64,000 bases of DNA from Deltaproteobacteria bacterium (GTDB lineage: Bacteria > Myxococcota_A > Polyangia > Fen-1088). Below are positions 1 through 64,000 of this stretch, in pieces. The stretch is taken from NCBI GenBank assembly GCA_033763315.1, contig JANRKS010000006.1, forward strand, positions 1-64,000. Reading direction: 5' to 3'. Made by a program: the position numbers and the translations under genes. The first letter of the stretch is position 1. Each line of letters begins with the position of its first letter. The notes beneath the pieces were generated by a model, which saw only the letters and a program-made list of their open reading frames with translations, was not told the DNA's origin and ran no database searches.

Positions 1-78
1 GGTCGAACACCAATGCAGACCTTCGATGATGGAATCAGAATTTGGAAAGCCAAAGCCATCGGTGACCAAGCCGCTTAA
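1..78 (+). CDS. IS481-family transposase, C-terminal 25 aa (5' partial)
   Basis: GRTPMQTFDDGIRIWK motif; stop TAA at 76-78. Confidence 0.7.
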   Translation, partial: GRTPMQTFDDGIRIWKAKAIGDQAA

Positions 79-141
79 CATTTGAACTGACAGACACGGT
101 CGCAGTCAGGGTGACTGTCAGATCAAGTCGTGGTTACTACA
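1..141 (+). mobile_element. Right end of an IS481-family insertion sequence (partial at window edge)
   Basis: Frame 1 reads GRTPMQTFDDGIRIWKAKAIGDQAA*, resembling C-termini of ISSod13-like IS481 transposases. Followed by CTGTCAGATCAAGTCGTGGTTACTACA ending in ACA at 141, matching the IS481 TGT...ACA termini. Confidence 0.75.
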
Positions 142-705
142 GCTGATTCTCATGTCCCGCCACGCCAATGCGTGAATTTGTTCCGTCAATGGAAAGCTTC
201 GATCGCCAGAGTGAACCACGTCAAGACGCTCAAGGTGTAAGTCGCGCAAGGCTATACGCATTGATGGGGTCACTTGAGGAGCAGTGGTTCGTTTGATCTC
301 AAAGGCGCGTCGTTGCTCCCCTCGCACCACAAGCAGATCCAATTCGGCGCCGCTATGGGTTCCCCAGAAGTGGCACTCTCGGTTGCGAGCTCCCAACGCT
401 CGCGCAATCTCATCAATGCAAAATCCTTCCCAAGAGGCTCCAACTTTTGGATGGCGAACCAAGTGGGGTAGGTCTGCGATTTCAAGAAGGGTGTGAAGAA
501 TTCCCGAATCACGTATGTACGCCTTTGGCGCCTTCACCTGCCGCTTGCTCATGTTTTCGTGCCAAGGAAGCAGTTGGCGAACCATGAAGGTGTCTTCTAA
601 AATATCCGAATAGCGTCGCACGGTGTTGTCAGTGGTCGCCAGTGCGCGGCCGAGCTCCGACCAGTTCATGACTTGGCCGTGCCAATGTGCAGTAGCATTT
701 TTCAA
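118..705 (-). pseudogene. DUF4143-domain fragment of an AAA_14/DUF4143 ATP-binding protein; N-terminal ATPase missing, 3' end interrupted by IS
   Basis: Motifs AHWHGQVMNWSELG, KRQVKAPKAYIRDSG, GASWEGF and HSGAELDLL...FEIK. No Walker A. The last 8 codons lie in the IS end. Confidence 0.75.
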
Positions 706-715
706 TGCTCCATAC

Positions 716-750
716 CTTGAAAATTCGATTATTGAGATCGAGTTTTCAAG
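716..750. promoter_or_regulatory. 14-bp inverted repeat (putative operator) at the original start of the DUF4143 gene
   Basis: CTTGAAAATTCGAT-N7-ATCGAGTTTTCAAG, 1 mismatch; minus-strand ATG at 713-711. Confidence 0.6.
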
Positions 751-912
751 TCAAGCGACCCCAGCAAGTCGTGCGATGATGCATTGAGCATGGCGAACAT
801 GTGTGGTGCTTCGCTGAACCTCCAACGAAGGGGGGTGGATGCCACGGTTTACGCCCTTTGGGGCACCCGTTGCGTCAGCCGAACCCCGTGGAGCTCGACT
901 TCCCGACGCGAC

Positions 913-942
913 TTAGCTAACATAGCTATATGAAGATAGCTA
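913..942. promoter_or_regulatory. Putative TA autoregulatory operator (TAGCTA palindromes)
   Basis: TTAGCTAA 913-920, ATAGCTAT 922-929 and TAGCTA 937-942 surround the antitoxin ATG. Confidence 0.55.
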
Positions 943-1229
943 AGCTGTCTGAAGCGAAGGACGACTTGTCACGGTACGTCGACTATGTGCGCCGTGGTGG
1001 AAGCGTGAGAATCCTTCTGCGGGGTGTCCCGGTCGCCGATTTGGTGCCTATCGAGGCGACGAATGCATCTTCGCGAAGCGCGGAACAGGCACTCGCGGAC
1101 CTCGAACGTCGCAGCATTTTACGGCGAGGGTCCGGTGAGGCGTGGGAAGAACTGCTGGAGGCAGGCCCCGCCCTGCGAGGACGTTCGGCTGTCGAGGACG
1201 TGCGCGAAGAGCGTGAAAAAGGATGGTGA
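930..1229 (+). CDS. Phd/YefM-family type II antitoxin
   Basis: N-terminal KIAKLSEAKDDLSRYVDYVRRGGSVRILLRGVPVADLVP; overlaps the PIN toxin start. Confidence 0.9.
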   Translation: MKIAKLSEAKDDLSRYVDYVRRGGSVRILLRGVPVADLVPIEATNASSRSAEQALADLERRSILRRGSGEAWEELLEAGPALRGRSAVEDVREEREKGW

Positions 1230-1657
1230 GGTTTTGGGATACCTCGGCCCTCGTACCGCTCCTCGTGGAAGAGCCCACGAGTGCCTCGTGCCGAAGGCTT
1301 CTGCAGGACAAGATTCCAATGGTGGTGTGGGCATTGACGAGAACGGAGCTCTCCTCGGCTTTATGGCGGCGAGCTCGGGCCGGCGACGTACGACGAACAG
1401 ATATACCCATTGCAGTGAAGCGGTTGTCGGCCCTCGCGACACGTTGGAATGAAGTCACTGATTTGGATCTCGTCAGAGATCGCGCCGATCGCCTTCTTGC
1501 GGTTCATCCTTTAAGAGCCGCAGACGCACTGCAATTGGCGGCTGCGTTGGTCGTTTATGAAGAGCGACCAAAGGGCCGTGACTTCGTAACGAGCGACGGT
1601 GCTTTGGCTTCATCAGCGGAAGCCGAAGGATTCAATGTCTTGATCCCTCGGGGGTAG
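1223..1657 (+). CDS. vapC: VapC-family PIN-domain toxin
   Basis: FWDTSALVPL...E and LRAADALQLAAA...FVTSD PIN motifs; start may be GTG 1226. Confidence 0.9.
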   Translation: MVRFWDTSALVPLLVEEPTSASCRRLLQDKIPMVVWALTRTELSSALWRRARAGDVRRTDIPIAVKRLSALATRWNEVTDLDLVRDRADRLLAVHPLRAADALQLAAALVVYEERPKGRDFVTSDGALASSAEAEGFNVLIPRG

Positions 1658-1734
1658 ACGTACCCGGGCTCCCTCGGCAGAATTCCATCAGAAAAGAGCA
1701 GGCCTACCGCTAGGACGGGGCCGCTGGCTTCGTC

Positions 1735-4700
1735 ATGTTAGGGGCGATGGCAATGGCCCAATCTTCAGCTTTCACTTGCCTTCGTGTTCTCACTGGCCTT
1801 GTGCTTACCGTTACCTGGGGCCCCCTTGCGGCGAAGGCAGATCCTTCGAGCGCGTCCGTGGCCGTCGACTTTGCCCACGAGGTACGTCCCATTCTTTCAC
1901 GGCATTGTTTCGCGTGCCATGGGCCCGACCCAGCGCACCGCAAGGCGGGCTTTCGCATTGACATTAAGGAGGGCGCCTTTGCCACCTTGGACGAAGGTAA
2001 AGGGGCGATCGTTCCGGGCAAACCTGAAGCGAGTGAGGTGTTTGCACGCATCACGCATGCGGATGTGGACGAGCGCATGCCACCCAAAGAAACAGGAAAA
2101 GCATTGTCAACCAGCGAGGTTCAAACCTTGCGGCGGTGGATCGCAGAAGGCGCACCTTGGAGCGGCCATTGGTCTTTCGAGCCCATAAAGCGGCCGTCAC
2201 CGCCCCATCCCGTGAACCCCGAGTTGATTCGAAATCCGATCGACAACTTTGTGCAGGCATCGGCTCGCTCGGTTGGGCTCACGCCTGCACCACAAGCGGC
2301 GCCGGCTGTGCTCTTGCGAAGGCTATCGTTGGATCTTGTTGGGCTTTTGCCCGCGCAAAGCGACGTTGACGACTTCGTTGCGCATCCAAGCGACGCAAAC
2401 TATCGGCGCTACGTTGACCGCTACCTCAACTCTGCCGCGTACGGCGAACGCTGGGCGCGCGTGTGGCTGGATCTTGCGCGCTACGCAGACACGAAGGGAT
2501 TCGAGAAGGACCAAGTGCGAACCATTTGGCGCTATCGGGATTGGTTGATCAGCGCGCTCAATCAAGACATGCCCTTTGACCGCTTTTCCACGGAACAACT
2601 TGCAGGCGATCTCCTGCCGAATGCCACACAAGACCAGATCCTGGCCACTGCCTTTCATCGAAACACAATGACCAACGACGAGGGTGGTACAGATGATGAG
2701 GAGTTTCGCGTCGCTGCGGTAAAGGATCGCGTGGATGTGACCATGCAGGTGTGGATGGGCCTTACGGCTGGTTGTGCGAAGTGCCACGATCACAAGTACG
2801 ATCCGATCACGCAAGTCGATTACTACCGCCTGTTCGCGTTCTTCAATCAGACCCAAGACGCCGATCGCTGGGACGATGCGCCGCTGGCGGCGATGCCAAC
2901 CAACCCACAGCGTGCGCAACTTGCGAAACTGCAGGCTGACGAACTTTCTCTAAAGCGCAAGTTAGTCGCACAGGCGAAGCAAACGCCCGACTTTCTTGCG
3001 TGGCGCACGCGCCTGCGAAGAACTTTGAGCCGCGACTATGCCGCCACCGCAGCCGCGGGGCTTCTGCGGCCCATCGTCCGAGGTTCCTGGCATCGTACAG
3101 GGCCGTACGCGCGAAAGGGCGAACGTGCGTTCGATGTCGCTTTCGAGCCACAGAACGCGCCGTTTGATCCCAAACGAGTCTTCGATGGTGGGCAAACACG
3201 ATGGAATGAACGAGCGGCATGGAAAGATGGCGCCGAAGTTAGGTTTGGCGACGACCGTGCCGAAGTGGTTTGGTACGCGGGGCGTACATTTGAGGTTTCG
3301 TCGCGTCGCAGGGTGGCGTTCTCGGTACGAACCGGTGTGGCGTTGGCCGTTTGGATCGATGGCGTTCTGCAGCCTCGAACGGATCCGGTGGCGTTCGAGT
3401 TCGATGGCGAATGGCTGCCCGGCGTACACTCAATCGTTCTAAAGTTGGCAGACAACGACGCTAAAGAAACGTTTGTGTTTGATTGGCGTGCAGACGACGT
3501 TGGTACAGAGCCTGTGCAAGTAGCGGCCCGTCTGCTGGCGCCCCAGCAGGATGGCACAGACGAATCTGATGTGGCCGCACGCTTCTTTTCCGTCTTTGAT
3601 CCGGAAGGCTCCGACGAGCGACGCCCGGACGTGCCCTTTGTTAATGCCCGTGCGACTTTGCAAAAGCTGCGTCGAATCAGGGCCGAACGCGAGGCGGCAG
3701 ACGCGGCTGTGGCTCGTATCCCGATTCTTAAAGATCTAACGGCGCCTGCGCGACGAAAAACGTTCTTGCACGCGCGGGGCGATTTTCTTTCGCCGGGTGC
3801 CGAGGTGCAACCTGGAACACCCAGCGCCTTCTTTCCCTCCAGAGGCGAAGGCAACCGCCTAACGTTGGCCCGTTGGTTGTTCGACCCTCGTAACCCTCTG
3901 ACAGCAAGGGTTGCCGTTAATCGAATGTGGGCGCAGATGTTCGGCCGAGGTTTGGTGGAAACGGAAGAAGACTTCGGTGCCCAAGGTACGCCTGCTAGCC
4001 ATCCTATGCTGCTTGATTGGTTGGCCAGTGAGTTTGTTCGTCAGCGGTGGTCGCCAAAGGCGCTGTGCCGCACGATCGTGCTTTCGCACACCTACAGGCA
4101 AGCCTCCGAAGCCAGCCGTCAAGGCATCGAACGTGATCGTTACAACGTGTGGTTAACCCGCGGACCGCGCTTTCGCATGGAGGGTGAAATGGTCCGCGAC
4201 AACGCTCTGTTGGTGGCGGGGTTGCTTTCGCCAAAAATTGGCGGCCCGTCAGTGATGCCAATGCAGCCCGAAGGCATTTGGCGAAGCGTATATAGCGGGG
4301 TCAAGTGGGAAACCAGCCCTGGAGAAGATCGCCATCGCCGCAGCCTTTATACCTTCGTAAAGCGTACGTCTCCTTATCCCTCGATGACGACTTTCGACGC
4401 TCCGTCACGCGAGGTATGCACGATTCGGCGATTTCGATCAAACACACCACTTCAGGCTTTGGTCACGCTGAACGATCCTGTATTCACCGAGGCTGCGCAG
4501 GGGTTGGCCAGATGCATGTTGACCTTGAACCTCGGGGTATCTCAGCGGGTGGCGCAAGGGTTTGAGTGGACCACGGCGCGTGCCCCGCTTCCTGACGAGT
4601 TGAATACCTTGGTGGCCTTGTTTCGAAGGCGTTTGGCATATTTCCGCAAGCACCAAAAAGAAGCAGCGTCTGCGGCCACGCAACCTCTTGGTGCGTTACC

Positions 4701-4788
4701 ACCGGGTGAAGACGCGGCCGAACTTGCGGCATACACGGTGGTAGGCAGCGTGCTTCTAAATCTAGATGAGTTTTTGACGAAGGGTTAG
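1735..4788 (+). CDS. Planctomycete cytochrome c / DUF1549 / DUF1553 domain protein
   Basis: VRPILSRHCFACHGPD, NPIDNFV, YGERWARVWLDLARYADT, CAKCHDHKYDPI, NPLTARVAVNRMW and NTPLQAL; two CxxCH motifs. Confidence 0.92.
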   Translation: MLGAMAMAQSSAFTCLRVLTGLVLTVTWGPLAAKADPSSASVAVDFAHEVRPILSRHCFACHGPDPAHRKAGFRIDIKEGAFATLDEGKGAIVPGKPEASEVFARITHADVDERMPPKETGKALSTSEVQTLRRWIAEGAPWSGHWSFEPIKRPSPPHPVNPELIRNPIDNFVQASARSVGLTPAPQAAPAVLLRRLSLDLVGLLPAQSDVDDFVAHPSDANYRRYVDRYLNSAAYGERWARVWLDLARYADTKGFEKDQVRTIWRYRDWLISALNQDMPFDRFSTEQLAGDLLPNATQDQILATAFHRNTMTNDEGGTDDEEFRVAAVKDRVDVTMQVWMGLTAGCAKCHDHKYDPITQVDYYRLFAFFNQTQDADRWDDAPLAAMPTNPQRAQLAKLQADELSLKRKLVAQAKQTPDFLAWRTRLRRTLSRDYAATAAAGLLRPIVRGSWHRTGPYARKGERAFDVAFEPQNAPFDPKRVFDGGQTRWNERAAWKDGAEVRFGDDRAEVVWYAGRTFEVSSRRRVAFSVRTGVALAVWIDGVLQPRTDPVAFEFDGEWLPGVHSIVLKLADNDAKETFVFDWRADDVGTEPVQVAARLLAPQQDGTDESDVAARFFSVFDPEGSDERRPDVPFVNARATLQKLRRIRAEREAADAAVARIPILKDLTAPARRKTFLHARGDFLSPGAEVQPGTPSAFFPSRGEGNRLTLARWLFDPRNPLTARVAVNRMWAQMFGRGLVETEEDFGAQGTPASHPMLLDWLASEFVRQRWSPKALCRTIVLSHTYRQASEASRQGIERDRYNVWLTRGPRFRMEGEMVRDNALLVAGLLSPKIGGPSVMPMQPEGIWRSVYSGVKWETSPGEDRHRRSLYTFVKRTSPYPSMTTFDAPSREVCTIRRFRSNTPLQALVTLNDPVFTEAAQGLARCMLTLNLGVSQRVAQGFEWTTARAPLPDELNTLVALFRRRLAYFRKHQKEAASAATQPLGALPPGEDAAELAAYTVVGSVLLNLDEFLTKG

Positions 4789-4794
4789 AAGGCC

Positions 4795-6309
4795 ATGCCC
4801 ACATTACCTAAGCGCAACCACACAACCATAGATCCCGACCAAGCTCGGACTATGCGACGCCTCTGGCTACTTAGCCGGCGTGACCTTGGCGGTTTGGGGG
4901 CCATGGCGATGGCTTCGTTTGTGCCACGAACGCTGCGCGCCGATGCACCTGCCCGGCGTGGATTTGGGCGCGCCAAAAATGTCATCTTTTTGCATATGGC
5001 GGGGGCGCCGTCACAGTTGGATCTGTGGGATCACAAACCCACTCTCAATCGCCTAGACGGAAGCGAATGTCCGAAGCAGCTGTTAGAGGGCAAACGCTTC
5101 GCCTTCATCCGTGGTGTGCCACGCATGCTCGGATCGAAGTTCAAGTTTGCTCAGTATGGCCAAAGCGGCGCTTGGCTAAGCGACCTTCTTCCCAACTTCG
5201 CCAGCGTTGTGGACGATGTTGCGATCGTCAAATCGATGCACACCGACGAATTCAATCACGCCCCTGGGCAGTTGATGACGCTGACTGGGCGATCGCAGTT
5301 TGGAGGCGCTTCGCTTGGATCGTGGCTCTCTTATGGGTTGGGCGAAACTGGAAAGAACCTACCGGCATTCGTGGTGCTACTTTCGGGCGGCAAAACGCCC
5401 GACGGTGGCAAAAGCCTGTGGGGCAACGGGTTTCTGCCATCTGTGCACCAAGGCGTCGAATGCCGAAACACGGGCGATCCAATCTTGTTCTTGGGCAATC
5501 CCGAGGGCGTGAGCCGGGAAACCCGTCGTGACGCCTTGGATGTTGTGGGTCGCTTGAACCGCAATACGGCTGTGCGGACATTGGATGGCGAATCGGAAGC
5601 ACGTATCGCTCAATACGAACTAGCGTTTCGTATGCAAACCGCCGTTCCAGACGCCGTGAACATCGCGGCTGAACCCAAGCATATTCTTGATCTTTACGGC
5701 GCGGTGCCAGGCTTTGCGACCGCGTCCGAATCTGCTGACGATCCTCGCACCTTGTTTAGGGGCACTGATGCGCGTTTTGCGAACAACTGCCTGTTGGCGC
5801 GGCGGTTGGTCGAGAACGGCGTGCGCTTCGTACAGCTGTTTGATTGGGGTTGGGATCACCACGGTGCGACACCGGGTGAAAGCATCGACCAAACGTTGCC
5901 GATCAAGGCCCAGCAAATCGATCGAGCGGTGACAGGGCTACTAAAAGATCTGAAGCAGCGTGGCTTATTGGATGAAACGTTGGTTGTGTGGGCCTCCGAG
6001 TTTGGGCGGACGCCCATGCAGCAAAATGCTCAAACGCAGCGGTTCATTGGGCGCGATCACCACCCACATGCCTTTACGATCTGGATGGCAGGCGGGGGCA
6101 TTCGCGGCGGCCAAACCTATGGGGAAACCGACGAGATTGGCTACTATCCTGTAAAGAATCCGATGCATGTTCGCGATTTACAGGCCACCATCTTGCATCT
6201 GGCTGGCTTCGATCCGTGGCGGTTTTCATATCCCTTTTCTGGATTGGACCAACGCTTGATCGGGCCCGATGACAGCAAAGTTCGTCTGCATGAAGAGTTG
6301 TTGGGGTAA
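4795..6309 (+). CDS. DUF1501 domain protein (twin-arginine signal)
   Basis: SRRDL signal; AKNVIFLHMAGAPSQLDLWDHKP, CLLARRLVENGVRFVQL, WDHH, SEFGRTP, GRDHHP. Confidence 0.92.
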   Translation: MPTLPKRNHTTIDPDQARTMRRLWLLSRRDLGGLGAMAMASFVPRTLRADAPARRGFGRAKNVIFLHMAGAPSQLDLWDHKPTLNRLDGSECPKQLLEGKRFAFIRGVPRMLGSKFKFAQYGQSGAWLSDLLPNFASVVDDVAIVKSMHTDEFNHAPGQLMTLTGRSQFGGASLGSWLSYGLGETGKNLPAFVVLLSGGKTPDGGKSLWGNGFLPSVHQGVECRNTGDPILFLGNPEGVSRETRRDALDVVGRLNRNTAVRTLDGESEARIAQYELAFRMQTAVPDAVNIAAEPKHILDLYGAVPGFATASESADDPRTLFRGTDARFANNCLLARRLVENGVRFVQLFDWGWDHHGATPGESIDQTLPIKAQQIDRAVTGLLKDLKQRGLLDETLVVWASEFGRTPMQQNAQTQRFIGRDHHPHAFTIWMAGGGIRGGQTYGETDEIGYYPVKNPMHVRDLQATILHLAGFDPWRFSYPFSGLDQRLIGPDDSKVRLHEELLG

Positions 6310-6324
6310 AGTCTTCAGGGATCG

Positions 6325-7179
6325 GTGAGGCCTTACTACGAAAAACTGCACGCAGAGCCTGGGCGTCTTATTTTCTGCCGCTTGAGGACGGATGATGCGT
6401 TTGCTTTTGCTTGGCACCATCACGCTGAGTACGAGATCACCCTCATTGTGAACGGCCGAGGCACGCGTTTCGTGGGCGACCATCTGAGCGGCTACGAGCC
6501 CGGCGATCTCGTTCTGCATGGTCCTCACCTTCCACACACTTACGAATCTCTTCGCACTGTCAAAGGTCCGCACGAGGCCGTGGTTGTGCAGTTTAGCGAC
6601 GATATTTTCGGCAAGCGTGGTTTGGACGCTTTGGGACCGGGTCCGCTGCACGAGCTCTTGAAAAACAGCCAGCGCGGCATACATTTCGTCCAGATGCAAA
6701 GTCAGGGGTTGGCGGCGCGCCTCTTGGCGATGCCCACGCTCGCCCCGGTGGCGCAACTTGCCGAGCTGTTGCTGCTGCTAGAAGCGATGGCGCAAGCAAC
6801 GGGCGTGCAAACACTTTCGACACGTGTGTTCTCGGGACGCGAAGGGACCAGCCGCCAGCACCCCTTAGATAAGGTGCATCGTTACGTGTCCGAACACCTA
6901 GCCAACCCCATCACCGTGCAAGACGCGGCAGGGCAGGCGGGCATGGGGGCATCCACGTTCAGCCGCTTCATTAAGCGCAGCACGGGGCATTCGTTTGTGC
7001 GTTATCTAACCGAGATGCGTATTGCGGAGGCATGCAGGCTGCTTATCGATACGGATGCGGCGATTTCTCAGATCGCACGCGAAGTAGGTTTGGCCAACGT
7101 TTCCCACTTCAACGATCGCTTCTTGTCGCTTAGGAACATCCGACCCTCCGAATACCGGCGAGCGTTTCGCAAACGCTAA
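6325..7179 (+). CDS. AraC-family transcriptional regulator (cupin + HTH)
   Basis: WHHHAEYEITLI...GPHLPH cupin; FSRFIKRSTG...ISQIAREVG...FNDRF HTH. Confidence 0.92.
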   Translation: MRPYYEKLHAEPGRLIFCRLRTDDAFAFAWHHHAEYEITLIVNGRGTRFVGDHLSGYEPGDLVLHGPHLPHTYESLRTVKGPHEAVVVQFSDDIFGKRGLDALGPGPLHELLKNSQRGIHFVQMQSQGLAARLLAMPTLAPVAQLAELLLLLEAMAQATGVQTLSTRVFSGREGTSRQHPLDKVHRYVSEHLANPITVQDAAGQAGMGASTFSRFIKRSTGHSFVRYLTEMRIAEACRLLIDTDAAISQIAREVGLANVSHFNDRFLSLRNIRPSEYRRAFRKR

Positions 7180-8535
7180 CTAGCCCAATCCCTCGATTGG
7201 CTTTTGCGCCAAGTCCTTCCCCTCGCCGAAGCGTTCAACGGTTGGGTCAAACAGCCGCAACAACGTCAACGCCATACGCGCTGTGCTTTCGGTACTTGGC
7301 AAGCGCACGTGTACGTCTCCTCTCAGTGCCCCGCCTGCCTTGCCCACCAGCAACATCGGGAATTCCTCGGAGCTGTGCGTGCGCCCAAACGATAGTTCGC
7401 TGGTCAACAGCGTGACCGAATTGTCGAGCAGTGATCCCCCGGCTTCCGGGGTTGCGGCCAAGGCTTCCAAGTACGTTCGAAACTGGCGGAGCGTGTAGTG
7501 CACCGATTTTGTAAACTGCGGCTGATCGCCTTCTTCGAGGTGACTGATTTTGTCGTGGATATCGCCCTCGATCCCTAAAAAGCGATAGTCAACATGTGCC
7601 GCGGGCAAGCTCCACATGTATGAGATGACTCTCGTCATGTCGCAGGCCAGCGCATACGTCATCAAGGTGGTCATCGCGCCGTGTACGTCCTCGGGCACGC
7701 CTGACTTCTGTGCGACGGTGAAATCGGAGAACGAGCCATCAAGCTTCGCTGAACAGCTTTTCACCCCTTGAACGGGTGAGATCTGCTTTTCAAGTTGTTG
7801 AATCCCGTCCAAGTGTTGATCAAGGCGAAGCAGATCTTCACGCCCAAGGCGCTTTCGCAACCGCTCGATGTCACCTTTTACAAGATCGACTGTCAGCTGC
7901 CGAAAGCGCGAGCGGGCCTTTGCAGGCGATTGCCCTGCGGAACCATCGCCCGGAGCCTTGCCGAACAGACGTGTAAACACGGCGCTGGCGCTGTAGATCG
8001 GATAGTTGGGCGCGTTGATCTGGTTGTGCGAGATCGTTCGCGAGAACTCCACGCCCTTTAGATTGGGGTTCGCTTGCGACAATCCAAGTTCCAACGAGCG
8101 GAAGGGTGTGTTGCTTCCGATCTTTTTGGCGATCATTTGATCGAGGGTTTCTGAGGCAGGATCCACACGGTTGATGAGCCGCCTGCCCGTAAACAGCGCC
8201 GCCATACCTATTATGTGGCCTTCCCCTTCTTTCTCAAGCGCCCGGGCTCCGGTGACGAGGCTCATATACGGCTTGAACGCGGCAATCTCCTGAAGATGCT
8301 CGGAGAGCTGCCATTGTTGGCCAGTGCCTTGCGAGGAAGGAATCCATCGGGGCGGAACGATCCCGTTGCCAAAAAACCAAGTAACGAAACGTTTTGGTAG
8401 GGGGCCGCCTTGGGCGTAGGCCGTGCCGCTGTTGTTGAGCATGCCACCAAGGCGTGGCAGGGGCACTGCCACCAAACCACCGCCAGCCAAGATCCCCCGC
8501 AACACGGTACGCCTTGCAATGGGCTTCGACTTCAT
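7180..8535 (-). CDS. DUF1552 (HxxSHH) domain protein, copy 1
   Basis: ARRTVLRG Tat signal; FFGNG, SLELG, LDQHLDGI, ACDMTRV, HDKISH, LLDNS...SE. Confidence 0.9.
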   Translation of the reverse strand: MKSKPIARRTVLRGILAGGGLVAVPLPRLGGMLNNSGTAYAQGGPLPKRFVTWFFGNGIVPPRWIPSSQGTGQQWQLSEHLQEIAAFKPYMSLVTGARALEKEGEGHIIGMAALFTGRRLINRVDPASETLDQMIAKKIGSNTPFRSLELGLSQANPNLKGVEFSRTISHNQINAPNYPIYSASAVFTRLFGKAPGDGSAGQSPAKARSRFRQLTVDLVKGDIERLRKRLGREDLLRLDQHLDGIQQLEKQISPVQGVKSCSAKLDGSFSDFTVAQKSGVPEDVHGAMTTLMTYALACDMTRVISYMWSLPAAHVDYRFLGIEGDIHDKISHLEEGDQPQFTKSVHYTLRQFRTYLEALAATPEAGGSLLDNSVTLLTSELSFGRTHSSEEFPMLLVGKAGGALRGDVHVRLPSTESTARMALTLLRLFDPTVERFGEGKDLAQKPIEGLG

Positions 8536-10298
8536 CGCGCATCCTCCGTTCCGCGAACTTGCTGGAAGGTTCTGCTGGAGATCAGTTTGTTCAGCAACGC
8601 ACCCGTATCGTTCTCGTCGGCGTCCATCGAGGGTGCCACGAACGACGCAAACGAAGATTCCACGTCGGGGTCGAACCTTCCCAGTGCGTAACGCACAAGC
8701 TGCCGAACCAAACAGAAACGCGTCCGCGGATCATCGACCAAGAGGGCCCCCAACTCGGCGCTGTTCTTAAATGACTTGCCGTCAAGATCCCCCGAAGCAT
8801 CTACCGGCCGGCCGGCTTCTTGTTCGTGAAACGCACCGATGGCATCGAAGTTGGCGAAGGCGAAGCCGATGGGATCCGTTAGCGCATGGCAGCTTGCGCA
8901 TGCAGGATTGGTCATGTGAATTTCGAGTATCTCTCGCTGCGTGGCGCCTGGCGGAACAGCTGGAAGTTCGCTGTTCACGTTTGGTGGCGGCGGCGGAATT
9001 GTCTCGCACAAAAGCGACTCGCGCACGAACCTGCCGCGCAGGGTGGGCGACGCTTCGACGCGCTTACTCGTGACGGCCAAGAAGCCGGCCGTGCCCAACA
9101 ACCCGCTTCGCTTGGAATCGGCTGGCATAGTGACCGGCGTGAAGCCCGAGGCTGGCACGTCACCTAGCCCGTAAACCTTCGCCAGCTGGCGATCTATATG
9201 CGCCCGACGATTGTTCAAGATCGAAAGCAGGCTTCCCTCCATCGGCTTCAAAAGGCTTTCGAACAGCATCTCGATCTCGTGAGCCATGGCGCTTGGCAAT
9301 CCTGCGGTGAACATAGGAAAGTCGTTTTTGTCGCGATCGATTTGAGCAATCTTTTCAAGTTCGACCATTTCGATGCCGAACTGGCGAATCCCGTTTGACG
9401 CCTTTTCCGATGACAGCATCCGCTTCAGTTGCTGGGCAAGGCCACTGGCCGTGCTCAAGGCACCGGTGGCCGCGGCATCCAGGAGCTCATCGTCAGGTTG
9501 AGTGTTCCAAAGGAAGAACGACATTCTGGTGGCCAACTCGAAGGCTGACAACAAACGTCGCGGGCCCTCGGTGGCGCCCTGGCCCAGCTCGAATCTGTAA
9601 AGAAAGTTCGGCGACTGCAGAAGCGCGTTCATCACCAAAGCAACACCAGCGAACGGGTCGCCTTGCTCGTTCGACCATGCCTTTGCCGCATCGGCGTACA
9701 CACCGATCTCAGTGGCTTCAAGCGGGCGACGCCAGGCCCGCAAACCTACAGCCGCAATGGCTGACTTCAAGCAGGCAGCGTCATTCAAGGCAGGCTTGCA
9801 GCCCAATTGTTTCTCAACCCGTGCGCGATCACCCAACCACCGATCGACGGCATCGGAAATGGAACTTTCGTAGTTCGCTACGTCTACCGGAGCCAACGCG
9901 TTTTCTGCGGCTGCAACCGATACAAATCCCTGTTCGATTGGTTCAGGTAGAAAGTTTGCGGTGACCGGAATCTTGAGCAGATCTCCTACGGCGTTGCGAA
10001 ACTGCGCCTTAGTCAACCGCCGCATGGCCCCCTGGGCGACTGCCAATTCTGAAGCGGGAACCGGGGGATCCTCCACTGTTGCCGTTGTGGCGGGACGGCC
10101 GCCGCTGCCTGAGGGCGCCCCTGGTCCTTCGCCCTTTTCGGTTTTTTCAGTTGGCGTAATGGCCCCCGTGCACGCCAGCATGGGGGTAAAGAGCACCGCC
10201 AACGCGCCCGCTGAGATGGCCCGTTTAGCCAGGTTCCAAAGACACGAACGAAACGCCGCCTGGTACTGCGCAGGGCCCGAGCGAATCCAAGTTGTCAT
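8532..10298 (-). CDS. DUF1592/DUF1588/DUF1595/DUF1587/DUF1585 cytochrome c-like lipoprotein, copy 1
   Basis: RRLT, WRRPL, LQSPNFLYR, LATRMSFFLW..PD, SPTLRG, CASCH..DPIG; lipobox LAC; ATG 10298 chosen (ORF track starts 10328). Confidence 0.9.
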   Translation of the reverse strand: MTTWIRSGPAQYQAAFRSCLWNLAKRAISAGALAVLFTPMLACTGAITPTEKTEKGEGPGAPSGSGGRPATTATVEDPPVPASELAVAQGAMRRLTKAQFRNAVGDLLKIPVTANFLPEPIEQGFVSVAAAENALAPVDVANYESSISDAVDRWLGDRARVEKQLGCKPALNDAACLKSAIAAVGLRAWRRPLEATEIGVYADAAKAWSNEQGDPFAGVALVMNALLQSPNFLYRFELGQGATEGPRRLLSAFELATRMSFFLWNTQPDDELLDAAATGALSTASGLAQQLKRMLSSEKASNGIRQFGIEMVELEKIAQIDRDKNDFPMFTAGLPSAMAHEIEMLFESLLKPMEGSLLSILNNRRAHIDRQLAKVYGLGDVPASGFTPVTMPADSKRSGLLGTAGFLAVTSKRVEASPTLRGRFVRESLLCETIPPPPPNVNSELPAVPPGATQREILEIHMTNPACASCHALTDPIGFAFANFDAIGAFHEQEAGRPVDASGDLDGKSFKNSAELGALLVDDPRTRFCLVRQLVRYALGRFDPDVESSFASFVAPSMDADENDTGALLNKLISSRTFQQVRGTEDAR

Positions 10299-10307
10299 TG
10301 ACCCTAG

Positions 10308-10335
10308 GTCGCCTCGACCCAGCTTCAACGGCTCA
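10308..10335 (-). promoter_or_regulatory. Putative ECF promoter TGAGCC-N18-CGAC
   Basis: TGAGCCgttgaagctgggtcgaggCGAC, 9 nt before ATG 10298. Confidence 0.7.
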
Positions 10336-10372
10336 ACAGAGTTCTGCGTTGGGCGTGGAGCGGAAGCCTCCT

Positions 10373-11272
10373 TCAGGGCGCTGCGCTGATCGCAAAGTCG
10401 TCCACGTAGATCTTTCCGTCCCAGTTCACACCGGCCCCGGTCGATAAGAACATCCCCAGCTCGAACAGTGTAAACCCACTGATCTTCGAGCAGTCGAAGG
10501 TGTCCGGCAATTTAAAGGTTATCTCGCTCCATTGGCCAGGTTGCACCTGAAACAGGGCGCCGCCTACGCCTTGCCACCCGTTGAGGGTGTGTATCACAAG
10601 CTGCAACCCTGAGAGTTGATGGTCCATGGGGATCTTGACCCACACTGACATTGTTCGTCCTGCCTGAAGCCAAGGCGTTACACTTTCGCGCGTCACCACT
10701 GAGAAGAACCAATTGCGCCGCGTGTTCGACGCTACCTTGCCTTCTTCTGTGTTGATCGTTATCTCCATCGAACTTGCGCCAGTGCGCTTTTCGGTCGTGG
10801 AAAGCACGGGTGCTGACGCGGGCACGCGATCGTTGGTGGGACTTGCCGCATCCGCGCGGGGCTCCCACAGTTCATTGGTATTCTCGAAGCCTATGGCCTT
10901 CATTCCTGGCACAGTGGCGCACTGTCCTGGCGTCATGCCGCCTGTGCCGCCGGTCACCATGGTGCCACCGGTGTTCATGTTGCCACCTGTGCCACCAGTC
11001 ATCATGGTGCCGCCCATGTTTACGGTGCCACCCATGCCGCCGGTAGCAGCCGAGCCTCCTGAATTTGATCCGCCCGATCCGCCTGATGCGCTTGCACCCG
11101 AACCGCCGCTACGCGAGCCACCCGAGCCGCCCGATCTACCGCCGGAGCCTGCTGTGCCACCTGAAGCGCCTTCGCCTCCAGCGCCACCATCGCCATCACC
11201 ACCGTTCGAACCGGAACTGCATGCGACGGCCAAAACAATGCCTAGGGCAAAACCAGCGCTTAGTGTCTTCAT
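10373..11272 (-). CDS. Lipoprotein with Gly-rich tether and C-terminal CBM-like beta-sandwich
   Basis: MKTLSAG...LAVAC lipobox; long G/S/T linker; GFE...G..SME...MSVWVKIP...GQWSEI...GKIYVDDF; AAGGGG RBS before ATG 11272. Confidence 0.75.
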   Translation of the reverse strand: MKTLSAGFALGIVLAVACSSGSNGGDGDGGAGGEGASGGTAGSGGRSGGSGGSRSGGSGASASGGSGGSNSGGSAATGGMGGTVNMGGTMMTGGTGGNMNTGGTMVTGGTGGMTPGQCATVPGMKAIGFENTNELWEPRADAASPTNDRVPASAPVLSTTEKRTGASSMEITINTEEGKVASNTRRNWFFSVVTRESVTPWLQAGRTMSVWVKIPMDHQLSGLQLVIHTLNGWQGVGGALFQVQPGQWSEITFKLPDTFDCSKISGFTLFELGMFLSTGAGVNWDGKIYVDDFAISAAP

Positions 11273-11333
11273 CGAATAGACCCCTTTGTGAACCTCGTGT
11301 CGTCCGAGCGAATCCGCGTCGGGCTTGCCTTGA

Positions 11334-11361
11334 GTCGCCCCGACCGCGGCTTTACGGCTCA
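11334..11361 (-). promoter_or_regulatory. Putative ECF promoter TGAGCC-N18-CGAC
   Basis: TGAGCCgtaaagccgcggtcggggCGAC upstream of 11272. Confidence 0.7.
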
Positions 11362-11465
11362 ACAAAGCTGCGGTGGGTGTCTAGACGTGGCTGTGTCGCT
11401 CCATTCGTTGGACATAGGGGCAAGCGAACGCCGCCGATGGCGGGTACGCAAACGACGGGGAACGC

Positions 11466-11501
11466 AAAATGCGCCTGGCTACGTAAGCATAGCCAGGCGC
11501 A
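11466..11501 (-). terminator. Intrinsic terminator after the 11525 gene
   Basis: 12-bp perfect stem TGCGCCTGGCTA/TAGCCAGGCGCA followed by TTTT on the minus strand. Confidence 0.75.
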
Positions 11502-11524
11502 CCCGATCTCGGTTTAGCGAGGGT

Positions 11525-12868
11525 CTATGTCTTGATCACAAGGTCGTCGATGCAGTTGCCTTGCGGACCTCGAATCTCAACCTTGAGCAAATTATCCCAG
11601 CCGCTGAAGTTCATTTGCGTGCCGACGTTCGATGGGTTTGTAACAGTTTGAACCACCGTTGTGGTTGTGCCCTTTTTGAAGCCGCGCACCGTCACGGTGG
11701 AGTTTTCGCCCTTGTAGCCTACCTTCATCGAAACCAGCGAAAAGGGTTCGCCCGAGTTCTTGGTGATAACCATGTGCTCGTTCCAGCCCGCTTGGCACAA
11801 ACGCCGGCCGCCGCTTACGTCTTGAATGTCAAGCGTGCCAGTCGAGTTCATGAAAACCGTGTTCTTAAACTCTAGATTGTTGCTGGTGGTCCATACATCT
11901 GCGCGGCTGGCAGCAACAATGCGGATAGACTCTGCGTTGAAGTCGTAGGTCCTCGTGACCCAGTCTTGTGCAACGGCGCCGTTGTAGTTGCGATTCACGT
12001 AGGTGGTCATCACGTTAGGCCACAGCGCTCTCCAGGGGGTGTAGGCGGTATCTGATTTGCCGCAATCCTTATAGTCGAAATGCTCACCGTCGGGCATCAC
12101 CTTCGGCATGCAGAGCCGGCTCGCAATCCCGGTGTAGAGCGTGCCATCGTCTGGGCGATATCCGCTCCACGCCGTGTAAGGATTTGCGCTGCTGGCGCCC
12201 AATCGCCCAGGTATGTTGGCCTTAAATCCATCTCCCTTCACGTAATACGCCTCGGGCGGATTTGACGCCAATACGTTGCCGAAGAAGACACCTTCCATGA
12301 TGTGTGCATCGCTGCCCCCTTCGTGGGGCATGCTCATGCCCACAGAAGGCATCCGATCGGGGTCGGCGTTGATGAAAATGGGCACGTGGTTGCCGGTGCT
12401 GTTCATGTGGGCCATGACGCATGCACTGATCTTTTGCTGGCAACTGGCATCGCAGCTTCCCTCTTTCCAGCCGGTGCCGACACCCATGCGGCCGTAGTAG
12501 CGGTGCCACGCGCCGGTGTTGTCTTGTTTGTCGAGGTAATCTCCGCTGGCCAACGCACACTTGGCCAAGTATTCGGCTGTGGCGCGCCCACCGTTCGAGG
12601 TCATTAGGCCGTTCGAGGTCATCAACCCGTTCGAGGTCATCAACCCGTTGATGGTCGAAAGGCCGTTAGAAGTCATCAGGCCGTTGGAAGCCACAAGGCC
12701 GTTGATGGCAGACAACCCGTTGATGGCCGAAAGGCCATTCTCAGAGGTCAGCCCTTGAGACACGGGATCATCCTGCAGCAACGAAGCCCCGTCCTGCCCG
12801 GGCGCACCGCAACCTACAGCGCCGCCCACCAACAAAACACCTAGCGAATTCCAGAACACCTTTGTCAT
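11525..12868 (-). CDS. Myxobacterial-type secreted lipoprotein with NGLxxx hexapeptide repeats and Cys-containing domain
   Basis: AVGC lipobox; about 9 NGL(S/M/V)xx units; YLAKCAL...G.MGVGTGW...CDASCQQKISACVMAHMN. Confidence 0.8.
   Translation of the reverse strand: MTKVFWNSLGVLLVGGAVGCGAPGQDGASLLQDDPVSQGLTSENGLSAINGLSAINGLVASNGLMTSNGLSTINGLMTSNGLMTSNGLMTSNGGRATAEYLAKCALASGDYLDKQDNTGAWHRYYGRMGVGTGWKEGSCDASCQQKISACVMAHMNSTGNHVPIFINADPDRMPSVGMSMPHEGGSDAHIMEGVFFGNVLASNPPEAYYVKGDGFKANIPGRLGASSANPYTAWSGYRPDDGTLYTGIASRLCMPKVMPDGEHFDYKDCGKSDTAYTPWRALWPNVMTTYVNRNYNGAVAQDWVTRTYDFNAESIRIVAASRADVWTTSNNLEFKNTVFMNSTGTLDIQDVSGGRRLCQAGWNEHMVITKNSGEPFSLVSMKVGYKGENSTVTVRGFKKGTTTTVVQTVTNPSNVGTQMNFSGWDNLLKVEIRGPQGNCIDDLVIKT
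12591..12754 (-). repeat. 18-bp coding tandem repeat (NGLMTS/NGLSAI)
   Basis: Repeated (c/g)ccgttcgaggtcatcaa-type units. Confidence 0.85.
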
Positions 12869-12871
12869 CTC

Positions 12872-12962
12872 GTTTCCCTTCGGAAGCCCGGCCAGCTCTG
12901 GGAGCCCCGCTTGGCTTTGCGTCGCGCGGTCGCCCGCGGTTTGCCGTTTCGTTTTCGGGAGA
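12872..12962 (-). ncRNA. c-di-GMP-I (GEMM-I) riboswitch
   Basis: Minus strand CGAAACGGCAAACCGCGG-GCGA-CCGCGCGACGCAAAGCCAAGCGGGGCTCCCAGAGCTGGCCGGGCTTCCGAAGGGA. Has GGCAAACC, a GNRA loop, GACGCAAA and GCCGGG..CCG in the expected order, in the 5' UTR of 12868. Confidence 0.8.
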
Positions 12963-13180
12963 ATCCCCTTGAGGGCGACAATTGCAGCTTCTGTGCCGCA
13001 GTTAAGCCGTGAACTGGATGACGTTTTCTATGGACATTTAGCCAGTGACACGCCGTCGGGTGTTGCGTGCCAGACAACAGGTGTTGTTTGGCGCGCGAAC
13101 AACTTCCTACGAATCATGTTGCAAAGAGGAACGTGGTTCGCCGCAGCATTCAAAACATGAAAGCGATTTAAGCGTTTTCA

Positions 13181-13208
13181 TGAGCCGTTTGATCCATGCC
13201 ACGACGAC
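13181..13208 (+). promoter_or_regulatory. Putative ECF promoter TGAGCC-N18-CGAC
   Basis: TGAGCCgtttgatccatgccacgaCGAC upstream of 13293. Confidence 0.7.
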
Positions 13209-13292
13209 ACCACGATAGGACTGAAATGTTTTTGTAGCGAGGGAAGCGCGCATGCGTTCGACCTTCAGAGGCCAGCGCGGAGGATCCTGATC

Positions 13293-14960
13293 ATGCATTT
13301 GTTTGTCGTGAGAAAAGTGATGCCCTCAACGGCGTTTGCGATCGCGGTGGTTTTTGCGGCTTGCTCAGGAGCTGTTGTTGAGAACAAGCGGGAGGATGAT
13401 GAGGTTAAAGGCGAAGCGGGCAGGCCAGGTCAGCCCGGAAAGACGCCCGAAGATAGTTTAGAAGAATCCCGCAACTGGGATCCTGAGCCCGCATGCGACG
13501 CTGCTGTTCAACGAAAGGTTCTTCGGCTCTCTGATCGCCAGATCCGCCATGCCATGCGCGATCTTCTTGGTGTTGCCATGCCTGCACTAGAGACGGGACC
13601 AGGCAACCAGAATACCTTTATCGCGCCCACCGCGGCCACCGTAACGGCCGCCGTGTTCGATAAGCTGCAGCGGACATCAGAAACAGTTGCGCGTGAAGCG
13701 ACCGTCGCTGGTTCGGACCGAACCGTATGCAAGAAAACCAACGAAGAATGTGCTGCCTCGTTCATTGATGATTTCGCAGGCCGCGCCTTTCGACGTCCCT
13801 TGATGGCGAGCGAACGCAGTGAACTGCTGGCTGTGTACAAAACGGGAGTGCAGCAGGATCAGCGCCACGCTGACGGTTTATCGTTGGTGATCGAGGCGGT
13901 TCTGCAGTCGCCATCTTTTCTTTACCAGATTGAACAGGTAAAGGACGGTGGGCTCACCGATCATGAGCTGGCCGCACGTCTAGGATGGTTTTTGCTGGAC
14001 TCTGTTCCGGACAACGATCTGTGGCAAGCCGCCCAGCGTGGCGCACTTTCGGATGCTGGCACGCTGCAAGCGCAAACGTCTCGGTTGCTGGAACTTCCAC
14101 AGGTCAAAGCGCATCTGGTTGGCATGTTCACGCGCATGCTGGGACTTGAGGCTTTGGCGGATCTAACCCCAGAAGATAGAGACGGCCTTACCGCCAAACT
14201 GCTTCGTGCCATGCAGGATGAAGCCACCACAATGATTCAAAGTGAGTTGTGGAACCAAGGAAGCCTCGAAGGCCTCCTTACCACGCAAAGCATTGATGCC
14301 CGCGACGGCCTGGGTGAGCTTTACGGTGTGGCCGAAGGTGCTCCTGCCACACTTCCCGCCGACCAACGTGCCGGCATTTTGACAAGAGCGGGCATGATGA
14401 CACTGCACGCAGAAGAGCATCAAACATCGGTGGTGTTCCGCGGCCTTGCTGTGGCACGCAACCTTCTGTGTATCGATCCCCCAGCGCCTTCAGCCGATGA
14501 GGTTGGCCAAGGACAGATCCTTGCGATGGAGATCCCAACCGAGCGTGGCCGCGCAGAGGCGCGAACGTCGATGCCAACTTGCCGGGGCTGTCACTTGCAG
14601 TTTGATCCTGTGGGTGTTGCGTTTGAGCACTACGATTCACTTGGTCGGTACCGCGACACGCTTGAGGTCGAAGGAAAGAAGTTGGCCGTGGATGCAAGCT
14701 GGGATGTTGATGTGGCCGATATTACGGGACGCACCAACGGTGCTGTGGAACTTTCACAACGCTTGGCAAAGAGCCAAGCCGTTCGACACTGTGTGACCGC
14801 CAACGTGGCCTCGTTTGCTTTGGGGCGAAGACTTGCAGACGATGAAATTTGCGCCGTCCGAAAGGTTGCCGATGCCTTCGCAGCGCAAGGTGGTGACATG
14901 CGTTCATTGGTCTTGGCGATTGCCACGTGGCCGGGCCTTCATGCACGAAAGGGGAAGTGA
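13293..14960 (+). CDS. DUF1592/DUF1588-type cytochrome c-like lipoprotein, copy 2
   Basis: FAAC lipobox; RAFRRPL, LQSPSFLY, LAARL.WFL..SVPD, RAGILT, CRGCH..FDPVG.AFEHYD. Confidence 0.9.
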   Translation: MHLFVVRKVMPSTAFAIAVVFAACSGAVVENKREDDEVKGEAGRPGQPGKTPEDSLEESRNWDPEPACDAAVQRKVLRLSDRQIRHAMRDLLGVAMPALETGPGNQNTFIAPTAATVTAAVFDKLQRTSETVAREATVAGSDRTVCKKTNEECAASFIDDFAGRAFRRPLMASERSELLAVYKTGVQQDQRHADGLSLVIEAVLQSPSFLYQIEQVKDGGLTDHELAARLGWFLLDSVPDNDLWQAAQRGALSDAGTLQAQTSRLLELPQVKAHLVGMFTRMLGLEALADLTPEDRDGLTAKLLRAMQDEATTMIQSELWNQGSLEGLLTTQSIDARDGLGELYGVAEGAPATLPADQRAGILTRAGMMTLHAEEHQTSVVFRGLAVARNLLCIDPPAPSADEVGQGQILAMEIPTERGRAEARTSMPTCRGCHLQFDPVGVAFEHYDSLGRYRDTLEVEGKKLAVDASWDVDVADITGRTNGAVELSQRLAKSQAVRHCVTANVASFALGRRLADDEICAVRKVADAFAAQGGDMRSLVLAIATWPGLHARKGK

Positions 14961-14961
14961 C

Positions 14962-16344
14962 GTGAACAAACGCTCTGCGACTAAATGGAACGACCGCCGC
15001 ACGTTCCTAAAGATGGGTGGTGGCGCCTCGGCGTTGGCTTACTGGCTGTTTCGTGGCGTTCAACGCGCGGAGGGGGCGCCGGCTCCTAAGCGCCTGGTGA
15101 TCGTTTCACGCCCCAACGGCAGCATCGCAAAAGACTGGTTGCCCAACAACCAACGAGGCTCAATTTTGGAGCCCTTTGCCGATGTTTGGCAGTATGTGGT
15201 GGCGTTCAAGAACATGCCTATCGCGGTGAACGAGTCGTTCAAGGGTGGCGATCCGCACAGCATGGGATCCATCGCCCTTATGACAGGGCAACCTCGCAGC
15301 CCCGAACGCATACCCAACAACGACAACCATTGGAATACGGCGGAATCTTTCGATCAAAAGCTGGCGCGCGAATCGCCAATCCTTAGTGGGGCACGCTTTC
15401 GCTCTTTGCAATTGGGCGCTTACACCAAAGGACCCTTGGGAGACGAGCCCAGCCGAGCCCTTTCGTTCTCGGGACCTGCGAAGCCGCTTTACCCCGAGCC
15501 CGATACGAAGCAACTCTACGCGCGTATTTTTGGCTCCCTCATGATCCCTGTTAAAGAGGGCGAAGCTCCCAGTCCGGCAGGTGTTGTAACGGCCATGGAA
15601 AAATTGCGACGACGCCGCGAGAGCGTGCTGAGCTTCGTGATGAAGGATCTGAATCGGGTGAGGGCACAGTTTCCTTCGGAAGCCCGCGCCGATCTCGAGG
15701 CGCACGAAACCTCGATCCGCGAAATGGAAAAAGCGCTTGATGCGATGGAAGAGAGTGGGGGCTCGGCTCCTCCAATTCCTGTGTCAAGTGACTGCAGCGC
15801 CCCTGCTGCGCCTAACGGCCTACCTGTAAACGAAGGGCTGCAGGACGCACACGCGCGGGTAGGTGCGGCTCAGTTTGAGATTCTGCGCGCTGTTCTCATG
15901 TGCGACCTTAGCCGCGTCGTCACGTTTATGTGGGCAGGCGGTGCGAGCGAGGTGCGCTTTGAAGGCAGTGGCCACCACGCTTTGTCGCACGGCTCGAACA
16001 CAGCCATGTTGTCCAAGATTGATCGCTACTATTCACAGCACACAGCGCCCTTTATTCAGTCGCTGGTGCGTTCAGTGGATCCAGCAACCAAGAAGCCCCT
16101 CATCGACAGCACGCTGGTGTGGTACGTGAGCGAGATCGCCACCGGCGGCCACAGCCTCACTGATATGCCGTTCCTGCTGTTTGGCGGTGATGGCGTGGGT
16201 TTGAAGAACCGTGGGCGCGTTCTGGACGTGGGCGCAAAGCACTCAAGCAACGATGTGTGGACTTCGATCGCCCCCGTCTTCGATATGACCCTCACCAGCT
16301 TTGGCAACCCCGCGTTTGGCCCCATCGCGGGCTTGATCGGGTAG
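14962..16344 (+). CDS. DUF1552 domain protein, copy 2
   Basis: DRRTFLK Tat signal; PNG, SLQLG, SVLSFV, CDLSRV, HHALSH, SEIATGGH; GTG 14962 immediately after upstream stop. Confidence 0.9.
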   Translation: MNKRSATKWNDRRTFLKMGGGASALAYWLFRGVQRAEGAPAPKRLVIVSRPNGSIAKDWLPNNQRGSILEPFADVWQYVVAFKNMPIAVNESFKGGDPHSMGSIALMTGQPRSPERIPNNDNHWNTAESFDQKLARESPILSGARFRSLQLGAYTKGPLGDEPSRALSFSGPAKPLYPEPDTKQLYARIFGSLMIPVKEGEAPSPAGVVTAMEKLRRRRESVLSFVMKDLNRVRAQFPSEARADLEAHETSIREMEKALDAMEESGGSAPPIPVSSDCSAPAAPNGLPVNEGLQDAHARVGAAQFEILRAVLMCDLSRVVTFMWAGGASEVRFEGSGHHALSHGSNTAMLSKIDRYYSQHTAPFIQSLVRSVDPATKKPLIDSTLVWYVSEIATGGHSLTDMPFLLFGGDGVGLKNRGRVLDVGAKHSSNDVWTSIAPVFDMTLTSFGNPAFGPIAGLIG

Positions 16345-16380
16345 GAGGCAAGGACAGCGCAGCTTCAGCCCAGGGATCGC

Positions 16381-17661
16381 CTATTCCTTGTTGATGATCG
16401 CCCACCAAGCGGCAGCGTAACGTTTGCCGTACTCTCTCTGCGATTTGTTGTCGTAGTGCACGTTATCGATGAGCGAGAGGCCTTCGGACGTAGCCACGCC
16501 AAAGTTCTTGTCCGCCGCAGCCATCATCGCCAAAGCCATGTTCACCCTGCCGTCAGAGCTGGTGGTACCCACTTCACCTGCCACCACGGGCAAAGTAGCG
16601 TTTGCGGCGCGGGTGCGGATGGCCTGGACGATGGCACCCAGCTTAGCGGCGTACACATTGGGGGCTGTGCCGCTATTCGCCTCGCCCTGATGCCAAATAA
16701 AGCCGCGCAGAACGCCTTTTTTCAACGCTTCATCTAGGTAGGGCAACATAAACGTCCAGTTTTGTCCCGACTGCGGATCCCATTCTTCAACGGATGAACC
16801 GCTTACAGCTATGTTTGCCACGTAGATCGTCACATCGGGATCTGTGACTTGCGTAAGCAAGTTAAGTGCGAACGCGCGGCTTGGGCCCATGGTGCGCTCG
16901 CCGACTTTGCACGCGGCTCCCGTTTGGCTGCTGTATCGGCTAACGTTGAACGGCTCATGTCCCGCAACCCAATTCTTGTTGCGCGCGATCTTGAACACGC
17001 GGTTTGCGGCGGTGATGTCTTCGGCCTGGCAGTCAGCCATGCCTGCCATGTTGGATTGTCCCAACATCAAGAAGACCCAGTTCTTGGCTTTCGGATCGCT
17101 TGAGGTGCCACCACTGCCGCCCGTCACAGCGCCGCCCATACCACCCGTGGTCACGCCACCGGTGCCAGCGATACCACCGGTGCCAGCGATACCACCGGCG
17201 CCAGCGATACCGCCGGTGCCAGCGATACCGCCGGTGCCAACGATACCACCGGTGCCAGCGATACCACCGGTGCCAGTAGAGCCGCCCGTGCCAGTGATAC
17301 CACCGGTGCCAGTAGAGCCACCGGTGCCAGTAGAGCCGCCCGTGCCAGCAGCGCCGCCCGTGCCTGCCATGCCTCCGGTGGCTGCGATGCCTCCCGTGTT
17401 GCTGCCGTTGCCACCACTGGAGCTGACACCTCCTGTGTTGCTAGCGCTGCCGTCGTTGCCGGCCATGACGCTTTCCGCCTGGCCGCCACCACCACCGGCG
17501 TTGTCGCCGCCGTCTCCGCCTTCGCTACCGCTGGTCTCACCGCCCTCGCCGCCACAACCGTCGTCATCGGGGTTGTCACACCGCTCCTCTTCACTGCCGG
17601 ATTGGCAGGCCAACAACAGAAGGGGCAGGCACAGGGAAGCAAAGAACTGCGTGGGTTTCAC
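16381..17661 (-). CDS. Lipoprotein carbohydrate esterase (SASA / CE6 acetyl esterase, SGNH fold) with Gly-rich tether
   Basis: LLAC lipobox; FLMLGQSNMAG, WHQGEAN, DNVHYD; GTG 17661 chosen (track 17688). Confidence 0.88.
   Translation of the reverse strand: MKPTQFFASLCLPLLLLACQSGSEEERCDNPDDDGCGGEGGETSGSEGGDGGDNAGGGGGQAESVMAGNDGSASNTGGVSSSGGNGSNTGGIAATGGMAGTGGAAGTGGSTGTGGSTGTGGITGTGGSTGTGGIAGTGGIVGTGGIAGTGGIAGAGGIAGTGGIAGTGGVTTGGMGGAVTGGSGGTSSDPKAKNWVFLMLGQSNMAGMADCQAEDITAANRVFKIARNKNWVAGHEPFNVSRYSSQTGAACKVGERTMGPSRAFALNLLTQVTDPDVTIYVANIAVSGSSVEEWDPQSGQNWTFMLPYLDEALKKGVLRGFIWHQGEANSGTAPNVYAAKLGAIVQAIRTRAANATLPVVAGEVGTTSSDGRVNMALAMMAAADKNFGVATSEGLSLIDNVHYDNKSQREYGKRYAAAWWAIINKE
17157..17363 (-). 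repeat. 18-bp coding tandem repeat (GGIAGT/GGSTGT linker)
   Basis: Repeated ccggtgccagcgatacca units. Confidence 0.85.
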
Positions 17662-17669
17662 ACACCGAA

Positions 17670-17697
17670 GCCGCTGCGACGGGCGCAAATCAGCTCA
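17670..17697 (-). promoter_or_regulatory. Variant ECF promoter TGAGCT-N18-CGGC
   Basis: 8 nt before GTG 17661. Confidence 0.5.
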
Positions 17698-17828
17698 AAT
17701 TATTTCGGAAAGGAGGAAAGGCGCCATCCGACGCCGTTCTTTTCGTCGATCCTAGAAAATGATTGAGCCGTCAAAAGAGCGCAACGATGACGTCTATAGC
17801 TATCTTTTTGAGCCCGCTCTTCGCGGTA

Positions 17829-18854
17829 CTACTTCACGCGCTTTAGTTTGGTGATGCGGCCAAAAGCGTTCCAGTCAGCAACGTACATATTGCCGCGCGA
17901 ATCCCACGCGGCACCGTGGGGCGCGATGAACTCACCGTCTTTCCAAAGCGACGGAGCCACATCATACTTGCCGCGCAACTGCGGGTTGGTGTTGTCACCT
18001 AGCTGCGTCACCACATTATAGTTCTCATCGAAAACTGTGATGCGCCCCTCCAGATCCACCACCAGCAGATCTTTGCCACGAACCACCACCTTTGAAGGCA
18101 AACGCAGCTCCTTCTCCACGCTATCGATGAATGTCCCGTCAAGTTTGAACCGCTGCAAACGATGGTTGCGGCGATCAGCCACCACCACAACAGGCTCGGC
18201 ACCCCGTGGGTCAATGCCAACACCGTGTGGCTCATCGAACTTGCCCGCGCCACCTTGATTCCACGATGCAATGTGATCGCCCTTGGCATTGAATCGATGC
18301 AGCCAATCGTTTCCGTAACCGTCCACCACGTAGACGTCACCATTGGCCGCCACGTCGAGTGCGGTGGGTTTGTATTCGTCTGCGCTTTTGTACATGCCGT
18401 TTTTGTTGGGAAACGGAATCGTCAGCAGCACCTTGCCATCAAGGCCAATCTTGATCACTTCGTGACGGGGGACATGCGCCAGCCAGATCACCTCGGTGCC
18501 ATCAGGCTCTTTGAAAAGCCGCATTCCGTGCAGGCCACCGCCAAGCTCTTGCCCGAACACCCGCGTGATGTTCCCTTGGCCATCCGTTTGAAAGATGGCG
18601 TTCCTTGTGTCGACACTGAAGTACACGCGATCCCGCGCGTCGATCACAACGTCGCCGTGCATCTGCCCTGGGTTCATGCCGGGTGGAAGCTTGAGCCAAG
18701 AAGAAACCCATTCGTAAACATGCGCGCCTTGCCCAAGCTTGATTGCCTTCTTGGCGTGTGCGGCCGGCAACGAAAAGCCATAGGCCCCCACTGTGGACAC
18801 CAACGCAGCTAGAGCAAGCACGCCTACTCGGATCGCACGAACTCGTTTCGTCAT
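17829..18854 (-). CDS. Secreted NHL-repeat beta-propeller protein (peptidylglycine lyase-like)
   Basis: Signal peptide; PTALDVAANGDVYVVDGYG, FDEPHGVGID...VADRRNHRLQ, FIAPHGAAWDSRGNMYVADW. Confidence 0.85.
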   Translation of the reverse strand: MTKRVRAIRVGVLALAALVSTVGAYGFSLPAAHAKKAIKLGQGAHVYEWVSSWLKLPPGMNPGQMHGDVVIDARDRVYFSVDTRNAIFQTDGQGNITRVFGQELGGGLHGMRLFKEPDGTEVIWLAHVPRHEVIKIGLDGKVLLTIPFPNKNGMYKSADEYKPTALDVAANGDVYVVDGYGNDWLHRFNAKGDHIASWNQGGAGKFDEPHGVGIDPRGAEPVVVVADRRNHRLQRFKLDGTFIDSVEKELRLPSKVVVRGKDLLVVDLEGRITVFDENYNVVTQLGDNTNPQLRGKYDVAPSLWKDGEFIAPHGAAWDSRGNMYVADWNAFGRITKLKRVK

Positions 18855-19047
18855 AACCTTCCTTCGTCTGTGGGTAGCGATGGACTCTTGGTGCCGCTTA
18901 GGCCTATGCCACGTTAGTGAGGAGAGAGTCGCGGCACGGTTTGCCCAATCACCTAAGGGCTTGAGTTGGCTTGAATCTGAATCTTGTGGCTGAGCTCTGT
19001 CAATAAGTTCGAGAAACGAACCACTGGGTCTGCTCGATGTTAGAAGT

Positions 19048-19075
19048 TGAGCCGTTTCGGCCTGTCTGCGACGGC
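19048..19075 (+). promoter_or_regulatory. Putative ECF promoter TGAGCC-N18-CGGC
   Basis: TGAGCCgtttcggcctgtctgcgaCGGC, 8 nt before ATG 19084. Confidence 0.7.
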
Positions 19076-19083
19076 TCGCCGAT

Positions 19084-20166
19084 ATGACCGGTCATCCACT
19101 CGACGCGAAAAGCGGCAGCGTTGGCCTCTCTTCGCTCATAAAGAATTTCGCCGTCACCGTAATCCTTATAGCGGGGTGGATGGGCTGTTCGAGTGGCGCC
19201 GGGCGTGGCGACCAAGACATCGGCGATGGTACCGAAAGGATGGATGCCGCCAACGCCAGCGGCATGGATTCCGGTGGTACCACAAGCCCTACCATGGAGA
19301 CGAAAGCGCCAGGCGATGGTGAGGTGGCGAGCACCAAAGACGGCATGGGTTGTGGTGAGGTTGGCGTGATTCGAGTTTTGCCAGGCACGGGATCGAAATA
19401 CTGCGTGGCATGGAACAAGCAATGCGAAAAGCCCGGCGGCAATTGTCCGTTGCTGGTGGCCGTAAACATGGACCATCGGTTTTTCAAGTATCTGTCCGAT
19501 CCCACCTCGCCGCCCTACATCGCGGTTGAAAGTTATCAGGAAACCGATGGGCAAGGCGTCAAGGACAAGCTGGCCGAAATTCCGCGCGTCATCACGAAGG
19601 ACTTTCCAGGACTGGATCCTGAACGGATCTATGCGATTGGCTGGTCGGCCGGCGCGGGTGCGGTGTCGCGCGGTTTGTGCATGAGCAGCAAGAACTATGA
19701 CGAGTCATCGTTCGGTACCACGTCGGACATTTACGCTGCCATGGTGACCGCGGGTGGATGTTCGGCGTGCTCGGACGGCTTTATGCCCATCGCTGGTAAC
19801 ACGCACGTGTTCGCAACCAATGGTTCGGAAGATCCCTTTGCGGCAGAGGGCTGCGTGCCCAAGCTTAAGGCCCTGGCCAAAATCAACGGCTGCAGCCAAC
19901 CCGAAGCAAAATGGTGCAACGTGGCCCCAGCAGATGCGTTGGTGCCAAACGCGCCGGGCAACGACAGGGTGCGCCGCATCTCCTTTGGTACTTGTCCGCG
20001 CGGCGATGTGGAGGCTTATCTCTTCATGGATGAAGGTCACGACATCACGTACAAAAAGCATCTAGACCCGCGGGCCCGTAGCTACGACATGATCTTCCGT
20101 TGGTTGCAAGGGCGCCGTAAACCGCTGGGCGCTGGGCAATACGGTCCGGTGGGCAAGTGCCAGTGA
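19084..20166 (+). CDS. Alpha/beta-hydrolase lipoprotein (PHB depolymerase / feruloyl esterase-like)
   Basis: WMGC lipobox; LDPERIYAIGWSAGAG nucleophile elbow, NGSEDP Asp, EGH His; AKINGC. Confidence 0.78.
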   Translation: MTGHPLDAKSGSVGLSSLIKNFAVTVILIAGWMGCSSGAGRGDQDIGDGTERMDAANASGMDSGGTTSPTMETKAPGDGEVASTKDGMGCGEVGVIRVLPGTGSKYCVAWNKQCEKPGGNCPLLVAVNMDHRFFKYLSDPTSPPYIAVESYQETDGQGVKDKLAEIPRVITKDFPGLDPERIYAIGWSAGAGAVSRGLCMSSKNYDESSFGTTSDIYAAMVTAGGCSACSDGFMPIAGNTHVFATNGSEDPFAAEGCVPKLKALAKINGCSQPEAKWCNVAPADALVPNAPGNDRVRRISFGTCPRGDVEAYLFMDEGHDITYKKHLDPRARSYDMIFRWLQGRRKPLGAGQYGPVGKCQ

Positions 20167-20343
20167 GGCCGCGTGGCCACTGGGTGTTCGGGTGCAATAG
20201 CTGCTTGTTGCTACACACCGACAACTGGAATCCGTTCTAATCGACGCCGTCGGGCCACGTCGGCGTTGCCGGCCTCGTCCCCACCGGCGGTTGCTAAAAA
20301 AAGACGCGACAAAGCTGATGAATGTCCCTCAAGCTTTGGCTAA

Positions 20344-21537
20344 ATGACCATGACTTGGTTGGCCCGCGAAATTTGGCAGAGTTTAGGAGTGTTTGCCGTG
20401 TTGACCGCCGCGTCATGCGCGTCGTCGGATGAAGGTGTGCCGCTGACGGATGTTGTGGAAATCGCCGCGGGTGAGGCGCACGTTTGTGCTTTGCAAAAGA
20501 ATGGTGATCTGGCGTGTTGGGGGCGTAATCTCTATGGCGAAACCGTTGGTGTCGAAACAGTGGCGAGCTCTGTCGTCAAGTGGGCGACGCCAGTGAGTAC
20601 TGTCGGTGGCTTGAGATCGCTTTCGGCGGGAAGATTGTCGACATGTGGCGTGAAGCACTCGGGTGAAGTGCTGTGTTGGGGAAACGACTTCTGGGGACAG
20701 GTAGGGCTCAATAAAACCACACTGGGCATGATCCCGACCCCTACGCTCGTCCCCGGAATCACTGGGGCATTGACCGTGCGCACGATGGCTTCGTCAAATT
20801 CTCAAGATGGAGCGTGTGCGTTGTTGCAAACTGGCGAGGTTATTTGTTGGGGGGCTTCTTCGACCGACGTGCACGAGACCGAACCGACTCCCCTGGCGGC
20901 GGTCAATGATGTCGTTGATATTGCGATTCGTCTCGGCGCAGGTTGCGCTCTGTATCCCAACGGGACTGTTTCATGTTGGGGACTGGGCACGTCCAACGGC
21001 CAAGCGAACATCGCGGGTCGCGCTCAAACCTCGAACATCCCAGCTGAAGTCAGGGAGTTGGACGCGGTGACAGTGATCGCGGGCGGTAGCTCTCAGTTCT
21101 GCGCCGCACGTGCTCCCGGAGATGTGCAGTGTTGGGATAACGACGTGTCCAACAAGGTCGTAGAGCCCGCGAGGGGGGCGCTCCTGCCGCCATTTACGAT
21201 CGCCGGTGTCCGCGACGTGGTGTCGATGGCGGCGTTCGCTTGGACGTTCTTCGGCGTGACGCGAGATGGTGCGGTGTTGAGGTGGCGCGCGGTGTCTGCG
21301 CCTGACCAACAAGATGTTGAACGTATCCCCGATATTCGTGATGCCGTTGACGTTGTGGCTGGGGATGGGTTCGCTTGTGTTTTAGCAAAAGACGCAAGGG
21401 TCTCATGTTGGGGCAGGAACGATTCTGGCCAGCTAGGCAATGGACGCCTCACGCGTTTTGGCGAACCACCAGGGAATGCACCCGTGACGGTGCTTATGCC
21501 GCCGTTGCCATCGGGTGAACGCACTCTTCGGATGTGA
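20344..21537 (+). CDS. RCC1-repeat lipoprotein
   Basis: Repeated AG..H.CAL...G...CWG.N..GQ units. Confidence 0.9.
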   Translation: MTMTWLAREIWQSLGVFAVLTAASCASSDEGVPLTDVVEIAAGEAHVCALQKNGDLACWGRNLYGETVGVETVASSVVKWATPVSTVGGLRSLSAGRLSTCGVKHSGEVLCWGNDFWGQVGLNKTTLGMIPTPTLVPGITGALTVRTMASSNSQDGACALLQTGEVICWGASSTDVHETEPTPLAAVNDVVDIAIRLGAGCALYPNGTVSCWGLGTSNGQANIAGRAQTSNIPAEVRELDAVTVIAGGSSQFCAARAPGDVQCWDNDVSNKVVEPARGALLPPFTIAGVRDVVSMAAFAWTFFGVTRDGAVLRWRAVSAPDQQDVERIPDIRDAVDVVAGDGFACVLAKDARVSCWGRNDSGQLGNGRLTRFGEPPGNAPVTVLMPPLPSGERTLRM

Positions 21538-21599
21538 AACTGAGGTTCAACGTGGCGAAGTTTGCCGTCAAGCCAGGTACAGCCCAAAAATCATCCGAC

Positions 21600-22535
21600 C
21601 TAAAACTCGCCAGGCGTAGGGCGTTGAATTGTTTGCACCAGCCAATCCCATACCGCCGCGATGCGAGGGACATTGCGGTACTTTGCGTGCCCAGCAATCC
21701 ATACCTCCACAGGCGCAAGCGCATCTAGGGATTGCCGAACACCGCTTGCACACCTTACCTGGCTAACCCCCGCCAGGTGTGTAAACGGCTCTGGCAAAAC
21801 GGCCACGCCCAGTCCTTGCCGCACGGCCCCAAGTAGGCCGTCCATGCTGCCGAAGCGCACGCGAACCCGGTCTGCCGGAACGTGTTTCGCAACCCACCGT
21901 GCCTCGGGAAGTTGGCTTAGCGATTCACCCCAGGCCAACCAAAACGGTTGGTCAACGTGTTCCAGCTCGCCAATGCGCTCGGCGTACGCTGGGCTTGCGG
22001 CAAGCACCCATTTCGCATCGATCAATTTTTGAGCTAGCACGTCTCCGGCGGACGGGCGGCTGGTGCGCAGCGCGATCTCTGCTTCCAAGCGCGCCAAATC
22101 CAACAACGCCACACTGCTTTGAAGTTCAAGCTGCAATTGGGGGTGTTGTTCAAGCAGCTGAGGCAAATAGGGAATGATGAAGTGTTCCAGCAACCCGGGG
22201 GGCGCTGTGAGCCTTACCGCGCCGGCCACTTCTGTCTCAAAATTCGCTAACGCTTGCTCAAACTGCAGCGCGGAGGCTTCGATGGCCACGGCGTAGGGCG
22301 CGATCCGCTCGGCCGCCATGGTTTTCCGCAAACCATCCGGGAAGCGATCAAAAAGCCGCGTTCGAAGGGCTTCTTCCATACCCTCCAATCGGCGCGACAC
22401 CGTGGAGATGTTCAGCTCCAACTCCTTGGCTGCGCGCTTGAGTGAACCGTGACGCCACAGCGAAAGAAACACCCTGGCGTCATCCCACCGTAAAGGTCCA
22501 GCGCCAACGCCTGGGGTTTGCTTTTTCGCAACCAC
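21600..22535 (-). CDS. LysR-family transcriptional regulator
   Basis: WDDARVF...GSLKRAAKELELNISTVSRRL HTH; substrate-binding domain. Confidence 0.93.
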   Translation of the reverse strand: MVAKKQTPGVGAGPLRWDDARVFLSLWRHGSLKRAAKELELNISTVSRRLEGMEEALRTRLFDRFPDGLRKTMAAERIAPYAVAIEASALQFEQALANFETEVAGAVRLTAPPGLLEHFIIPYLPQLLEQHPQLQLELQSSVALLDLARLEAEIALRTSRPSAGDVLAQKLIDAKWVLAASPAYAERIGELEHVDQPFWLAWGESLSQLPEARWVAKHVPADRVRVRFGSMDGLLGAVRQGLGVAVLPEPFTHLAGVSQVRCASGVRQSLDALAPVEVWIAGHAKYRNVPRIAAVWDWLVQTIQRPTPGEF

Positions 22536-22588
22536 GGTTTGTATCGATACGACTTTTGCACCCCCAGGGCAAGCGGCAGAGTGTTTCC

Positions 22589-23614
22589 ATGGTCAACCGA
22601 CAAATTCAAACCATCGTAGGGGCCGGCCAAACCGGGCTTTTATTGGCACGTCATCTGAGCGAACAAGGTCACACGGTTCGTCTTGTGTGTCGTGGAAACA
22701 ACGGGCGGGCGAGCGCATTGGCGGGGGTGACGCTTCTGCGAGGGGATGCCATGGACGCTGCGTTCATGGCCAACGCTTGCTCCGGCTCCACCGCCGTTTA
22801 CAATTGCGCCAATCCGTCCGACTACACTCATTGGCACGATCAGATGGCTCCACTATTTCGAGCCATCTGGCAAGCGGCGGCGCGGGCGGGCGCCCGTTTG
22901 GTGCAGCTGGACAACCTGTATATGTACGGGCGTCCCACCGAACGGCCGTTTGACGAAAGCACCGCGCAGAACCCCTGCAGCCATAAGGGCGAGCTTCGCC
23001 GCGCGCTCGCGCAGGAGCTGTTGGATCTTCACCGCGCAGGCACGCTCAAAGCCGCTATAGGGCGCGCTGCTGACTTCGTGGGCCCGCAGCTACCCAACAC
23101 AGCCGTCTTTCGCCCGTCGACCATGGCAACCATAAAACGAGGCGGACGGCTATTTGTGCCTGGCAACCCTGACATGCCCCACGGGTACAGCTTCGTTGCC
23201 GACGTGGCGCGCGGCCTCGCCGTGCTGGGGCAGCATGATGCAGCCCTGGGTCGCGTGTTTCATTTGCCGGTGGCAACCACACTCAGCACACGCGAACTCG
23301 TGACGGAGATGGCGGCACGCGCCGGCACTCACGTGAAGGTCACGGGCCTTTCCACTCGCTTGTTCCGCACCCTGGGCATATTTTCCCCGATGCTGCGTGC
23401 TTTGGGCGAGATGAACTATCAGTTCGAGATTCCCTTCGTCCCCGACGACAGCGCGTTCCGCCGCACGTTCAAGCTTGAGCCCACTTCGCTTGCAAACGTC
23501 ATCGATACCAGCTTGGCATGTTCGGCCACGGATGCGGATATGGCGGGCGCACGAGCCACGAAGTTGCACATCAAGCCAGGCGAACGGTTGCCGTCACCAA
23601 CTATTCCTCGATAA
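22589..23614 (+). CDS. NAD-dependent epimerase/dehydratase family protein
   Basis: IVGAGQTG Rossmann motif, DNLYMYG, KGELR, RAADFVGP; divergent from LysR; ATG 22589 chosen. Confidence 0.9.
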   Translation: MVNRQIQTIVGAGQTGLLLARHLSEQGHTVRLVCRGNNGRASALAGVTLLRGDAMDAAFMANACSGSTAVYNCANPSDYTHWHDQMAPLFRAIWQAAARAGARLVQLDNLYMYGRPTERPFDESTAQNPCSHKGELRRALAQELLDLHRAGTLKAAIGRAADFVGPQLPNTAVFRPSTMATIKRGGRLFVPGNPDMPHGYSFVADVARGLAVLGQHDAALGRVFHLPVATTLSTRELVTEMAARAGTHVKVTGLSTRLFRTLGIFSPMLRALGEMNYQFEIPFVPDDSAFRRTFKLEPTSLANVIDTSLACSATDADMAGARATKLHIKPGERLPSPTIPR

Positions 23615-23900
23615 CGATCGCGTCCTTGGGAAAATCGTTCATCAACTGGCATTGCTGCGCTTGATCATCAAGAGACATGATCTTTTGGTACGTTGAAGTT
23701 GTGTGCTTGTTGAGGCTGAACAGGTACCAGCGTTCCGACTCCCAGCCCCGAACACTTTGGGAAAAGTAAGCGACCCCAAGATGGGGTTTCCCTTTGACCG
23801 TGTAAAGGGTCCATGAGTCTTCGCCCATCGAATCATTGACCGCGAACTGGGCGACTTTTGTGAGGTCGATTTTGCGGACTTTTGTCACCGAGTTGGGCAA
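23601..23900 (-). CDS. Small hypothetical protein or gene remnant
   Basis: 99-aa ORF with protein-like composition filling the gap between genes; TTG start with no clear RBS. Confidence 0.35.
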   Translation of the reverse strand: MPNSVTKVRKIDLTKVAQFAVNDSMGEDSWTLYTVKGKPHLGVAYFSQSVRGWESERWYLFSLNKHTTSTYQKIMSLDDQAQQCQLMNDFPKDAIVIEE

Positions 23901-23937
23901 GAACTAAATTTAGCACCGCCTGGGGCAAACCGGCACC

Positions 23938-24867
23938 TTACTTTGCGCGTGGGCTCTCGGCGCCGCCTGGCCCCGACATCTCGTTTAGCTTTGCAGCGTC
24001 GGTGGTTATCAGCAAACGGTCGATGGCCGCATTGGTTTCTCGACGAATGATGCGGATCTCATGCACTCCAGGGGCTTCGATCTTGAACTGGCCAAAGGAT
24101 CCATAGCCCGCGTACGTGTTCGACCACTGCCATTTGCCGAATGCATGACTGTCTATCGCCGATTTGGCAGGCTGGTTATCCAATTGCCAGAAGTAAGAGT
24201 CAGCGCCGTTGTCGGGGAAATGGCGCCAGGCCCACAGGCGATACGTACCGATGGTCTCAAAGGAGACGAAGAACACCAGCATGGATTGCTTATCAGGAGC
24301 ATCCCCCACGCGTCGTGGATCGTCCTTCGCGATCATGGGCGCATGGGCAACCATGTAGCCGGCACCCGAGAAGCCTGTGTGATCGGTCTTCAAGACCCAG
24401 GGAAAATCGCCACGGGCCACGGGCACGCCGTGCTCAGCTTCGATAAGCACTTTACCGCCGGCTTCGAGGAAAGGATGCGCGCGGGCATCGGCAAGATCCG
24501 CGGGGGCAGTGCTAGATCCACCCGCGCCTGCCGATCCAAGGGGCGCACCCGCCGCGCCGCCGATCGAAGTGCCAGCGCTGCCTCCTGCAGCCATACCGCC
24601 GCTTGCGCCACCTTTGCCTCCAACCATTGCAGCAGCGCCCGCCTGCCCTGCGAGCCCGCCCGTGCCTTCACCAAGCGGCGCTCCGCCAACGCCACCCGCA
24701 CCGCTGCCTCCCACGGACGTGGTTCCGCCCGCGCCGCCCGCACTGCCCCCTTCATTGAAGTCGCCCATGTCGTCATCCGTATCTTCTGGGCGAGCTTCCG
24801 GGTTCGCATGACAAGCAAGAACATTCGCGAAAAGAACAGCGGCTACTGTGCGTGTGATTAACGTCAT
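23938..24867 (-). CDS. Lipoprotein with Gly-rich tether and CBM-like (GH115 C-terminal-like) beta-sandwich
   Basis: VLAC lipobox; GGKVLIEAEH...GFSGAGYM...GTYRLW...DSYF...RRETNAAIDRL. Confidence 0.8.
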   Translation of the reverse strand: MTLITRTVAAVLFANVLACHANPEARPEDTDDDMGDFNEGGSAGGAGGTTSVGGSGAGGVGGAPLGEGTGGLAGQAGAAAMVGGKGGASGGMAAGGSAGTSIGGAAGAPLGSAGAGGSSTAPADLADARAHPFLEAGGKVLIEAEHGVPVARGDFPWVLKTDHTGFSGAGYMVAHAPMIAKDDPRRVGDAPDKQSMLVFFVSFETIGTYRLWAWRHFPDNGADSYFWQLDNQPAKSAIDSHAFGKWQWSNTYAGYGSFGQFKIEAPGVHEIRIIRRETNAAIDRLLITTDAAKLNEMSGPGGAESPRAK

Positions 24868-24884
24868 TTTTGAGCCCTTGATCC

Positions 24885-26303
24885 TCAAGCGAGCACGGTT
24901 GGTAGCGGTGCCGTATCCGTGCCGTCGATGGTTTTGCTTCCCATGCCTACCAGCATCGTGTCGTACAACTCGCGGGTCGTCTTTCCCGGCAATTCCATCA
25001 GCCCCGTGCGGAACTTGCCACCGCAAGGACCAAGCGCATGAAAGACGCCGTTGGCGTCGTGGTTGGTGCCAAACTCGGTGGTGACAGCAAGGAAGCTGTT
25101 TTCAAGAATTGTCTTGCCGTTGGCGTCGGGAAAAGCTGGATCGTCGAGCGCCGAAAGCGAGTCTGCGATGTTTTCCAAGATCACCTCGCTGTGCCCGCGG
25201 TTGAGCGCTTGGTGCCTCGGCCTGTCAGCGGCGTTGCCGTCGAAACCGTGTAGATTGTAGTGGGCATACGATCCCACCCCGAGTTCTTTGTTGAGAGCAG
25301 CGAAATCGAACGTTCCGCCGGATAGGGGGTATTGCCCCGTCATCTGAATGTTGTGAGAGTTGCTAAACGAAATGATCGTGGCCCACCTCGTGATGTCACA
25401 GCGCAGGCCGAGCACGAACAAGTCGTTGAGCAGGCGCCAGTCTGAACGCCATTGACTGGCTGTTCTGCTGCTTGGTCGTTTGGTCAGGGCGGCCGGTGTT
25501 GGCGGAATGTTGTTGCACGAAAGGGGAGGACCCATGGATTGCACGCGCTTCTCGAGCGTCCGTATGTTGTCCATATGATCCGAAAGTCGTTCTCTTGATG
25601 CTTTGCCCAAACCCACAGTGTCGCTGGTGAGCTTTTGGTATTGGCGCAAAACAACGTCGAGGACGCTGCCCCGAAGCCGACGCCTGCGCTCGAACGAAGC
25701 CACGTCTGCCGCGCCACCTGCCGTGGAGCCGCCTGGGTTGCTGCCAAACAAGGTTTTGAAGACTTGCGCGGGGTCATCCATGGGAAGCGCAACGGGGTTG
25801 CCCTTATCGTCCCACGCGCGTGCTTTGTTGAGCAGTGAGTTATCGCCATCAAAGATGAATCCCAACGCGAGGTATTTGACGGGCGTGGGCGAGCCTTCGG
25901 GGTACCACGCTTTCATCAGTCGGTGATCGATCGAAGGACCGGGGGGCGTGGGGGATTCACGGTTTCCCGAGTAAAGCCCCGTGAATTGTCGCTGGTTCGC
26001 TTCTTGGTGGCTGAAGCCGCCTTTCAGACTTCCCTGTAAACCGCGATAAAAGCCCAGTCGCTTTGCGAAAGGTGCCAAAGGTGTCATCGCCCCTTTGAAG
26101 TAATCTTGTTGCCACATCAGGGGCAGACCCTGCCCGAAGCAGACGTGCACGGCGCGCTTGGGAACCTCCGCAGCAAGGGCGCGTTTCGGCAGCATCTCGG
26201 CCAACAGAGGCAGTGCGATGGTGGTTGCCCCCGCACGCAGAGCTGTGCGCCTCGATAGGGGTTGCCATGGTTTCACGTTGTGCTGCTTTAAGGTGTTTTG
26301 CAT
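24885..26303 (-). CDS. DUF1552 domain protein, copy 3
   Basis: SRRTALRA...IALPLLAEM Tat signal; SVLDVV, RLSDHMDNIR, CDITR, ANGKTILENS...TTEFGTNH. Confidence 0.88.
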   Translation of the reverse strand: MQNTLKQHNVKPWQPLSRRTALRAGATTIALPLLAEMLPKRALAAEVPKRAVHVCFGQGLPLMWQQDYFKGAMTPLAPFAKRLGFYRGLQGSLKGGFSHQEANQRQFTGLYSGNRESPTPPGPSIDHRLMKAWYPEGSPTPVKYLALGFIFDGDNSLLNKARAWDDKGNPVALPMDDPAQVFKTLFGSNPGGSTAGGAADVASFERRRRLRGSVLDVVLRQYQKLTSDTVGLGKASRERLSDHMDNIRTLEKRVQSMGPPLSCNNIPPTPAALTKRPSSRTASQWRSDWRLLNDLFVLGLRCDITRWATIISFSNSHNIQMTGQYPLSGGTFDFAALNKELGVGSYAHYNLHGFDGNAADRPRHQALNRGHSEVILENIADSLSALDDPAFPDANGKTILENSFLAVTTEFGTNHDANGVFHALGPCGGKFRTGLMELPGKTTRELYDTMLVGMGSKTIDGTDTAPLPTVLA

Positions 26304-26345
26304 GGTGCGTGTTTCCTCGTAGGTTTGAAGATCTGTACGCGGGGC

Positions 26346-28025
26346 TTACTGCAGCGCGCGTGAAAAACTGGGATGGACGGCAATTGCAGTTAAAGTCGCC
26401 TGCAGCGTTCCGCCGCGTTTCTCGGCATCCACTGTGATCTCGGCAATGTCGCATTCGTCGCCGTCGTTGAGCACACGGCCCCACGCGTATTGAACCAGGC
26501 CGCGGACCACACAGCTGCTGACGCGCGGGTCGGCCATCAGCAAGTCGCTAAGCTCCCGTACGTTGGCAAAGGGCGTTGTGCCCGTGCCTGAGACGTTCGG
26601 CAACACCCCATCAGATTTCACCGCAACCCCGTGTTCATCCTCTTTGCGAACACGTCCAACGCGATCGTACGGCTCAAGGGCATAAGCCAAAGTATCGAAT
26701 GCCGAATGGCAAGTGCCGCAGCGGGGCATGGCCATGCGTGCCTCTGATTTCGCACGTTCGCCAGGGACTTGCGTTTTCACTTCCACCATCAACGCATCGG
26801 CGGGCGGATCCGGAATCGAACCGCACAGCATCTTGCGAAAGATCGAAATGCCGCGGTGAACGATCATGTCACCCGTGCCTGAGTTTGCTGCCACATACCC
26901 TGGCTGCGTTAACAGGCCCAAACGGGATTCGTTGCCACCCAGATCAACGCGGCCGTTTTTGTCTGGCGTGGGCAAGCCTGCGTGTTTTGCAAGCGCGGCT
27001 GATACGTTGGTGGAATTCGTGCGCAGAAAGGCGGCCACGGGTGCCGCATCGTCGATCCATGTTTTGAGCAGCGATTGGCGCGTTTCTGCCTCCATGTCAC
27101 GCGCGAGCGATTCCGAAATGGAGCCGTTGGCCACCAGCGCGGGAAGGCCTTGCAGCCCGGCCCACGTGAGCCCGAAGGTGGCTATCGGTGTCTGCGCTCC
27201 CGGCACCAAGCGCTTCACCTGCGCTTCAAGCTTTGCTTCTGAAAGCGAGCCTTCGGCCGCAGCGGCTGCGAGTTCTTTATCTGGCCCAGCACCACGCAGG
27301 AGGAAAGAAAGCCGCACAGCAAGCTCTTGCGGTGTCACTTTGGTGGCGGCTTCCTTTTCAAGGCGATAAAGCGCTTGTGGCGCCACAACAAGCGCTTGCA
27401 ACACGAAGCCCACGGCCTCTGCAGGTGAAACGCCCTCAGCCTCGCTGGTGGCAAACAGGCCAGCAAAGGCTTCTGTTTCTTCACCCGTGAGTGGGCGGCG
27501 AAACAAGCGCGCACCAATGTCTTTCACGAATTTCTGTTGGCACGCCTTGTCGGCCGCTTTACAAGCGCCGAGGCCCAGCCACGGATCACGCGCGGCAACC
27601 GCGCTCGCAACTTCTTGCGCAAACTCATCGTACGCGGCAACAAGGTTCGCCGAGGGCGTGAGGAACCCCGCTGTATTGGGGTACGCGGAGCCCACTGAGT
27701 CGGCAGGAAGCAAGCTGGTGTTCACTTCCGTTAGCGAGAGCGCCTCACGCACCGATGCGGCGTACTCGTCGTGGGTCAGCCGCCGCACCACCTCGGTGGC
27801 TGCACCGCGACCGCGGCCACTTTCACACGATGCCACCGAGGGACCTCCTGGAAAGGCCGGCGTTTCAGGCAGCTCGTCTGATGGCGGATCATCCTTATCT
27901 CCGGGCTCGGGGCGCTCGCCCATCGACCTGGGTTCCGACGATGAATCGGAGACGCTTCCGGTGCAACTGGCCAGCCAGAGGAACAGGGGGAGCATTGTTG
28001 TTGCGGCGGTCTTTACGAACTTCAT
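26346..28025 (-). CDS. DUF1592/DUF1588-type cytochrome c-like lipoprotein, copy 3
   Basis: LASC lipobox; RRLTHDEY, RLFRRPL, LAVRLSFLL..GPD, RLGLLTQ, CGTCH; GGAG RBS before ATG 28025. Confidence 0.9.
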   Translation of the reverse strand: MKFVKTAATTMLPLFLWLASCTGSVSDSSSEPRSMGERPEPGDKDDPPSDELPETPAFPGGPSVASCESGRGRGAATEVVRRLTHDEYAASVREALSLTEVNTSLLPADSVGSAYPNTAGFLTPSANLVAAYDEFAQEVASAVAARDPWLGLGACKAADKACQQKFVKDIGARLFRRPLTGEETEAFAGLFATSEAEGVSPAEAVGFVLQALVVAPQALYRLEKEAATKVTPQELAVRLSFLLRGAGPDKELAAAAAEGSLSEAKLEAQVKRLVPGAQTPIATFGLTWAGLQGLPALVANGSISESLARDMEAETRQSLLKTWIDDAAPVAAFLRTNSTNVSAALAKHAGLPTPDKNGRVDLGGNESRLGLLTQPGYVAANSGTGDMIVHRGISIFRKMLCGSIPDPPADALMVEVKTQVPGERAKSEARMAMPRCGTCHSAFDTLAYALEPYDRVGRVRKEDEHGVAVKSDGVLPNVSGTGTTPFANVRELSDLLMADPRVSSCVVRGLVQYAWGRVLNDGDECDIAEITVDAEKRGGTLQATLTAIAVHPSFSRALQ

Positions 28026-28071
28026 GTGTTGACTCCGATCACGGGGAATGTTTGCGGTGGTGGCTTGTCTG

Positions 28072-29301
28072 TCACCGTGTGGGCGTAACGGCAGCGAAGC
28101 TGGTGCCAAGGCGTAGTTCATCCAAGGAACCGGGACGCGTTACGGTGTCGGCGGTCCAGCTAACCGCGTTCACCAATGGCGGCGTGACCGTAGTCCGAGT
28201 AATGTCGGCCGTGGCTGGTGCCGCGCTTCCCAGCGTTGCTGGGTTTACGTACAAGTTAACCGTATTGTTCTCGCCATACGTTAGCGACACAACCAACAAT
28301 GCAGCGGATCCGATCACTATGGGCTTGGTTGATGGATATACGGCGCCGTCAACTTCCAGGCTCCAGCGCCGCTGACCGTCAATGACTGAGTTGACGCCGT
28401 AGAAGCCGACTCCCACACGTGGTACCTGGTTTGAAACCCAAACGATGTGATTCTTGTGAAGGGTCACCGTCATGGTGGCGTTGGTATCCACATCCATGCG
28501 CAGCAACACGCTGAACCAAACGGTCTTGCCGGCAGCTGCCAAGTCGTTGCCGTTGCGCAAGTTGGCGAAAGCTTCGCCGCCCACATCGAAGCCACGCCCA
28601 GCGCTCAGGTACTTGACGCCGCCAACCGCGTGCGAAGGCGAAACCTTGAGGTTGCCAAACGACAAGGGATTGTCGGAGACGATGTTGAACCCCGGTATAT
28701 CGATGTTGTCCGACTGCACGGACCACGCTGTGCGGAAACCGTAGCCAAGCGCTTGGTTGTGCAGCGGGCCTACCGTTCCGTCGAAAGTATCTTCGGCGAG
28801 CAAGGAAGGGTTCGGCCTCCCGGGCATACCGCCCGTGCCAGACGTGCCGCCTGTGCCGGGCGTGCCTCCAGTGCCAGGCATGCCGCCAGTGCCAGGAGTG
28901 CCGCCGGTGCCAGGCGTGCCACCCGTGCCAGGAGTGCCACCAGTGCCAGGAGTGCCGCCGGTGCCAGGCGTGCCACCAGTGCCAGGCATGCCTCCAGTGC
29001 CAGGCGTGCCACCAGTGCCACCCGTGCCACCAGTGCCGCCGGTGCCAGATGTGCCACCAGTGCCAGATGTGCCGCCTGTGCCGGGCGTGCCTCCACTGCC
29101 AGGAGTGCCGCCGGTGCCACCCTTGCCACCTGTCCCTCCTTTACCGCCCGTACCACCGCGGCCGCCTTTGCCGCCCGCTGAGTCCGCACCGCCGACACCA
29201 TCGTTGTTCACAGAAGTCGATGGGCCGCCACAGGCGCTCGCGACCAAGAAAACTGCGGCTATCCAAGGCAAACGATTTGGGAGGTTTCCAATAAGGTGCA
29301 T
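28072..29301 (-). CDS. Lipoprotein with GGTPGT-repeat tether and lectin-like C-terminal domain
   Basis: ASAC lipobox; LLAEDTFD...TVWFSVLLR...VNLYVNP...LDELRLGTSFAAVTP; GGAG RBS. Confidence 0.78.
   Translation of the reverse strand: MHLIGNLPNRLPWIAAVFLVASACGGPSTSVNNDGVGGADSAGGKGGRGGTGGKGGTGGKGGTGGTPGSGGTPGTGGTSGTGGTSGTGGTGGTGGTGGTPGTGGMPGTGGTPGTGGTPGTGGTPGTGGTPGTGGTPGTGGMPGTGGTPGTGGTSGTGGMPGRPNPSLLAEDTFDGTVGPLHNQALGYGFRTAWSVQSDNIDIPGFNIVSDNPLSFGNLKVSPSHAVGGVKYLSAGRGFDVGGEAFANLRNGNDLAAAGKTVWFSVLLRMDVDTNATMTVTLHKNHIVWVSNQVPRVGVGFYGVNSVIDGQRRWSLEVDGAVYPSTKPIVIGSAALLVVSLTYGENNTVNLYVNPATLGSAAPATADITRTTVTPPLVNAVSWTADTVTRPGSLDELRLGTSFAAVTPTR
28829..29120 (-). repeat. 18-bp/9-bp coding tandem repeat (GGTPGT)
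   Basis: Repeated gtgccaggagtgccgccg-type units. Confidence 0.88.
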
Positions 29302-29369
29302 TTGTGTTTTCTCCGAAGTAGGCGGCTGAGCGATTGTTACGGTTGGGTTGGCTGCGCTGTTGGCAAACG

Positions 29370-30761
29370 TCATCGAGCAAAGTCTGCCCCGCGTGCCGCC
29401 ACAGGCACACGGAACAAAGCTCCAAACGAAACGCTCGCGCCCTTGAGGGTGGTGAAGCCGAGATCCGTTCCAAGTGACGCGTAAAGGATGCTTCCGGTTG
29501 TGCCACCAAACGCCACAGCCAACAGCGTGATTTTGCCCTTGGCCTTTTCGACGGCGTCTTTGGACGCTGGGTCGTTGACAATCGCAATGCGCCCAAACTC
29601 TGCGCCGTTAGAGGCGAAGACACGAACCTCGCTGCCGCTTGTGACGTAAAGATTCCCAAACTCATCACAAGCCAAACGCCGCGGCTTCACAATGTCTGCC
29701 ACCAAAAGCTTCGGCGCCGCAAGTTGTCCTGACGATTGAATCTCTGCCGACCACAAGCTGCCTTTGCCCGTGGCAAATCCAGCGACTGTGAAATACAAAG
29801 TTTTGCCATCAGGCGAGGCCGCAAGGCCCAGCGGATCTTCCATGCCTGTCACTCCCGCAAGAACCTCCGTAAACGCTTGGGCTGCGGTCGCGTTAGGCTC
29901 TGATGTGAAGATGCGCGAGATGCTGGGATTCGTTCCTGCTTTGTGTGTCCAGTAAACCCTGCCACTGGCAAGCTCAACTGAGTCGAGCATGCGGCTGTGC
30001 AAACTAGACACCGACCATTTGGTTACATTCGAAAGATCCTTGAGCTCAAAGGGGCCGGCTGAGAGGCCTGGGCTCGGAATGCGCAGAACAAATTTGTTCG
30101 TTTTTTGTTGATGGCTGTAACACCAAAAAGCATTGGCCGCTTTTCCCCATTTGCACCAAGCCGTTTCTTCGATCTCGCTTGCGGTCGGAAAACGGAAATA
30201 CTCGGTGATGATGGATTTGTCGTTCGATTCTGTAAGTTGCCAAACTCGGAACGGGTGGATGTAAGGAAATGCTGAATCTGATCCCGCCACCTTTGTTGGA
30301 TACGCACCCTGAATGGCACTGACGTAAAGGTGGTTGGGTGGCTGCCATCCTAGATGCTCCACATGCGAGGTTGACCAACCCGGAAGCACACGCTCGGCGT
30401 TTGGGATGTTCTTGATCGGATTCGACGCGTTCGGTGCAAGGGTGGGTGGCATTCCCAAGCCAGGCCCCTCGATCACTTGCCCGGGACCGCTGCCAGCAGC
30501 ACCCGTTGTTGCACCAGCTGTACCAGCAGCGCCCGACGCACCAGCCGTCGAGCCACCGGTGCCGCTGAATCCGCCAGCGTTATTCGGGGCTCGCTCCCCG
30601 CCGTTGCCACCGGGTTGAGCCGAACCGCTTTGCCCCGCTTCGTTGTCCGTTCCTGGATCTTCCGGCTCTTCTTTATCGTCCGCATCGGAAGATGCGCCTG
30701 AGCATGCAGCCACAAGCGCGGACAGGATAAGCCAAGAAAAGCGCGCACGATGACTGATCAT
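29370..30761 (-). CDS. SMP-30/gluconolactonase-like beta-propeller lipoprotein
   Basis: VAAC lipobox; PLGLAASPDGKTLY, LACDEFGNLYVT...VRVFASNG, VAFGG...LY. Confidence 0.8.
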   Translation of the reverse strand: MISHRARFSWLILSALVAACSGASSDADDKEEPEDPGTDNEAGQSGSAQPGGNGGERAPNNAGGFSGTGGSTAGASGAAGTAGATTGAAGSGPGQVIEGPGLGMPPTLAPNASNPIKNIPNAERVLPGWSTSHVEHLGWQPPNHLYVSAIQGAYPTKVAGSDSAFPYIHPFRVWQLTESNDKSIITEYFRFPTASEIEETAWCKWGKAANAFWCYSHQQKTNKFVLRIPSPGLSAGPFELKDLSNVTKWSVSSLHSRMLDSVELASGRVYWTHKAGTNPSISRIFTSEPNATAAQAFTEVLAGVTGMEDPLGLAASPDGKTLYFTVAGFATGKGSLWSAEIQSSGQLAAPKLLVADIVKPRRLACDEFGNLYVTSGSEVRVFASNGAEFGRIAIVNDPASKDAVEKAKGKITLLAVAFGGTTGSILYASLGTDLGFTTLKGASVSFGALFRVPVAARGADFAR

Positions 30762-30769
30762 GCCCAGTG

Positions 30770-30797
30770 GTCGCCACCACAGAGCAACAACGGCTCA
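30770..30797 (-). promoter_or_regulatory. Putative ECF promoter TGAGCC-N18-CGAC
   Basis: TGAGCCgttgttgctctgtggtggCGAC, 8 nt before ATG 30761. Confidence 0.72.
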
Positions 30798-30799
30798 CC

Positions 30800-32581
30800 T
30801 CATTCAAACGGCAATGCAACTTTGCGCATGGGCGCTACAAAGACGGGATCACTTGTGGGCACAAACGAAGGCCCACCTTCCGTGGCAGAATTGACGGCAG
30901 CGGTGAAACGCGACATCAGGGCGGGTAGATCCTTTAGCTCTTCGGGCTTTTGAAAAAGCGCGAGCGAGTTCTGCATGATCTCGGCGCAGCGAAGCCACCG
31001 GCTGCTTTCGCGCAGGCGCCCCGATGTTTCGATGTATGCGGTGCGCAGCAAGATCTCCATGCGCAGGGCGTTGGTTGCCATTGTGCGCAACCGCTGACCG
31101 CGGAGCGAATCATCCATGGCAATGCCACGGGCGGCCATGATCGACCACCATGTAAAGCTGCCCGCGCGGCAGAAGTCGGGATGATCGACGTCGAGCGGCC
31201 TGGCAATCGACGATAGATCTCCCATCGGAAAGAAGCGGCTGTCTGCCCCGTAATGCCGATGTACAAATCTCCAGATGCTCACCAGCAATCTGTGCGTGGC
31301 CATGGTTTCCATTTGGCCCTTAGACCACAGATCCTGTTCCGCCAACCCGCTGACGTGCGTGTTGAAAAGGCCAGGCGGATCCATCATCGTGTGCAACCAA
31401 AACAGCGAACGCCGGTACGCTGCCAAATCCCACCACCAGCCAAGGTGAGCTTGGCCGGGGTGAGGCGATCCAGGATCGGCATCAATGCGTCCATCACCGA
31501 ACGCACAGTCATTGCCCTCGCACGTGCCCGCACGATAGTCCGGGGGAAGTTGTGTCCATGTATTTGTAGAAGCGAAGTCGCTGTCCACGGCTGCCCACGC
31601 GAAGACCAGATTGCGGTTAAACAGTTTCTCGCGGTCAGCTTTGACCACATCGGCCAGGCCGGCTGAGGGATCGGGAAAATCGAAGCTGCCCCGCTGCAGC
31701 ATGAACGCGATCACTTGCAAGGCGCGATACTGGCTGCGCGCATGCTTGGCCAACACTTCGGGTATCGGTGTTAACGCGCGCGCCGTGGCGGTGCGAAGGG
31801 TTTCTTCAACCGCGCGCCAAAAGGTAAGTGGCTTTGGGTCGCTGATGTATGCGTTTTGCGCTTCGAATGCGCGTTTGGCTGCGGCCGGCTCTGGAATGGT
31901 TGCAAAACTCGGCAGCCACTCGAAAATGCGTACATGCTCGGGCCCATGGATGCCGCTTGAACTGAGCAAGGGAAACTTGATCGCGGTGGGAAGCTGGCGC
32001 AGATCGAGGTTAAGCAACTGGTCACGCGCGCGCTCGGCTTGTTCCACCGTGGTGATGGCGCCCGGCTTTGCAATCGCAAGGCCCTGCGTTTCAAGATGGC
32101 CGAACAGCACAGCTTCCTTTTCGTGGGTGGTGGTCGCGGCTTCAATCTCTGCGTTGCGTGGCAGCAAACGAAACTGCAACGGATCAAGCGGGGCGTCGAT
32201 GGTGAATCGCGCACGCTGGTAAGACACCAGCTTTGCGATGGCTTCTGCATCGGCAGGGCTGGCTCCTTCGGCAGTGGCCTTTGCGGCAATTACATCGGGC
32301 GCAAATCCCACGCGCGCAAGGCAGCTGGCATCGAAACTGTGGCAGTGAACGCAAGCGCCGCGCCGGTTTGGCCGCCGCCATGCCAATAAGCCTTGCCGAA
32401 ACTCTTGATTTGCAAAGGGATCGGCAACATCTTTTGCGATCGGAACCACCAGATCTTCGTCATCCTGCACCACGGGGCCGATAGGATGATTGGCCTTGAT
32501 CAAGTTTACGTCGCAACCACACAGCCCGATAAACGCAAGCATCGTTCCGGTAAGCCGAATGCTGCACAGAGTACGTGGCAT
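30800..32581 (-). CDS. Uncharacterised lipoprotein with a single CxxCH (putative cytochrome c)
   Basis: LCGC lipobox; GACVHCHS; ATG overlaps upstream stop (TGATG). Confidence 0.7.
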   Translation of the reverse strand: MPRTLCSIRLTGTMLAFIGLCGCDVNLIKANHPIGPVVQDDEDLVVPIAKDVADPFANQEFRQGLLAWRRPNRRGACVHCHSFDASCLARVGFAPDVIAAKATAEGASPADAEAIAKLVSYQRARFTIDAPLDPLQFRLLPRNAEIEAATTTHEKEAVLFGHLETQGLAIAKPGAITTVEQAERARDQLLNLDLRQLPTAIKFPLLSSSGIHGPEHVRIFEWLPSFATIPEPAAAKRAFEAQNAYISDPKPLTFWRAVEETLRTATARALTPIPEVLAKHARSQYRALQVIAFMLQRGSFDFPDPSAGLADVVKADREKLFNRNLVFAWAAVDSDFASTNTWTQLPPDYRAGTCEGNDCAFGDGRIDADPGSPHPGQAHLGWWWDLAAYRRSLFWLHTMMDPPGLFNTHVSGLAEQDLWSKGQMETMATHRLLVSIWRFVHRHYGADSRFFPMGDLSSIARPLDVDHPDFCRAGSFTWWSIMAARGIAMDDSLRGQRLRTMATNALRMEILLRTAYIETSGRLRESSRWLRCAEIMQNSLALFQKPEELKDLPALMSRFTAAVNSATEGGPSFVPTSDPVFVAPMRKVALPFE

Positions 32582-33615
32582 CAAAACACCTGATACTGCA
32601 GGCCCAACGCTGCGTAGCCTATCGGCAAGCCCCAGGTGCCAGCTTGTCTTTCGGCGAAGGTCAACTGAACCCAAGGCACGCCAACCCCAGCGGCCAAATC
32701 AAACGTAAGTTGCAGATTTTGTGTGACGGCCACGCCTGCGCTCGCAAGCCCCATTGCCGCGCCGGCCGGATGCAGGGCAACGTCTGCCGTATAGCCAGGC
32801 GTTGTGTCCGAATCGAAATGGGTAACGCCGCCCCACAATTGCAGACCAGCATCCAAAGTGATCCGCCCTTGCTGCAGGCGCCGCAGAAGGCCTAAGCCTG
32901 CAAGATAACTCTTCACACCGCTTTGCCCTTCAACCCCAGTTAGAGGAGACGCCGCAACGTTAAAGAGGCCCGCCATCGACAGCACCCATTTCGGGCGCAG
33001 AAGCACGCGAAACGCCAGGTGCCCGAGCCACTCGGGCGAAACGCCCCGAACAGATGACAGCACAGCGGGCGCCAACAACACGTGGCCCTGGCGTGAAAAC
33101 GTGGGTGCGCTTGGTTTAGGCGTTGGCGCCGCCGCAGCCACGTCGCTTACAGGCTTTGGCATCGCGGGCGCCGCTTCGATTTTCGTGCTGCGCGCGGGAA
33201 GCGCAAGCTCAAGCAAGCTGGCGCGCAAAAGTTCAACGGTTTGCAGCGCCACCGTGCCGTGGTCGTGTGCGTCGGCATCTAGTTGGCGCAACACGGTTTT
33301 GCCTGTGACCCGGTCTGCCACCACCGCTTGCCAGCCAGTGTCCGTGTAAGCCACACGAACCGCGGCGATCGCCGCCCGTTCTTTCGCCAGCGCATCAAGA
33401 CGCCATGGAACTTCAAGGCTGGGTTCATCAACCACCGCGATGGGCTGGTAACCCATGATTTGAAATTCAACACTTAACCGCGCTTGCAATCCGGCATCCG
33501 AAGAGACCACAAGGATCTGCCGCGCCTCTCGGTCGTCTGTCCATCCAGGACTGGCGATTGCAACCAACGTCAGGAAACAGATAGGTGCAATCAGGGCGCG
33601 AGCCACACGCATCAC
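32581..33615 (-). CDS. Secreted, outer-membrane-like protein of ECF triad 1
   Basis: Signal peptide; RLSVEF...ALQTVELLRASLLEL N-domain; Pro-rich linker; amphipathic strands ending LQYQVF. Confidence 0.72.
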   Translation of the reverse strand: MMRVARALIAPICFLTLVAIASPGWTDDREARQILVVSSDAGLQARLSVEFQIMGYQPIAVVDEPSLEVPWRLDALAKERAAIAAVRVAYTDTGWQAVVADRVTGKTVLRQLDADAHDHGTVALQTVELLRASLLELALPARSTKIEAAPAMPKPVSDVAAAAPTPKPSAPTFSRQGHVLLAPAVLSSVRGVSPEWLGHLAFRVLLRPKWVLSMAGLFNVAASPLTGVEGQSGVKSYLAGLGLLRRLQQGRITLDAGLQLWGGVTHFDSDTTPGYTADVALHPAGAAMGLASAGVAVTQNLQLTFDLAAGVGVPWVQLTFAERQAGTWGLPIGYAALGLQYQVF

Positions 33616-34835
33616 GGCCTGCGGTCCATGCCGTCCATCGATGATGCCGCGATCAACTTTTGGGCTAGCTGCGTATACGCACCGGAGGGGTGCGCTTTCA
33701 CAAACGCGCGCGCTGCGGCCACCGCCTGCGCATCCAGCTTCGCGGCCTTCAAGGATTCAATGTGACGCCAACCGGCTTCTTCGGACATGGGGCCCCGAGG
33801 GGCGCGCTGATAGCTGCGCGCAAACCATTGCGACGCGCGCGTGGGGCTGCGGCTCTGCTCGTCAGCCATACGGCCCAATGTGAACGCGGCGATGCTGGCG
33901 GCTCGGTCATCCGATGATTCCCACACGTGCTCATAAAGGCGTGCAGCTCGTTTTTGCTGGCCACCCAAGCGAAGGGCATCGCCTACGGCAATCGCGTCCG
34001 CGGCACTCAAGCGATTCAGATTGCGCTCAAGGCCCAACCGCGAAATGGCTCTGACGGCGCCTGCGAAATCGCCGGCGCGCACCAGGCTTTGCCACGGGGC
34101 CGTTGCAACAACGTCACGTGGGCGTGGTGAAGACGATGGTGGGCTCTCCATTGCAGGCGCAGCCGCCGCTTGCGGCGGGCAGCGAATGTCTTGGGCGTCG
34201 CCAGCGTTCAGAATGATGTCTTTGGCGAGGCAATCGCCATGCACGCGCACCTGACCGTGGTGCATTTGCACGAAAAGCGTTTCCGCCGGGGCATCCCAGG
34301 CCATGTCGAAACTTGTGCCTGTGACCTCCACAACAAAAACGCCCTGTTCGCCCGCAACGAAATCCCAGTGTTTCACACGTGGCGTAACATCTGCGCGTAG
34401 GCGGCCGCTGCGCAAAACTATCTTCGCCAATGCCTTTTGGTTGGCCGCGATCTTCGCCGTGGCGCCGCCTTGCAAGGCCACATTGGTACCCTCTTCAAAC
34501 TGCATTGGGAAGGCGCGATCGAGCGCGGCCGTCACCCAGGCTCCTGTGGCTGGCAATGGTGTGATGTGTGCCGCGAATGATGTGGGTTGTGGCACGGCAA
34601 CCTCGCGCGCGGTGGGGCGCAAGGCGATAAAGGCAACAACGCTCGCGGCGAAGCCCAGCGAAGACGCAAGCAACCACGGCCGCAGCGCGTGCAACTTGGA
34701 GGTGTGGCGTTGGCTTGCCGCGCGTAGAAACCCATCGCGCGCCCGCTCGGGATTGCGCATGGCTTCGCGCCGCTCGTCCCAGACCTGGGCGGCCGGGGCA
34801 ATGAACTGCGCTATTTCGCGATCGCGGTCTTCCAT
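33612..34835 (-). CDS. FecR-domain anti-sigma factor with C-terminal TPR
   Basis: TM helix; FEEGTNVAL...LRSGRLRADV...VEVTGTSF...GQVRV FecR motifs; TPR ending FVKAHPSG. Confidence 0.85.
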   Translation of the reverse strand: MEDRDREIAQFIAPAAQVWDERREAMRNPERARDGFLRAASQRHTSKLHALRPWLLASSLGFAASVVAFIALRPTAREVAVPQPTSFAAHITPLPATGAWVTAALDRAFPMQFEEGTNVALQGGATAKIAANQKALAKIVLRSGRLRADVTPRVKHWDFVAGEQGVFVVEVTGTSFDMAWDAPAETLFVQMHHGQVRVHGDCLAKDIILNAGDAQDIRCPPQAAAAPAMESPPSSSPRPRDVVATAPWQSLVRAGDFAGAVRAISRLGLERNLNRLSAADAIAVGDALRLGGQQKRAARLYEHVWESSDDRAASIAAFTLGRMADEQSRSPTRASQWFARSYQRAPRGPMSEEAGWRHIESLKAAKLDAQAVAAARAFVKAHPSGAYTQLAQKLIAASSMDGMDRRP

Positions 34836-35446
34836 TTTCCACTTCTGCTCACGCAGTCCCAAAGGTCCGGATCTTGGCGTGCGGCGGTCAAGAAGCGCCC
34901 CTCGGCGCTGCCCAAACGTCGCTTAATGGTGGCCAGGGAAACACCGCACACGCTGGCCACCTCTTCAAGTTGCATGCCCTCAAGGTGCCGCAACGAGAAC
35001 GGTATGCGAAGGTCTGAAGACATCTTATCGAGGATCAGGCGCAGCGATTCGGCCAACATGGCTTCTTGGGAATCGGGCGCGTCGACGTGTGGGATCTCGC
35101 TGGTGCGAAGGAATAGTGCGCGCAGCCGTCGGCGGCGTCCCATTTTCCGTAGGTAGGAACGCGCTTTAAACACCGCCACCGACGCCAGCCAATGTTTGAG
35201 AGATTCGCCCTTTCTTACGTCACGAAAGTTTGCCAGCGCCGCCACAAAAACTTCTTGAAGTAGATCGGGGATATCGCCATCGGGCCCCAAAATGCGACAC
35301 AACACACGGTCAACGTAACCGGCATACGTGTCATACAGGGCGCGTGGCGCATTGGGATCGCCGGCCCAAAGCGCGGCAAGTATGCGTTGCTCCTGGGTTT
35401 GAACTTCGGGCCCCGGCGCCCACTGGCTGATGCTTTCGCTCGTCAT
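34811..35446 (-). CDS. ECF sigma-70 factor
   Basis: Region 2 DLLQEVFV...WLASVAV; region 4 LRHLEGMQLEEVASVCGVSLATIKRRL; start uncertain (35446 or 35488). Confidence 0.92.
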   Translation of the reverse strand: MTSESISQWAPGPEVQTQEQRILAALWAGDPNAPRALYDTYAGYVDRVLCRILGPDGDIPDLLQEVFVAALANFRDVRKGESLKHWLASVAVFKARSYLRKMGRRRRLRALFLRTSEIPHVDAPDSQEAMLAESLRLILDKMSSDLRIPFSLRHLEGMQLEEVASVCGVSLATIKRRLGSAEGRFLTAARQDPDLWDCVSRSGKWKTAIAK

Positions 35447-35598
35447 GAATGCGATCGGACTCGAAGCGATGAAGGTATAGCTTAACAAGTGCCGGGGACT
35501 CGGCTAGGGAAAGCTGGCCATCTGTCGGCGGCACACATAGGGGTACCTAAGCCAGATTGATGGATCGCTGGGCACACGCCTTCAGTCATCAGAAAGAG

Positions 35599-35626
35599 GT
35601 CGCCGCGAACCGGATCGAACGGCTCA
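35599..35626 (-). promoter_or_regulatory. Putative ECF promoter TGAGCC-N18-CGAC (autoregulatory position)
   Basis: TGAGCCgttcgatccggttcgcggCGAC upstream of the ECF gene. Confidence 0.72.
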
Positions 35627-35749
35627 ACAAAATTACACATACTTGCACCAAGGGTATCGGCATGTCCTTTGGCGAAGTTCAGCAGCTCGCGAGCTGAGCT
35701 TGCGGCTGGTGACCCACTTTGTGGTTGGTAAGGGTGATTCCCAGGCGGT

Positions 35750-36871
35750 TCAAAAAATAAATCCGGCGGCTAGCGCTGGCCGAATGGTTTGCGGATTGGC
35801 GGGTGCCACGAGGTTTCCCGCGTCTCGTACGGCCAAACGGAGGTCCAAAAGCTCAAGCTCCGCTGCCATTTCGATAAAGAGTGCAATCCCCAGCCACACA
35901 TGGCTGGCTCTGGCGCGAAGGCGCGCGACGGGGTTGGGTCGCATGCCGGAGGAGACAGGTTTGTATCCGGAAGTCGGCTCTGTTTGAACGTCGAGTCGCA
36001 CAACATCACCACCAACGTCAAACCCTGTTTGAAGCTCCCATCGGTCGTAACGGCGGGCAGCGGCCAACCCCACCCGAAGACCCAGCAGGGACATGTCGGC
36101 GCTGACGTCTGGAGTTGCGGCGATGGTTGTCGCAAACACATGACGAAACTCCACGCGTGCTGCCCACGACCACGAGGCGCGACGCTGCCATCGTGCCACG
36201 CCCGCCGCCGCTGTGTGCTGCGGACCTACGCTTGGCAACAGCACAACAGCTCCATACCCGGCATCAAGTTGCCAGCTGTGCGCTTCTGTTTCCGCAGTCC
36301 TCGACTTTGCGCTCACGGCCGCCACCGCAGGCACCACGGCTGCCGGCGGTGGTGGCGGGGCCAACGTCTCTCTTACCTTTTCGACCTCAAGGCCGATCAC
36401 TTCGCCTCCGTCAAGCGCGTCCAAGAGCGTGCGGAACGCTTGGGCGGATTGCTCGAACAGAAGAAGATCGTCTTTGCCATCCGTTTGCCGAAAACGTCGA
36501 ATGGCCGCGCGCCGGTTCTTCACATCCACGAAGAACAACGCGCCTGTGTTTTCGTCGCGAAGGTCAAGCCAAGCACGCGCGGCGGGGGCGCCTTCTTCTT
36601 CGTCTAGACTTAGGACCTGGGCCGCTACGTTAGGCTTATTGGGTGTCACCAGGGTCCATCCTGTGGGATCGATGACCTCGTGAATGTAACGGGACAAATC
36701 CTTGGCGCGCGCCGTTTCGCTCGGATCTGAGAGCACAAAAAGCTCAGCGGTGCGAGGCAGTGTAGGTCCGTCTTTGGCCCTCGCCACTTGTGAACCGAAC
36801 AGCAACGCCGAGACCGTCAACCAAAGAAAGACGCGGCCCGTTTTATGGTTCCTTCGCATTTTCCAGGGCAT
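35750..36871 (-). CDS. Secreted, outer-membrane-like protein of ECF triad 2
   Basis: Signal peptide; ARAWLDL...IRRF N-domain; poly-Pro linker; amphipathic strands ending AGFIF. Confidence 0.72.
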   Translation of the reverse strand: MPWKMRRNHKTGRVFLWLTVSALLFGSQVARAKDGPTLPRTAELFVLSDPSETARAKDLSRYIHEVIDPTGWTLVTPNKPNVAAQVLSLDEEEGAPAARAWLDLRDENTGALFFVDVKNRRAAIRRFRQTDGKDDLLLFEQSAQAFRTLLDALDGGEVIGLEVEKVRETLAPPPPPAAVVPAVAAVSAKSRTAETEAHSWQLDAGYGAVVLLPSVGPQHTAAAGVARWQRRASWSWAARVEFRHVFATTIAATPDVSADMSLLGLRVGLAAARRYDRWELQTGFDVGGDVVRLDVQTEPTSGYKPVSSGMRPNPVARLRARASHVWLGIALFIEMAAELELLDLRLAVRDAGNLVAPANPQTIRPALAAGFIF

Positions 36872-37670
36872 GAATGCGCACCATAGCGCGCGATTTCAAC
36901 AGCGTGTCGGGGTGCTTTTGTAGAAGGGCTTTCCAGGCCTCAAGTTCAAGCGTGGGCTTCCCTAAGGCCTGCAGTGCCAGCGCGCGCCCCGCGAGCGCCT
37001 CGTGCTCCATCGGGCTCGCATCGGGCAACCGCAAGTAGGCGTCGAACGCCGCGAGCGCTTTGCCGGCTTTGCCGTCGTCAAGCCACAAGCGCCCCAAGCT
37101 AACATGTGAGAGCTCGGCTTCCGCAGAGTGTGGGTAAAGGCGCGCGAGCCGGAGATAAAGTTGCGCTGCCTCCTTTGTGCGGCGAGCGGCGCGTGCTGCG
37201 CCCGCGGCGCGGAAGAGCTCGCTCGCGCTTTGATGGTTCGTGGCATGCGCCTTGGGTGGGGCTTCAGTGGGAACGAAATCCGGGTGCGGTGCCTCGAAAA
37301 TCATCTGCGGTGTTGCGTGGGGGGCTGCCCCTTTTGGTGGTGAGGCTTCGGGTTTGACAAAAAGACTTAGATTGTCGTCGCGAAGCTCGACGATCCAGTC
37401 GATGACTCGCGCTGTGGCGAATCCCGTTGCCAAGAGGACGACCATGGCCGCCACAAGCGGCAACCATGTGGGTCGCCTGGAGCGCGCCGCCACGGGGGCG
37501 GGAACCGGCGCGGGATGTTGCAGCCAAGCGGCTCTACTTAGAATTCGCCGAGCCATTTCTTCGTCTTCGGCCGTGACGTTCGCGTCCCGTCGCAATCCGG
37601 ACTCAAACGCGTTGTTGGCGGCGATCGACGCCATGTTCGAGGGATCACGGTCTCGCGGCGTGGACGTCAT
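36843..37670 (-). CDS. Membrane-anchored TPR protein, putative anti-sigma factor
   Basis: Single TM helix; ASELFRAAGAAR...LARLYPHSAEA...ALAAFDAYL...EALAGRALAL TPRs; coupled to the ECF by ATGA overlap. Confidence 0.8.
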   Translation of the reverse strand: MTSTPRDRDPSNMASIAANNAFESGLRRDANVTAEDEEMARRILSRAAWLQHPAPVPAPVAARSRRPTWLPLVAAMVVLLATGFATARVIDWIVELRDDNLSLFVKPEASPPKGAAPHATPQMIFEAPHPDFVPTEAPPKAHATNHQSASELFRAAGAARAARRTKEAAQLYLRLARLYPHSAEAELSHVSLGRLWLDDGKAGKALAAFDAYLRLPDASPMEHEALAGRALALQALGKPTLELEAWKALLQKHPDTLLKSRAMVRIHALENAKEP

Positions 37671-38371
37671 GATTGCCTCCCGAAAAGTTCTTGAAGTTGT
37701 GGGTCGGCGGCGATGCGATCGCGAACCGCTTTTCTTGCCAGACGTAGCCGCGAACGCACAGTTTCAAGCGGCACGTCCATACTGACTGCCACCTCCTGCA
37801 CCGAATAGCCTAGGGCCGTTAAGATGAGCGTCTCCGCTTGAACGTCGGAGAGGTCGTCAAGCAGTATTCGTAAGCGGGATCGGGTGCCATCGTCCCATGC
37901 TGCTTGCAAATGCACCGCGTCCGGGTCGTCGCCCGATTGAGCGGCTTCGTTTTCGTACTTGCGACGAGCGATTTTCCGGCGAACGAAGTCAGTGGCGGCA
38001 TGTACGGCAACGCGCGTGGCGAAGTAGCTCAACGAGCTTTCGCCCCTAAATGACGTAAGCGATCGGTTAAGACGTAGCAGAGCCTCCTGCACCACATCTT
38101 CCACGTCGGCCGCACTTGCAGGCATCAGGGCGCTTCGGGTGACCGCCACCATCCGTGGCAACAACTTCGCAAGCAATTCGTTGCGTGCCGCCACCGAACC
38201 TGCAAGGGCGTTCTGCAGCAGTTGACGCAAGTGTGCCTCGGTCTGGGACTTTTCCAGATCCGCGCCATCATCGCCCTCCAAGGGGGCATGTACACCTTCG
38301 TCGAATGCCAACTTCACTCCAAGTACAGTCGCACCTCGCGGGCCTATCGGGTCAAACGTCAACGACCACAT
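37667..38371 (-). CDS. ECF sigma-70 factor
   Basis: DVEDVVQEAL...SFRGESS; GYSVQEVAVSMDVPLETVRSRLRLARK; AAGGA RBS before ATG 38371. Confidence 0.92.
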   Translation of the reverse strand: MWSLTFDPIGPRGATVLGVKLAFDEGVHAPLEGDDGADLEKSQTEAHLRQLLQNALAGSVAARNELLAKLLPRMVAVTRSALMPASAADVEDVVQEALLRLNRSLTSFRGESSLSYFATRVAVHAATDFVRRKIARRKYENEAAQSGDDPDAVHLQAAWDDGTRSRLRILLDDLSDVQAETLILTALGYSVQEVAVSMDVPLETVRSRLRLARKAVRDRIAADPQLQELFGRQS

Positions 38372-38528
38372 CGGTCCTTGCTGCGGTGCGCTTAACGAGA
38401 GCAAAACAAAAGGTCAAGAGCCCCATTGCAAGTGACCCGCTCCGTCGTCCACATGCGACCTACGCATTTGCGCGGGAAACATGGCGCTTCGCTAGGCCCG
38501 TGGTTTGCAACCCTCCGAAAAATTCCCC

Positions 38529-39860
38529 ATGAAGTTCACACACCGCTCCTCGATTCTCTTTGCGGCGCCGATCGCTTGCTTCGTGACCTGCCTCGGCGCC
38601 TGCACAACTTCGAACACGTCGAACAGCGACGATGGCGGCGGCACAGGTGGCACAGACGAGCCGGCCCCGAACTCGTCCGGAGGAGGTGGAGCAAGTGGAG
38701 GAAAGGGAGGCAGTGGAGGCAGTGGAGGCCGTGGAGGAAGTGGGTCCCTTGGGGGGCAACCGACTGATGCCGGCGTTGGTGGAGCAACAGTGGCGTCGGG
38801 TTGGTGGGACAACGCTTGGCCGCTGCGAAGATCTCTGAGCGCTGATTGGCCGTCCGACTCTGCCTCGCAGGATCTGCCCGTTCTTGTGGCCTTGACGCCG
38901 CAGCAACTTGGCAGCGGCGGCTTGAGTCAAAAGGCGGCTGGCTTGCGTTTTGTCGCCAAGGACGGATCGCTCTTGCCGCACGAAGTGGACACGGTTTCTG
39001 ACACGCGCATCTTTGTGTGGGTTAAGCGGCCTCAAGGCAGCGACGCCTGGTGGCTGTACTACGGAAATCTCGCCGCACCAGCGCTGCCGAAAGCGCACGC
39101 GCAGGCGGTATGGGGCGCAGACAGCGTGGTGTGGCACCTCGGAGACAACGGCAACGAGTCGGGCCCGGGAGGGTTTGATGCCACAAATGAAGGTGGAAGC
39201 TTTGGGGAGGGTTTCATCGGCCGTGCCTACATGGGCGATTCGACCAAGCGCAGTAGTTTGGCTTTATCGCGCGAAGCCACCGCCAACAAGCGGCTGCTGG
39301 CCGGCGCGTCCGCGCTCACGATTTCCGCGTGGGTGAAACCAACGGATTTCAAGCTTCTCGGCGACAAGCCTTTTGATCGACAGGTCGTGTCCATCGGCAC
39401 CAGCAAAGCGGACTCGAATTACAACCACGCGGCGGCATTTTTGGCTGTGGGCCTCGAGAAAATGGGAAGCCCTGGCGGCGAGGTGGTGGCAGGCATACGT
39501 CCCACGGGCGATGAAGAGACGATTCGTTCGCCTGGGGCCGTATCGGCAAACACCTGGACGCATGTGGCAGCGGTTTTCGATCTAGCGCTCAAGCGCGGCC
39601 GGTTTTTCATTAACGGGGCGCCAAGCGGCGGTTGGATGAACCGGGGGGATATAGAAACCACGATGTTCGACGCTGCGTACGAATCAAAGTCAGCTCACAT
39701 CGGAGCAAGTGCGGGAGGCGGCTATGGGTATTTCGACGGTGGCATCGACGAAGTACGGCTTGAGCGACGCCAGCGTGACGAGACGTCGTTGCTCAACATG
39801 TACCTAAACATGAAGTCACCGGAAACCACCGTGAAGGTGGGGCCTGAAGACGCCCGATAG
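38529..39860 (+). CDS. DUF2341 + LamG-like (ConA) lipoprotein
   Basis: LGAC lipobox; WWDNAW..RR...DLPVLV...LRFV..DG..LPHEVD...VWVK...LYYGN; TISAWVKP...WTHVAAVFD...FDGGIDEVR. Confidence 0.87.
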   Translation: MKFTHRSSILFAAPIACFVTCLGACTTSNTSNSDDGGGTGGTDEPAPNSSGGGGASGGKGGSGGSGGRGGSGSLGGQPTDAGVGGATVASGWWDNAWPLRRSLSADWPSDSASQDLPVLVALTPQQLGSGGLSQKAAGLRFVAKDGSLLPHEVDTVSDTRIFVWVKRPQGSDAWWLYYGNLAAPALPKAHAQAVWGADSVVWHLGDNGNESGPGGFDATNEGGSFGEGFIGRAYMGDSTKRSSLALSREATANKRLLAGASALTISAWVKPTDFKLLGDKPFDRQVVSIGTSKADSNYNHAAAFLAVGLEKMGSPGGEVVAGIRPTGDEETIRSPGAVSANTWTHVAAVFDLALKRGRFFINGAPSGGWMNRGDIETTMFDAAYESKSAHIGASAGGGYGYFDGGIDEVRLERRQRDETSLLNMYLNMKSPETTVKVGPEDAR

Positions 39861-39941
39861 AAGTCCACCGCGTTGTGCGTTGCCTGTTGCCAATCAGCAA
39901 CAGACCGTTGGCTCGACCCAACACCCAAAAGAGGACGTTTG

Positions 39942-42002
39942 ATGCTAAAGGCGATCGGAAGAATCTTCGTGGCGTCACTGCTTGTGACGGCTTGTGGATC
40001 AAACTCACAGTCTGATGCGACGGATGACGGCCGCATGGACGATGCCGCGGGTGGGGCCGCTGGCTCGGGCGGCCAAGCGGGCTCACCAGGCCAAGGTGGC
40101 AGCGCAGGCCAGGCGGCCTCCGGTCAAGGCGGCAGTCCGTCGTCGCAGGCCGGAGCGGGGGGCGCCTCGTCGCCCGTGCCATCTTCGGTGGATCCCAAAG
40201 AAGGAAAATCGATATTCGAAACGCTTTTCGGTTTCGAGCCGCATTTTGTGGAGCCGCCCGATTCGGGCATGGCCAACATCAAACGTGATTTCGGCGCCAA
40301 GGGCGATGGCGTCAGTGACGACACGGGTGCGTTTAAGAGAGCCATTGAAGCGGATGAGCCGCGCACCATCTTCATTCCTCAAGGCACATACTTGGTGCGC
40401 GATCAGCTTCGTTATGGCGAGGCCGCAACGAAAAAGAAGCGCGTGTTGCTCATCGGCGAGAGCCGAACCCAAAGCATCATCAAGCTGGCCGATGGATCCC
40501 CGGGCTTTGCCAATCCCGCGAAGCCACGCGTGTTCATCCACACAAGGCCTTCCGCTCAGCAAGCTGAGCAGAATATGCACCACTACATTTATCATTTGAC
40601 CTTGGAGATCGGTCGCAACAACCCCGGTGCCATCGCGTTGAACTATCACACCAACAACTCGGGCACGGTCAAAGACGTCAGCATTCGAGCCTCTGATCCG
40701 TTGGGCCATCCGGGCCTCGTGGGCATCGCCTTCGATGACGTTTGGTTTGGGCCTGGTGGTGGCCGCTACATCGACATTGATGGCTTCAAAACGGGCGTGC
40801 TGATTGGCAGCGCACAAAACCACACGACGCTTGAGCACATCGTTGTGAAAAACTGTGAAACGGGCTTTCTCAATTCAGGCTACGGCGTAAGCGCACGCAA
40901 CTTGCGCACCGACAAATGTGCAACCGGCTTCCGCGCGAAAGGAGGATTGAGCGTGGTGGTGGGCGCGCAGTTCTCGAACGGCAGCGACGGCACGGCGATG
41001 GATCTGGGCCAAGGTCAAGCGCTGGTGCGCGATCTACGGAGCACGGGCTACAAAACGGCGATACAGGGCGCAACGAATACGGTGCCCGGGCCCGACGTAG
41101 CCGCGTGGACGTCAAGCGAAGCGCGTAGCAACTGGCCCATCGTTGGCCAACCGATGGTTCTACCCATCGAAGAAAGCCCAGAGCATCAGTATCCCCAAAC
41201 AGCCGCGCAGTGGGCCGTCGTTCCTTCCGCTGATGATATTGCGCCAAGCCTGCAGGCAGCCATCGATGCGGGTAAAGAAACCATTTACATTAAGGGCGGC
41301 CAAATTCGCAGCACGGTCGTGTTGCGCAACAAGGTCAAACGGATCATGGGCCTTGGCGTTCGGGTGATTGGGTTCATGACTGCTGACGCTCCGGCGTTCC
41401 GTATGGCGGCCGGTGATGACCACCCTGTCATCATCGAATTGATTTATTCCGCGTACGAGTCGAACGCAAAGTTCGCTCTGGAACACGCGGCGCCACGCAC
41501 ATTGGTGTTTCGCCACGGCTCGGCTTCTTATCGCAGCTTGCCTTCGGCGGCGGGGGCGCGCGTGTTTATGGAAAGCGTTGTGAGTTATCCGTTCTTGTTC
41601 AGCGGCGTTAACGCGTGGCTGAGGGACATAAACACCGAACAGGGCGGCGACCAGGTTCCGAACATCGTGAACAGCGGTGGAACGCTGTGGGTGCTGGGGC
41701 AAAAAACGGAAGACTACGCCACGAAACTGGCCACCAAGGACAACGGGCGAACCGAATTGCTGGGCGGCACATACCGCCAAAATTGGGACAGCGCAGACAA
41801 TGTGGGCCCGCTTTTAGACAACAACCCGCTGTTTGACATCGATAACGCGCGCGCCAGCCTTTCCTTCACAACGTGGGCAACCCACGCGGGGGCGCCCCCT
41901 TACAAGATTCTCGTGCGCGAGCGACGTGGCAACGACACGAAATTCCTGCTGAGCAGCGCCGCCCCGGGGACGCAGGCCCTGTTCGTGGGCAGCGGGCCCT
42001 GA
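39942..42002 (+). CDS. Pectate_lyase_3 / GH55-like beta-helix glycoside hydrolase lipoprotein
   Basis: VTAC lipobox; NIKRDFGAKGDGVSDDTGAFKRAI...IFIPQGTYLV; second repeat DDIAPSLQAAIDAGKETIY. Confidence 0.85.
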   Translation: MLKAIGRIFVASLLVTACGSNSQSDATDDGRMDDAAGGAAGSGGQAGSPGQGGSAGQAASGQGGSPSSQAGAGGASSPVPSSVDPKEGKSIFETLFGFEPHFVEPPDSGMANIKRDFGAKGDGVSDDTGAFKRAIEADEPRTIFIPQGTYLVRDQLRYGEAATKKKRVLLIGESRTQSIIKLADGSPGFANPAKPRVFIHTRPSAQQAEQNMHHYIYHLTLEIGRNNPGAIALNYHTNNSGTVKDVSIRASDPLGHPGLVGIAFDDVWFGPGGGRYIDIDGFKTGVLIGSAQNHTTLEHIVVKNCETGFLNSGYGVSARNLRTDKCATGFRAKGGLSVVVGAQFSNGSDGTAMDLGQGQALVRDLRSTGYKTAIQGATNTVPGPDVAAWTSSEARSNWPIVGQPMVLPIEESPEHQYPQTAAQWAVVPSADDIAPSLQAAIDAGKETIYIKGGQIRSTVVLRNKVKRIMGLGVRVIGFMTADAPAFRMAAGDDHPVIIELIYSAYESNAKFALEHAAPRTLVFRHGSASYRSLPSAAGARVFMESVVSYPFLFSGVNAWLRDINTEQGGDQVPNIVNSGGTLWVLGQKTEDYATKLATKDNGRTELLGGTYRQNWDSADNVGPLLDNNPLFDIDNARASLSFTTWATHAGAPPYKILVRERRGNDTKFLLSSAAPGTQALFVGSGP

Positions 42003-42060
42003 AAATATAGTTGAGCTCTGTCAATGCGATCCCGCGCGGCAATCGGGTGGAATAAGGAGC

Positions 42061-43827
42061 ATGGACTTGTCAGTGTCGTCCTTGTTCCGACGTGCGCGGC
42101 CCGCCGCCTACGCAACCTGGTTTGCTGTGTTGTCCCTCGCTGCTCAGGGTTGTTCCGCCTCCGCCGGGACCTCTGATGGGGACACTGACGACGGGGAAGG
42201 CGGACAATCGGGAGGCTCGGGAGGGGGAGGGGAAGGCGGGATCGTGGTTCCACCGCCGCCCCCGGGATGCGACGCGGTGGAGCCTCTTGCACCCACGGCT
42301 CGTCGGCTCACGCAAAGCGAAGTCATCAACTCGGTGAGGGACGTCCTGGGCGTCGTGTTGACGCCCCAGACGGCAGGCTTCGAGAAGGAAACCATCACCG
42401 GATTCTCGACGGACGTGGTTGCTCTCATTCCAAACTTCGAGTTTGTACGATCGAGCGTAACCCTCGGTGAGAAGGTGACGGCGAAGCTCACGGACCGCGC
42501 CGCCTTTGTGCAGAAGTTTGGTGGTTGCAACGAATACGGCGAAGCGTGCGAAACAAAGTTCGTGAAAGGCCTGGGCCTACGGTTGTTCCGACGACCTTTG
42601 GCGGACGAAGAGGTTGCGCGCTTTCGCAAAATCTTGGCCGATGCAAATCAACAGAAGATGCCGTTCGCGGAGGGTACGTCGTACGTCTTGCAAGCCATGC
42701 TCGGATCGGCAAGCTTTCTTTACCGGATGGAGCCCGAAGTGGGTGACGGCTCGTTCCGTCAACTCGACGACTACCAAATTGCGAGCCGCCTTTCGTTCGC
42801 GCTGTGGGCCACGTCGCCCGACGACGAGTTGATGAACAAGGCGCGAGAAGGAAAGCTAAAGAATGCAAGCGAGCGCGAAGCGCAAGTGGAACGAATGCTT
42901 AACGACAACCGCGCCAAGGAAGTCTTCGCCCGTTACGCCTCCGACTGGTTGGTGCTCGAACAAGCCGGGAAGATTCTTTACGACGAGAAGATGTATCCGG
43001 AGTACACGCCGGCCTTAGGCGCCCAGATCGTCGAAGAAACGAAAGCGTTTATCGACGCTTTCTGGGACGAAGGTTTGCCGCACAACGAGATCTACACAGC
43101 CAAGTTCGCGTTCGCCGATAAGAAGATGGCCGAGATCTATGGTTTCGAGAACCCCAAAGAGGGGCTTACGCGTTATGACCTGTCCAAGGATCCCCATCGC
43201 TTTGGCTTGCTCACTCAAGCCGCAATCCTTGGGCCTTCGGGGGTTCGCTCGACGGAGCCTGGAATCGTGTTTCGTGGCCAGTTCATCCTTAAGCGTTTTA
43301 TGTGCACCGAGCCTCCTGAGTTAACGCAAGAACTACGAGAATCACTGGGCGATCGAATCGCTGAGAACCTGCAGGTTGGCGAATCAAAGTCGCAGCGCTT
43401 CGCTGCCGAGGCTCGTAACTCTGGCGGCACTTGCGCCGCCTGCCACAGCACGTTTGATCCTTTGGCCTACGCCCTTGAGCCGTACGACAGCTTGGGTCGC
43501 CATCGCGAGCAGGACCGCTTCGGAAATAAACTGCGCACCGACGGCAAGTTCACGTCAAGCCTTGATTCAGAAGAGCGCTCGTTTGCGACCACCGAAGAAT
43601 TCGCAACAACCTTCGCGCAGCTGCCACAGACGCGGGCCTGCCTGGTCGCCAATGCCTTGCACTTCTTGGCAGGGCAAGCCATCCACATTGACGACGAGAA
43701 GCAGGGCTGCCTGGTTGAGTCCATCAAGAACTCGATGAGCAAGCCTGACGCCTCGTTCAAGGACTTGTTCCGCGCCATCGCTTTGCACCCTGCGAACCAG
43801 GGCTTCAAGACACTTGCGGCGCCGTAG
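42061..43827 (+). CDS. DUF1592/DUF1588-type cytochrome c-like lipoprotein, copy 4
   Basis: AQGC lipobox; RRLT, RLFRRPL, IASRLSFALWATSPDDEL, RFGLLTQ, CAACH..FDPL; AAGGAG RBS. Confidence 0.9.
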   Translation: MDLSVSSLFRRARPAAYATWFAVLSLAAQGCSASAGTSDGDTDDGEGGQSGGSGGGGEGGIVVPPPPPGCDAVEPLAPTARRLTQSEVINSVRDVLGVVLTPQTAGFEKETITGFSTDVVALIPNFEFVRSSVTLGEKVTAKLTDRAAFVQKFGGCNEYGEACETKFVKGLGLRLFRRPLADEEVARFRKILADANQQKMPFAEGTSYVLQAMLGSASFLYRMEPEVGDGSFRQLDDYQIASRLSFALWATSPDDELMNKAREGKLKNASEREAQVERMLNDNRAKEVFARYASDWLVLEQAGKILYDEKMYPEYTPALGAQIVEETKAFIDAFWDEGLPHNEIYTAKFAFADKKMAEIYGFENPKEGLTRYDLSKDPHRFGLLTQAAILGPSGVRSTEPGIVFRGQFILKRFMCTEPPELTQELRESLGDRIAENLQVGESKSQRFAAEARNSGGTCAACHSTFDPLAYALEPYDSLGRHREQDRFGNKLRTDGKFTSSLDSEERSFATTEEFATTFAQLPQTRACLVANALHFLAGQAIHIDDEKQGCLVESIKNSMSKPDASFKDLFRAIALHPANQGFKTLAAP

Positions 43828-43868
43828 ACGACGAAACCATCCAGCCAGCGACTTTAAGGACAAAGACA

Positions 43869-45290
43869 ATGAAATACCGTCATGTACTGAGCCGGCGCAC
43901 GATGCTTCGCGGATTCGGAGGGGCAGCCATCGCTTTGCCCTTCCTGGACGAAATGCGTTCAAGCACGGCCTACGCGGCCGATGTGGCTCCGGCGTGTGTT
44001 ACGTACTTCTTCGGCAACGGCATACCGGTAAAGGCCTTCAATGGGGGCCTCACCGGACGGGTTGCACCGTTGAGCGAGATAGCGGCAAGGTCAGCGATTC
44101 ATGCCCGCGTGAACTTGACCAAATCTTTCCACGGCCCAGCGACGGAGGCGAGCCTTCGCGGCAAGGCCAATGCGGGCCCATCGATTGAACAGTACGTCAG
44201 GCACAAAAAGTATGCGGGCGGCGTGGTTCCGACGCGTTTGACCAACTTGTCGGCCGGCATCTACTGGCGCACCGATGAAGGTTACAAATACAAGCACAGC
44301 TTTGACATGAACGGGGACTCGATGGATACCAATCCACCGAGGTCGCTGAAGGCCATTTTCGACCGCCTGTTCGTAGGCTTTAAGCCGCCGGGAAATCCGG
44401 GCACTGACCCTGTGCCGACCCCTTCCGGTCCGAACCTGAAGCGCAGCGTGCTCGACGCCGTTGTTGCGGACTACAAGTTCTACACGTCTAGTGCGGGGAA
44501 CTTGGGCGCCACCAGCCGCGAACGTATCAAGTCGCATCTTGATCGTATTTACGAAGTCGAAAAAACTCTGCCGGGCCTGGACGCTCAGATGCAGAACGCA
44601 ACCAATCCCTCTGGGCCGCTTTCAGGCGGCTCTTCGAGCTGCAAAGTTCCCGCGGCCACGAACGAGGGACAACTTCCCGATCCCAATAACAATGGTGTGC
44701 CCCCCATCAGCCCGGATCTGATCGAGAGCTATTGGAAGAAGATGGTGGACCTTTATGCGATGGGGCTCCACTGCGACATCTTCCGTTTCGGCAATCTCAT
44801 GGCCAGCGGATCGGCGGAGCGAATCATCTTCAAGGGCTCGATGAACTACAACGGGCAAACCCGGTCTGTAAATCACGGCAAAAATGGCCATGATTATTGG
44901 CACGACTGGAGCCCGAGCAACAATTTTGCGCAGGAGCTTGAGGAGCACATCAACTTCGTGTGTAGGCAGATGGTCTTCTTCGTGAAGGCGCTTGACGACA
45001 AGGCTTACGTTCAGGCCAACGGCAAGACGTTTTGGGAGAATCAGCTCGTTGTCGTCACAACCGAACTCGACAACCACTCGAATATGGACCACGCCACGGA
45101 CAGGACGTTTCATCTCGTCTCCCCTGCGGGCGGCAAGATCAAGCCTGGTGTGCTGATGGCCGAAAGCAGTCCGCAGGTCACGTATGTGGACTTCTATGAA
45201 ACCCTGCTCAAGGGATTCGGCATTGAGAACCCGAGTGACTTTGGTCTTGCGTCTCAGCGCAAGGGACTGGCCACAGGCGTTCTTGCTTAG
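43869..45290 (+). CDS. DUF1552 domain protein, copy 4
   Basis: LSRRTMLRG...IALPFLDEM; FFGNG, SVLDAV, RIKSHLDRI, CDIFR, HDYWH, ANGKT...TTE. Confidence 0.88.
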   Translation: MKYRHVLSRRTMLRGFGGAAIALPFLDEMRSSTAYAADVAPACVTYFFGNGIPVKAFNGGLTGRVAPLSEIAARSAIHARVNLTKSFHGPATEASLRGKANAGPSIEQYVRHKKYAGGVVPTRLTNLSAGIYWRTDEGYKYKHSFDMNGDSMDTNPPRSLKAIFDRLFVGFKPPGNPGTDPVPTPSGPNLKRSVLDAVVADYKFYTSSAGNLGATSRERIKSHLDRIYEVEKTLPGLDAQMQNATNPSGPLSGGSSSCKVPAATNEGQLPDPNNNGVPPISPDLIESYWKKMVDLYAMGLHCDIFRFGNLMASGSAERIIFKGSMNYNGQTRSVNHGKNGHDYWHDWSPSNNFAQELEEHINFVCRQMVFFVKALDDKAYVQANGKTFWENQLVVVTTELDNHSNMDHATDRTFHLVSPAGGKIKPGVLMAESSPQVTYVDFYETLLKGFGIENPSDFGLASQRKGLATGVLA

Positions 45291-45411
45291 CGCTAAACGC
45301 GACGGAACGCAGCCCACACACGTTTGTTCATTCACTCCAAAATTTCTTTAACGAAAACGCCTGCACGCGGCCTCCTACGAAGAACTTTAGTTTCTCTTGG
45401 AGGGAGTACGA

Positions 45412-46632
45412 ATGAAACGCTTGAAAAATGAATCCAGCCAATGTGTGAGGCCTTGTCGATTGTTGGCGATGGCCTTTATCGTAGGCGCGCTTGCTGCGGG
45501 TTGTGGTGGTGGGAGTGGGAGCGGAGGTGGCGATCCTGACAGCGGCGCCGGCAACATGGGTGGCGCAGGTCTAGAACCTGGGGCCGGGGGATCACCCGGA
45601 ACGGGTGGCAACGCCAACGTGGCAGGATCGCCGGGTCAAGGCGGCGACAACCCGGACGGAGGCGAGAATACCAGCGACGCAAGCGTTGGCGCGGGCGGAA
45701 GTCCTGGTATGGGTGGCGCGCCCGGCATGGGAGGCTCTGGCTCGGGCGGAACGGGTGGTGCAGCGCCTGCGTGCGGTGCCGTCGGACAGCCTTGCTGCGC
45801 CAACGACGCTTGCAACACAGGCGCAGCATGCGATGAACGACAAGGCCCAGACATTTGCGTGGCATGTGGACAACCTGGTGGCCCATGCTGTGAGGGCAAC
45901 GCATGCGGAGGCGGTGGCTGTTGTATCGACGACGCGTGTATCGCCAGCGGCCAAGCTTGCACGGATGGCATCGACGGTGTGTGCACGGCTGGCGCTTGCG
46001 TGGAAGGCACACAAAAATGCGGTGGCCAAGGCGACGCTTGTTGCGATGGCGGGACCTGTACGGCCAGTGGTTTGGGCTGCATCCAGGGCATGTGTCAAGC
46101 CTGCGGCGGGGCCGATCAACGATGCTGTGGCGGCCAAGCTAACAGTTGCAACAATGGCCTAAGCTGTCAGGGTGCCGGCGGTGGCCAACCTCCGTTGTGC
46201 AAACCATGCGGAAAGACGGGCCAGGCGTGTTGTGGCGGCTTTGGAGGAAGCTGCGAATCGGGGAACCGTTGTGCACAAAACAATGGCGCCAGCGTCTGCC
46301 AAGCCTGTGGTGGCGCAGGGCAGGCGTGTTGTGGCTTTCAGCGTACGTGTGGAACCGGTCTTCGCTGTGGCGGCTCGGGCGAACAAGAGGTTTGCCAGCC
46401 CTGCGGCACCGAGGGAACCGCTTGTTGTGGCACGGGTGCAAATCGCACGTGTGGCGCAGCGTTGGCTTGTCGCCAAGTGCAAGACGCTTTGACCTGCGTT
46501 AAGTGTGGGGCACAAGGCGAAGCTTGCTGCGGCTCCGGTCTGACTGGTGACATGTGCAATCAAGGCCTCACGTGCGGCTTCTCGCAGAATGGCCGTACAT
46601 GCCGACCTGCCATGATGTCCGTTATGCCGTAG
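45412..46632 (+). CDS. Cys-rich repeat lipoprotein (8 CGxxxxxCC modules)
   Basis: AAGC lipobox; Gly-rich tether; repeats such as CGAVGQPCC, CGKTGQACC, CGAQGEACC; GGAGGGAG RBS. Confidence 0.85.
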   Translation: MKRLKNESSQCVRPCRLLAMAFIVGALAAGCGGGSGSGGGDPDSGAGNMGGAGLEPGAGGSPGTGGNANVAGSPGQGGDNPDGGENTSDASVGAGGSPGMGGAPGMGGSGSGGTGGAAPACGAVGQPCCANDACNTGAACDERQGPDICVACGQPGGPCCEGNACGGGGCCIDDACIASGQACTDGIDGVCTAGACVEGTQKCGGQGDACCDGGTCTASGLGCIQGMCQACGGADQRCCGGQANSCNNGLSCQGAGGGQPPLCKPCGKTGQACCGGFGGSCESGNRCAQNNGASVCQACGGAGQACCGFQRTCGTGLRCGGSGEQEVCQPCGTEGTACCGTGANRTCGAALACRQVQDALTCVKCGAQGEACCGSGLTGDMCNQGLTCGFSQNGRTCRPAMMSVMP

Positions 46633-46649
46633 GCGTATTTGACTGACCG

Positions 46650-46697
46650 CAACGCACTGATGCCAGCGCTCCTTGGGCGGCTGGCATCAATGCGTTG
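46650..46697 (+). terminator. 18-bp hairpin after the Cys-rich gene (terminator or stabiliser)
   Basis: CAACGCACTGATGCCAGC...GCTGGCATCAATGCGTTG, 1 mismatch; no U-tract. Confidence 0.55.
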
Positions 46698-46922
46698 ATG
46701 GTAACCGCTCGTCGTTGTTCGCTCACGTCTTCACATGGTGCGGTGCCCCTGTGGGGCCGGCCCAACAGCTGTTGGCTGCCTCCAACACCTCAGTCAAGCG
46801 GGGGGGGCACGTTCACTTGACATAGCGTGAGCTTAGGTGTGGTCCAAGCCTTGCTTAACTAGCGTTCCTAGGTTCGGCGGTTGATTGGCCGTTCAACCAA
46901 GCCCACTGAAGGAGTTCAAGCA

Positions 46923-48653
46923 ATGGGGACGAGATTGCCGAAGGGGACGCGGATCACCTTGAGGACCCGAGACATCGTTCGCGCCTGTGCGTTCGTAATG
47001 ATGTTCAGCTCGTGCCAAGGCACTGTTGGCAACACGGGCGACGCCACGGGAGGTGGTGGAACAGGAGGCGAGGGTGCCGGCGCCACGGGGGGCGATGACG
47101 TCAGCGTGAGCCCAAGCGCTGGGGGCACGGGCGTCACCGTCAACCAGAAGGCGTTCGCGCCCATGGTGGCTCACATGTTCCGCCTTACACGCGAGCAGTT
47201 GTCAAATATCGTGACTGACGTCTTCGGCAACAAAGTGAGTCTGACCAAGCCAATCGAGGCTGACGAAACCAACGAAGTTTTTCTGGCGGAGGGTGCGGCG
47301 TCCGTTGCCACATCGGCGCGTGGTGTTGAACAATACGAGGACGCCGCGTTTGACGTGGCCACCCAGGCCTTGGCCCAGCGTTCCGCCATAGCGTGGTTGG
47401 CCGCGTGCCAACCCAAAAGCGATTCTGATGCTTGTATTGCGAAGCTCGTGGCAGACGTTGGTCAGCGGCTGTGGCGAAGGCCTCTCACCGACGCGGAAGT
47501 TCGCGCTTACGCTTCCATCGTAGGCCTCAGCGGCAGCGATGCGGCCGCGCGCGATGTAGGAATGACATATCTGTTGGCCGCCCTCCTGCAGTCGCCGAAT
47601 TTTATCTACGTGGCGTTCGTCGGCGAGCCCGACGACGCGACGGGCATGCGGCGCCTGACGGGATATGAAATGGCGTCAAGGTTGTCGCTGTTTCTTTGGA
47701 ACTCAGGTCCCGACGCTGAACTGCTGGCCGCCGCCGGTGCAGGGAAGCTTGACGAGGTTGCCGGCATAAACGAGCAAGCCGCGCGGATGCTTGCCCACCC
47801 GCGTGCGCGCGCCATGGTTACGAAGTTCTTCTCCGAAAGCTGGAAGGTTTCACGCCTCAATGAAGCCTCGAAGGATCCGTCGGTCTTCCCGGATTGGTCA
47901 CCGGCGTTGCTTGAATCATACAAAGGCGAGTTTCGTCGCGTCCTGGAGGACATCGTGTTCGAACGCGATGCTGATATTCGTGAGGTGCTAACCGGGACAA
48001 AAACATTCGCTGATGCCGCTGTGGCAAAGGCCTATGGCATCAATGTGAGCGGAAACGGTTTCGTATCCGCGAACCTACGAGCTTCGCAGTCGGGGTTGCT
48101 TACCTCGGGCGCTGTGATGGCTGCCAACGCGTTTTCGCAGCGCACTTCGCCCACGCAGCGAGGTGTTTTCGTGCGCGAACAAATTCTGTGCGACGAGGTG
48201 CCGGCGCCCATGCAGGGCGTGGACACGTCGCTCAAGGAAGCCGACGCCAACTTGCCTTTGCGGGAACGACTGGCCGAACATCGAACCAACCCAGTCTGTG
48301 CCAGCTGCCATGCCTTGTTCGATCCGATCGGCTTGGCATTCGAGCAGTTCGATGGCATGGGCCGCTATCGTTCGACCGAGGCAGGCAAGGCGATCGAAAC
48401 GTCCGGCACGATCGACGACGAGCCGTTTTCAGATCCACGTGGCCTGGCTGCCTTCGTTAGCCGCCAGCCGCGCACGGCGACGTGTCTTGCAAAACAGCTC
48501 CTGACGTTTGCAACGGGTGGCGAGGTTGGGGAGAAACAAGAAGGCGCTGTTGAACTGGTGGCCGAACGTACCACCCAAGCGAACCACAGTTTCAAGAAAC
48601 TGGTTCTTAACCTCGTTGCATCGCCAGCCTTCAGGTTCATCGAGAAGGACTAA
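46923..48653 (+). CDS. DUF1592/DUF1588-type cytochrome c-like lipoprotein, copy 5
   Basis: FSSC lipobox; LWRRPL, LLQSPNFIY, MASRLSLFLWNSGPD, SPTQRG, EHRTNPVCASCH..FDPIG; AAGGAG RBS. Confidence 0.9.
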   Translation: MGTRLPKGTRITLRTRDIVRACAFVMMFSSCQGTVGNTGDATGGGGTGGEGAGATGGDDVSVSPSAGGTGVTVNQKAFAPMVAHMFRLTREQLSNIVTDVFGNKVSLTKPIEADETNEVFLAEGAASVATSARGVEQYEDAAFDVATQALAQRSAIAWLAACQPKSDSDACIAKLVADVGQRLWRRPLTDAEVRAYASIVGLSGSDAAARDVGMTYLLAALLQSPNFIYVAFVGEPDDATGMRRLTGYEMASRLSLFLWNSGPDAELLAAAGAGKLDEVAGINEQAARMLAHPRARAMVTKFFSESWKVSRLNEASKDPSVFPDWSPALLESYKGEFRRVLEDIVFERDADIREVLTGTKTFADAAVAKAYGINVSGNGFVSANLRASQSGLLTSGAVMAANAFSQRTSPTQRGVFVREQILCDEVPAPMQGVDTSLKEADANLPLRERLAEHRTNPVCASCHALFDPIGLAFEQFDGMGRYRSTEAGKAIETSGTIDDEPFSDPRGLAAFVSRQPRTATCLAKQLLTFATGGEVGEKQEGAVELVAERTTQANHSFKKLVLNLVASPAFRFIEKD

Positions 48654-48661
48654 GGAGCCTC

Positions 48662-50077
48662 ATGAAAAACTCGGGCAACAAATCATCAAGAATTGTTAGC
48701 GTGGGCCCAAAGGTCATTGAGCGTCGCACGTTTTTGCGCGGCGCCTTTGGGGGCGTGAGTTTGTCGCTGGGGCTTCCGCTGTTAGACGCCATGCTGAACA
48801 CCAACGGCGATGCACTTGCGGCGACGGGCGGGCCTCTGCCCATGCGCTTCGGTGTGTTTCATTGGGGCGGAGGGGTCAACCACAAAGCCTGGATTCCCGC
48901 GCAAACCGGCGCGAACTTCGCGCTGCCTGACTCCCTCAAGGACTTTGAGGATAGCAAGGCCTATCTGACCACCGTAACGGGCTTAAGCCACATCGAAGCA
49001 AGCCCCGGCCATATCCCGGCACGCGGAATCGCGTTGTCAAACAGCCATGACTTAAGCGTATGCCAGGGCAGCTGCGTGGGCGTGTATCGAGGCCAGGCCA
49101 TGCCCGAGCCTTCCCTTGATGCTTTGGTTGCTGAAGCCTGGAAAGGCCAGGCGCCTTATGATCTGCTGCCTGTCGGCATCTGCCGCAAAGGACCGTACGC
49201 CAGCAACAGCTCGTGGGCACGTGGTGGCACTGCGTACAACCGCCATGAGGCTTCGCCACAAGCCCTCTACGAGCGCCTCTTCTCAAAACCGCTACCGGCA
49301 ACGGGGAGCGGCGGCTCACCGGGCGTTCTGGATGTGGCCACAAAGATGCGTAAGAGCGTCTTGGATGTGCTCAAGGGTGATGCAACGGCTTTGATGGCGA
49401 AGCTGGGAACCACGGACAAACGCCGCCTGGAACAGCATCTGGAGGGCTTACGCTCCATCGAGGCGTCACTGGCAATTCGCGAGAGCATGCCGACCTCTGT
49501 CAGCTGCGCCGCACCCGATGCACCCGCGAAGAAGGACTTCGGCGATGGCACCACCAAAGAGGAGAAGGAAGCCAAATCCATTTTGATGTCGGACATTCTG
49601 GCCGTGGCCATCGCCTGCGACCTGACGCGGGTCTTCTCCTATGAATGGTCTGCCAATCAATCGCAGTCGATCTATTGGGAAGCCAACTCTACAGGTCAGC
49701 ATCACGAAGATGTCACACACGGCAAATCTCAATCAGATGAGCACGCCCGGATCATCCGCTTCATCATGAAGAACTTTGCCTATCTCACGAGAAAGCTTCG
49801 ACAGATCCCAGAAGGCGCGGGCAACGTTTTGGATCGCACGCTGATTTTTGGCACATCCGAGCATGCCGACGCGGGCGATCACAATTGGACAGATCATCCA
49901 CTTCTGCTGGTTGGTAAGGCGGGTGGCAAGGTGAAGGCAGGCGTTCACATTCGGGGCAAAGGCGAGATCGCTCCCAAAGTCATGTTTTCGGCGGTTCGAG
50001 CGGTGGGCGTCAACATCACAAAGCTCGGCCACGCGGACCGAGCGGTGACCAGTGGCTTTACTGAGATCGAACAGTAA
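48662..50077 (+). CDS. DUF1552 domain protein, copy 5
   Basis: ERRTFLRG...LPLLDAM; SVLDVL, RLEQHLEGLR, ACDLTRV, HHEDVTH, NVLDRT...SE. Confidence 0.9.
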   Translation: MKNSGNKSSRIVSVGPKVIERRTFLRGAFGGVSLSLGLPLLDAMLNTNGDALAATGGPLPMRFGVFHWGGGVNHKAWIPAQTGANFALPDSLKDFEDSKAYLTTVTGLSHIEASPGHIPARGIALSNSHDLSVCQGSCVGVYRGQAMPEPSLDALVAEAWKGQAPYDLLPVGICRKGPYASNSSWARGGTAYNRHEASPQALYERLFSKPLPATGSGGSPGVLDVATKMRKSVLDVLKGDATALMAKLGTTDKRRLEQHLEGLRSIEASLAIRESMPTSVSCAAPDAPAKKDFGDGTTKEEKEAKSILMSDILAVAIACDLTRVFSYEWSANQSQSIYWEANSTGQHHEDVTHGKSQSDEHARIIRFIMKNFAYLTRKLRQIPEGAGNVLDRTLIFGTSEHADAGDHNWTDHPLLLVGKAGGKVKAGVHIRGKGEIAPKVMFSAVRAVGVNITKLGHADRAVTSGFTEIEQ

Positions 50078-50147
50078 GCTTTGGTTGAACGGCGCCGCCA
50101 AGGACCCCGGCACGTGCTGCTCTAGGCTGCTGGCTGACCAGGCCCGT

Positions 50148-52190
50148 TCACTGACCTGCGTCTAGGACTTGCCTGACTTTGCGCAGAAGCAGGTCCGGGA
50201 TGATGGGCTTTTGCAGGAAGGCCATGCCTCGGTCAAGAACGCCTCGAGACAGCACGGTGTTCTCGGTATAGCCAGAGACGAACAACACACGCATCTTTGG
50301 CCGTAGGGCGCACAGACCATCGAACAGCGGCTTGCCGCCCATACCTGGCATCACGACATCCGTCAGTAGGAGGTGAATGAGCTCATCACTGTCAGTGCAC
50401 AGTTTTAAAGCCGTTGCGCCGTTTTCTGCCTCAATCACGCGGTAGCCGTTACGCCTTAACGTTGTGCTCGTCACGCCCCGCACTTGTTCATCGTCTTCAA
50501 CCACCAAAACTGTTTCGGTGCCCTGCAGGTTCACCAGCGGCTGCTCAAGCGTAGCCGCCTGCACCGCTTCATCCACGCGCGGCAGGTAAATCTTGAAGGT
50601 GGTTCCTTGGCTTGGCTCGCTGTAAACCAGGATATGGCCGCCGTTTTGTTTGACGATTCCAAACACCGTGGAAAGTCCGAGGCCCGTACCCCTTTCCCCA
50701 TCCTTTGTGGTGAAGAACGGCTCGAAGATCCGCTCTTGGGTCTGGGCATCCATGCCTTCCCCCGTATCGGTCACAGCGATCATCACGTAGGGGCCCGGCG
50801 TCACGTCGTGCTGGCCCTCTGCATAGCCGGCGTCTAGCTCGACATTTGCGGCTTCCACTATAAGCCGCCCGCCCCGTGGCATCGCATCCCGAGCATTAAC
50901 GGCCAAATTCATCACGACCTGTTCCATCTCTGTAGGATCGGCCCGCACGTGGCCGCAGTCCTTGGACAAAAGCAACGAAAGTTCGATGTCTTCGCCCAGC
51001 AGGCGGTACAGCATCTTTTGCATGCTCGCCAATTGTTCCGCTGGATCGAGCACACGAGACTCAGAGACCTTTCGCCGACTGAAGGCCAGCAAATGCTGGG
51101 TCAGCTCTTTGGCTCGCTTGCCTGCGCGGTGAATTTGCTCAATATCCATCCACACGGGTGAGCCTTTGGCCAAATCCTCCATCAGGAACGATGAATAGCC
51201 CAAAATGACGGAAAGAAGGTTATTGAAGTCGTGAGCAACGCCCGCGGCCAGCTGTCCGACGGCGTCCATCTTTTGCGCCTGCCGAAGCTGCGCTTCAAGT
51301 TCCCGTTGTTGGGTGACGTCAGCCTGCACGCCCACAAAATTCACCACTTTGCCAACTTCATCCACTACGGGCGATACACTTAGGTTGTTCCAGAACGTAG
51401 TTCCATCCTTGCGGTAATTAAGTAGCTCGACAGCACAGGCCTGGCCTAAAGCGAGGCTGTGGCGAAGTTTGGCAACCACCTCCTTATCGGTTTTGGGACC
51501 TTGGAGGAAGCGACAGTTCTTACCCAGAGCCTCGTGCGGGGGATATCCTGTGAGACGCTCAAAGCCTGGGCTGACAAAAACAATCGGGTTGTCGAACAGC
51601 GTGGCATCTGTGATGACGATGCCTTGTGGCACAGCACGGATGGCGCGCTCGCGCATCTGCAGCTGCGCCTTTTCCTCAACCAAGGCTTGATTGGACTCGG
51701 TGAGCTGCTGCGTCTTCTCCTCAAGTTTTCTGACCAGGGATGCGCTGTAGAGTTTGAATAGATCCGGCGCTTCTTCGGCCGCATGCAAGCCATCTGGCTC
51801 GCCCATGCGGGGCGCGCTTGCCATGGCGGCGAAGATGCGGGCCATAAGTTCAGCGGGCTCCAAGGGCTTGACCAAGAACGCATCGGCGCCCAAACCGTAG
51901 GCAAGCTTCTCATCTGCGGGTTCGGTATAGGTGGCCGTGTAGACCACGAACGGAATCGCCTTGAGCTGAGCGTCTGCTTTCCACTGCCGCAACAGGGTGT
52001 AGCCATCCATGACGGGCATCAATAAGTCGGACACGATAATGCTGGGGACAACCTGCCGTGCCATCATCATGGCTTCCGCGCCATGTCGAGCGGCCGTGAC
52101 AGCAAAACCGTGCCCCTGCAGCAGCGATTGCAGAAAATAAAGATTCTCCTCTTTGTCATCCACAATCAACGCGCGCAGGGTGTTCGTCAT
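50148..52190 (-). CDS. Hybrid histidine kinase REC-LOV-HisKA-HATPase-REC
   Basis: N-terminal REC; LOV signature GKNCRFLQG; AHDFNNLL H-box; FEPFFTTK..GTGLGL; C-terminal REC. Confidence 0.93.
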   Translation of the reverse strand: MTNTLRALIVDDKEENLYFLQSLLQGHGFAVTAARHGAEAMMMARQVVPSIIVSDLLMPVMDGYTLLRQWKADAQLKAIPFVVYTATYTEPADEKLAYGLGADAFLVKPLEPAELMARIFAAMASAPRMGEPDGLHAAEEAPDLFKLYSASLVRKLEEKTQQLTESNQALVEEKAQLQMRERAIRAVPQGIVITDATLFDNPIVFVSPGFERLTGYPPHEALGKNCRFLQGPKTDKEVVAKLRHSLALGQACAVELLNYRKDGTTFWNNLSVSPVVDEVGKVVNFVGVQADVTQQRELEAQLRQAQKMDAVGQLAAGVAHDFNNLLSVILGYSSFLMEDLAKGSPVWMDIEQIHRAGKRAKELTQHLLAFSRRKVSESRVLDPAEQLASMQKMLYRLLGEDIELSLLLSKDCGHVRADPTEMEQVVMNLAVNARDAMPRGGRLIVEAANVELDAGYAEGQHDVTPGPYVMIAVTDTGEGMDAQTQERIFEPFFTTKDGERGTGLGLSTVFGIVKQNGGHILVYSEPSQGTTFKIYLPRVDEAVQAATLEQPLVNLQGTETVLVVEDDEQVRGVTSTTLRRNGYRVIEAENGATALKLCTDSDELIHLLLTDVVMPGMGGKPLFDGLCALRPKMRVLFVSGYTENTVLSRGVLDRGMAFLQKPIIPDLLLRKVRQVLDAGQ

Positions 52191-52573
52191 TGGGGCGTCC
52201 TTGCCTGTGCCGCAATAAAGCTGGCCACCTCGGTCGCAAATGATTCGGGATTGATGGGCTTCTCTATGTAACCGTTGCAACCGGCTTGCAGGGCCTTTTC
52301 CCGATCGCCAGCCATGGCATAAGAAGTCACAGCAACGATGGGCGTTTGTTTAAGCTCGTCAAAGGAGCGCAGGGCGCGAGCCACTGAGTACCCGTCCATC
52401 GTGGGCAATTGGATGTCGAGCAGAATCAAGACGGGCTTCAAACTGCGCGCAAGGTCCACGCCTATGCGGCCGTCATGCGCCGAGACGACCTTGAACCCAT
52501 GGGCCTCCAGCAGGAACGTTGTTAGGTAACGATTGTGCTCGTTGTCCTCGATCAAAAGAATTGTGGCATCCAT
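52187..52573 (-). CDS. Single-domain response regulator (DivK-like)
   Basis: LLIEDN...LLDIQLPTMDG...VTSYAMAGDREKAL..GC..YIEKPI. Confidence 0.93.
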   Translation of the reverse strand: MDATILLIEDNEHNRYLTTFLLEAHGFKVVSAHDGRIGVDLARSLKPVLILLDIQLPTMDGYSVARALRSFDELKQTPIVAVTSYAMAGDREKALQAGCNGYIEKPINPESFATEVASFIAAQARTPQ

Positions 52574-52574
52574 G

Positions 52575-54224
52575 TTAGACCGCACCTTCAAGGGGCAACG
52601 AAAGAGAAAAGGTGCTGCCCTTGGCCCACGTGCTTGTGGCTTGCACCTGGCCTCCCATCAGCCCCGCCAATCGTCGGCAAATCGCCAGACCCAATCCGGT
52701 TCCTTCGTATTGTCGGGTCAAGCCTGTATCCACCTGGCTAAACGGTTGGAATAGACGGCTCAAATTCTCCGCCGCGATTCCCATCCCCGTGTCTTGGACA
52801 TCAATGCGAATCCCCGATCCTGGGGCTAAAAGGCTCCCGGCATCCGTCAACTGCACAATGATTTTCACGTGTCCCTGCATGGTGAACTTGATCGCGTTGG
52901 TCACAAGGTTGATGAGGATCTGCTCGAATCTGCGCTTGTCACTGATCATCGGCGGCAGCGCGCCTGGAAGTTCGCACAGCAACGCAAGCCCCTTCTTTTG
53001 GGCCAACGGGGATGTGAGATCAATGACGGCTTGAATTGAGCGCGTCAGATCGAAAGACTCACGACGCACTTGCAGCTGACCGGCTTCGATTTTCGATAGG
53101 TCAAGAACGTCATTGATGAGATCAAGCAAGTGCCTCCCGCTCGATCGCACCATTGATAGTTGCTTTCTTTGCTCGTCCGATAGGGGCCCGGCCAAGCCTT
53201 GTAGAAGAATTCCCGTAAAGCCAATGATTGAATTCAAAGGCGTCCGGAGCTCGTGTGACATGGTGGCCAAGAACGCAGACTTGATCTGGTCGGCAGCTTC
53301 TGCGCGTACCAGCGCCTCCTTGAGTTCCGCGGTGCGTTCATCCACCTTGCGCTCAAGGGATGTATTCAACTCGTATAAAGATTTTTGGACTGCTTTGCGT
53401 TCGCTGATGTCACGGATCACAGCCAACAAGTTGCCGTCGGGCAGTTGCGTGGCGATCACCTCGGCGGGAAACGTGGTGCCGTTCTTGCGTTTGAATTGCC
53501 ACTCCCGCTCATGGGTCGCCCGGGATGTGATCTCCTTTAGGGCCGGGCTGATGTGTTGCGCTTCGGAAGCGGCAACAATGTCGGTTGCGTTCAACCGCAC
53601 AAATTCCTCGCGCGTGTAACCCAACATCTTGCACATGCTTGGGTTGGCGTCGACATAGTTGCTTTCGGCATCCGCAATGACGATGCCATCGGGTGCGTAG
53701 TCGAAAAGCGTGCGATACCGTCCTTCGCTCGTTGTGCGTGCCTCTTCTGCTTCTTTGCGCTTCGAGATATCGATTCCTACGCCCATCAAGCAGGTTTCCC
53801 CAAACAACTCAGTCCGCGCCCCGGTGAAGTAATAGGGAATGCTCAACCCTGCCTTTGTGTGAAAGCCTGCCTCAACCGAAGAACGACCGTCAGCAAAGAC
53901 TTCACTGATGCGCTCCGCCACCAGCAATCGATCGGCTGGTGAAATAAAATCAAGCGGATGCTTGTTCGCCACCTCGGCGCTGCTGCAGCCTGAGACGGTC
54001 TCGAAGTTCCTGTTCCATCGAAGAAACTTACCGCGCGCGGTGTACAGATAGAAAATGCCGGGCAAGTGATCGAGGATCGCGTCCGCAAAATGGGGCTCGC
54101 CCCGCTTGGCGAGTTGTTGGCCGTCGACTTGGGCCCTGCGCTGCTGTTGTCTAGCGACGGGCGGCACCAGCCTGCCCCGTCTCGGCTTCCGTGCCGCCAA
54201 TCGCGAGTTTGAAGAATCGCCCAT
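52575..54224 (-). CDS. PAS-PAS sensor histidine kinase
   Basis: Two PAS domains; FLATMSHELRTPLNSIIGF; NLVTNAIKFT; DTGMGI; GTGLGL; AAGGAGG RBS before ATG 54224. Confidence 0.92.
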   Translation of the reverse strand: MGDSSNSRLAARKPRRGRLVPPVARQQQRRAQVDGQQLAKRGEPHFADAILDHLPGIFYLYTARGKFLRWNRNFETVSGCSSAEVANKHPLDFISPADRLLVAERISEVFADGRSSVEAGFHTKAGLSIPYYFTGARTELFGETCLMGVGIDISKRKEAEEARTTSEGRYRTLFDYAPDGIVIADAESNYVDANPSMCKMLGYTREEFVRLNATDIVAASEAQHISPALKEITSRATHEREWQFKRKNGTTFPAEVIATQLPDGNLLAVIRDISERKAVQKSLYELNTSLERKVDERTAELKEALVRAEAADQIKSAFLATMSHELRTPLNSIIGFTGILLQGLAGPLSDEQRKQLSMVRSSGRHLLDLINDVLDLSKIEAGQLQVRRESFDLTRSIQAVIDLTSPLAQKKGLALLCELPGALPPMISDKRRFEQILINLVTNAIKFTMQGHVKIIVQLTDAGSLLAPGSGIRIDVQDTGMGIAAENLSRLFQPFSQVDTGLTRQYEGTGLGLAICRRLAGLMGGQVQATSTWAKGSTFSLSLPLEGAV

Positions 54225-54556
54225 ACGCCCCCCTCCTTGTACGCGACCGTAGCATCGCCTAGGTCCCGCATGGGTGCAAATGGCCGATACAGATCCCGCA
54301 CAAGTGGGGCTGGCTTTCAGTACGGCATCATGCTCGTCATAACCGTTTAGGCCGGGCGGCATGGGTGCGCTTTGCACCTTTGCCTACCCCGGTCGCGAGG
54401 CGCGCCACTGGCATGGCCGGGATGGGTACGGGCTTGTGGGCCGTGGCCCAGCCGCCGCTTCATATGGAGTCGTTGAATCTTGGCCCTAGCCGCTGAGGTC
54501 AGCATATCGACGTTCCTCAGTGTTCGACCGCGTCCGCTTCGAGTAAAACCGGAAAG

Positions 54557-56590
54557 ATGGGCAGCAAGGTTGGCGCGATGTTTGTGATCGGAACGCTTTT
54601 GGCAGGCTGCGCTTCAGGCTCCAGCCAGCAAAGCGCCACGGTGTTGTTCCGCGATCAGTTTGACCAGCTGCGGCCTGGGGCCTTCTCCCATCCGATAGGC
54701 CCGCGCAGCGAGTATCACTATTTACCCGAGGTGGCTCCTCGCCAAGGGTGGACGATCTCCAACCATCTTTGGGAGGGGTCCCAGTGGAGTTGGCGCGTGG
54801 TGGAACGCAACGGGCAAGCTGGCCTCGCGCAAACATACGACAATCCCTACCCGCATTGGCATCCCATGGTGGTGGCAGGCGATCCGCTGTGGAGGGAGTA
54901 CACGGCGAACGCGGTGTTTGAAACAGCGTCAAACAAGCGGGTGGGCCTGGCGGTGCATTATCTTCATGATCGGGTTTACGTGTTCGTTGGGATCGAGGCC
55001 GGCCGATTCCTGATCAAGACCGTGAACCACGAAAGCACCTTTCATCAACCTGACGAACGCATTCTGGCGTCAGCCCCGCATGCACAATCGTCAGGACCAT
55101 CGCAGCTTGTTGTGCAGGTGCATGGCCCCGACGTTGTTGCCACGCTTGCTGGCCACACAATGCGCGCGAGCGTTCCTGGCCTAAGCCATGGCCGCATCGC
55201 CGTTGTCGCTTCAGGCCCCGCCACCTTCTTCAACGTCACGGTCACCGCGCCCAGGGACGCGGCGCAACGACTTGCGCAGGCGCAAGCGCATCGGCAGCAA
55301 GACGATATCGCGCGCAACAAGAAATACCCGGCAATGAAGCTGTGGCGAACCATCTCCACCCTCGGCTTTGGCGTGGGTCGCAACATGCGCATAGGCGACC
55401 TGGATAACGACGGGCAAAAAGAGCTCATCTTGGGTCAAGTGCAACACCACGGCCCCGCGGACGCGCACGCAGAACTTTCTTGCTTAACCGCCATGCGGCT
55501 TGACGGCTCAAAGCTATGGCAGATCGGCGAGCCCGATCCCTACCGGCACCATCTGACCAATGATGTGGCCTGGCAAATTCACGATCTTGATGGCGACGGC
55601 AAGACTGAAGTGATCTACACGATGAATCAACGAATCTTCGTTGCCGATGGGCGCTCGGGCAAAACGCTGCGTGAAGCGCCCACGCCTGCCGCACGGCCAG
55701 CACCCGGGCAAGTCAGCAAGTTCCCCCGCATTCTTGGCGACGCTTTGTTGATCGCAGACCTGCAAGGCAAAGGGCACCCCACAAGCCTCGTGCTCAAAGA
55801 TCGCTATGAAAACGTATGGGTCTACGACGATCAGCTGCAACCCCGTTGGAGCGCACCCTGCAACACGGGCCACTTTCCTTTCGCCCACGACATCAACAAT
55901 GACGGCCACCAAGAGCTGCTGGCCGGCTATTGCTTTTTTGGCCCCAATGGCGAGGCGTTATGGTCCTGGGAAAAACAACTGCAGGATCACGCTGACGGCG
56001 TGGCCATTGTGCGCTTGGGTGGACCCAACGCACCCTTAGATGTGGTTATGGTTGCAAGCGATGAGGGGCTGCTGTTGGGTGACACAGCAGGCAACGTGAA
56101 GGTCCATCATCGGATTGGGCACGCGCAAAGTGCGTCGGTGGCGAATTACCGCGATGACCTGCCGGGCCTTGAGATCGTCGTGTCCGATTTTTGGGGAAAC
56201 CAGGGCATCATCTTGATTTTCGATGCGCAGGGCCGCCTCATCAAGCAGTTCGAGCCTATGCAGGCAGGCAGCCCTGTGGTTCCCATCAACTGGTCAGGTG
56301 GCAAAGAAGAGCTGTTCGCTCTGGCTGCAGATGTGAATGAAGGCGGTCTGTTCGACGGGCACGGAGAGCGAGCGGTACGGTTTCCCGCCGATGGTCATCC
56401 AGATCAAACGTTCGCTGTGGCTGATCTCACCGGCGACGCACGCGATGAAATTTTGGTTTGGGATCCAAGCGCGGTTTGGATCTACACCCAGGATCAACCC
56501 GCCGCGGGTCCCGTTGAACGACGCCGACGCAGCGACGAGTTGAATCAATCCAATTACCAGATCGTGGTGTCGGTGCCGAAGTCCTATTGA
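54557..56590 (+). CDS. Rhamnogalacturonan lyase PL11-like / FG-GAP propeller lipoprotein with N-terminal lectin-like domain
   Basis: LAGC lipobox; GDLDNDGQKE, HDLDGDGKTEV, NTGHFP..DINNDGHQE, DHADG, GHAQ, DLTGDARDEI. Confidence 0.75.
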   Translation: MGSKVGAMFVIGTLLAGCASGSSQQSATVLFRDQFDQLRPGAFSHPIGPRSEYHYLPEVAPRQGWTISNHLWEGSQWSWRVVERNGQAGLAQTYDNPYPHWHPMVVAGDPLWREYTANAVFETASNKRVGLAVHYLHDRVYVFVGIEAGRFLIKTVNHESTFHQPDERILASAPHAQSSGPSQLVVQVHGPDVVATLAGHTMRASVPGLSHGRIAVVASGPATFFNVTVTAPRDAAQRLAQAQAHRQQDDIARNKKYPAMKLWRTISTLGFGVGRNMRIGDLDNDGQKELILGQVQHHGPADAHAELSCLTAMRLDGSKLWQIGEPDPYRHHLTNDVAWQIHDLDGDGKTEVIYTMNQRIFVADGRSGKTLREAPTPAARPAPGQVSKFPRILGDALLIADLQGKGHPTSLVLKDRYENVWVYDDQLQPRWSAPCNTGHFPFAHDINNDGHQELLAGYCFFGPNGEALWSWEKQLQDHADGVAIVRLGGPNAPLDVVMVASDEGLLLGDTAGNVKVHHRIGHAQSASVANYRDDLPGLEIVVSDFWGNQGIILIFDAQGRLIKQFEPMQAGSPVVPINWSGGKEELFALAADVNEGGLFDGHGERAVRFPADGHPDQTFAVADLTGDARDEILVWDPSAVWIYTQDQPAAGPVERRRRSDELNQSNYQIVVSVPKSY

Positions 56591-56608
56591 GCCGCTTCAG
56601 CCCGAAGG

Positions 56609-56694
56609 CGCGCAGGCGTTTGCGAACGCCGTGCGCGATTGGGTCAAGAAGCGCCTGCGGCTACACGGACACCCGCACGCTTGTGGTGCGGGTG
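56609..56694. terminator. Two GC-rich hairpins between convergent genes
   Basis: CGCGCAGGCGTT-tgcg-AACGCCgTGCGCG (56609-56637) and CACCCGCAC-N7-GTGCGGGTG (56670-56694). Confidence 0.5.
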
Positions 56695-56711
56695 CCGTGA
56701 CGAGCGGGGGC

Positions 56712-57965
56712 TCAGTCGTAGACACCACCGGGTGGTTCGGTAGAAAGGTTTGACTCAACCAGAATGCGCGAGAAGGTGGTTCCCTCTTCCCGATACGCAA
56801 ACTCAAGCGTGTGGCTACCTGCGGAAAGTGTAGGCTGAACGACGGCATTCGATGCGCCGGAATCGCGAACGTCGGCCCAGCCGTAGCTGCCCATGCCCAC
56901 GATGTTGTCCCACTTGATCCAAGTGCCGTGATCGATCCGCACCCAGAATGAATCGGATGATGTGGACGGCGCGGTGACGAGCACCCAGAACTTCACCTTC
57001 GTGGTGGCACCCAGTTGGAAGTCAAAGCGAGCGTATCCAGTATCTGGGGCGGCGTTCAGGCTGTTGTAGCCTGGGAACACCTTGGCCTCTTCATCGCTCC
57101 AATCGAAGAACATCGGCGACGAGTAAGAGGCGCCGTAGCCGTCTCGAATGACGAGGGGGTAGTTATTGGACGCGAAGCCCGAGCACCACACCTGCGAGGG
57201 CGTTCCGGTGTAACCAGAGCGCACCGGCACCACGCGGAAACAGCCCGTGGACTGCGCGTTGTAGACCAGGTTCGAATTGTTTTGCACGGAGGAGAAAGCT
57301 CCAGAAGCCTGCTGCTTCTCAATCTGGTAGCTGGTGGCCCCTGCCACAGCCGTCCAGGTGAAGCGAATCCGGTTGCTGCCGCTCACGTGGCTGAGCACCG
57401 GGGCGGCCAGCGGCGAGGAGAACGCCGTGGGCGAATAGTTCGGGTTGTCCGTGAACACCAGCGCGTCTAGCTGCACGTTGTTCTCACGATAAGCCACATC
57501 AAAGTCGTGGGCGCCTGCGGTCAGGTTGAACGTGACAGCAGATTTATCACCGTTGACGCTATCGTGAACGAAATCCCAGTGCCAAGCCGAGCCAAGGGCG
57601 ATGTCCATCCAGCGCACCCAGGTGCCGCCATCGAAGCGAACCCACAGCGAATCCGACGTGGTATCCGGCGCCTTCACGCGACCATACACGCCATAGACGC
57701 CGGCGTTGGTCAGCTCGATGTGGTATCGCGCGATGCCGGTCGCGGGCGGCGCGTTCAAGCTGTTGAGCCCGGAGGGCACTTTGACGAGAGAGCCGTCGGA
57801 CGCCAAGACCGCGTCCTCAATTCGCAAAGGGGACGTGATGCTGTTGCCACCTTCGCTGCTCGCGGCTCGCACCGACTCCGCTTCGACCCAAAGAGTGTCC
57901 GCGCTTGCGGATAGTGAAGGCAGAAGTGCTGCCACTGCCAGGGACAAGATTGTCTTCGTACGCAT
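56712..57965 (-). CDS. Secreted protein with two CBM-like sandwiches flanking an FN3-like domain
   Basis: Sec signal ASA; internal duplication NSLNAP..TG.ARY...APDTTSDSLWVR.D.GTW..W...L.AG.H....AYRE; FTWTAVAGATSYQI. Confidence 0.8.
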   Translation of the reverse strand: MRTKTILSLAVAALLPSLSASADTLWVEAESVRAASSEGGNSITSPLRIEDAVLASDGSLVKVPSGLNSLNAPPATGIARYHIELTNAGVYGVYGRVKAPDTTSDSLWVRFDGGTWVRWMDIALGSAWHWDFVHDSVNGDKSAVTFNLTAGAHDFDVAYRENNVQLDALVFTDNPNYSPTAFSSPLAAPVLSHVSGSNRIRFTWTAVAGATSYQIEKQQASGAFSSVQNNSNLVYNAQSTGCFRVVPVRSGYTGTPSQVWCSGFASNNYPLVIRDGYGASYSSPMFFDWSDEEAKVFPGYNSLNAAPDTGYARFDFQLGATTKVKFWVLVTAPSTSSDSFWVRIDHGTWIKWDNIVGMGSYGWADVRDSGASNAVVQPTLSAGSHTLEFAYREEGTTFSRILVESNLSTEPPGGVYD

Positions 57966-58144
57966 GTTTTTTCCTTTTCAAGCACCCGTGTTGAAAGGCT
58001 TGGGTGCTGTTGGGTGGACGGTTCCCGGGCGAAAAGTCGCACGAATAAAAACCGGGGCGTGGTCAAAAGACTCCAGCTTGGCGGTGGCACTCATCCCGAC
58101 CCTAAGGCCCCCCAGGAACAGCCCAGATCAAACGAGCGACACAA

Positions 58145-59260
58145 CTACTGGCCGCCGTTGCTTTGCCAAAATGTGTCGTAACATTGTTTCTGTTCCGCAC
58201 ACGGCAAAGTTGCGCAGGCCTCGAACTGTGGAAGCTTTTCATCCAAAAACAGACCGCTCAAGTAACAGACGTCGTCGCTGCTCGCGACATTGGGGTCGGC
58301 CTCTCCGCAAGCCTTTGCGCCCTGTTCGCACACCAAGGCTCCACCTCTTAGAATCATCGTACAAACAAGCAGCTCATCGTTATAGCCGCCGGCTGAGCAC
58401 GCTTGAAGTGCGGCCGTATCCTTGTACGAGGGGGGGCTGGCCTCAAGGGCGGCGATTGATAGGCAGGCTTCGGCAAGATTTGACGAATCAATTTCGCCGC
58501 CCTTGTTTGTTATAAAGTTGCACAGTTCTGTTTTCTTTGTGTTCGCAACGCAGGCGTCGAAAATAGGCTCCACGCGGGGATTCAAAGCGCCTTTAGCGCG
58601 AATCGGCTCGAATACCTCTCGAACCTTTTTGCAAGCGTTGCTCGCCGCCAAGCGCTGCGCCTCTGTGGTGGTTCCCACACAACTTGCAACAAGGCCGGGA
58701 AAGTAGTCACATCCCACTTGTGCGGCAGCTGTGTCGGCACCACCATCAACCACAGCTTGATCCTCGGCGTAGGCAAAGCCCCAGACACCTGTCTCAGTCA
58801 CGTCTGCCTCCCAGTCTTCGTCGTTAGGTGGCACAGCGCCTACAAGCACAGCCGCACGTCGCACGGCAAAGCCTTCTGCCTTTCCTTGATTTCCCACTAA
58901 GACGTACCCTCGCATGGGCGCCGCAGGCGCAACGGCTTGTCGCAGGCGCGCGGCGCCAGTGAAAACCAGCGCTTCGCCCGTGATCTCGACGGCCACATCA
59001 CCGGCGGGCGTGCGCCCACGCTTGGCAAGCTGGCCCACCACCCTCACTCGCATGCGCGCAGGTTGCGACACAGACGCGGCCGGCACCGTCACAACGGCTC
59101 GACCACGACCGACGCCCACAGTGACGGAGACATCCTGCCTGCCGACTTCAACGATGGTTTCAGCGAACACCACGGCGTATGGCGCTGCATTCTTTTCATC
59201 CGAGCAGCCGGCGAAGGCTACAAAGGTTAACAAGGCAATGATTTGTCGTTTTCGATTCAT
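58145..59260 (-). CDS. Lipoprotein with ZU5-like N-domain and Cys-rich C-domain
   Basis: FAGC lipobox; AVVTVPAASV...VEIT...F.GAARL; many Cys; GAGGA RBS. Confidence 0.7.
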   Translation of the reverse strand: MNRKRQIIALLTFVAFAGCSDEKNAAPYAVVFAETIVEVGRQDVSVTVGVGRGRAVVTVPAASVSQPARMRVRVVGQLAKRGRTPAGDVAVEITGEALVFTGAARLRQAVAPAAPMRGYVLVGNQGKAEGFAVRRAAVLVGAVPPNDEDWEADVTETGVWGFAYAEDQAVVDGGADTAAAQVGCDYFPGLVASCVGTTTEAQRLAASNACKKVREVFEPIRAKGALNPRVEPIFDACVANTKKTELCNFITNKGGEIDSSNLAEACLSIAALEASPPSYKDTAALQACSAGGYNDELLVCTMILRGGALVCEQGAKACGEADPNVASSDDVCYLSGLFLDEKLPQFEACATLPCAEQKQCYDTFWQSNGGQ

Positions 59261-59498
59261 GACATCCTCAGAGTTGGGCGCAATCGCGATGACGCACCTG
59301 TTGAATCGCCTTCGCGGAGCTTCGAGAAGGCTTAACTCAACAGACACGTGGGCGAGGCCGAACCTTCCGTCCGAACCCCGCTGGCCCGCTTTACACCTGA
59401 CGATCGGCCAAGCTCGTTGCGCCAAAACTTCGCCTCGAAGGGCTAGGAATTGACCCAGGGAAGTCTTTGGCAGGATTGGTCCGCGCGTTAGCTGCGCC

Positions 59499-60902
59499 CT
59501 AAGGGATCTTCGGGCTCAATGCCGGACCGTCGCCGGTGGGCAGCTGCATCACCTTATCGATAACGAATCGATCGATCTTCGCCCCAGCCTCGCGCCGCTT
59601 AAGAGTGAAGGTGTTGTTGCCAGAGGTCGCAGCCGAGATGGTGCCCAGGTACACCCAAGCGAACGTCGCGCTGATCTGCAGATTCCCGCGCGTGTTCGTT
59701 CCGTCGTTGAGCCGAAAGAAAAGCGAATCTGCGGCGTTGGTCTCAGAGCGACGTCGGGCGTACACGTAGTAGGTCCCGGTGGTGGCAAGAGAGAGGGCGT
59801 AGCTCAACTCGGACGAGGCGACCTCACCGGGGTCCTTAATGGCGCCTTCAGGTACCACCACATAGCCTGCGCCAAGGAAGCCTGCGTCCGTGGTTTGCAC
59901 CGCCCACGCTATATCGCCATTTGCGTTGGCGCTGGTGAAGTCTTCGGCCTCGAAGACCACCTGCCCGTTTTGTTCGACGAAAGCGCCACCTGTAGCGCCA
60001 ACCTTGACATTGACGACAGCCGATTTGGTTGTTTGTGGAAGGCTGTCGTAAGCCACGGCCGAAAGTGCGCGTCCGCCCAACATGAGGTTCACGTTCGCCA
60101 AAGAAAAGGGCGCCGCCAGAACCTCGCCTAGCGAAGTCTCGCCATCGAAGAACACCACCTTCGAGACGATGTCTGCTGCGGAAGCCGCCGTGGCTTGCAA
60201 AGTTACGGGCATGCCGGCAGGCAAACTTGCATTCGCTGAGGGCTGCGTAATCGATACCGTGGGCGGCGCTACGCTTGTGATGGAAACGGGAGAAGAGTTG
60301 GCCGTTTTGTTGTCGCCCGTTGAGGCGCGCGCAACAAGCGTTCGCATGCCGGCAGGCAACATTGGTACTGACACCGTGAAGGGTGGTGTGGTGGACATGC
60401 CAAGGACGGTTTCACCTTCGAGAATCTCTACCCTCGCGATCTGTGCTGGTGACGCCACAGTGGCCGAAACGACGAACTCCACCGCCCGGGACTCTGCAAC
60501 CTTGCTTCCGCTCATGGGTTGCGTGATTGAGACGCTGGGCGTGGATTGCGTTGCGCCGCCTGTGCCTACAGAGCCGCCTGTGCCTACAGAGCCGCCTGTG
60601 CCTATCGAGCCGCCTGTGCCTATCGAGCCGCCTGTGCCTATCGAGCCGCCTGTGCCGCTGCCACCTTTACCGCCGACCCCGCTTGCACCCCCTGATCCGT
60701 TTTTTCCTCCAGAGCCGCCCTTACCCGCGGAGCCACCCGACGCGCTGTCGCCGCCTCCGCCGGAACCTGCGTTGTTGCCATCGTCGCCGTTGTCTCGGGA
60801 TCCAGAGGAGCTGCAGGCGAAAAGTAACGCGCCTGCGAGTGCCACGTTAAACGGAAGGCCAAGGAACGAGCGAGAGGAGCGAGTGACAAGTTTTATCGGC
60901 AT
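59499..60902 (-). CDS. Lipoprotein: Gly-rich tether, two Ig-like (Big_7-type) domains, CBM-like sandwich
   Basis: LFAC lipobox; two P(S/T)VSITQP...V.....G...LG....PF repeats; FVEQNGQVVFEAEDF...RREAGAKIDRF. Confidence 0.83.
   Translation of the reverse strand: MPIKLVTRSSRSFLGLPFNVALAGALLFACSSSGSRDNGDDGNNAGSGGGGDSASGGSAGKGGSGGKNGSGGASGVGGKGGSGTGGSIGTGGSIGTGGSIGTGGSVGTGGSVGTGGATQSTPSVSITQPMSGSKVAESRAVEFVVSATVASPAQIARVEILEGETVLGMSTTPPFTVSVPMLPAGMRTLVARASTGDNKTANSSPVSITSVAPPTVSITQPSANASLPAGMPVTLQATAASAADIVSKVVFFDGETSLGEVLAAPFSLANVNLMLGGRALSAVAYDSLPQTTKSAVVNVKVGATGGAFVEQNGQVVFEAEDFTSANANGDIAWAVQTTDAGFLGAGYVVVPEGAIKDPGEVASSELSYALSLATTGTYYVYARRRSETNAADSLFFRLNDGTNTRGNLQISATFAWVYLGTISAATSGNNTFTLKRREAGAKIDRFVIDKVMQLPTGDGPALSPKIP
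60555..60656 (-). repeat. Near-perfect 18-bp tandem repeat, five units plus a partial (GGS[I/V]GT)
   Basis: gccgcctgtgcctacaga x2, gccgcctgtgcctatcga x3, plus a partial unit. Confidence 0.9.
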
Positions 60903-60935
60903 GGTTGCTTAAGTGGAACGCAAACCAAAGACCGG

Positions 60936-60961
60936 CGTCAGTTGAGCTTACTCAACTGACG
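60936..60961. terminator. Perfect 11-bp hairpin between DUF1552 copy 6 and the downstream lipoprotein
   Basis: CGTCAGTTGAG-ctta-CTCAACTGACG. Confidence 0.55.
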
Positions 60962-61068
60962 AAGAGGTGTGGACCTGGCGTCCGCGTCCAATCCAACACC
61001 AGCGTGCAGCTTACTAGAAATGTTGGAGCTATTTGTTGGGCTCTGTCAGCGGCGAAGTGCCGCAACGC

Positions 61069-62487
61069 TTATCCCCTTAGGCGCTGGTGCACCATCGACG
61101 TTGTGTCGTACTTCGCCGTGCCGAAACTGTCAGTGGGCACGTCCATCGCGCGCGCCATGGATCCCAGCAACCCGTTGTGCGCCGTGCCCTTGAGATCCAG
61201 CCAACGCCCCGTCTTGTAGACGCCCAGGCTTCCCGCGAGAATGAATGGTACGCGCACAAGCGAGTGCCGCGGGCCTTCGCCCATGTGGTTCGCGAATAGC
61301 AAAAGGCTCGAGTCGAACAGGCGTGCGCCCGATGCACTTTTGGTGTCTTTGAAGCGTCGGATGAGGTCGGCGAAGACTTCAACGAACCACTTGTCCGCCA
61401 CCGCCTTGCGGCTGCCGCCTTCGTGCGCGATCTCGTGATGGCTGACTGAGCCCGTGCCGAAAGCGAGATCACCGGCGGACGACTGCTCCTTAAAGGCGTC
61501 TCCCAAGAACGCCAAGGAGACGTTCGATCCGCTCGCGTTAGGCAACATGAAGGTCACCACACGGGTCAGGTCGCATTTTAATGCCGTGATTGCGAGATCC
61601 ATCTGAAGCGACGTCAACTCGCGAAGCTTCGCCTTGTCCTTTGGATCGGTCCCATCGGCGGGTGCCTTTGCTTGGCAGCTTCCTGTGTCAACAGGCGGGC
61701 CAACGGCGTTAAGCTCCTCCTCCATCTTTCGAATCGACTGAAGGTGCTCCTCTAGCTTCAGTTTGTCCTCCGGGCCTAGCTTTCCGCCAAGCCTGGTGAG
61801 GTTACGGCCCACGACATCTAAGACGCTCTTGCGTTGGGTCCGCAACTTGTCCACCGCAGCTACAGGCAGGGATTGACCTTGAAACAGCCGTTTAAACACA
61901 GAGTAGGGGCTCTCATCCGGTTTGTTTCCGTCGGGCCACGTCTTGTTTGTGGTGGGGCCATTGAACGATATGAAGGCTTCAGTGGGATCGCTTCCAAAGA
62001 ACGATCCAGTGGTCTGTACACCGAGCTCCAAAGATTTGAACGCGGTTGGTGAACGAGCCTGCAACGCTTTCGCCACGTACTGATCAACGGAAATGGCGTT
62101 GCCCTTGATTCGGTCCTGCTGGTTCTCGCCACCGGTGTCGGTTCGCGCCGACAGCGCACCGGTCAGCAGATGCGGCAGACTTTGGTGCCCGGCAATGTCT
62201 CCGTGACCCAGCGGATCCTCTCGGGCAACCGTCAAGTCAAGTGACATGAAAATCGCGTCGGCTTGATGCGCGGCCAGAGGCTGGGTGCATTCAGGCAACG
62301 TAAAATTGGTTTCGGTACCTTTGGGGAAGAACTTGTCCGGAACCACGCCGTTGGTCCACTGCAATATCATCAGGCGCTTTGGTTCAGCCACAGCCCCCTG
62401 TGCATGGTCCTCCGTTAGCAAAGGCAAAAACGCAGGCGAGACTCCAAGCCCGCGCAGCAGAGTTCGGCGAGAAAACCTGTCGCTCAT
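61069..62487 (-). CDS. DUF1552 domain protein, copy 6
   Basis: FSRRTLLRG Tat signal; WTNGV, SLELG, SVLDVV, KLEEHLQSIR, CDLTRV, HHEIAH; AGGAG RBS. Confidence 0.9.
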   Translation of the reverse strand: MSDRFSRRTLLRGLGVSPAFLPLLTEDHAQGAVAEPKRLMILQWTNGVVPDKFFPKGTETNFTLPECTQPLAAHQADAIFMSLDLTVAREDPLGHGDIAGHQSLPHLLTGALSARTDTGGENQQDRIKGNAISVDQYVAKALQARSPTAFKSLELGVQTTGSFFGSDPTEAFISFNGPTTNKTWPDGNKPDESPYSVFKRLFQGQSLPVAAVDKLRTQRKSVLDVVGRNLTRLGGKLGPEDKLKLEEHLQSIRKMEEELNAVGPPVDTGSCQAKAPADGTDPKDKAKLRELTSLQMDLAITALKCDLTRVVTFMLPNASGSNVSLAFLGDAFKEQSSAGDLAFGTGSVSHHEIAHEGGSRKAVADKWFVEVFADLIRRFKDTKSASGARLFDSSLLLFANHMGEGPRHSLVRVPFILAGSLGVYKTGRWLDLKGTAHNGLLGSMARAMDVPTDSFGTAKYDTTSMVHQRLRG

Positions 62488-62488
62488 G

Positions 62489-64000
62489 TCAGAGATCTCC
62501 TGGGGTAGCGGTACGGTAAGCAAACGCGCGGGATCGTGCCAACGCGACAAACAGCTCTCGCACGTCCCCTGACGCTTCGAGGAAGCTGCCAAGCGACGAG
62601 CCAAGGGAGTTAAGATCAACCGCGCTCTCGAGGCGGTGTTGCATGAACCTGAAGGCTTGCCGAACGAGGCAATCCTTAACTTCAGAGCTTTCCCCCAACA
62701 ATCGACTTAGCTCGACCCCGTTCGCGAAGGCGTGATCGATTCCGTCCAGCTGAACCGTGCCCGATGCGTCCACAGCTTGTCCGTTGTCAGTGTCGCGGCG
62801 TTTACCAATGCCGTCGTAGTGCTCGAAGGCAAAGCCGAGCGGGTCCAGTTGCTCGTGGCAGCCCCGGCAACCCGGGTTGGCTCCGTGTTCGGCGAACCGC
62901 TGCCGGGTCGTGACGCCAGGTCGGGGCGGGGCGACATCAGGAATCTCGGCAGGAGGAACGCCCACGTCGCGGCAGAGGACCCTGGTGAAGATCACTTTGC
63001 CGCGCTTGACCGGGTGAGAGCCATTCGTCGCGCCTGACGCTGAGAGAAACGCCAACCGCGTCAGGATGCCCGCGCGCTGCCCCTCCATTAAATCAATAGC
63101 CTGCGCTGCCGAGCCGGCAGACACTCCATAAAGCCCCGCGGTCGTTTCATCGATCCACGCCTTTCGGGTGGATAGCAGCGTAGATAACTTTCCGTCGCCA
63201 GCGACAACCACGTTAGCCACGAGCGCTCGGGTTTCTGCCGCCATCGCCTTCGCCGTGTCTGCGCTGTACGTGGGGTAAATCTCGGGGCTCTTCGACGTGT
63301 CGAACAAGCGGTTCACGAGCAGCCATTCCTCAATGAACGCCGCCAGGCGCGGCTTCGCACGTTCATCCTTCAGCATTCGCCTCGCTTGCCGCTCGCGCTC
63401 TTGAACGTCGCCGAGCTTGGCATCGTCTGCCGCCTTCATGAGCTCGTCGTCGGGGGCGCTACCCCAAAGGAAGTAGGATAGGCGGCTGGCCAAGGTGTAG
63501 TCGTCGAGCCGCACCTGCTCCTTTGCTTCCCGGCGTCCGTCCTGCCAAAGGTAGAGGAACTGGGGCGATTGCAAAAGGGCGCTCAAGATGAGGCGTTCGG
63601 CCTCAACATGTCCCAGTGACAGATCTTTGCGCGCTTGCTCGTAAAGACCTCCATAGTCGGCAAGCTCCACCGGCGTCAACGGACGACGAAACAAGCGCTT
63701 CCCGGCTTTCTCCACGAAGGCGCGCCCGCAATTCGTTTCTGCCTGTGCGTTGCCCGCTTGGCAGGGATAGAGCCGAGCCAGGGTTTCCAAACCCTTTGCT
63801 GCCAAAGCTTCCGCAGCTTCGGCGAACGCCCGGGTCTGCGTAACATCTGCGGGACCTGCACCAACGAAGCCAAAGGACGTGCTGACGTTGCCCGGAAACA
63901 TGCGAGCGGGGCGTGTTTCGTCTCCCAACATGTCTTTGACCGTGGCGTCGTATTCATCGTTGGTGAGACGACGCAGAGCTAGAGGCCCCGTCGCGCTCGG
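62489..64000 (-). CDS. DUF1592/DUF1588-type cytochrome c-like protein, copy 6 (5' partial)
   Basis: Frame is open to the window edge (PSATGPLALRRLTNDEY); RLFRRPL, LLQSPQFLY, LASRLSYFLWGSAPDDEL, EHGANPGCRGCH. Confidence 0.9.
   Translation of the reverse strand, partial: PSATGPLALRRLTNDEYDATVKDMLGDETRPARMFPGNVSTSFGFVGAGPADVTQTRAFAEAAEALAAKGLETLARLYPCQAGNAQAETNCGRAFVEKAGKRLFRRPLTPVELADYGGLYEQARKDLSLGHVEAERLILSALLQSPQFLYLWQDGRREAKEQVRLDDYTLASRLSYFLWGSAPDDELMKAADDAKLGDVQERERQARRMLKDERAKPRLAAFIEEWLLVNRLFDTSKSPEIYPTYSADTAKAMAAETRALVANVVVAGDGKLSTLLSTRKAWIDETTAGLYGVSAGSAAQAIDLMEGQRAGILTRLAFLSASGATNGSHPVKRGKVIFTRVLCRDVGVPPAEIPDVAPPRPGVTTRQRFAEHGANPGCRGCHEQLDPLGFAFEHYDGIGKRRDTDNGQAVDASGTVQLDGIDHAFANGVELSRLLGESSEVKDCLVRQAFRFMQHRLESAVDLNSLGSSLGSFLEASGDVRELFVALARSRAFAYRTATPGDL

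Follow-up and report, generated by a model that had tools for sequence, protein, structure and literature searches.

The window, which is the whole 64-kb stretch of DNA analysed, carries six gene pairs, each encoding a DUF1592-type protein with PSD3/PSD5/PSD4/PSCyt3/PSD2 domains (A) and a DUF1552 protein (B), numbered 1 to 6 along the sequence (Table 1). A Pfam scan of 45 chosen open reading frames of at least 150 aa recovered all six where the first-pass annotation had placed them. The six B proteins scored 66.3-197.8 bits for DUF1552/HXXSHH (PF07586), for which the cut-off is 30, and every A, encoded on the same strand immediately upstream of its B, contained PSD5, PSD4 (DUF1592), and PSCyt3 (DUF1588), with PSD3 above the cut-off in four of six and PSD2 matched in five but above the cut-off in four (24.8 bits versus 25.8 in 6A). 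Pairs 1 to 6 showed overlaps of 4 and ~20 nt followed by gaps of 42, 41, 8, and ~1 nt, in agreement with the earlier description of genes that overlap or lie at most about 45 nt apart. A adjoined B in all six window pairs and in 77/80 related Polyangia loci, where it lay directly upstream. The six anciently diverged pairs lie inside 57 kb and their A and B identity matrices were correlated (Mantel r=0.72, reached by 1/720 permutations). On sequence comparison, the cassettes are ancient paralogues that stem from a single widespread two-gene module and diverged as units.

Table 1. Features of the window, with strand and supporting evidence.
Position	Strand	Feature	Evidence
1735-4788	+	Sister-type haem protein PSCyt1-PSCyt2(DUF1549)-PSD1(DUF1553)	Pfam E 1.9e-17, 2.9e-83, 1.3e-95; CxxCH at residues 58, 347
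4795-6309	+	DUF1501 protein with RR motifs, 6 nt downstream of sister haem protein	DUF1501 E 2.3e-142; weak Phosphodiest E 6.4e-4
6325-7179	+	AraC-family regulator, converges on pair 1	Pfam HTH_18, AraC_binding
7180-8535	-	1B DUF1552	Pfam E 4.3e-58; Tat signal ARRTVLRG
8532-10298 (ORF to 10328)	-	1A haem lipoprotein, PSD3-PSD5-PSD4-PSCyt3-PSD2	Pfam; CASCH; atypical lipobox MLAC
10373-11365	-	Lipoprotein, 46% Gly tether, 44 nt upstream of 1A	No Pfam family
11525-12868	-	Lipoprotein with SNGLMT-type repeats, first gene of pair-1 string	Tandem repeat 12591-12740; no Pfam family
13293-14960	+	2A haem lipoprotein	Pfam; CRGCH; lipobox FAAC
14941-16344 (alternative start 14815)	+	2B DUF1552	Pfam E 1.5e-46; Tat signal DRRTFLKMG
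16381-17688	-	SASA esterase lipoprotein, Gly tether, converges on pair 2	PF03629 E 6.2e-38; repeats 17156-17380
23938-24867	-	Lipoprotein, 17 nt downstream of 3B	GH115_C-like (CBM-type) E 3.2e-4, below cut-off; lipobox ..NVLAC
24885-26303	-	3B DUF1552	Pfam E 4.5e-34; Tat signal SRRTALRAG
26346-28025 (ORF to 28121)	-	3A haem lipoprotein	Pfam; CGTCH; lipobox LASC
28072-29373	-	Lipoprotein upstream of 3A	52% Gly tether, GTGG repeats
29370-30761	-	Gly-tethered lipoprotein	SGL/SMP-30 beta-propeller E 0.0014, 18.8 bits vs cut-off 26.3
30800-32674	-	Lipoprotein, one CxxCH (CVHCH), head of pair-3 string	No Pfam/NCBIfam family
33612-34862	-	Putative anti-sigma, weakly FecR-like, beside pair-3 ECF sigma	FecR E 0.029
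34811-35488	-	ECF sigma factor upstream of pair-3 string	Pfam
36843-37670	-	TPR protein beside second ECF sigma	Pfam, NCBIfam
37667-38404	-	Second ECF sigma factor, divergent from pair-4/5 string	Pfam, NCBIfam
38505-39860	+	Laminin_G_3 lipoprotein, Gly tether, first gene of pair-4/5 string	Pfam E 7.8e-17
39873-42002	+	Pectate-lyase-like beta-helix lipoprotein, Pect-lyase_RHGA_epim (PF12708)	Pfam E 2.9e-24
42061-43827	+	4A haem lipoprotein	Pfam; CAACH; lipobox AQGC
43869-45290	+	4B DUF1552, most diverged copy	Pfam E 4.7e-18, 66.3 bits; Tat signal SRRTMLRG
45397-46632	+	Lipoprotein between pairs 4 and 5, 42% Gly tether	No family
46923-48653 (ORF from 46881)	+	5A haem lipoprotein, copy modelled and used in complex	Pfam; CASCH; lipobox FSSC
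48662-50077	+	5B DUF1552, copy used in complex	Pfam E 1e-47; Tat signal ERRTFLRG
56712-57965	-	Secreted protein, last gene of pair-6 string	GH115_C-like E 4.1e-5, just below cut-off
58145-59425	-	Lipoprotein without family	Lipobox; Pfam
59499-60902	-	Big_7 + GH115_C-like lipoprotein, 166 nt downstream of 6B	Pfam; 48% Gly tether; repeat 60555-60656
61069-62487 (alternative start 62619)	-	6B DUF1552	Pfam E 1.8e-57; Tat signal SRRTLLRG
62489->64000	-	6A haem protein, N-terminus lost at window end	Pfam; CRGCH

The motif scan found one CxxCH in each of the six A proteins and none in the six B proteins. Its Cys, Cys, and His were invariant in 65/65 A sequences, a single copy was present in 119/120 A homologues of similar length, and two copies occurred in 117/120 longer homologues with an extra PSCyt1 or Cytochrome_CBB3 domain, which is what an electron-transfer chain would predict. 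A lipobox-like motif was identified in 98/120 homologues of similar length versus 15/120 long ones. All five complete A proteins in the window displayed the lipobox reported earlier, four of them according to a PROSITE-like pattern that 1A (..TPMLAC) fails solely by the Pro at -4, while a looser rule admits it. A search of the PDB with the 5A model (pLDDT 90.4, pTM 0.87) gave 0 matches at E<=0.001, such that a solved structural relative was not found. The match to SusD (3ck8, E 2.4, TM 0.15) was not significant. The whole-chain fold search likewise found no cytochrome c relative, so that the prediction of haem binding comes from the invariant motif alone. A should be a Sec-exported, lipid-anchored, and mostly helical protein with one predicted c-type haem. 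Measured haem, metal, or activity, or any functional study, was not found in the literature for members of the family.

The twin-arginine motif [ST/D/E/A]RRT.L[RK] was conserved in 6/6 window B proteins, as the first-pass annotation had noted, and an RR motif in 134/150 homologues. Residues H107, H327, H332, and H387 were invariant in 98/98 sequences, C261 and C298 were kept in 97/98, and several Asp were nearly invariant in the alignment. The 1B model (pLDDT 90.2, pTM 0.91) adopts a sulfatase/alkaline-phosphatase-superfamily fold; at E<=0.001 the B model had 61 matches in the PDB (TM-scores 0.31-0.42, identity 9-13%, probabilities 0.94-1.00), and those listed were sulfatases or other alkaline-phosphatase-superfamily proteins. 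B therefore shares its overall fold with the formylglycine-dependent sulfatases of family S1 and other hydrolases of the superfamily. Unlike the S1 enzymes, it has an obligatory haem-protein partner and no [CS]xPxR motif (0/6 window copies and no column-consistent occurrence across the 98 sequences), and the Pfam scan matched none of the DUF1552 B proteins to Sulfatase or Phosphodiest. Judging by the secondary structure of the model, G-N-G seems to stand in place of the strand-1 Asp pair typical of the superfamily, and an invariant His would occupy the putative nucleophile position. According to the model, B is a Tat-exported protein of alkaline-phosphatase/sulfatase fold that lacks the sulfatase nucleophile motif and keeps four invariant His. 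The earlier view of the pair, in which a CxxCH protein held by a lipid anchor is joined by a Tat-exported protein, was supported, with the conserved His cluster added for B.

Mutual binding of the partners, which the first-pass annotation treated as a pair, was predicted for 5A with haem and 5B (ipSAE 0.86, 0.86, and 0.85 versus 0.00 for the best of three controls). In the calibration of the tool the same mark was reached by 58/80 solved complexes and 2/110 mismatched pairs, counts that apply roughly because the run took custom alignments and included a riding haem. Contacts agreed by at least 82% between runs with partner pLDDT of at least 81, and the result does not reproduce a known structure, as A has no PDB match at E<=0.001 and hence no like complex is solved. 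The predicted interface takes in 5B H259, H353, H407, D252, and R255. Its conservation was no higher than that of the remainder (A 0.496 vs 0.533; B 0.439 vs 0.438), the CxxCH of 5A was absent from the confidently contacting residues, and an A-B fusion was not found among 8000 longer candidates, which is weak evidence. The prediction for A and B is thus a 1:1 heterodimer with conserved B His at the interface.

Lipobox-like signals were found by rule in 19/42 ORFs and by eye in a twentieth (23938-24867), and eight ORFs had at least 25% Gly within 80 residues after the Cys. Several pairs lie in co-oriented strings with such tethered lipoproteins of carbohydrate-type folds, as described before, and several of the neighbours previously named were recovered, including the pectate_lyase_3-like and Ig-CBM proteins. 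For the proposed DUF2341-LamG lipoprotein, Laminin_G_3 was found and DUF2341 was not at E<=0.001, and the SMP-30 assignment stayed sub-threshold both at 29370-30761 and at 17829-18854 (SMP-30/SGL E 2.7e-4, NHL also matched). Two further resemblances serve as leads only: a beta-sandwich (CBM4_9-like) for 10373-11365 (TM 0.43-0.49 in Atlas structure rows) and a polysaccharide-lyase-like protein for 28072-29373 (Atlas features 0.92 to a Myxococcota cluster with PF21340 in 70% of members). Pair 2 is an isolated two-gene unit. The esterase reported to converge on it was confirmed as a member of the SASA family, which we take to be equivalent to CE6. No TonB-dependent receptor or ABC-transporter family was detected among the 45 ORFs, as already stated from the sequence.

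The first-pass annotation overlooked a seventh pair (PSCyt1/2-PSD1 plus DUF1501, 1735-6309). This module has the same logic as the six pairs, in that a gene for a large CxxCH protein precedes one for a protein with a Tat signal and a match to the alkaline-phosphatase superfamily, and its Pfam families differ on both sides. DUF1552 and DUF1501 were linked by a pair of collinear but weak profile matches, with E values of 0.0086 and 0.02 that fall short of significance, around the invariant His and around ‘lld..TSE’ at the C-terminus. The module has been tied to intracellular membranes (Kamneva et al., 2012; PMC3542564), an idea that is inapplicable here.

Among related loci, orthologous Sorangium pairs sit among GH10/GH62/GH43/GH16/GH44 genes, and a GH/CBM/CE4 gene was at most three genes away in 34/78. 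Glycoside hydrolases were enriched 2-3-fold next to the pairs relative to more distant genes, a trend that was not significant without Sorangium redundancy (19/267 vs 7/208 distinct families, p=0.10; 15/234 vs 4/142 outside Sorangium, p=0.15) and whose baseline was the far flanks of the related loci. The neighbours were diverse (267 clusters for 366 genes, mostly without carbohydrate relation); the largest clusters were ordinary GH families and regulators, and no neighbour family was conserved across loci.

Neither the adjacency of A and B nor a possible connection with carbohydrates is new to the literature: He et al. (2017; PMC5615132) describe PSCyt3 genes that adjoin a family of unknown genes and propose a role in carbohydrate metabolism. 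The PSCyt domains were named from Rhodopirellula baltica, and the Planctomycetota/Verrucomicrobiota PSCyt3 plus DUF1552 pair has the same Pfam domains and order, a single CxxCH in PSCyt3, and a neighbour of one family. It differs from the present pairs in that the host here belongs to Myxococcota (Polyangia-like) and the A proteins are short single-haem lipoproteins. By comparison of descriptions, the haem module of A seems to be the one that CAZy calls “X132” in Cellvibrio Cbp2D. X132 lies at the C-terminus, contains one CxxCH, and follows a DUF1587 (PSD3) domain; it is carried by Cellvibrio japonicus Cbp2D and Teredinibacter turnerae TERTU_2913/3803, for which no characterised homologue is described (PMC8981238, PMC10916295, PMC12542752), and this fits the lack of PDB relatives of A. 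X132 is linked to polysaccharide breakdown, with Cbp2D important for growth on insoluble cellulose (PMC12542752), and X132 proteins, unlike A, are long, secreted, and multi-domain, with CBM2, X158, X183 cytochromes, and FN3.

The best explanation, held with about even confidence, is that A and B constitute a haem-coupled metalloenzyme acting on paralogue-specific, polysaccharide-derived substrates. The complex would lie in the periplasm, tethered to the membrane through the lipid of A, and electrons would pass between a metal site of B and the haem of A. Each paralogue may take a different substrate and act together with the tethered lipoproteins, for binding or cleavage, whose genes adjoin its own, with expression perhaps partly under ECF sigma control. 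Periplasmic dehydrogenases such as sulfite dehydrogenase SorAB, in which the catalytic subunit is exported by Tat and the other subunit is a cytochrome c, are alike in encoding a Tat-exported cofactor enzyme alongside a c-type cytochrome partner, although their folds and cofactors are unrelated to those of the A-B pair. It is rather unlikely that B is instead a sulfate, phosphate, or phosphonate esterase, for example of decorated sugars, with A as anchor or regulator and a structural or redox-sensing haem. The B fold does match sulfatases, phosphonate monoester hydrolases, LtaS, and EptC; a weak sequence match spans the sulfatase ‘lldNtlvvytSD..geH’ region, and position 380 is D or E in 86/98 sequences, followed by H387. 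In addition, one long A homologue (P0293) carries a genuine Sulfatase domain as a fusion, the neighbours in related loci include a sulfatase gene and an FGE-like gene (L026, L006), and He et al. (2017; PMC5615132) note sulfatase genes near PSCyt genes. However, the nucleophile motif and the Pfam matches are missing, the strand-1 Asp pair is apparently altered, and an obligatory invariant-CxxCH partner, often with further cytochrome domains, would be unexpected for a plain hydrolase.

Similarly improbable is a device for redox chemistry or scavenging in the periplasm at large, e.g., one that oxidises or reduces small organic or inorganic compounds, whose neighbours merely reflect a very high density of secreted-lipoprotein genes in this stretch of a Polyangia genome, as could be argued from the majority of non-carbohydrate neighbour clusters, the non-significant GH difference outside Sorangium, the GH genes in the far flanks, the huge size of the family (7407 clusters at 50% identity), which suggests many substrates, and the inverse correlation of PSCyt and GH coding density across the genomes of He et al. 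(2017; PMC5615132; r=-0.62). Published CBM fusions of PSCyt (PMC5615132, PMC3542564) and X132 proteins (PMC8981238, PMC10916295), the CBM2 label that one table row of a multi-omics study on lignocellulose gives to a DUF1592 protein of Cellvibrio (PMC6004670), and the cbp2D mutant phenotype on cellulose (PMC12542752) speak against it, as do the tight co-oriented window strings with LamG, pectate-lyase-like, and CBM-like lipoproteins. The pair as the SusC/SusD-like core of PUL-like loci, as proposed in the first-pass annotation and taken here to mean a surface device for glycan capture or uptake, is very unlikely. Like Bacteroidota PULs, the loci combine a recurring pair with tethered carbohydrate-domain lipoproteins, two ECF sigma modules adjoining the strings (one with a putative anti-sigma), and GH genes near many related pairs. 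In contrast, A has no significant match to SusD or any solved protein, B is an enzyme-type fold and not a barrel, exported by Tat to the periplasm without its own anchor, and the GH enrichment is not robust. Neither the window nor 475 neighbour-cluster representatives from related loci yielded a TonB-dependent transporter, so the analogy is positional only, and the A-B pair is neither a transporter nor a SusC/D equivalent. Maturation of the neighbouring lipoproteins after export, e.g., by oxidative residue modification, for which sulfatase-maturing enzymes are a loose analogy, is extremely improbable; it would suit pairs co-oriented with one to three tethered family-less lipoproteins, but the neighbours show no family conserved across loci, and a co-oriented lipoprotein is missing from pair 2 and from many of the related loci.

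The interpretation offered in the first-pass annotation was partly supported. New here are the fold assignment of B without C/SxPxR, the A protein without a solved relative, the predicted heterodimer, and the co-divergence of six pairs. The pair probably works, as modelled, as one membrane-tethered complex among sugar-processing genes.

The Pfam scan of the 45 open reading frames of at least 150 aa in the window (G+C approximately 59%) confirmed the six DUF1592-DUF1552 pairs that the first-pass annotation had called, at the coordinates it gave, in each of which a PSCyt3-type haem lipoprotein (A; copies 1A-6A) is followed by a DUF1552 protein (B; copies 1B-6B). The DUF1552/HXXSHH family (PF07586) was matched by all six B copies with 66.3-197.8 bits against a gathering cut-off of 30. 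For A, typed with PF07626, PF07637, PF07631, PF07627, and PF07624, the PSD5, PSD4 (DUF1592), and PSCyt3 (DUF1588) domains scored above gathering in that order in 6/6 copies, PSD3 in four (4A below the cut-off and 2A with no match), and PSD2 likewise in four (6A at 24.8 bits against a cut-off of 25.8 and 4A with no match). Each A lay directly upstream of its B on the same strand, the two genes overlapping by as much as 20 nt or lying at most 42 nt apart, in line with the earlier reading of overlap or at most about 45 nt. The single CxxCH per A and the twin-arginine signal per B also held: exactly one CxxCH was present in 6/6 A copies, inside PSCyt3, with zero in 6/6 B copies, and a S/T-R-R-x-F-L-K-like motif before a hydrophobic stretch, the putative Tat signal, was identified in 6/6 B copies and 134/150 B homologues. 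The lipobox claimed for five A copies stood in standard form for four of the five complete ones, which fitted a PROSITE-like pattern; 1A is atypical (Pro at -4) and passed a looser rule only, and 6A was outside the count, its N-terminus being cut by the window end. A, B, and most neighbors received no name in the NCBIfam search. The six pairs add new members to a known, uncharacterized module and do not amount to a new kind of system.

Features of the window with their coordinates (strand as noted)
Feature	Coordinates	Remark
DUF4143 fragment	118-705 (-)	C-terminal part of an AAA-type ATPase family
PSCyt1-PSCyt2-PSD1 protein	1735-4788	two CxxCH (Pfam)
DUF1501 protein	4795-6309	6 nt after the PSCyt1-PSCyt2-PSD1 gene, co-oriented (Pfam)
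Sister-type pair	1735-6309	
PSCyt1-PSCyt2-PSD1 / DUF1501 / AraC stretch	1735-7179	
Pair 1	7180-10298	
Tether repeat array	10936-11032	
Lipoprotein with SNGLMT-like repeats	11525-12868 (-)	no family
SNGLMT-like repeats	12591-12740	18-nt period
Pair 2	13293-16344	
Tether repeat array	17156-17398	
Pair 3	24885-28025	
Tether repeat array	28829-29133	
Lipoprotein with CVHCH	30800-32674 (-)	624 aa
ECF sigma gene	33612-35488 (with putative anti-sigma gene)	
ECF sigma gene	36843-38404 (with putative anti-sigma gene)	
Tether repeat array	38679-38743	
Pair 4	42061-45290	
Pair 5	46923-50077	
Histidine kinases	50148-54377 (-)	hybrid kinase with receiver domains; PAS kinase
RGL11/FG-GAP lipoprotein	54557-56590	
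Tether repeat array	60555-60656	97% matches
Pair 6	61069->64000	

A seventh, sister-type pair just upstream of the region described in the first-pass annotation had been missed, in which the PSCyt1/2-PSD1 and DUF1501 architectures of that module were found on adjacent, co-oriented genes with an AraC regulator gene next after the DUF1501 gene. Profile comparison tied DUF1552 and DUF1501 by two weak, collinear matches at the H107-helix and strand-1 regions, and the A profile against the PSCyt1/2-PSD1 protein (hhalign) gave a weak C-terminal match only (E 0.044). The lipoprotein heading the pair-3 string (i.e., the run of co-oriented genes around the pair) carries a single CxxCH (CVHCH at residue 108), was assigned to no Pfam or NCBIfam family, and is a candidate eighth haem protein of the window. 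Large proteins with PKD and RoxA-like or MauG-like multi-haem cytochrome regions occur near pairs in several Polyangiaceae loci from the genome scan (L011:12582-16655, L030:2210-4696, and L033:1-2306).

As judged from predicted export signals, the stretch as a whole forms an island of lipoproteins destined for export: the lipobox rule was passed by 19/42 window open reading frames with one further seen by eye, and eight of the lipoproteins had at least 25% Gly over the 80 residues after the Cys. Co-oriented strings with lipoproteins were found for pairs 1, 3, 4+5, and 6 (gaps from -4 to 248 nt), bearing out the earlier description of pairs 1, 3, 4, and 6, and pair 2 stands alone and converges on an esterase, as had been read, that Pfam places in the SASA family. 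In the DNA, the Gly-rich tethers correspond to tandem repeats with a unit of 9 or 18 nt and up to 16.7 copies, and these arrays could differ in length among strains. In the lipoprotein gene at 11525-12868, the N-terminal region instead consists of 6-residue SNGLMT-like repeats that are not a Gly tether. Carbohydrate-type families identified by Pfam in the window were the SASA esterase, a pectate-lyase-like beta-helix, Laminin_G_3, and RGL11/FG-GAP, with weak GH115_C-like matches in three proteins; no clear glycoside hydrolase (GH) was found among the 45 open reading frames, relaxed Pfam searches on the neighbors gave sub-threshold hints only, and atlas look-ups gave leads only. The pair-3 and pair-4/5 strings are each headed by an ECF sigma gene; the two genes stand back to back, and a putative anti-sigma gene (weak FecR-like or TPR protein) follows either of them. 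The genome-scan loci L001, L024, L025, L063, and L064 likewise have ECF sigma genes next to a pair. The histidine kinases separate pair 5 from the RGL11/FG-GAP lipoprotein, and a full-length relative of the DUF4143 protein adjoins a pair in L077.

Related loci were collected with a nine-sequence alignment and one genome per species, a scan that returned only Polyangia relatives of pair 1, such that Cellvibrio and other phyla are not among its 80 loci; nearly all were Polyangia or other Myxococcota, including 24 Sorangium, with a few labeled Proteobacteria, Pseudomonadota, or "bacterium" and a top identity to 1B of 44-45%. The B family is far larger, numbering 7407 clusters at 50% identity under a limit of E<=0.001 and 562 under the stricter E<=1e-30, and the names of long A homologues (at least 1009 aa) came from Planctomycetota, Verrucomicrobiota, and Bryobacteraceae. 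The closest homologue of 5A was 94% identical and the next 58%, its named matches being Myxococcales, Myxococcota, or Sandaracinaceae metagenome-assembled genomes. A was directly upstream of the central B in 77/80 loci; L023 has the order A-B-B, L017 has no A directly upstream, and L077 begins too near B to judge. The A gene was split into two open reading frames upstream of B in L040 (8255-9983) and L058 (8230-9971), as either a frameshifted pseudogene or an assembly error. No A-B fusions or other long B forms were found among 8000 candidates, which is weak evidence.

Clustering of pairs recurs, since a further A or B was counted by eye on the maps within 10 kb in about 17/80 loci. The six window copies are old, with 25-31% identity among the A copies and 20-31% among the B copies, and closer relatives exist elsewhere for 1B (47.5%), 2B (34%), 5B (54%), and 6B (36%). 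The A and B identity matrices of the six pairs correlated with r=0.72, a value reached by only 1/720 label permutations, so that each pair must have been duplicated, and have then diverged, as one unit. Two Sorangium loci, L012 and L015 (~8176-15913), carry in succession a 1-like pair, a GDSL esterase, and a 2-like pair, an arrangement that mirrors pair 1, pair 2, and the SASA esterase of the window; the top matches of 2B are these second pairs, and the pair-1/pair-2 neighborhood is therefore itself conserved.

Structure prediction provided a fold for B. The 1B model (98-row alignment; pLDDT 90.2, pTM 0.91) had 61 PDB matches at E<=0.001 with TM 0.31-0.42 and 9-13% identity, and all matches listed were sulfatases or other alkaline-phosphatase-superfamily proteins, including steroid, carrageenan, mucin, and choline sulfatases, phosphonate monoester hydrolases, LtaS, and EptC. 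As modeled, B has the core alpha/beta fold of the alkaline-phosphatase superfamily. Sequence alone does not place it, since the B profile against PDB sequences picked up the Tat signal (PvdN, E 0.048), a C-terminal stretch of a sulfatase weakly (E 1.1), and nothing else. B shares its fold with the formylglycine sulfatases (S1) but differs from them in lacking their [CS]xPxR nucleophile motif, which was found in 0/6 B copies (nor in the window DUF1501 protein) and only as 14 scattered, non-aligned occurrences in 98 B homologues, and in having no match to Pfam Sulfatase (PF00884) at E<=0.001; a sulfatase identity for B was ruled out on these grounds. A different set of residues is conserved: H107, H327, H332, and H387 are invariant (98/98), C261 and C298 occur in 97/98, and D132, H241, R302, and D371 in 89-92/98. 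Both His of the His-x-x-(x)-[STA]-His motif (PF07586) are present in 6/6 B copies and 98/98 sequences, with copies 3 and 4 reading HxxxH without Ser/Thr. As the B profile could not be usefully aligned by hhalign with a true sulfatase encoded in L026 (E 0.19), equivalences of the active site were drawn from secondary structure and not superposition, by which H107 would lie at the start of the helix bearing the superfamily nucleophile and the strand-1 Asp pair of the superfamily would be replaced by G-N-G.

The signs of a c-type cytochrome in A, a putative assignment from sequence, are the CxxCH motif and an export signal only. The motif was invariant in 65/65 aligned homologues; one CxxCH was present in 119/120 A homologues of similar length compared with two in 117/120 long homologues, the latter via an added PSCyt1 or Cytochrome_CBB3 domain, a pattern that fits an A haem that would pass electrons. 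The 5A model (65-row alignment; pLDDT 90.4, pTM 0.87) was mostly helical with a ~60-residue disordered tether. Its whole-chain Foldseek search against the PDB listed 0/466 matches at E<=0.001 (best E 0.025, TM 0.09), a query that may miss a small haem sub-domain and so let a cytochrome c relation escape, and the A profile against PDB sequences gave nothing meaningful.

A complex of 5A (residues 62-576, with a riding haem) and 5B (residues 47-471) was predicted with ipSAE 0.86, 0.86, and 0.85 vs. 0.00 for the best of three controls. In the tool calibration, this mark was reached by 58/80 solved complexes and 2/110 mismatched pairs, counts that apply only approximately here, since the job took custom alignments and a ligand. 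The runs agreed in at least 82% of contacts with partner pLDDT of at least 81, and memory is an unlikely cause of the high score since A has no PDB relative and no like complex has been solved. The prediction supports, short of showing, that 5A and 5B bind each other. On the B side, the modeled interface comprises a long helical hairpin (225-266, with D252, R255, and H259), 344-353, and 407, taking in the invariant H353 and H407 of 5B, and on the A side, it would take in the conserved S-P-x-F-L-Y stretch (residues 223-229). Two points count against this reading: the predicted interface was no more conserved than the rest, and the CxxCH was not among the confident contacts of the model.

The first-pass annotation had cast the pairs as the core of a polysaccharide utilization locus, in the position filled by SusC/SusD. 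Its observation that the window has no TonB-dependent or ABC transporter agreed with Pfam (0/45 open reading frames), and no TonB-dependent transporter was found in 475 neighbor-cluster representatives of the 80 related loci. In contrast to a SusC/SusD-type locus, both the SusC-like transporter and the SusD-like lipoprotein are absent from the window by Pfam, and the A model was unlike SusD (E 2.4-3.0, TM 0.15), so that the analogy should be dropped except as a remark on gene position. For the proposed check on carbohydrate-active neighbors, genes within three positions on each side of the central pair in the 80 loci (near; 366 genes, 267 clusters) were compared with genes at least five positions from any A or B (far; 240 genes, 208 clusters). 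GH, CBM, or CE4 families occurred in 19/267 near clusters, with a further seven clusters of esterases, and GH clusters in 7/208 far ones (Fisher p 0.10). By genes, the counts were 51/366 and 12/240 (p 3e-4, inflated by related Sorangium genomes) and, outside Sorangium, 15/234 and 4/142 (p 0.15). A near gene of these GH, CBM, or CE4 families was present in 34 of the 78 loci with called neighbors, i.e., 19/24 in Sorangium, where the pair is flanked by GH16/GH43-CBM6 genes on one side and GH62/GH10 genes on the other, and 15/54 in the others. What stood of the expected enrichment is a 2-3-fold trend of GH genes beside the pairs, measured against far genes and not genome background; significance was lost on de-replication and outside Sorangium, and the enrichment is not firm.

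The first identification of these domains in Rhodopirellula baltica reportedly dates from 2004. The relevant passages of He et al. (2017; PMC5615132) likewise give R. baltica as the source of this first identification, place the products by prediction in the periplasm or cytoplasm, and relate PSCyt density inversely to GH density, and those of Kamneva et al. (2012; PMC3542564) describe the DUF1501 plus PSCyt1/2/PSD1 module and its Tat signals. X132 is described as a C-terminal module of Cbp2D and TERTU_2913/3803 that follows a DUF1587 domain and has one CxxCH, and in these descriptions is said to have no characterized homologue (Branch et al., 2021, PMC8981238; 2024 Teredinibacter paper, PMC10916295). 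Cbp2D matters for growth on insoluble cellulose, which its loss slows, according to the relevant part of a 2025 report (PMC12542752), and a table row elsewhere labels a Cellvibrio DUF1592 protein as CBM2 (PMC6004670). From the domain descriptions and this DUF1592-named protein, we infer that the X132 module belongs to the A family. No functional study of DUF1592, DUF1552, DUF1585/1587/1588/1595, PSCyt, HXXSHH, or DUF1501/1549/1553 was found in the searchable literature.

The likeliest reading of the A-B pair is a metalloenzyme of two subunits, coupled to haem, tethered to the membrane, and built on a sulfatase-type scaffold, whose periplasmic substrates would probably derive from glycans. A bolder version, which we consider unlikely, takes the pair as the first representative of a novel class of haem-coupled metalloenzymes in the periplasm on the sulfatase/alkaline-phosphatase scaffold, with a His-cluster metal site at the interface doing oxidative and not hydrolytic chemistry on polysaccharide fragments or decorations. 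A hydrolytic activity of A-B is kept alive by single cases in which a long A homologue also carries, as a fusion, a true Sulfatase domain (P0293) or amidohydrolase domains (P0292).

For domains that number in the thousands, the window sharpens and does not answer the question of function: the haem protein has a partner with an enzyme fold and a new His-rich site, this site lies at the interface of their predicted complex, and each pair evolves as one unit. In Sorangium, a genus with cultured strains and complete genomes, relatives are found among hemicellulase genes, and the literature ties the haem module to Cellvibrio Cbp2D. Together, these points make a long-open question directly testable by ordinary biochemistry and genetics. 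If the oxidative haem-coupled class were true, the thousands of paralogues in Polyangia, Planctomycetota, Verrucomicrobiota, and Cellvibrionaceae (there with X132 as the haem module) would provide glycan breakdown with a redox branch running alongside the glycoside hydrolases, with each paralogue matched to its substrate by the neighboring tethered lipoproteins.

Follow-up and report, generated by a model that had tools for sequence, protein, structure and literature searches.

The window analysed here, a stretch of 64,000 nt of myxobacterial DNA of which 7.8% is intergenic and in which 43 ORFs were scanned for domains, contains an ECF sigma factor gene at the head of a four-gene operon and, upstream of this operon and of several neighbouring transcription units, copies of the bipartite motif TGAGCCGT-N14-GRCGRC. 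The sites and the genes that follow them are listed below, starting from the sigma operon.

35599..35626, minus strand: predicted promoter motif before the ECF sigma gene (putative autoregulatory site), TGAGCCGT-N14-GGCGAC, exact match with the top weight-matrix score
34811..35446, minus strand: ECF sigma factor (ECF1), probable reader of the motif (Pfam Sigma70_r2 and r4_2)
33612..34862, minus strand: membrane anti-sigma factor with one TM helix (TM segment in the translation), FecR-like periplasmic part and TPR-like C-terminus
32581..33615, minus strand: third gene of the operon, whose exported product has an alpha/beta domain at the N-terminus and a small outer-membrane beta-barrel at the C-terminus (AlphaFold2 prediction)
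30800..32581, minus strand: fourth gene of the operon, encoding a lipoprotein whose translation shows CVHCH, a CxxCH (haem c) motif
30770..30797, minus strand: predicted promoter motif, exact match, ATG 30761 8 nt downstream
23938..30761, minus strand: five-gene run (Pfam, PDB sequence matches, lipobox signal peptides), made up of the next five entries
29370..30761, minus strand: beta-propeller lipoprotein, first gene of the run (PDB sequence matches to beta-propellers)
28072..29373, minus strand: Gly/Thr-rich lipoprotein (lipobox signal peptide)
26346..28121, minus strand: DUF1592 copy 3 (Pfam)
24885..26303, minus strand: DUF1552 (Pfam)
23938..25026, minus strand: GH115_C-like protein (Pfam)
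19048..19075, plus strand: predicted promoter motif with the -10 form GACGGC, exact match, ATG 19084 8 nt downstream
19084..20166, plus strand: lipoprotein, probable alpha/beta hydrolase by its homologues
17670..17697, minus strand: probable weaker promoter TGAGCT-N18-CGGC (weight matrix 9.8 bits), GTG 17661 8 nt downstream
16381..17661, minus strand: SASA-family carbohydrate acetylesterase lipoprotein (Pfam PF03629, E 6e-38; signal peptide)
13181..13208, plus strand: predicted promoter motif, exact match, followed by an 84-nt leader
13293..16344, plus strand: DUF1592 copy 2 (13293-14960) and DUF1552 (14815-16344) (Pfam)
11334..11361, minus strand: predicted promoter motif, exact match, then a 61-nt leader carrying a Shine-Dalgarno-like AAAGGGG
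10373..11272, minus strand: Gly/Ser-rich lipoprotein (lipobox signal peptide)
10308..10335, minus strand: predicted promoter motif, exact match, ATG 10298 9 nt downstream
7180..10298, minus strand: DUF1592 copy 1 (8532-10298) and DUF1552 (7180-8535) (Pfam; start by start-codon reasoning)

Two of these products had been named differently in the first-pass annotation of this DNA. The "esterase" at 19084..20166 has neither a Pfam nor a PDB sequence match, and its homologues, up to 67% identical, are in some cases named dienelactone hydrolase or PHB depolymerase by JGI. As to the "CBM lipoprotein" at 10373..11272, the absence of any Pfam or NCBIfam match leaves the CBM label without support from either. 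The five genes at 23938..30761 abut one another on the same strand, a layout from which they would form one operon.

The same annotation had reported six intergenic motif copies, each in sense orientation before a gene, and had proposed a test of their orientation and position. All six were recovered at their coordinates and strands as exact matches, and they are the only matches to the full pattern in the window, against none in each of 100 shuffles. When the test was run within the window, 6/6 copies proved to be intergenic and to point toward a gene on the same strand, so that the two short boxes at fixed spacing, oriented with a gene and lying between genes, that characterize ECF sigma promoters are found at every site; this count depends on rejecting the TTG starts 10328 and 11365, given by the ORF finder for frames running through two of the sites and discarded by signal-peptide logic. 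In a leave-one-out weight-matrix scan every left-out site came 5th or 6th among 127,946 positions, ahead of all non-site positions. The looser pattern TGAGCC-N18-CGRC gave seven matches where 0.67 were expected, the seventh, at 59708(+), being TGAGCCGA within a coding region, while up to two mismatches yielded 11 matches against 3.3 expected, which places the five imperfect ones at about the level of chance. Among the weaker variants proposed earlier, 17697-17670(-) is plausible, being intergenic and 8 nt from a GTG that opens a lipoprotein signal, and those at 42012-42040(+) and 38433-38459(+) gained no support.

The window holds six other matches to TGAGCCGT; of such matches, the first-pass annotation had noted that those in coding regions lack the second box. 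Five are of this kind; the sixth, 17764-17791(+), is intergenic, one base off the full pattern (GATGAC), and points at a convergent gene from its 3' side. The near-perfect 17764(+) site thus has no gene in sense orientation and counts against the promoter reading. Further DUF1592/DUF1552 pairs at 42061, 46881 and 62489 lack the motif, hence the regulon does not cover all such pairs.

Since three of the sites precede paralogous DUF1592 genes, the copies might be remnants of duplicated DNA that share no regulation, being either promoters copied together with these paralogues or a small repeat element; the DNA downstream of the 10335 and 11361 sites, an exception to the otherwise unrelated flanks, also has a 12-mer in common. 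We regard this explanation as scarcely credible. Outside the two boxes, which are invariant, neither spacers nor flanks of the six copies align, which argues against duplicated DNA; three sites stand before unrelated genes (sigma factor, hydrolase, beta-propeller protein), and the -35 box is kept between genomes in which the identity of the proteins is only about 40-49%.

The positions of the start codons provide further grounds for the promoter reading. At three strong sites and the weak one, the first genes all encode lipoproteins, and the codons ATG 10298, ATG 19084, ATG 30761 and GTG 17661, lying 9, 8, 8 and 8 nt after the motif, are the only starts that give a lipoprotein signal peptide. 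As these are the only workable starts, the sequence implies that the mRNAs of these four units, their 5' ends being predicted ones, are leaderless. A similar tendency is seen in the related loci described below, where 24/41 extra sites have, 5-24 nt past the -10 element, a start codon that opens an ORF no shorter than 150 aa, as compared with 595 of 5,000 random positions, a count in which the choice of start favours the upstream-most codon.

The product of 34811..35446 consists of regions 2 and 4 only and is of about 200 aa, as in group 4 sigma-70 factors. By NCBIfam it falls into the sigma70-ECF superfamily only (TIGR02937, 61 bits; cut-off 42.9), and its closest relatives are at most 49% identical. 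The membrane anti-sigma factor encoded next to it matches FecR (E 0.029) and TPR_6 (E 0.22) weakly, whereas FecR was found in 16/17 and TPR in 15/17 of its scanned relatives; by tblastn, such relatives matched in 71/80 loci and come after the sigma gene in 68/80. The model of the third protein (pLDDT 76.6) retrieved the barrels of OmpA, OmpW, OmpX and Ail in Foldseek, with E from 4e-7, and the corresponding position is taken by homologues in 10 loci when E<=1e-5 is required and in 14 when E<=1e-3 is allowed. The start of the fourth gene overlaps the preceding stop by 1 nt, and a protein-atlas score of 0.84 offers, as a lead only, a kinship of its product with c-type cytochrome lipoproteins of Myxococcota.

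Relatives of the sigma factor were collected from 80 loci of Polyangia (Myxococcota), comprising 1.28 Mb, of which 78 have enough upstream DNA. In the 300 nt or so that precede the sigma gene, TGAGCC is present in sense in 66/78 loci and in antisense in 23/78, its base rate being 803 of 7,712 windows of 330 nt (10%). The consensus of these sites is TGAGCCGt-N-gGACACT; in 53/66 of them TGAGCC is followed by ACT, with a distance of 19 nt in 43 sites and of 20 nt in 10. Thus the motif not only precedes the window's own sigma gene but is kept before homologous sigma genes. Because the relatives are no more than 49% identical, this conservation of the -35 box is a property of the family and not a proof for the window sigma. 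Region 4.2 of sigma factors reads the -35 box; its stretch S170-R177 (SLATIKRR) shows either invariance or a conservation of at least 90% among 32 sequences of the family, alongside an invariant -35 box.

The strict pattern has 86 matches in the 1.28 Mb, half of which (43) are the sigma-upstream sites. Of the 43 found elsewhere, 11 have a divergent orientation and are placed at -123 to -288. Another 18, from 17 loci, are on the same strand 2.7-3.7 kb downstream, right after the block of sigma, anti-sigma and third gene, which is also the layout of the window. In five loci (L004, L007, L016, L019 and L048) motif-preceded DUF1592/DUF1552 operons adjoin the sigma gene.

AraC-type (6325-7179) and LysR-type (21600-22535) regulators are also encoded in the region, and dimeric regulators, too, have bipartite sites with fixed spacing; the motif could therefore be an operator of such a conventional regulator and not a promoter. 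We find this very improbable, for the two boxes are dissimilar and strictly oriented with the downstream gene, and the motif accompanies a sigma/anti-sigma pair in those 66 loci of other genomes. The fixed distance of 8-9 nt to the start codon at four sites leaves no room for a separate promoter, and none of the seven sigma-70-like consensus matches in the 7-26 kb region falls within the motif-bearing intergenic regions.

As for the -10 element, its variant is specific to each locus. When the sigma gene's own promoter is set against an extra promoter from its locus, an average of 3.58 of the five variable positions match in 12 dereplicated pairs (out of 25), as compared with 2.46 +/- 0.25 after permutation; the observed value was reached in 0 of 10,000 permutations, which control neither for local promoter duplication nor for genome composition, so either could account for part of the agreement. 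The window form, GCGAC, occurs at none of the 80 related loci, and its register against the family GACACT is ambiguous, as the ACT position can be aligned with GAC at +19 or else with ACy at +20.

The sharing of one -10 form by the sigma gene promoter and the target sites makes the 34811-35446 sigma the best candidate reader, and presumably it, not a paralogue, reads the sites. The first-pass annotation had allowed for a paralogue. A part for the second ECF of the window (37667-38404) finds no support: its identity with the first is only 26%, and it had no match in the related loci. A same-family paralogue encoded outside the window, with the local sigma being a mere target or sharing its specificity, is rather unlikely, yet there is something to be said for it. 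The family has several paralogues per genome (two loci each in Sorangium cellulosum So0157-2, Sorangium sp. So ce726 and four MAGs), the TGAGCC -35 box is common to all of them, and the source genome is outside the collection searched, where the best match is 48% identical. Against this, the related loci match the neighbouring -10 to the promoter of the local sigma above chance, the window sigma's own -10, GGCGAC, recurs in three targets and differs by one base from the other two, and all six sites are within 25 kb of the sigma gene.

We thus consider it quite probable, on the basis of sequence comparison, that the motif is the promoter of the 34811-35446(-) ECF sigma factor, which the anti-sigma factor would restrain and which would drive its own operon and the nearby units. 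The earlier reading as a local ECF regulon is strengthened by the upstream -35 boxes of the relatives, the extra copies before neighbouring genes, the locus-specific -10 and the start-codon spacing. In the proposed mechanism, TGAGCCGT would act as the -35 element and G(G/A)CGAC as the -10 element, while the sigma factor would be kept inactive by the adjacently encoded membrane anti-sigma with its FecR-like periplasmic domain and TPR-like tail. A signal at the envelope, possibly relayed by the co-encoded small outer-membrane barrel protein, would release the sigma, which would then transcribe its own four-gene operon, in a positive feedback loop, together with five or six neighbouring transcription units (about 17 genes, from 7.2 to 35.6 kb). 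The predicted targets are three DUF1592/DUF1552 pairs, the alpha/beta-hydrolase lipoprotein, the SASA acetylesterase (at the weak site), and the beta-propeller and Gly-rich lipoproteins; in four units transcription would start at the start codon or within about 3 nt of it, giving leaderless mRNAs. Where transcription would begin, what would induce it and what the barrel protein would do are all part of this proposal.

The system is an autoregulated ECF regulon of the ordinary kind. Autoregulated modules of an ECF sigma and an anti-sigma factor are known from systems of the RpoE and SigW type, and Staron et al. are said to have described, in 2009, such modules with group-specific bipartite promoters. 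Like these, the locus has a bipartite -35/-10 with fixed spacing before the sigma gene, a small regulon and a membrane anti-sigma encoded at +1; unlike them, its -35 is TGAGCCG instead of the common form with AAC, its -10 is GCGAC in the window and GACACT in relatives, and several targets are apparently leaderless. Trans-envelope signalling of the FecI/FecR/FecA type and the polysaccharide utilisation loci of Bacteroidetes, controlled by an ECF/anti-sigma pair, provide another comparison. With them the locus has in common an operon that encodes both a FecR-like anti-sigma and a protein of the outer membrane, as well as exported targets, several of them carbohydrate-related (SASA esterase, GH115_C-like). 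However, neither a TonB-dependent transducer (TonB_dep_Rec or Plug match) nor a SusC/SusD pair was found in the 43 window ORFs, the outer-membrane partner is predicted by its model to be a small OmpA/OmpW-like barrel, and the sigma gene bears its own promoter motif, which is atypical for FecI.

Of the groups of ECF classification 2.0, the closest by published description are ECF267 and, possibly, ECF210 (PMC7826278). ECF267 is described from Sorangium and Chondromyces, with a FecR-like anti-sigma fused to tetratricopeptide repeats at +1 and with 1-3 protein kinases nearby (Casas-Pastor et al., 2021). The group comparison suggested in the first-pass annotation bears out the first part of this description, as the relatives include Sorangium and the +1 protein has the FecR-TPR character, clear in the relatives and weak in the window protein, but not the second, as no kinase domain was found in the 43 window ORFs. 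To find promoters by clustering sigma homologues and then mining the DNA upstream of them is the published approach (Todor et al., 2020, PMC7776599). The promoter motif and its link to DUF1592/DUF1552 appear to be undescribed.

Through the motif, several uncharacterized lipoprotein operons would very probably be switched together as a single set of genes. More tentatively, and with somewhat less than even confidence, we suppose that Polyangia have a large family of paralogous modules (ECF sigma, FecR-TPR anti-sigma and small outer-membrane barrel) with one invariant -35 TGAGCCG and private -10 variants that separate the modules, each switching its own adjacent, largely leaderless lipoprotein operons, here the DUF1592/DUF1552 pairs and carbohydrate esterases. 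If this is true, the DUF1592/DUF1552 pairs would be surface machinery induced by an envelope signal.

The pattern TGAGCCGT-N14-GRCGRC, in which the first box is taken as the -35 element and the second (GCGAC) as the -10 element, matches the window exactly six times and is absent from 100 shuffles. A pattern match across the window returned the coordinates and strands proposed by the first-pass annotation:

10335-10308, reverse strand, complete motif copy
11361-11334, reverse strand, complete motif copy
13181-13208, forward strand, complete motif copy
19048-19075, forward strand, complete motif copy
30797-30770, reverse strand, complete motif copy
35626-35599, reverse strand, complete motif copy, upstream of the ECF sigma gene

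The shorter form TGAGCC-N18-CGRC has 7 matches against 0.67 expected from shuffles. According to a gene map built from long ORFs and Pfam matches, which leaves 7.8% of the window intergenic, all six sites are intergenic and each faces a same-strand gene. When a weight matrix was tested by leave-one-out, the site left out came 5th or 6th among 127,946 positions, and no non-site position scored above it. When the six sites and the weak variant 17697-17670(-) are aligned with 60-nt flanks, only the two boxes and a T-rich stretch 5' of the first box are conserved; therefore, the copies are not duplicated DNA. Allowing up to two mismatches gives 11 matches against 3.3 expected, so the five imperfect ones are about the number due to chance. 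The weak variants that had been put forward fared unequally: 17697 is probably a genuine site, while 42012-42040(+) and 38433-38459(+) found no support. As for the remaining occurrences of TGAGCCGT, said to be coding and to lack the second box, five are indeed coding, the exception being the intergenic 17764-17791(+) (TGAGCCGT-N14-GATGAC), which is one base off the full motif and approaches the NHL-repeat gene 17829-18854(-) from its 3' end, the two being convergent. This orphan site could be an antisense promoter or non-functional.

Two local peculiarities of the sites may be mentioned here. Site 19048 is partly palindromic over 19048-19078 (AGCCGT ... ACGGCT), and its reverse strand reads CGAGCC-N18-CGGC, directed at the NHL gene about 195 nt off; it could be bidirectional, or this could be a coincidence. 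The 12-mer GGATTCGCTCGG is found at ~10278-10289 and 11304-11315 (reverse strand), 18-19 nt 3' of the motif, only at the adjacent sites 10335 and 11361, within the coding start at one of them and within the 5' leader at the other; it may reflect local duplication or an additional element common to both. Between 7 and 26 kb, matches to sigma-70 promoters and terminators were as numerous as expected from shuffles.

The gene behind site 35626 heads an operon on the reverse strand:

34811-35446, reverse strand, ECF sigma factor
33612-34862, reverse strand, anti-sigma factor
32581-33615, reverse strand, third gene
30800-32581, reverse strand, fourth gene

Pfam and NCBIfam identify the sigma factor only as a generic ECF; in a large protein collection, even its nearest relatives do not exceed 48-49% identity. 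Using a 32-member sigma alignment (A1), we fetched 80 loci around homologous sigma genes from a species-representative genome collection in which the source genome is not included; going by their titles, 73 of them belong to genomes and MAGs of Myxococcota or delta-proteobacteria (Sorangium, Polyangium, Polyangiaceae), while 7 are labelled with other or unspecific taxa. Of the 78 loci whose upstream DNA is long enough, 66 carry TGAGCC in sense orientation and 23 in antisense, the base rate being 10% (803 of 7,712 windows of 330 nt). Its conservation upstream of the relatives' sigma genes makes the first box a family-wide -35 element at the position of an autoregulatory promoter. Region 4.2 of ECF sigma factors reads the -35 box, and in parallel with the conservation of the latter, the region 4.2 stretch SLATIKRR is invariant or at least 90% conserved in the protein alignment. 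The window's -10 box, sought as CG[AGT]C, gave a single chance-like match ahead of the sigma genes in the 80 loci and was otherwise not found there; the -10 element of the family differs. Tallying bipartite words without a preset pattern in the 330 nt spanning each sigma start recovered the family form: ACT follows TGAGCC in 53 of the 66 sites, 19 nt on in 43 and 20 nt on in 10, and the consensus TGAGCC-G(60/66)-t ... g-G(42/53)-A(37/53)-C(39/53)-ACT can be written TGAGCCGt-N-gGACACT. The second box of the window occupies the same place as in the relatives and is unlike all 80 in sequence, its register against GACACT being ambiguous.

Further copies of the promoter are found in the related loci. 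The strict pattern TGAGCCG-N14-16-GnnAC[TC] has 86 matches in 1.28 Mb of loci, 43 of which are the sigma-upstream sites; the extras comprise 11 divergent copies 123-288 nt from the sigma match, 18 copies (in 17 loci) on the same strand 2.7-3.7 kb downstream, and 14 elsewhere. Anti-sigma homologues were detected by tblastn in 71 of the 80 loci, immediately 3' of the sigma gene in 68, and the third operon gene is kept at +1.8 to +2.9 kb in 10 loci at E<=1e-5 (L009, L012, L015, L020, L028, L035, L039, L041, L066 and L073) and in 14 at E<=1e-3. From these positions it follows that the downstream motif copies directly follow the block of sigma, anti-sigma and third gene. The layout in the window is the same, with the fourth gene added ahead of site 30797. 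Behind the extra sites (35 of 41 scanned, six near-identical orthologue copies being omitted) lie ORFs for diverse exported proteins, with CAP, SPRY, LamG, 3-keto-disaccharide hydrolase and multihaem cytochrome among them, as well as a second ECF, many unknowns and, in locus L007, a DUF1592 protein. DUF1592/DUF1552 genes are present in 12 loci (10 per tblastn query), and in five (L004, L007, L016, L019, L048) the TGAGCC site adjoining the sigma gene faces an operon containing them, which independently supports such pairs as ECF targets. In locus L065, two sigma genes of this family follow one another (7895-11530), the second having its own TGAGCCG...GGACACT site upstream and its own anti-sigma gene after it. 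Culturable Polyangia with such a module include Sorangium cellulosum So ce56 (L058) and Polyangium fumosum (L020).

At the five variable -10 positions, the extra promoters match the sigma promoter of their own locus at 3.58 of 5 positions versus 2.46 +/- 0.25 in permutations, of which 0 of 10,000 attained the observed score, for 12 pairs dereplicated from 25; common descent of adjacent promoters may contribute to this, as may genome composition, for which there was no control. Together with the conservation of the -35 box and the second copies, this agreement upholds the original proposal that the bipartite motif marks the promoters of a local ECF regulon, and we regard it as highly likely that the six sites are ECF promoters of this sigma family. 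As to the sigma factor that reads them, GGCGAC occurs at the sigma gene's own promoter and at three targets, and GACGAC and GACGGC at the other two; the form common to the sigma promoter and its targets favours the local sigma, although a paralogous sigma encoded elsewhere in the source genome might read the sites instead. We therefore consider the product of 34811-35446 their probable reader, with somewhat less assurance than the nature of the sites themselves. The second ECF of the window, 37667-38404, was rejected as a member of the family: it is 26% identical to the first and has no match in the 80 loci.

The window, with a G+C content of ~59%, encodes, by Pfam, six DUF1592/DUF1552 pairs, a PSCyt/DUF1501 pair, the two ECF sigmas, and an assortment of repeat proteins and proteins related to carbohydrates. 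With the exception of the sigma gene, the genes immediately following the sites all open with a lipoprotein signal peptide. Behind four sites, the weak 17697 (TGAGCT-N18-CGGC) included, the single start codon able to give such a peptide lies 8 or 9 nt past the last motif base:

ATG 10298, DUF1592 copy 1, 9 nt after the motif
ATG 19084, alpha/beta-hydrolase-like lipoprotein, 8 nt after the motif
ATG 30761, beta-propeller lipoprotein, 8 nt after the motif
GTG 17661, SASA esterase, behind the weak variant, 8 nt after the motif

So short a fixed distance gives no room for a 5' leader and is what, judging from sequence, promoters of leaderless mRNAs would be expected to show. At the remaining three sites the leader measures 61, 84 and ~110-152 nt. 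The ORF at 19084 is a real gene; it has homologues up to 67% identical, some of them named dienelactone hydrolase or PHB depolymerase by JGI; a sequence search of a structure database with its product found nothing. The protein of 10373-11272, annotated in the first pass as "CBM", has no Pfam or NCBIfam match.

Several features of these genes and their surroundings are worth recording. The lipoprotein of 28072-29373(-) has a linker of ~120 residues made of repeated GTGG(T/M)PGTGG units, followed by a C-terminal globular part, and similar Gly-rich linkers come after the lipobox in most target proteins. Behind the sigma promoter motif, at a distance of 9 nt, an ATG opens a 35-codon upstream ORF (~35482-35589, reverse strand), which repeats the geometry of the leaderless genes; its stop overlaps TTG 35488, a codon sharing the reading frame of the sigma gene. 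Between motif-controlled units lies an unknown 447-aa gene, 11525-12868(-), itself without the ECF motif, with a c-di-GMP-I riboswitch (RF01051, 12879-12955, reverse strand; 48 bits, with the gathering score at 35) ~10 nt upstream. The further DUF1592/DUF1552 pairs 42061-45290, 46881-50077 and 61069-63931 lack the motif: inspection by eye of the intergenic DNA ahead of these pairs and of the hydrolases in the right half of the window showed no copy, and no weight-matrix score there reached 9 bits except 10.3 at 54462. In the vicinity of these motif-less pairs are two hybrid histidine kinases (50148-54377), the unrelated ECF 37667-38404, and genes connected with pectin, one pectate-lyase-like (39873-42002) and one RGL11-like (54557-56590).

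The rest of the sigma operon resembles a signalling module. The anti-sigma has one TM helix and weak FecR and TPR matches; among 17 relatives, picked from 71 matches by ORF length, FecR was found in 16 and TPR in 15. The predicted structure of the third gene product (pLDDT 76.6, from a 9-sequence alignment) consists of an N-terminal alpha/beta domain and a C-terminal small beta-barrel resembling OmpA, OmpW, OmpX and Ail (Foldseek E from 4e-7); it is modelled as a periplasmic alpha/beta domain with a small OmpA/OmpW-like outer-membrane barrel. The fourth gene, 30800-32581(-), whose start overlaps the preceding stop by one base, encodes a lipoprotein with a CVHCH haem c-binding motif and no family match, its atlas score of 0.84 to Myxococcota c-type cytochrome lipoproteins serving only as a lead. 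No TonB-dependent receptor was found among 43 ORFs scanned. By general knowledge of ECF systems, an envelope signal would act on the anti-sigma to release the sigma, which would then induce its own gene and the neighbouring units; the inducing signal and the role of the barrel protein in this scheme are a matter of conjecture.

As an autoregulated ECF regulon, the system is of an ordinary kind. In the ECF classification 2.0 (PMC7826278), ECF210 is a group of Sorangium, Sandaracinus and Chondromyces, and ECF267, known from the first and last of these genera, has at +1 a FecR-like anti-sigma to which TPR is fused; the present family fits the description of ECF267 except for the nearby kinases, the comparison being one of descriptions only. 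The classification reports no conserved promoter motif for the groups the family most resembles, and the section of its supplement on the earlier groups does not contain the strings GAGC and CACT; GAGC was not found in the main text of PMC7776599 either. Literature searches for TGAGCC as an ECF motif returned primer-type matches only, those for Sorangium ECF/anti-sigma promoters no paper on this sigma family, those for DUF1592/DUF1552 none on regulation or function, and those for leaderless transcripts in Myxococcus nothing relevant. As far as searched, the promoter consensus, the leaderless geometry and the DUF1592/DUF1552 targets seem not to be in print, and the novelty of the system is modest yet useful.

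TGAGCCGt-N-gGACACT offers a promoter consensus for a Polyangia sigma family, and the combination of an invariant -35 with a locus-specific -10 suggests possible insulation, by which paralogues would avoid cross-talk where one genome encodes 80 or more ECF sigmas. Planctomycetes, Verrucomicrobia and Myxococcota have DUF1592/DUF1552 pairs in abundance, and for the class of PSCyt/PSD-domain proteins with paired unknown genes that includes DUF1592, a 2017 study (PMC5615132) gives the function as wholly unknown. The proposed regulon would provide a handle on this function: if it is true, overexpression of one sigma or deletion of its anti-sigma would induce three DUF pairs together with defined hydrolases.
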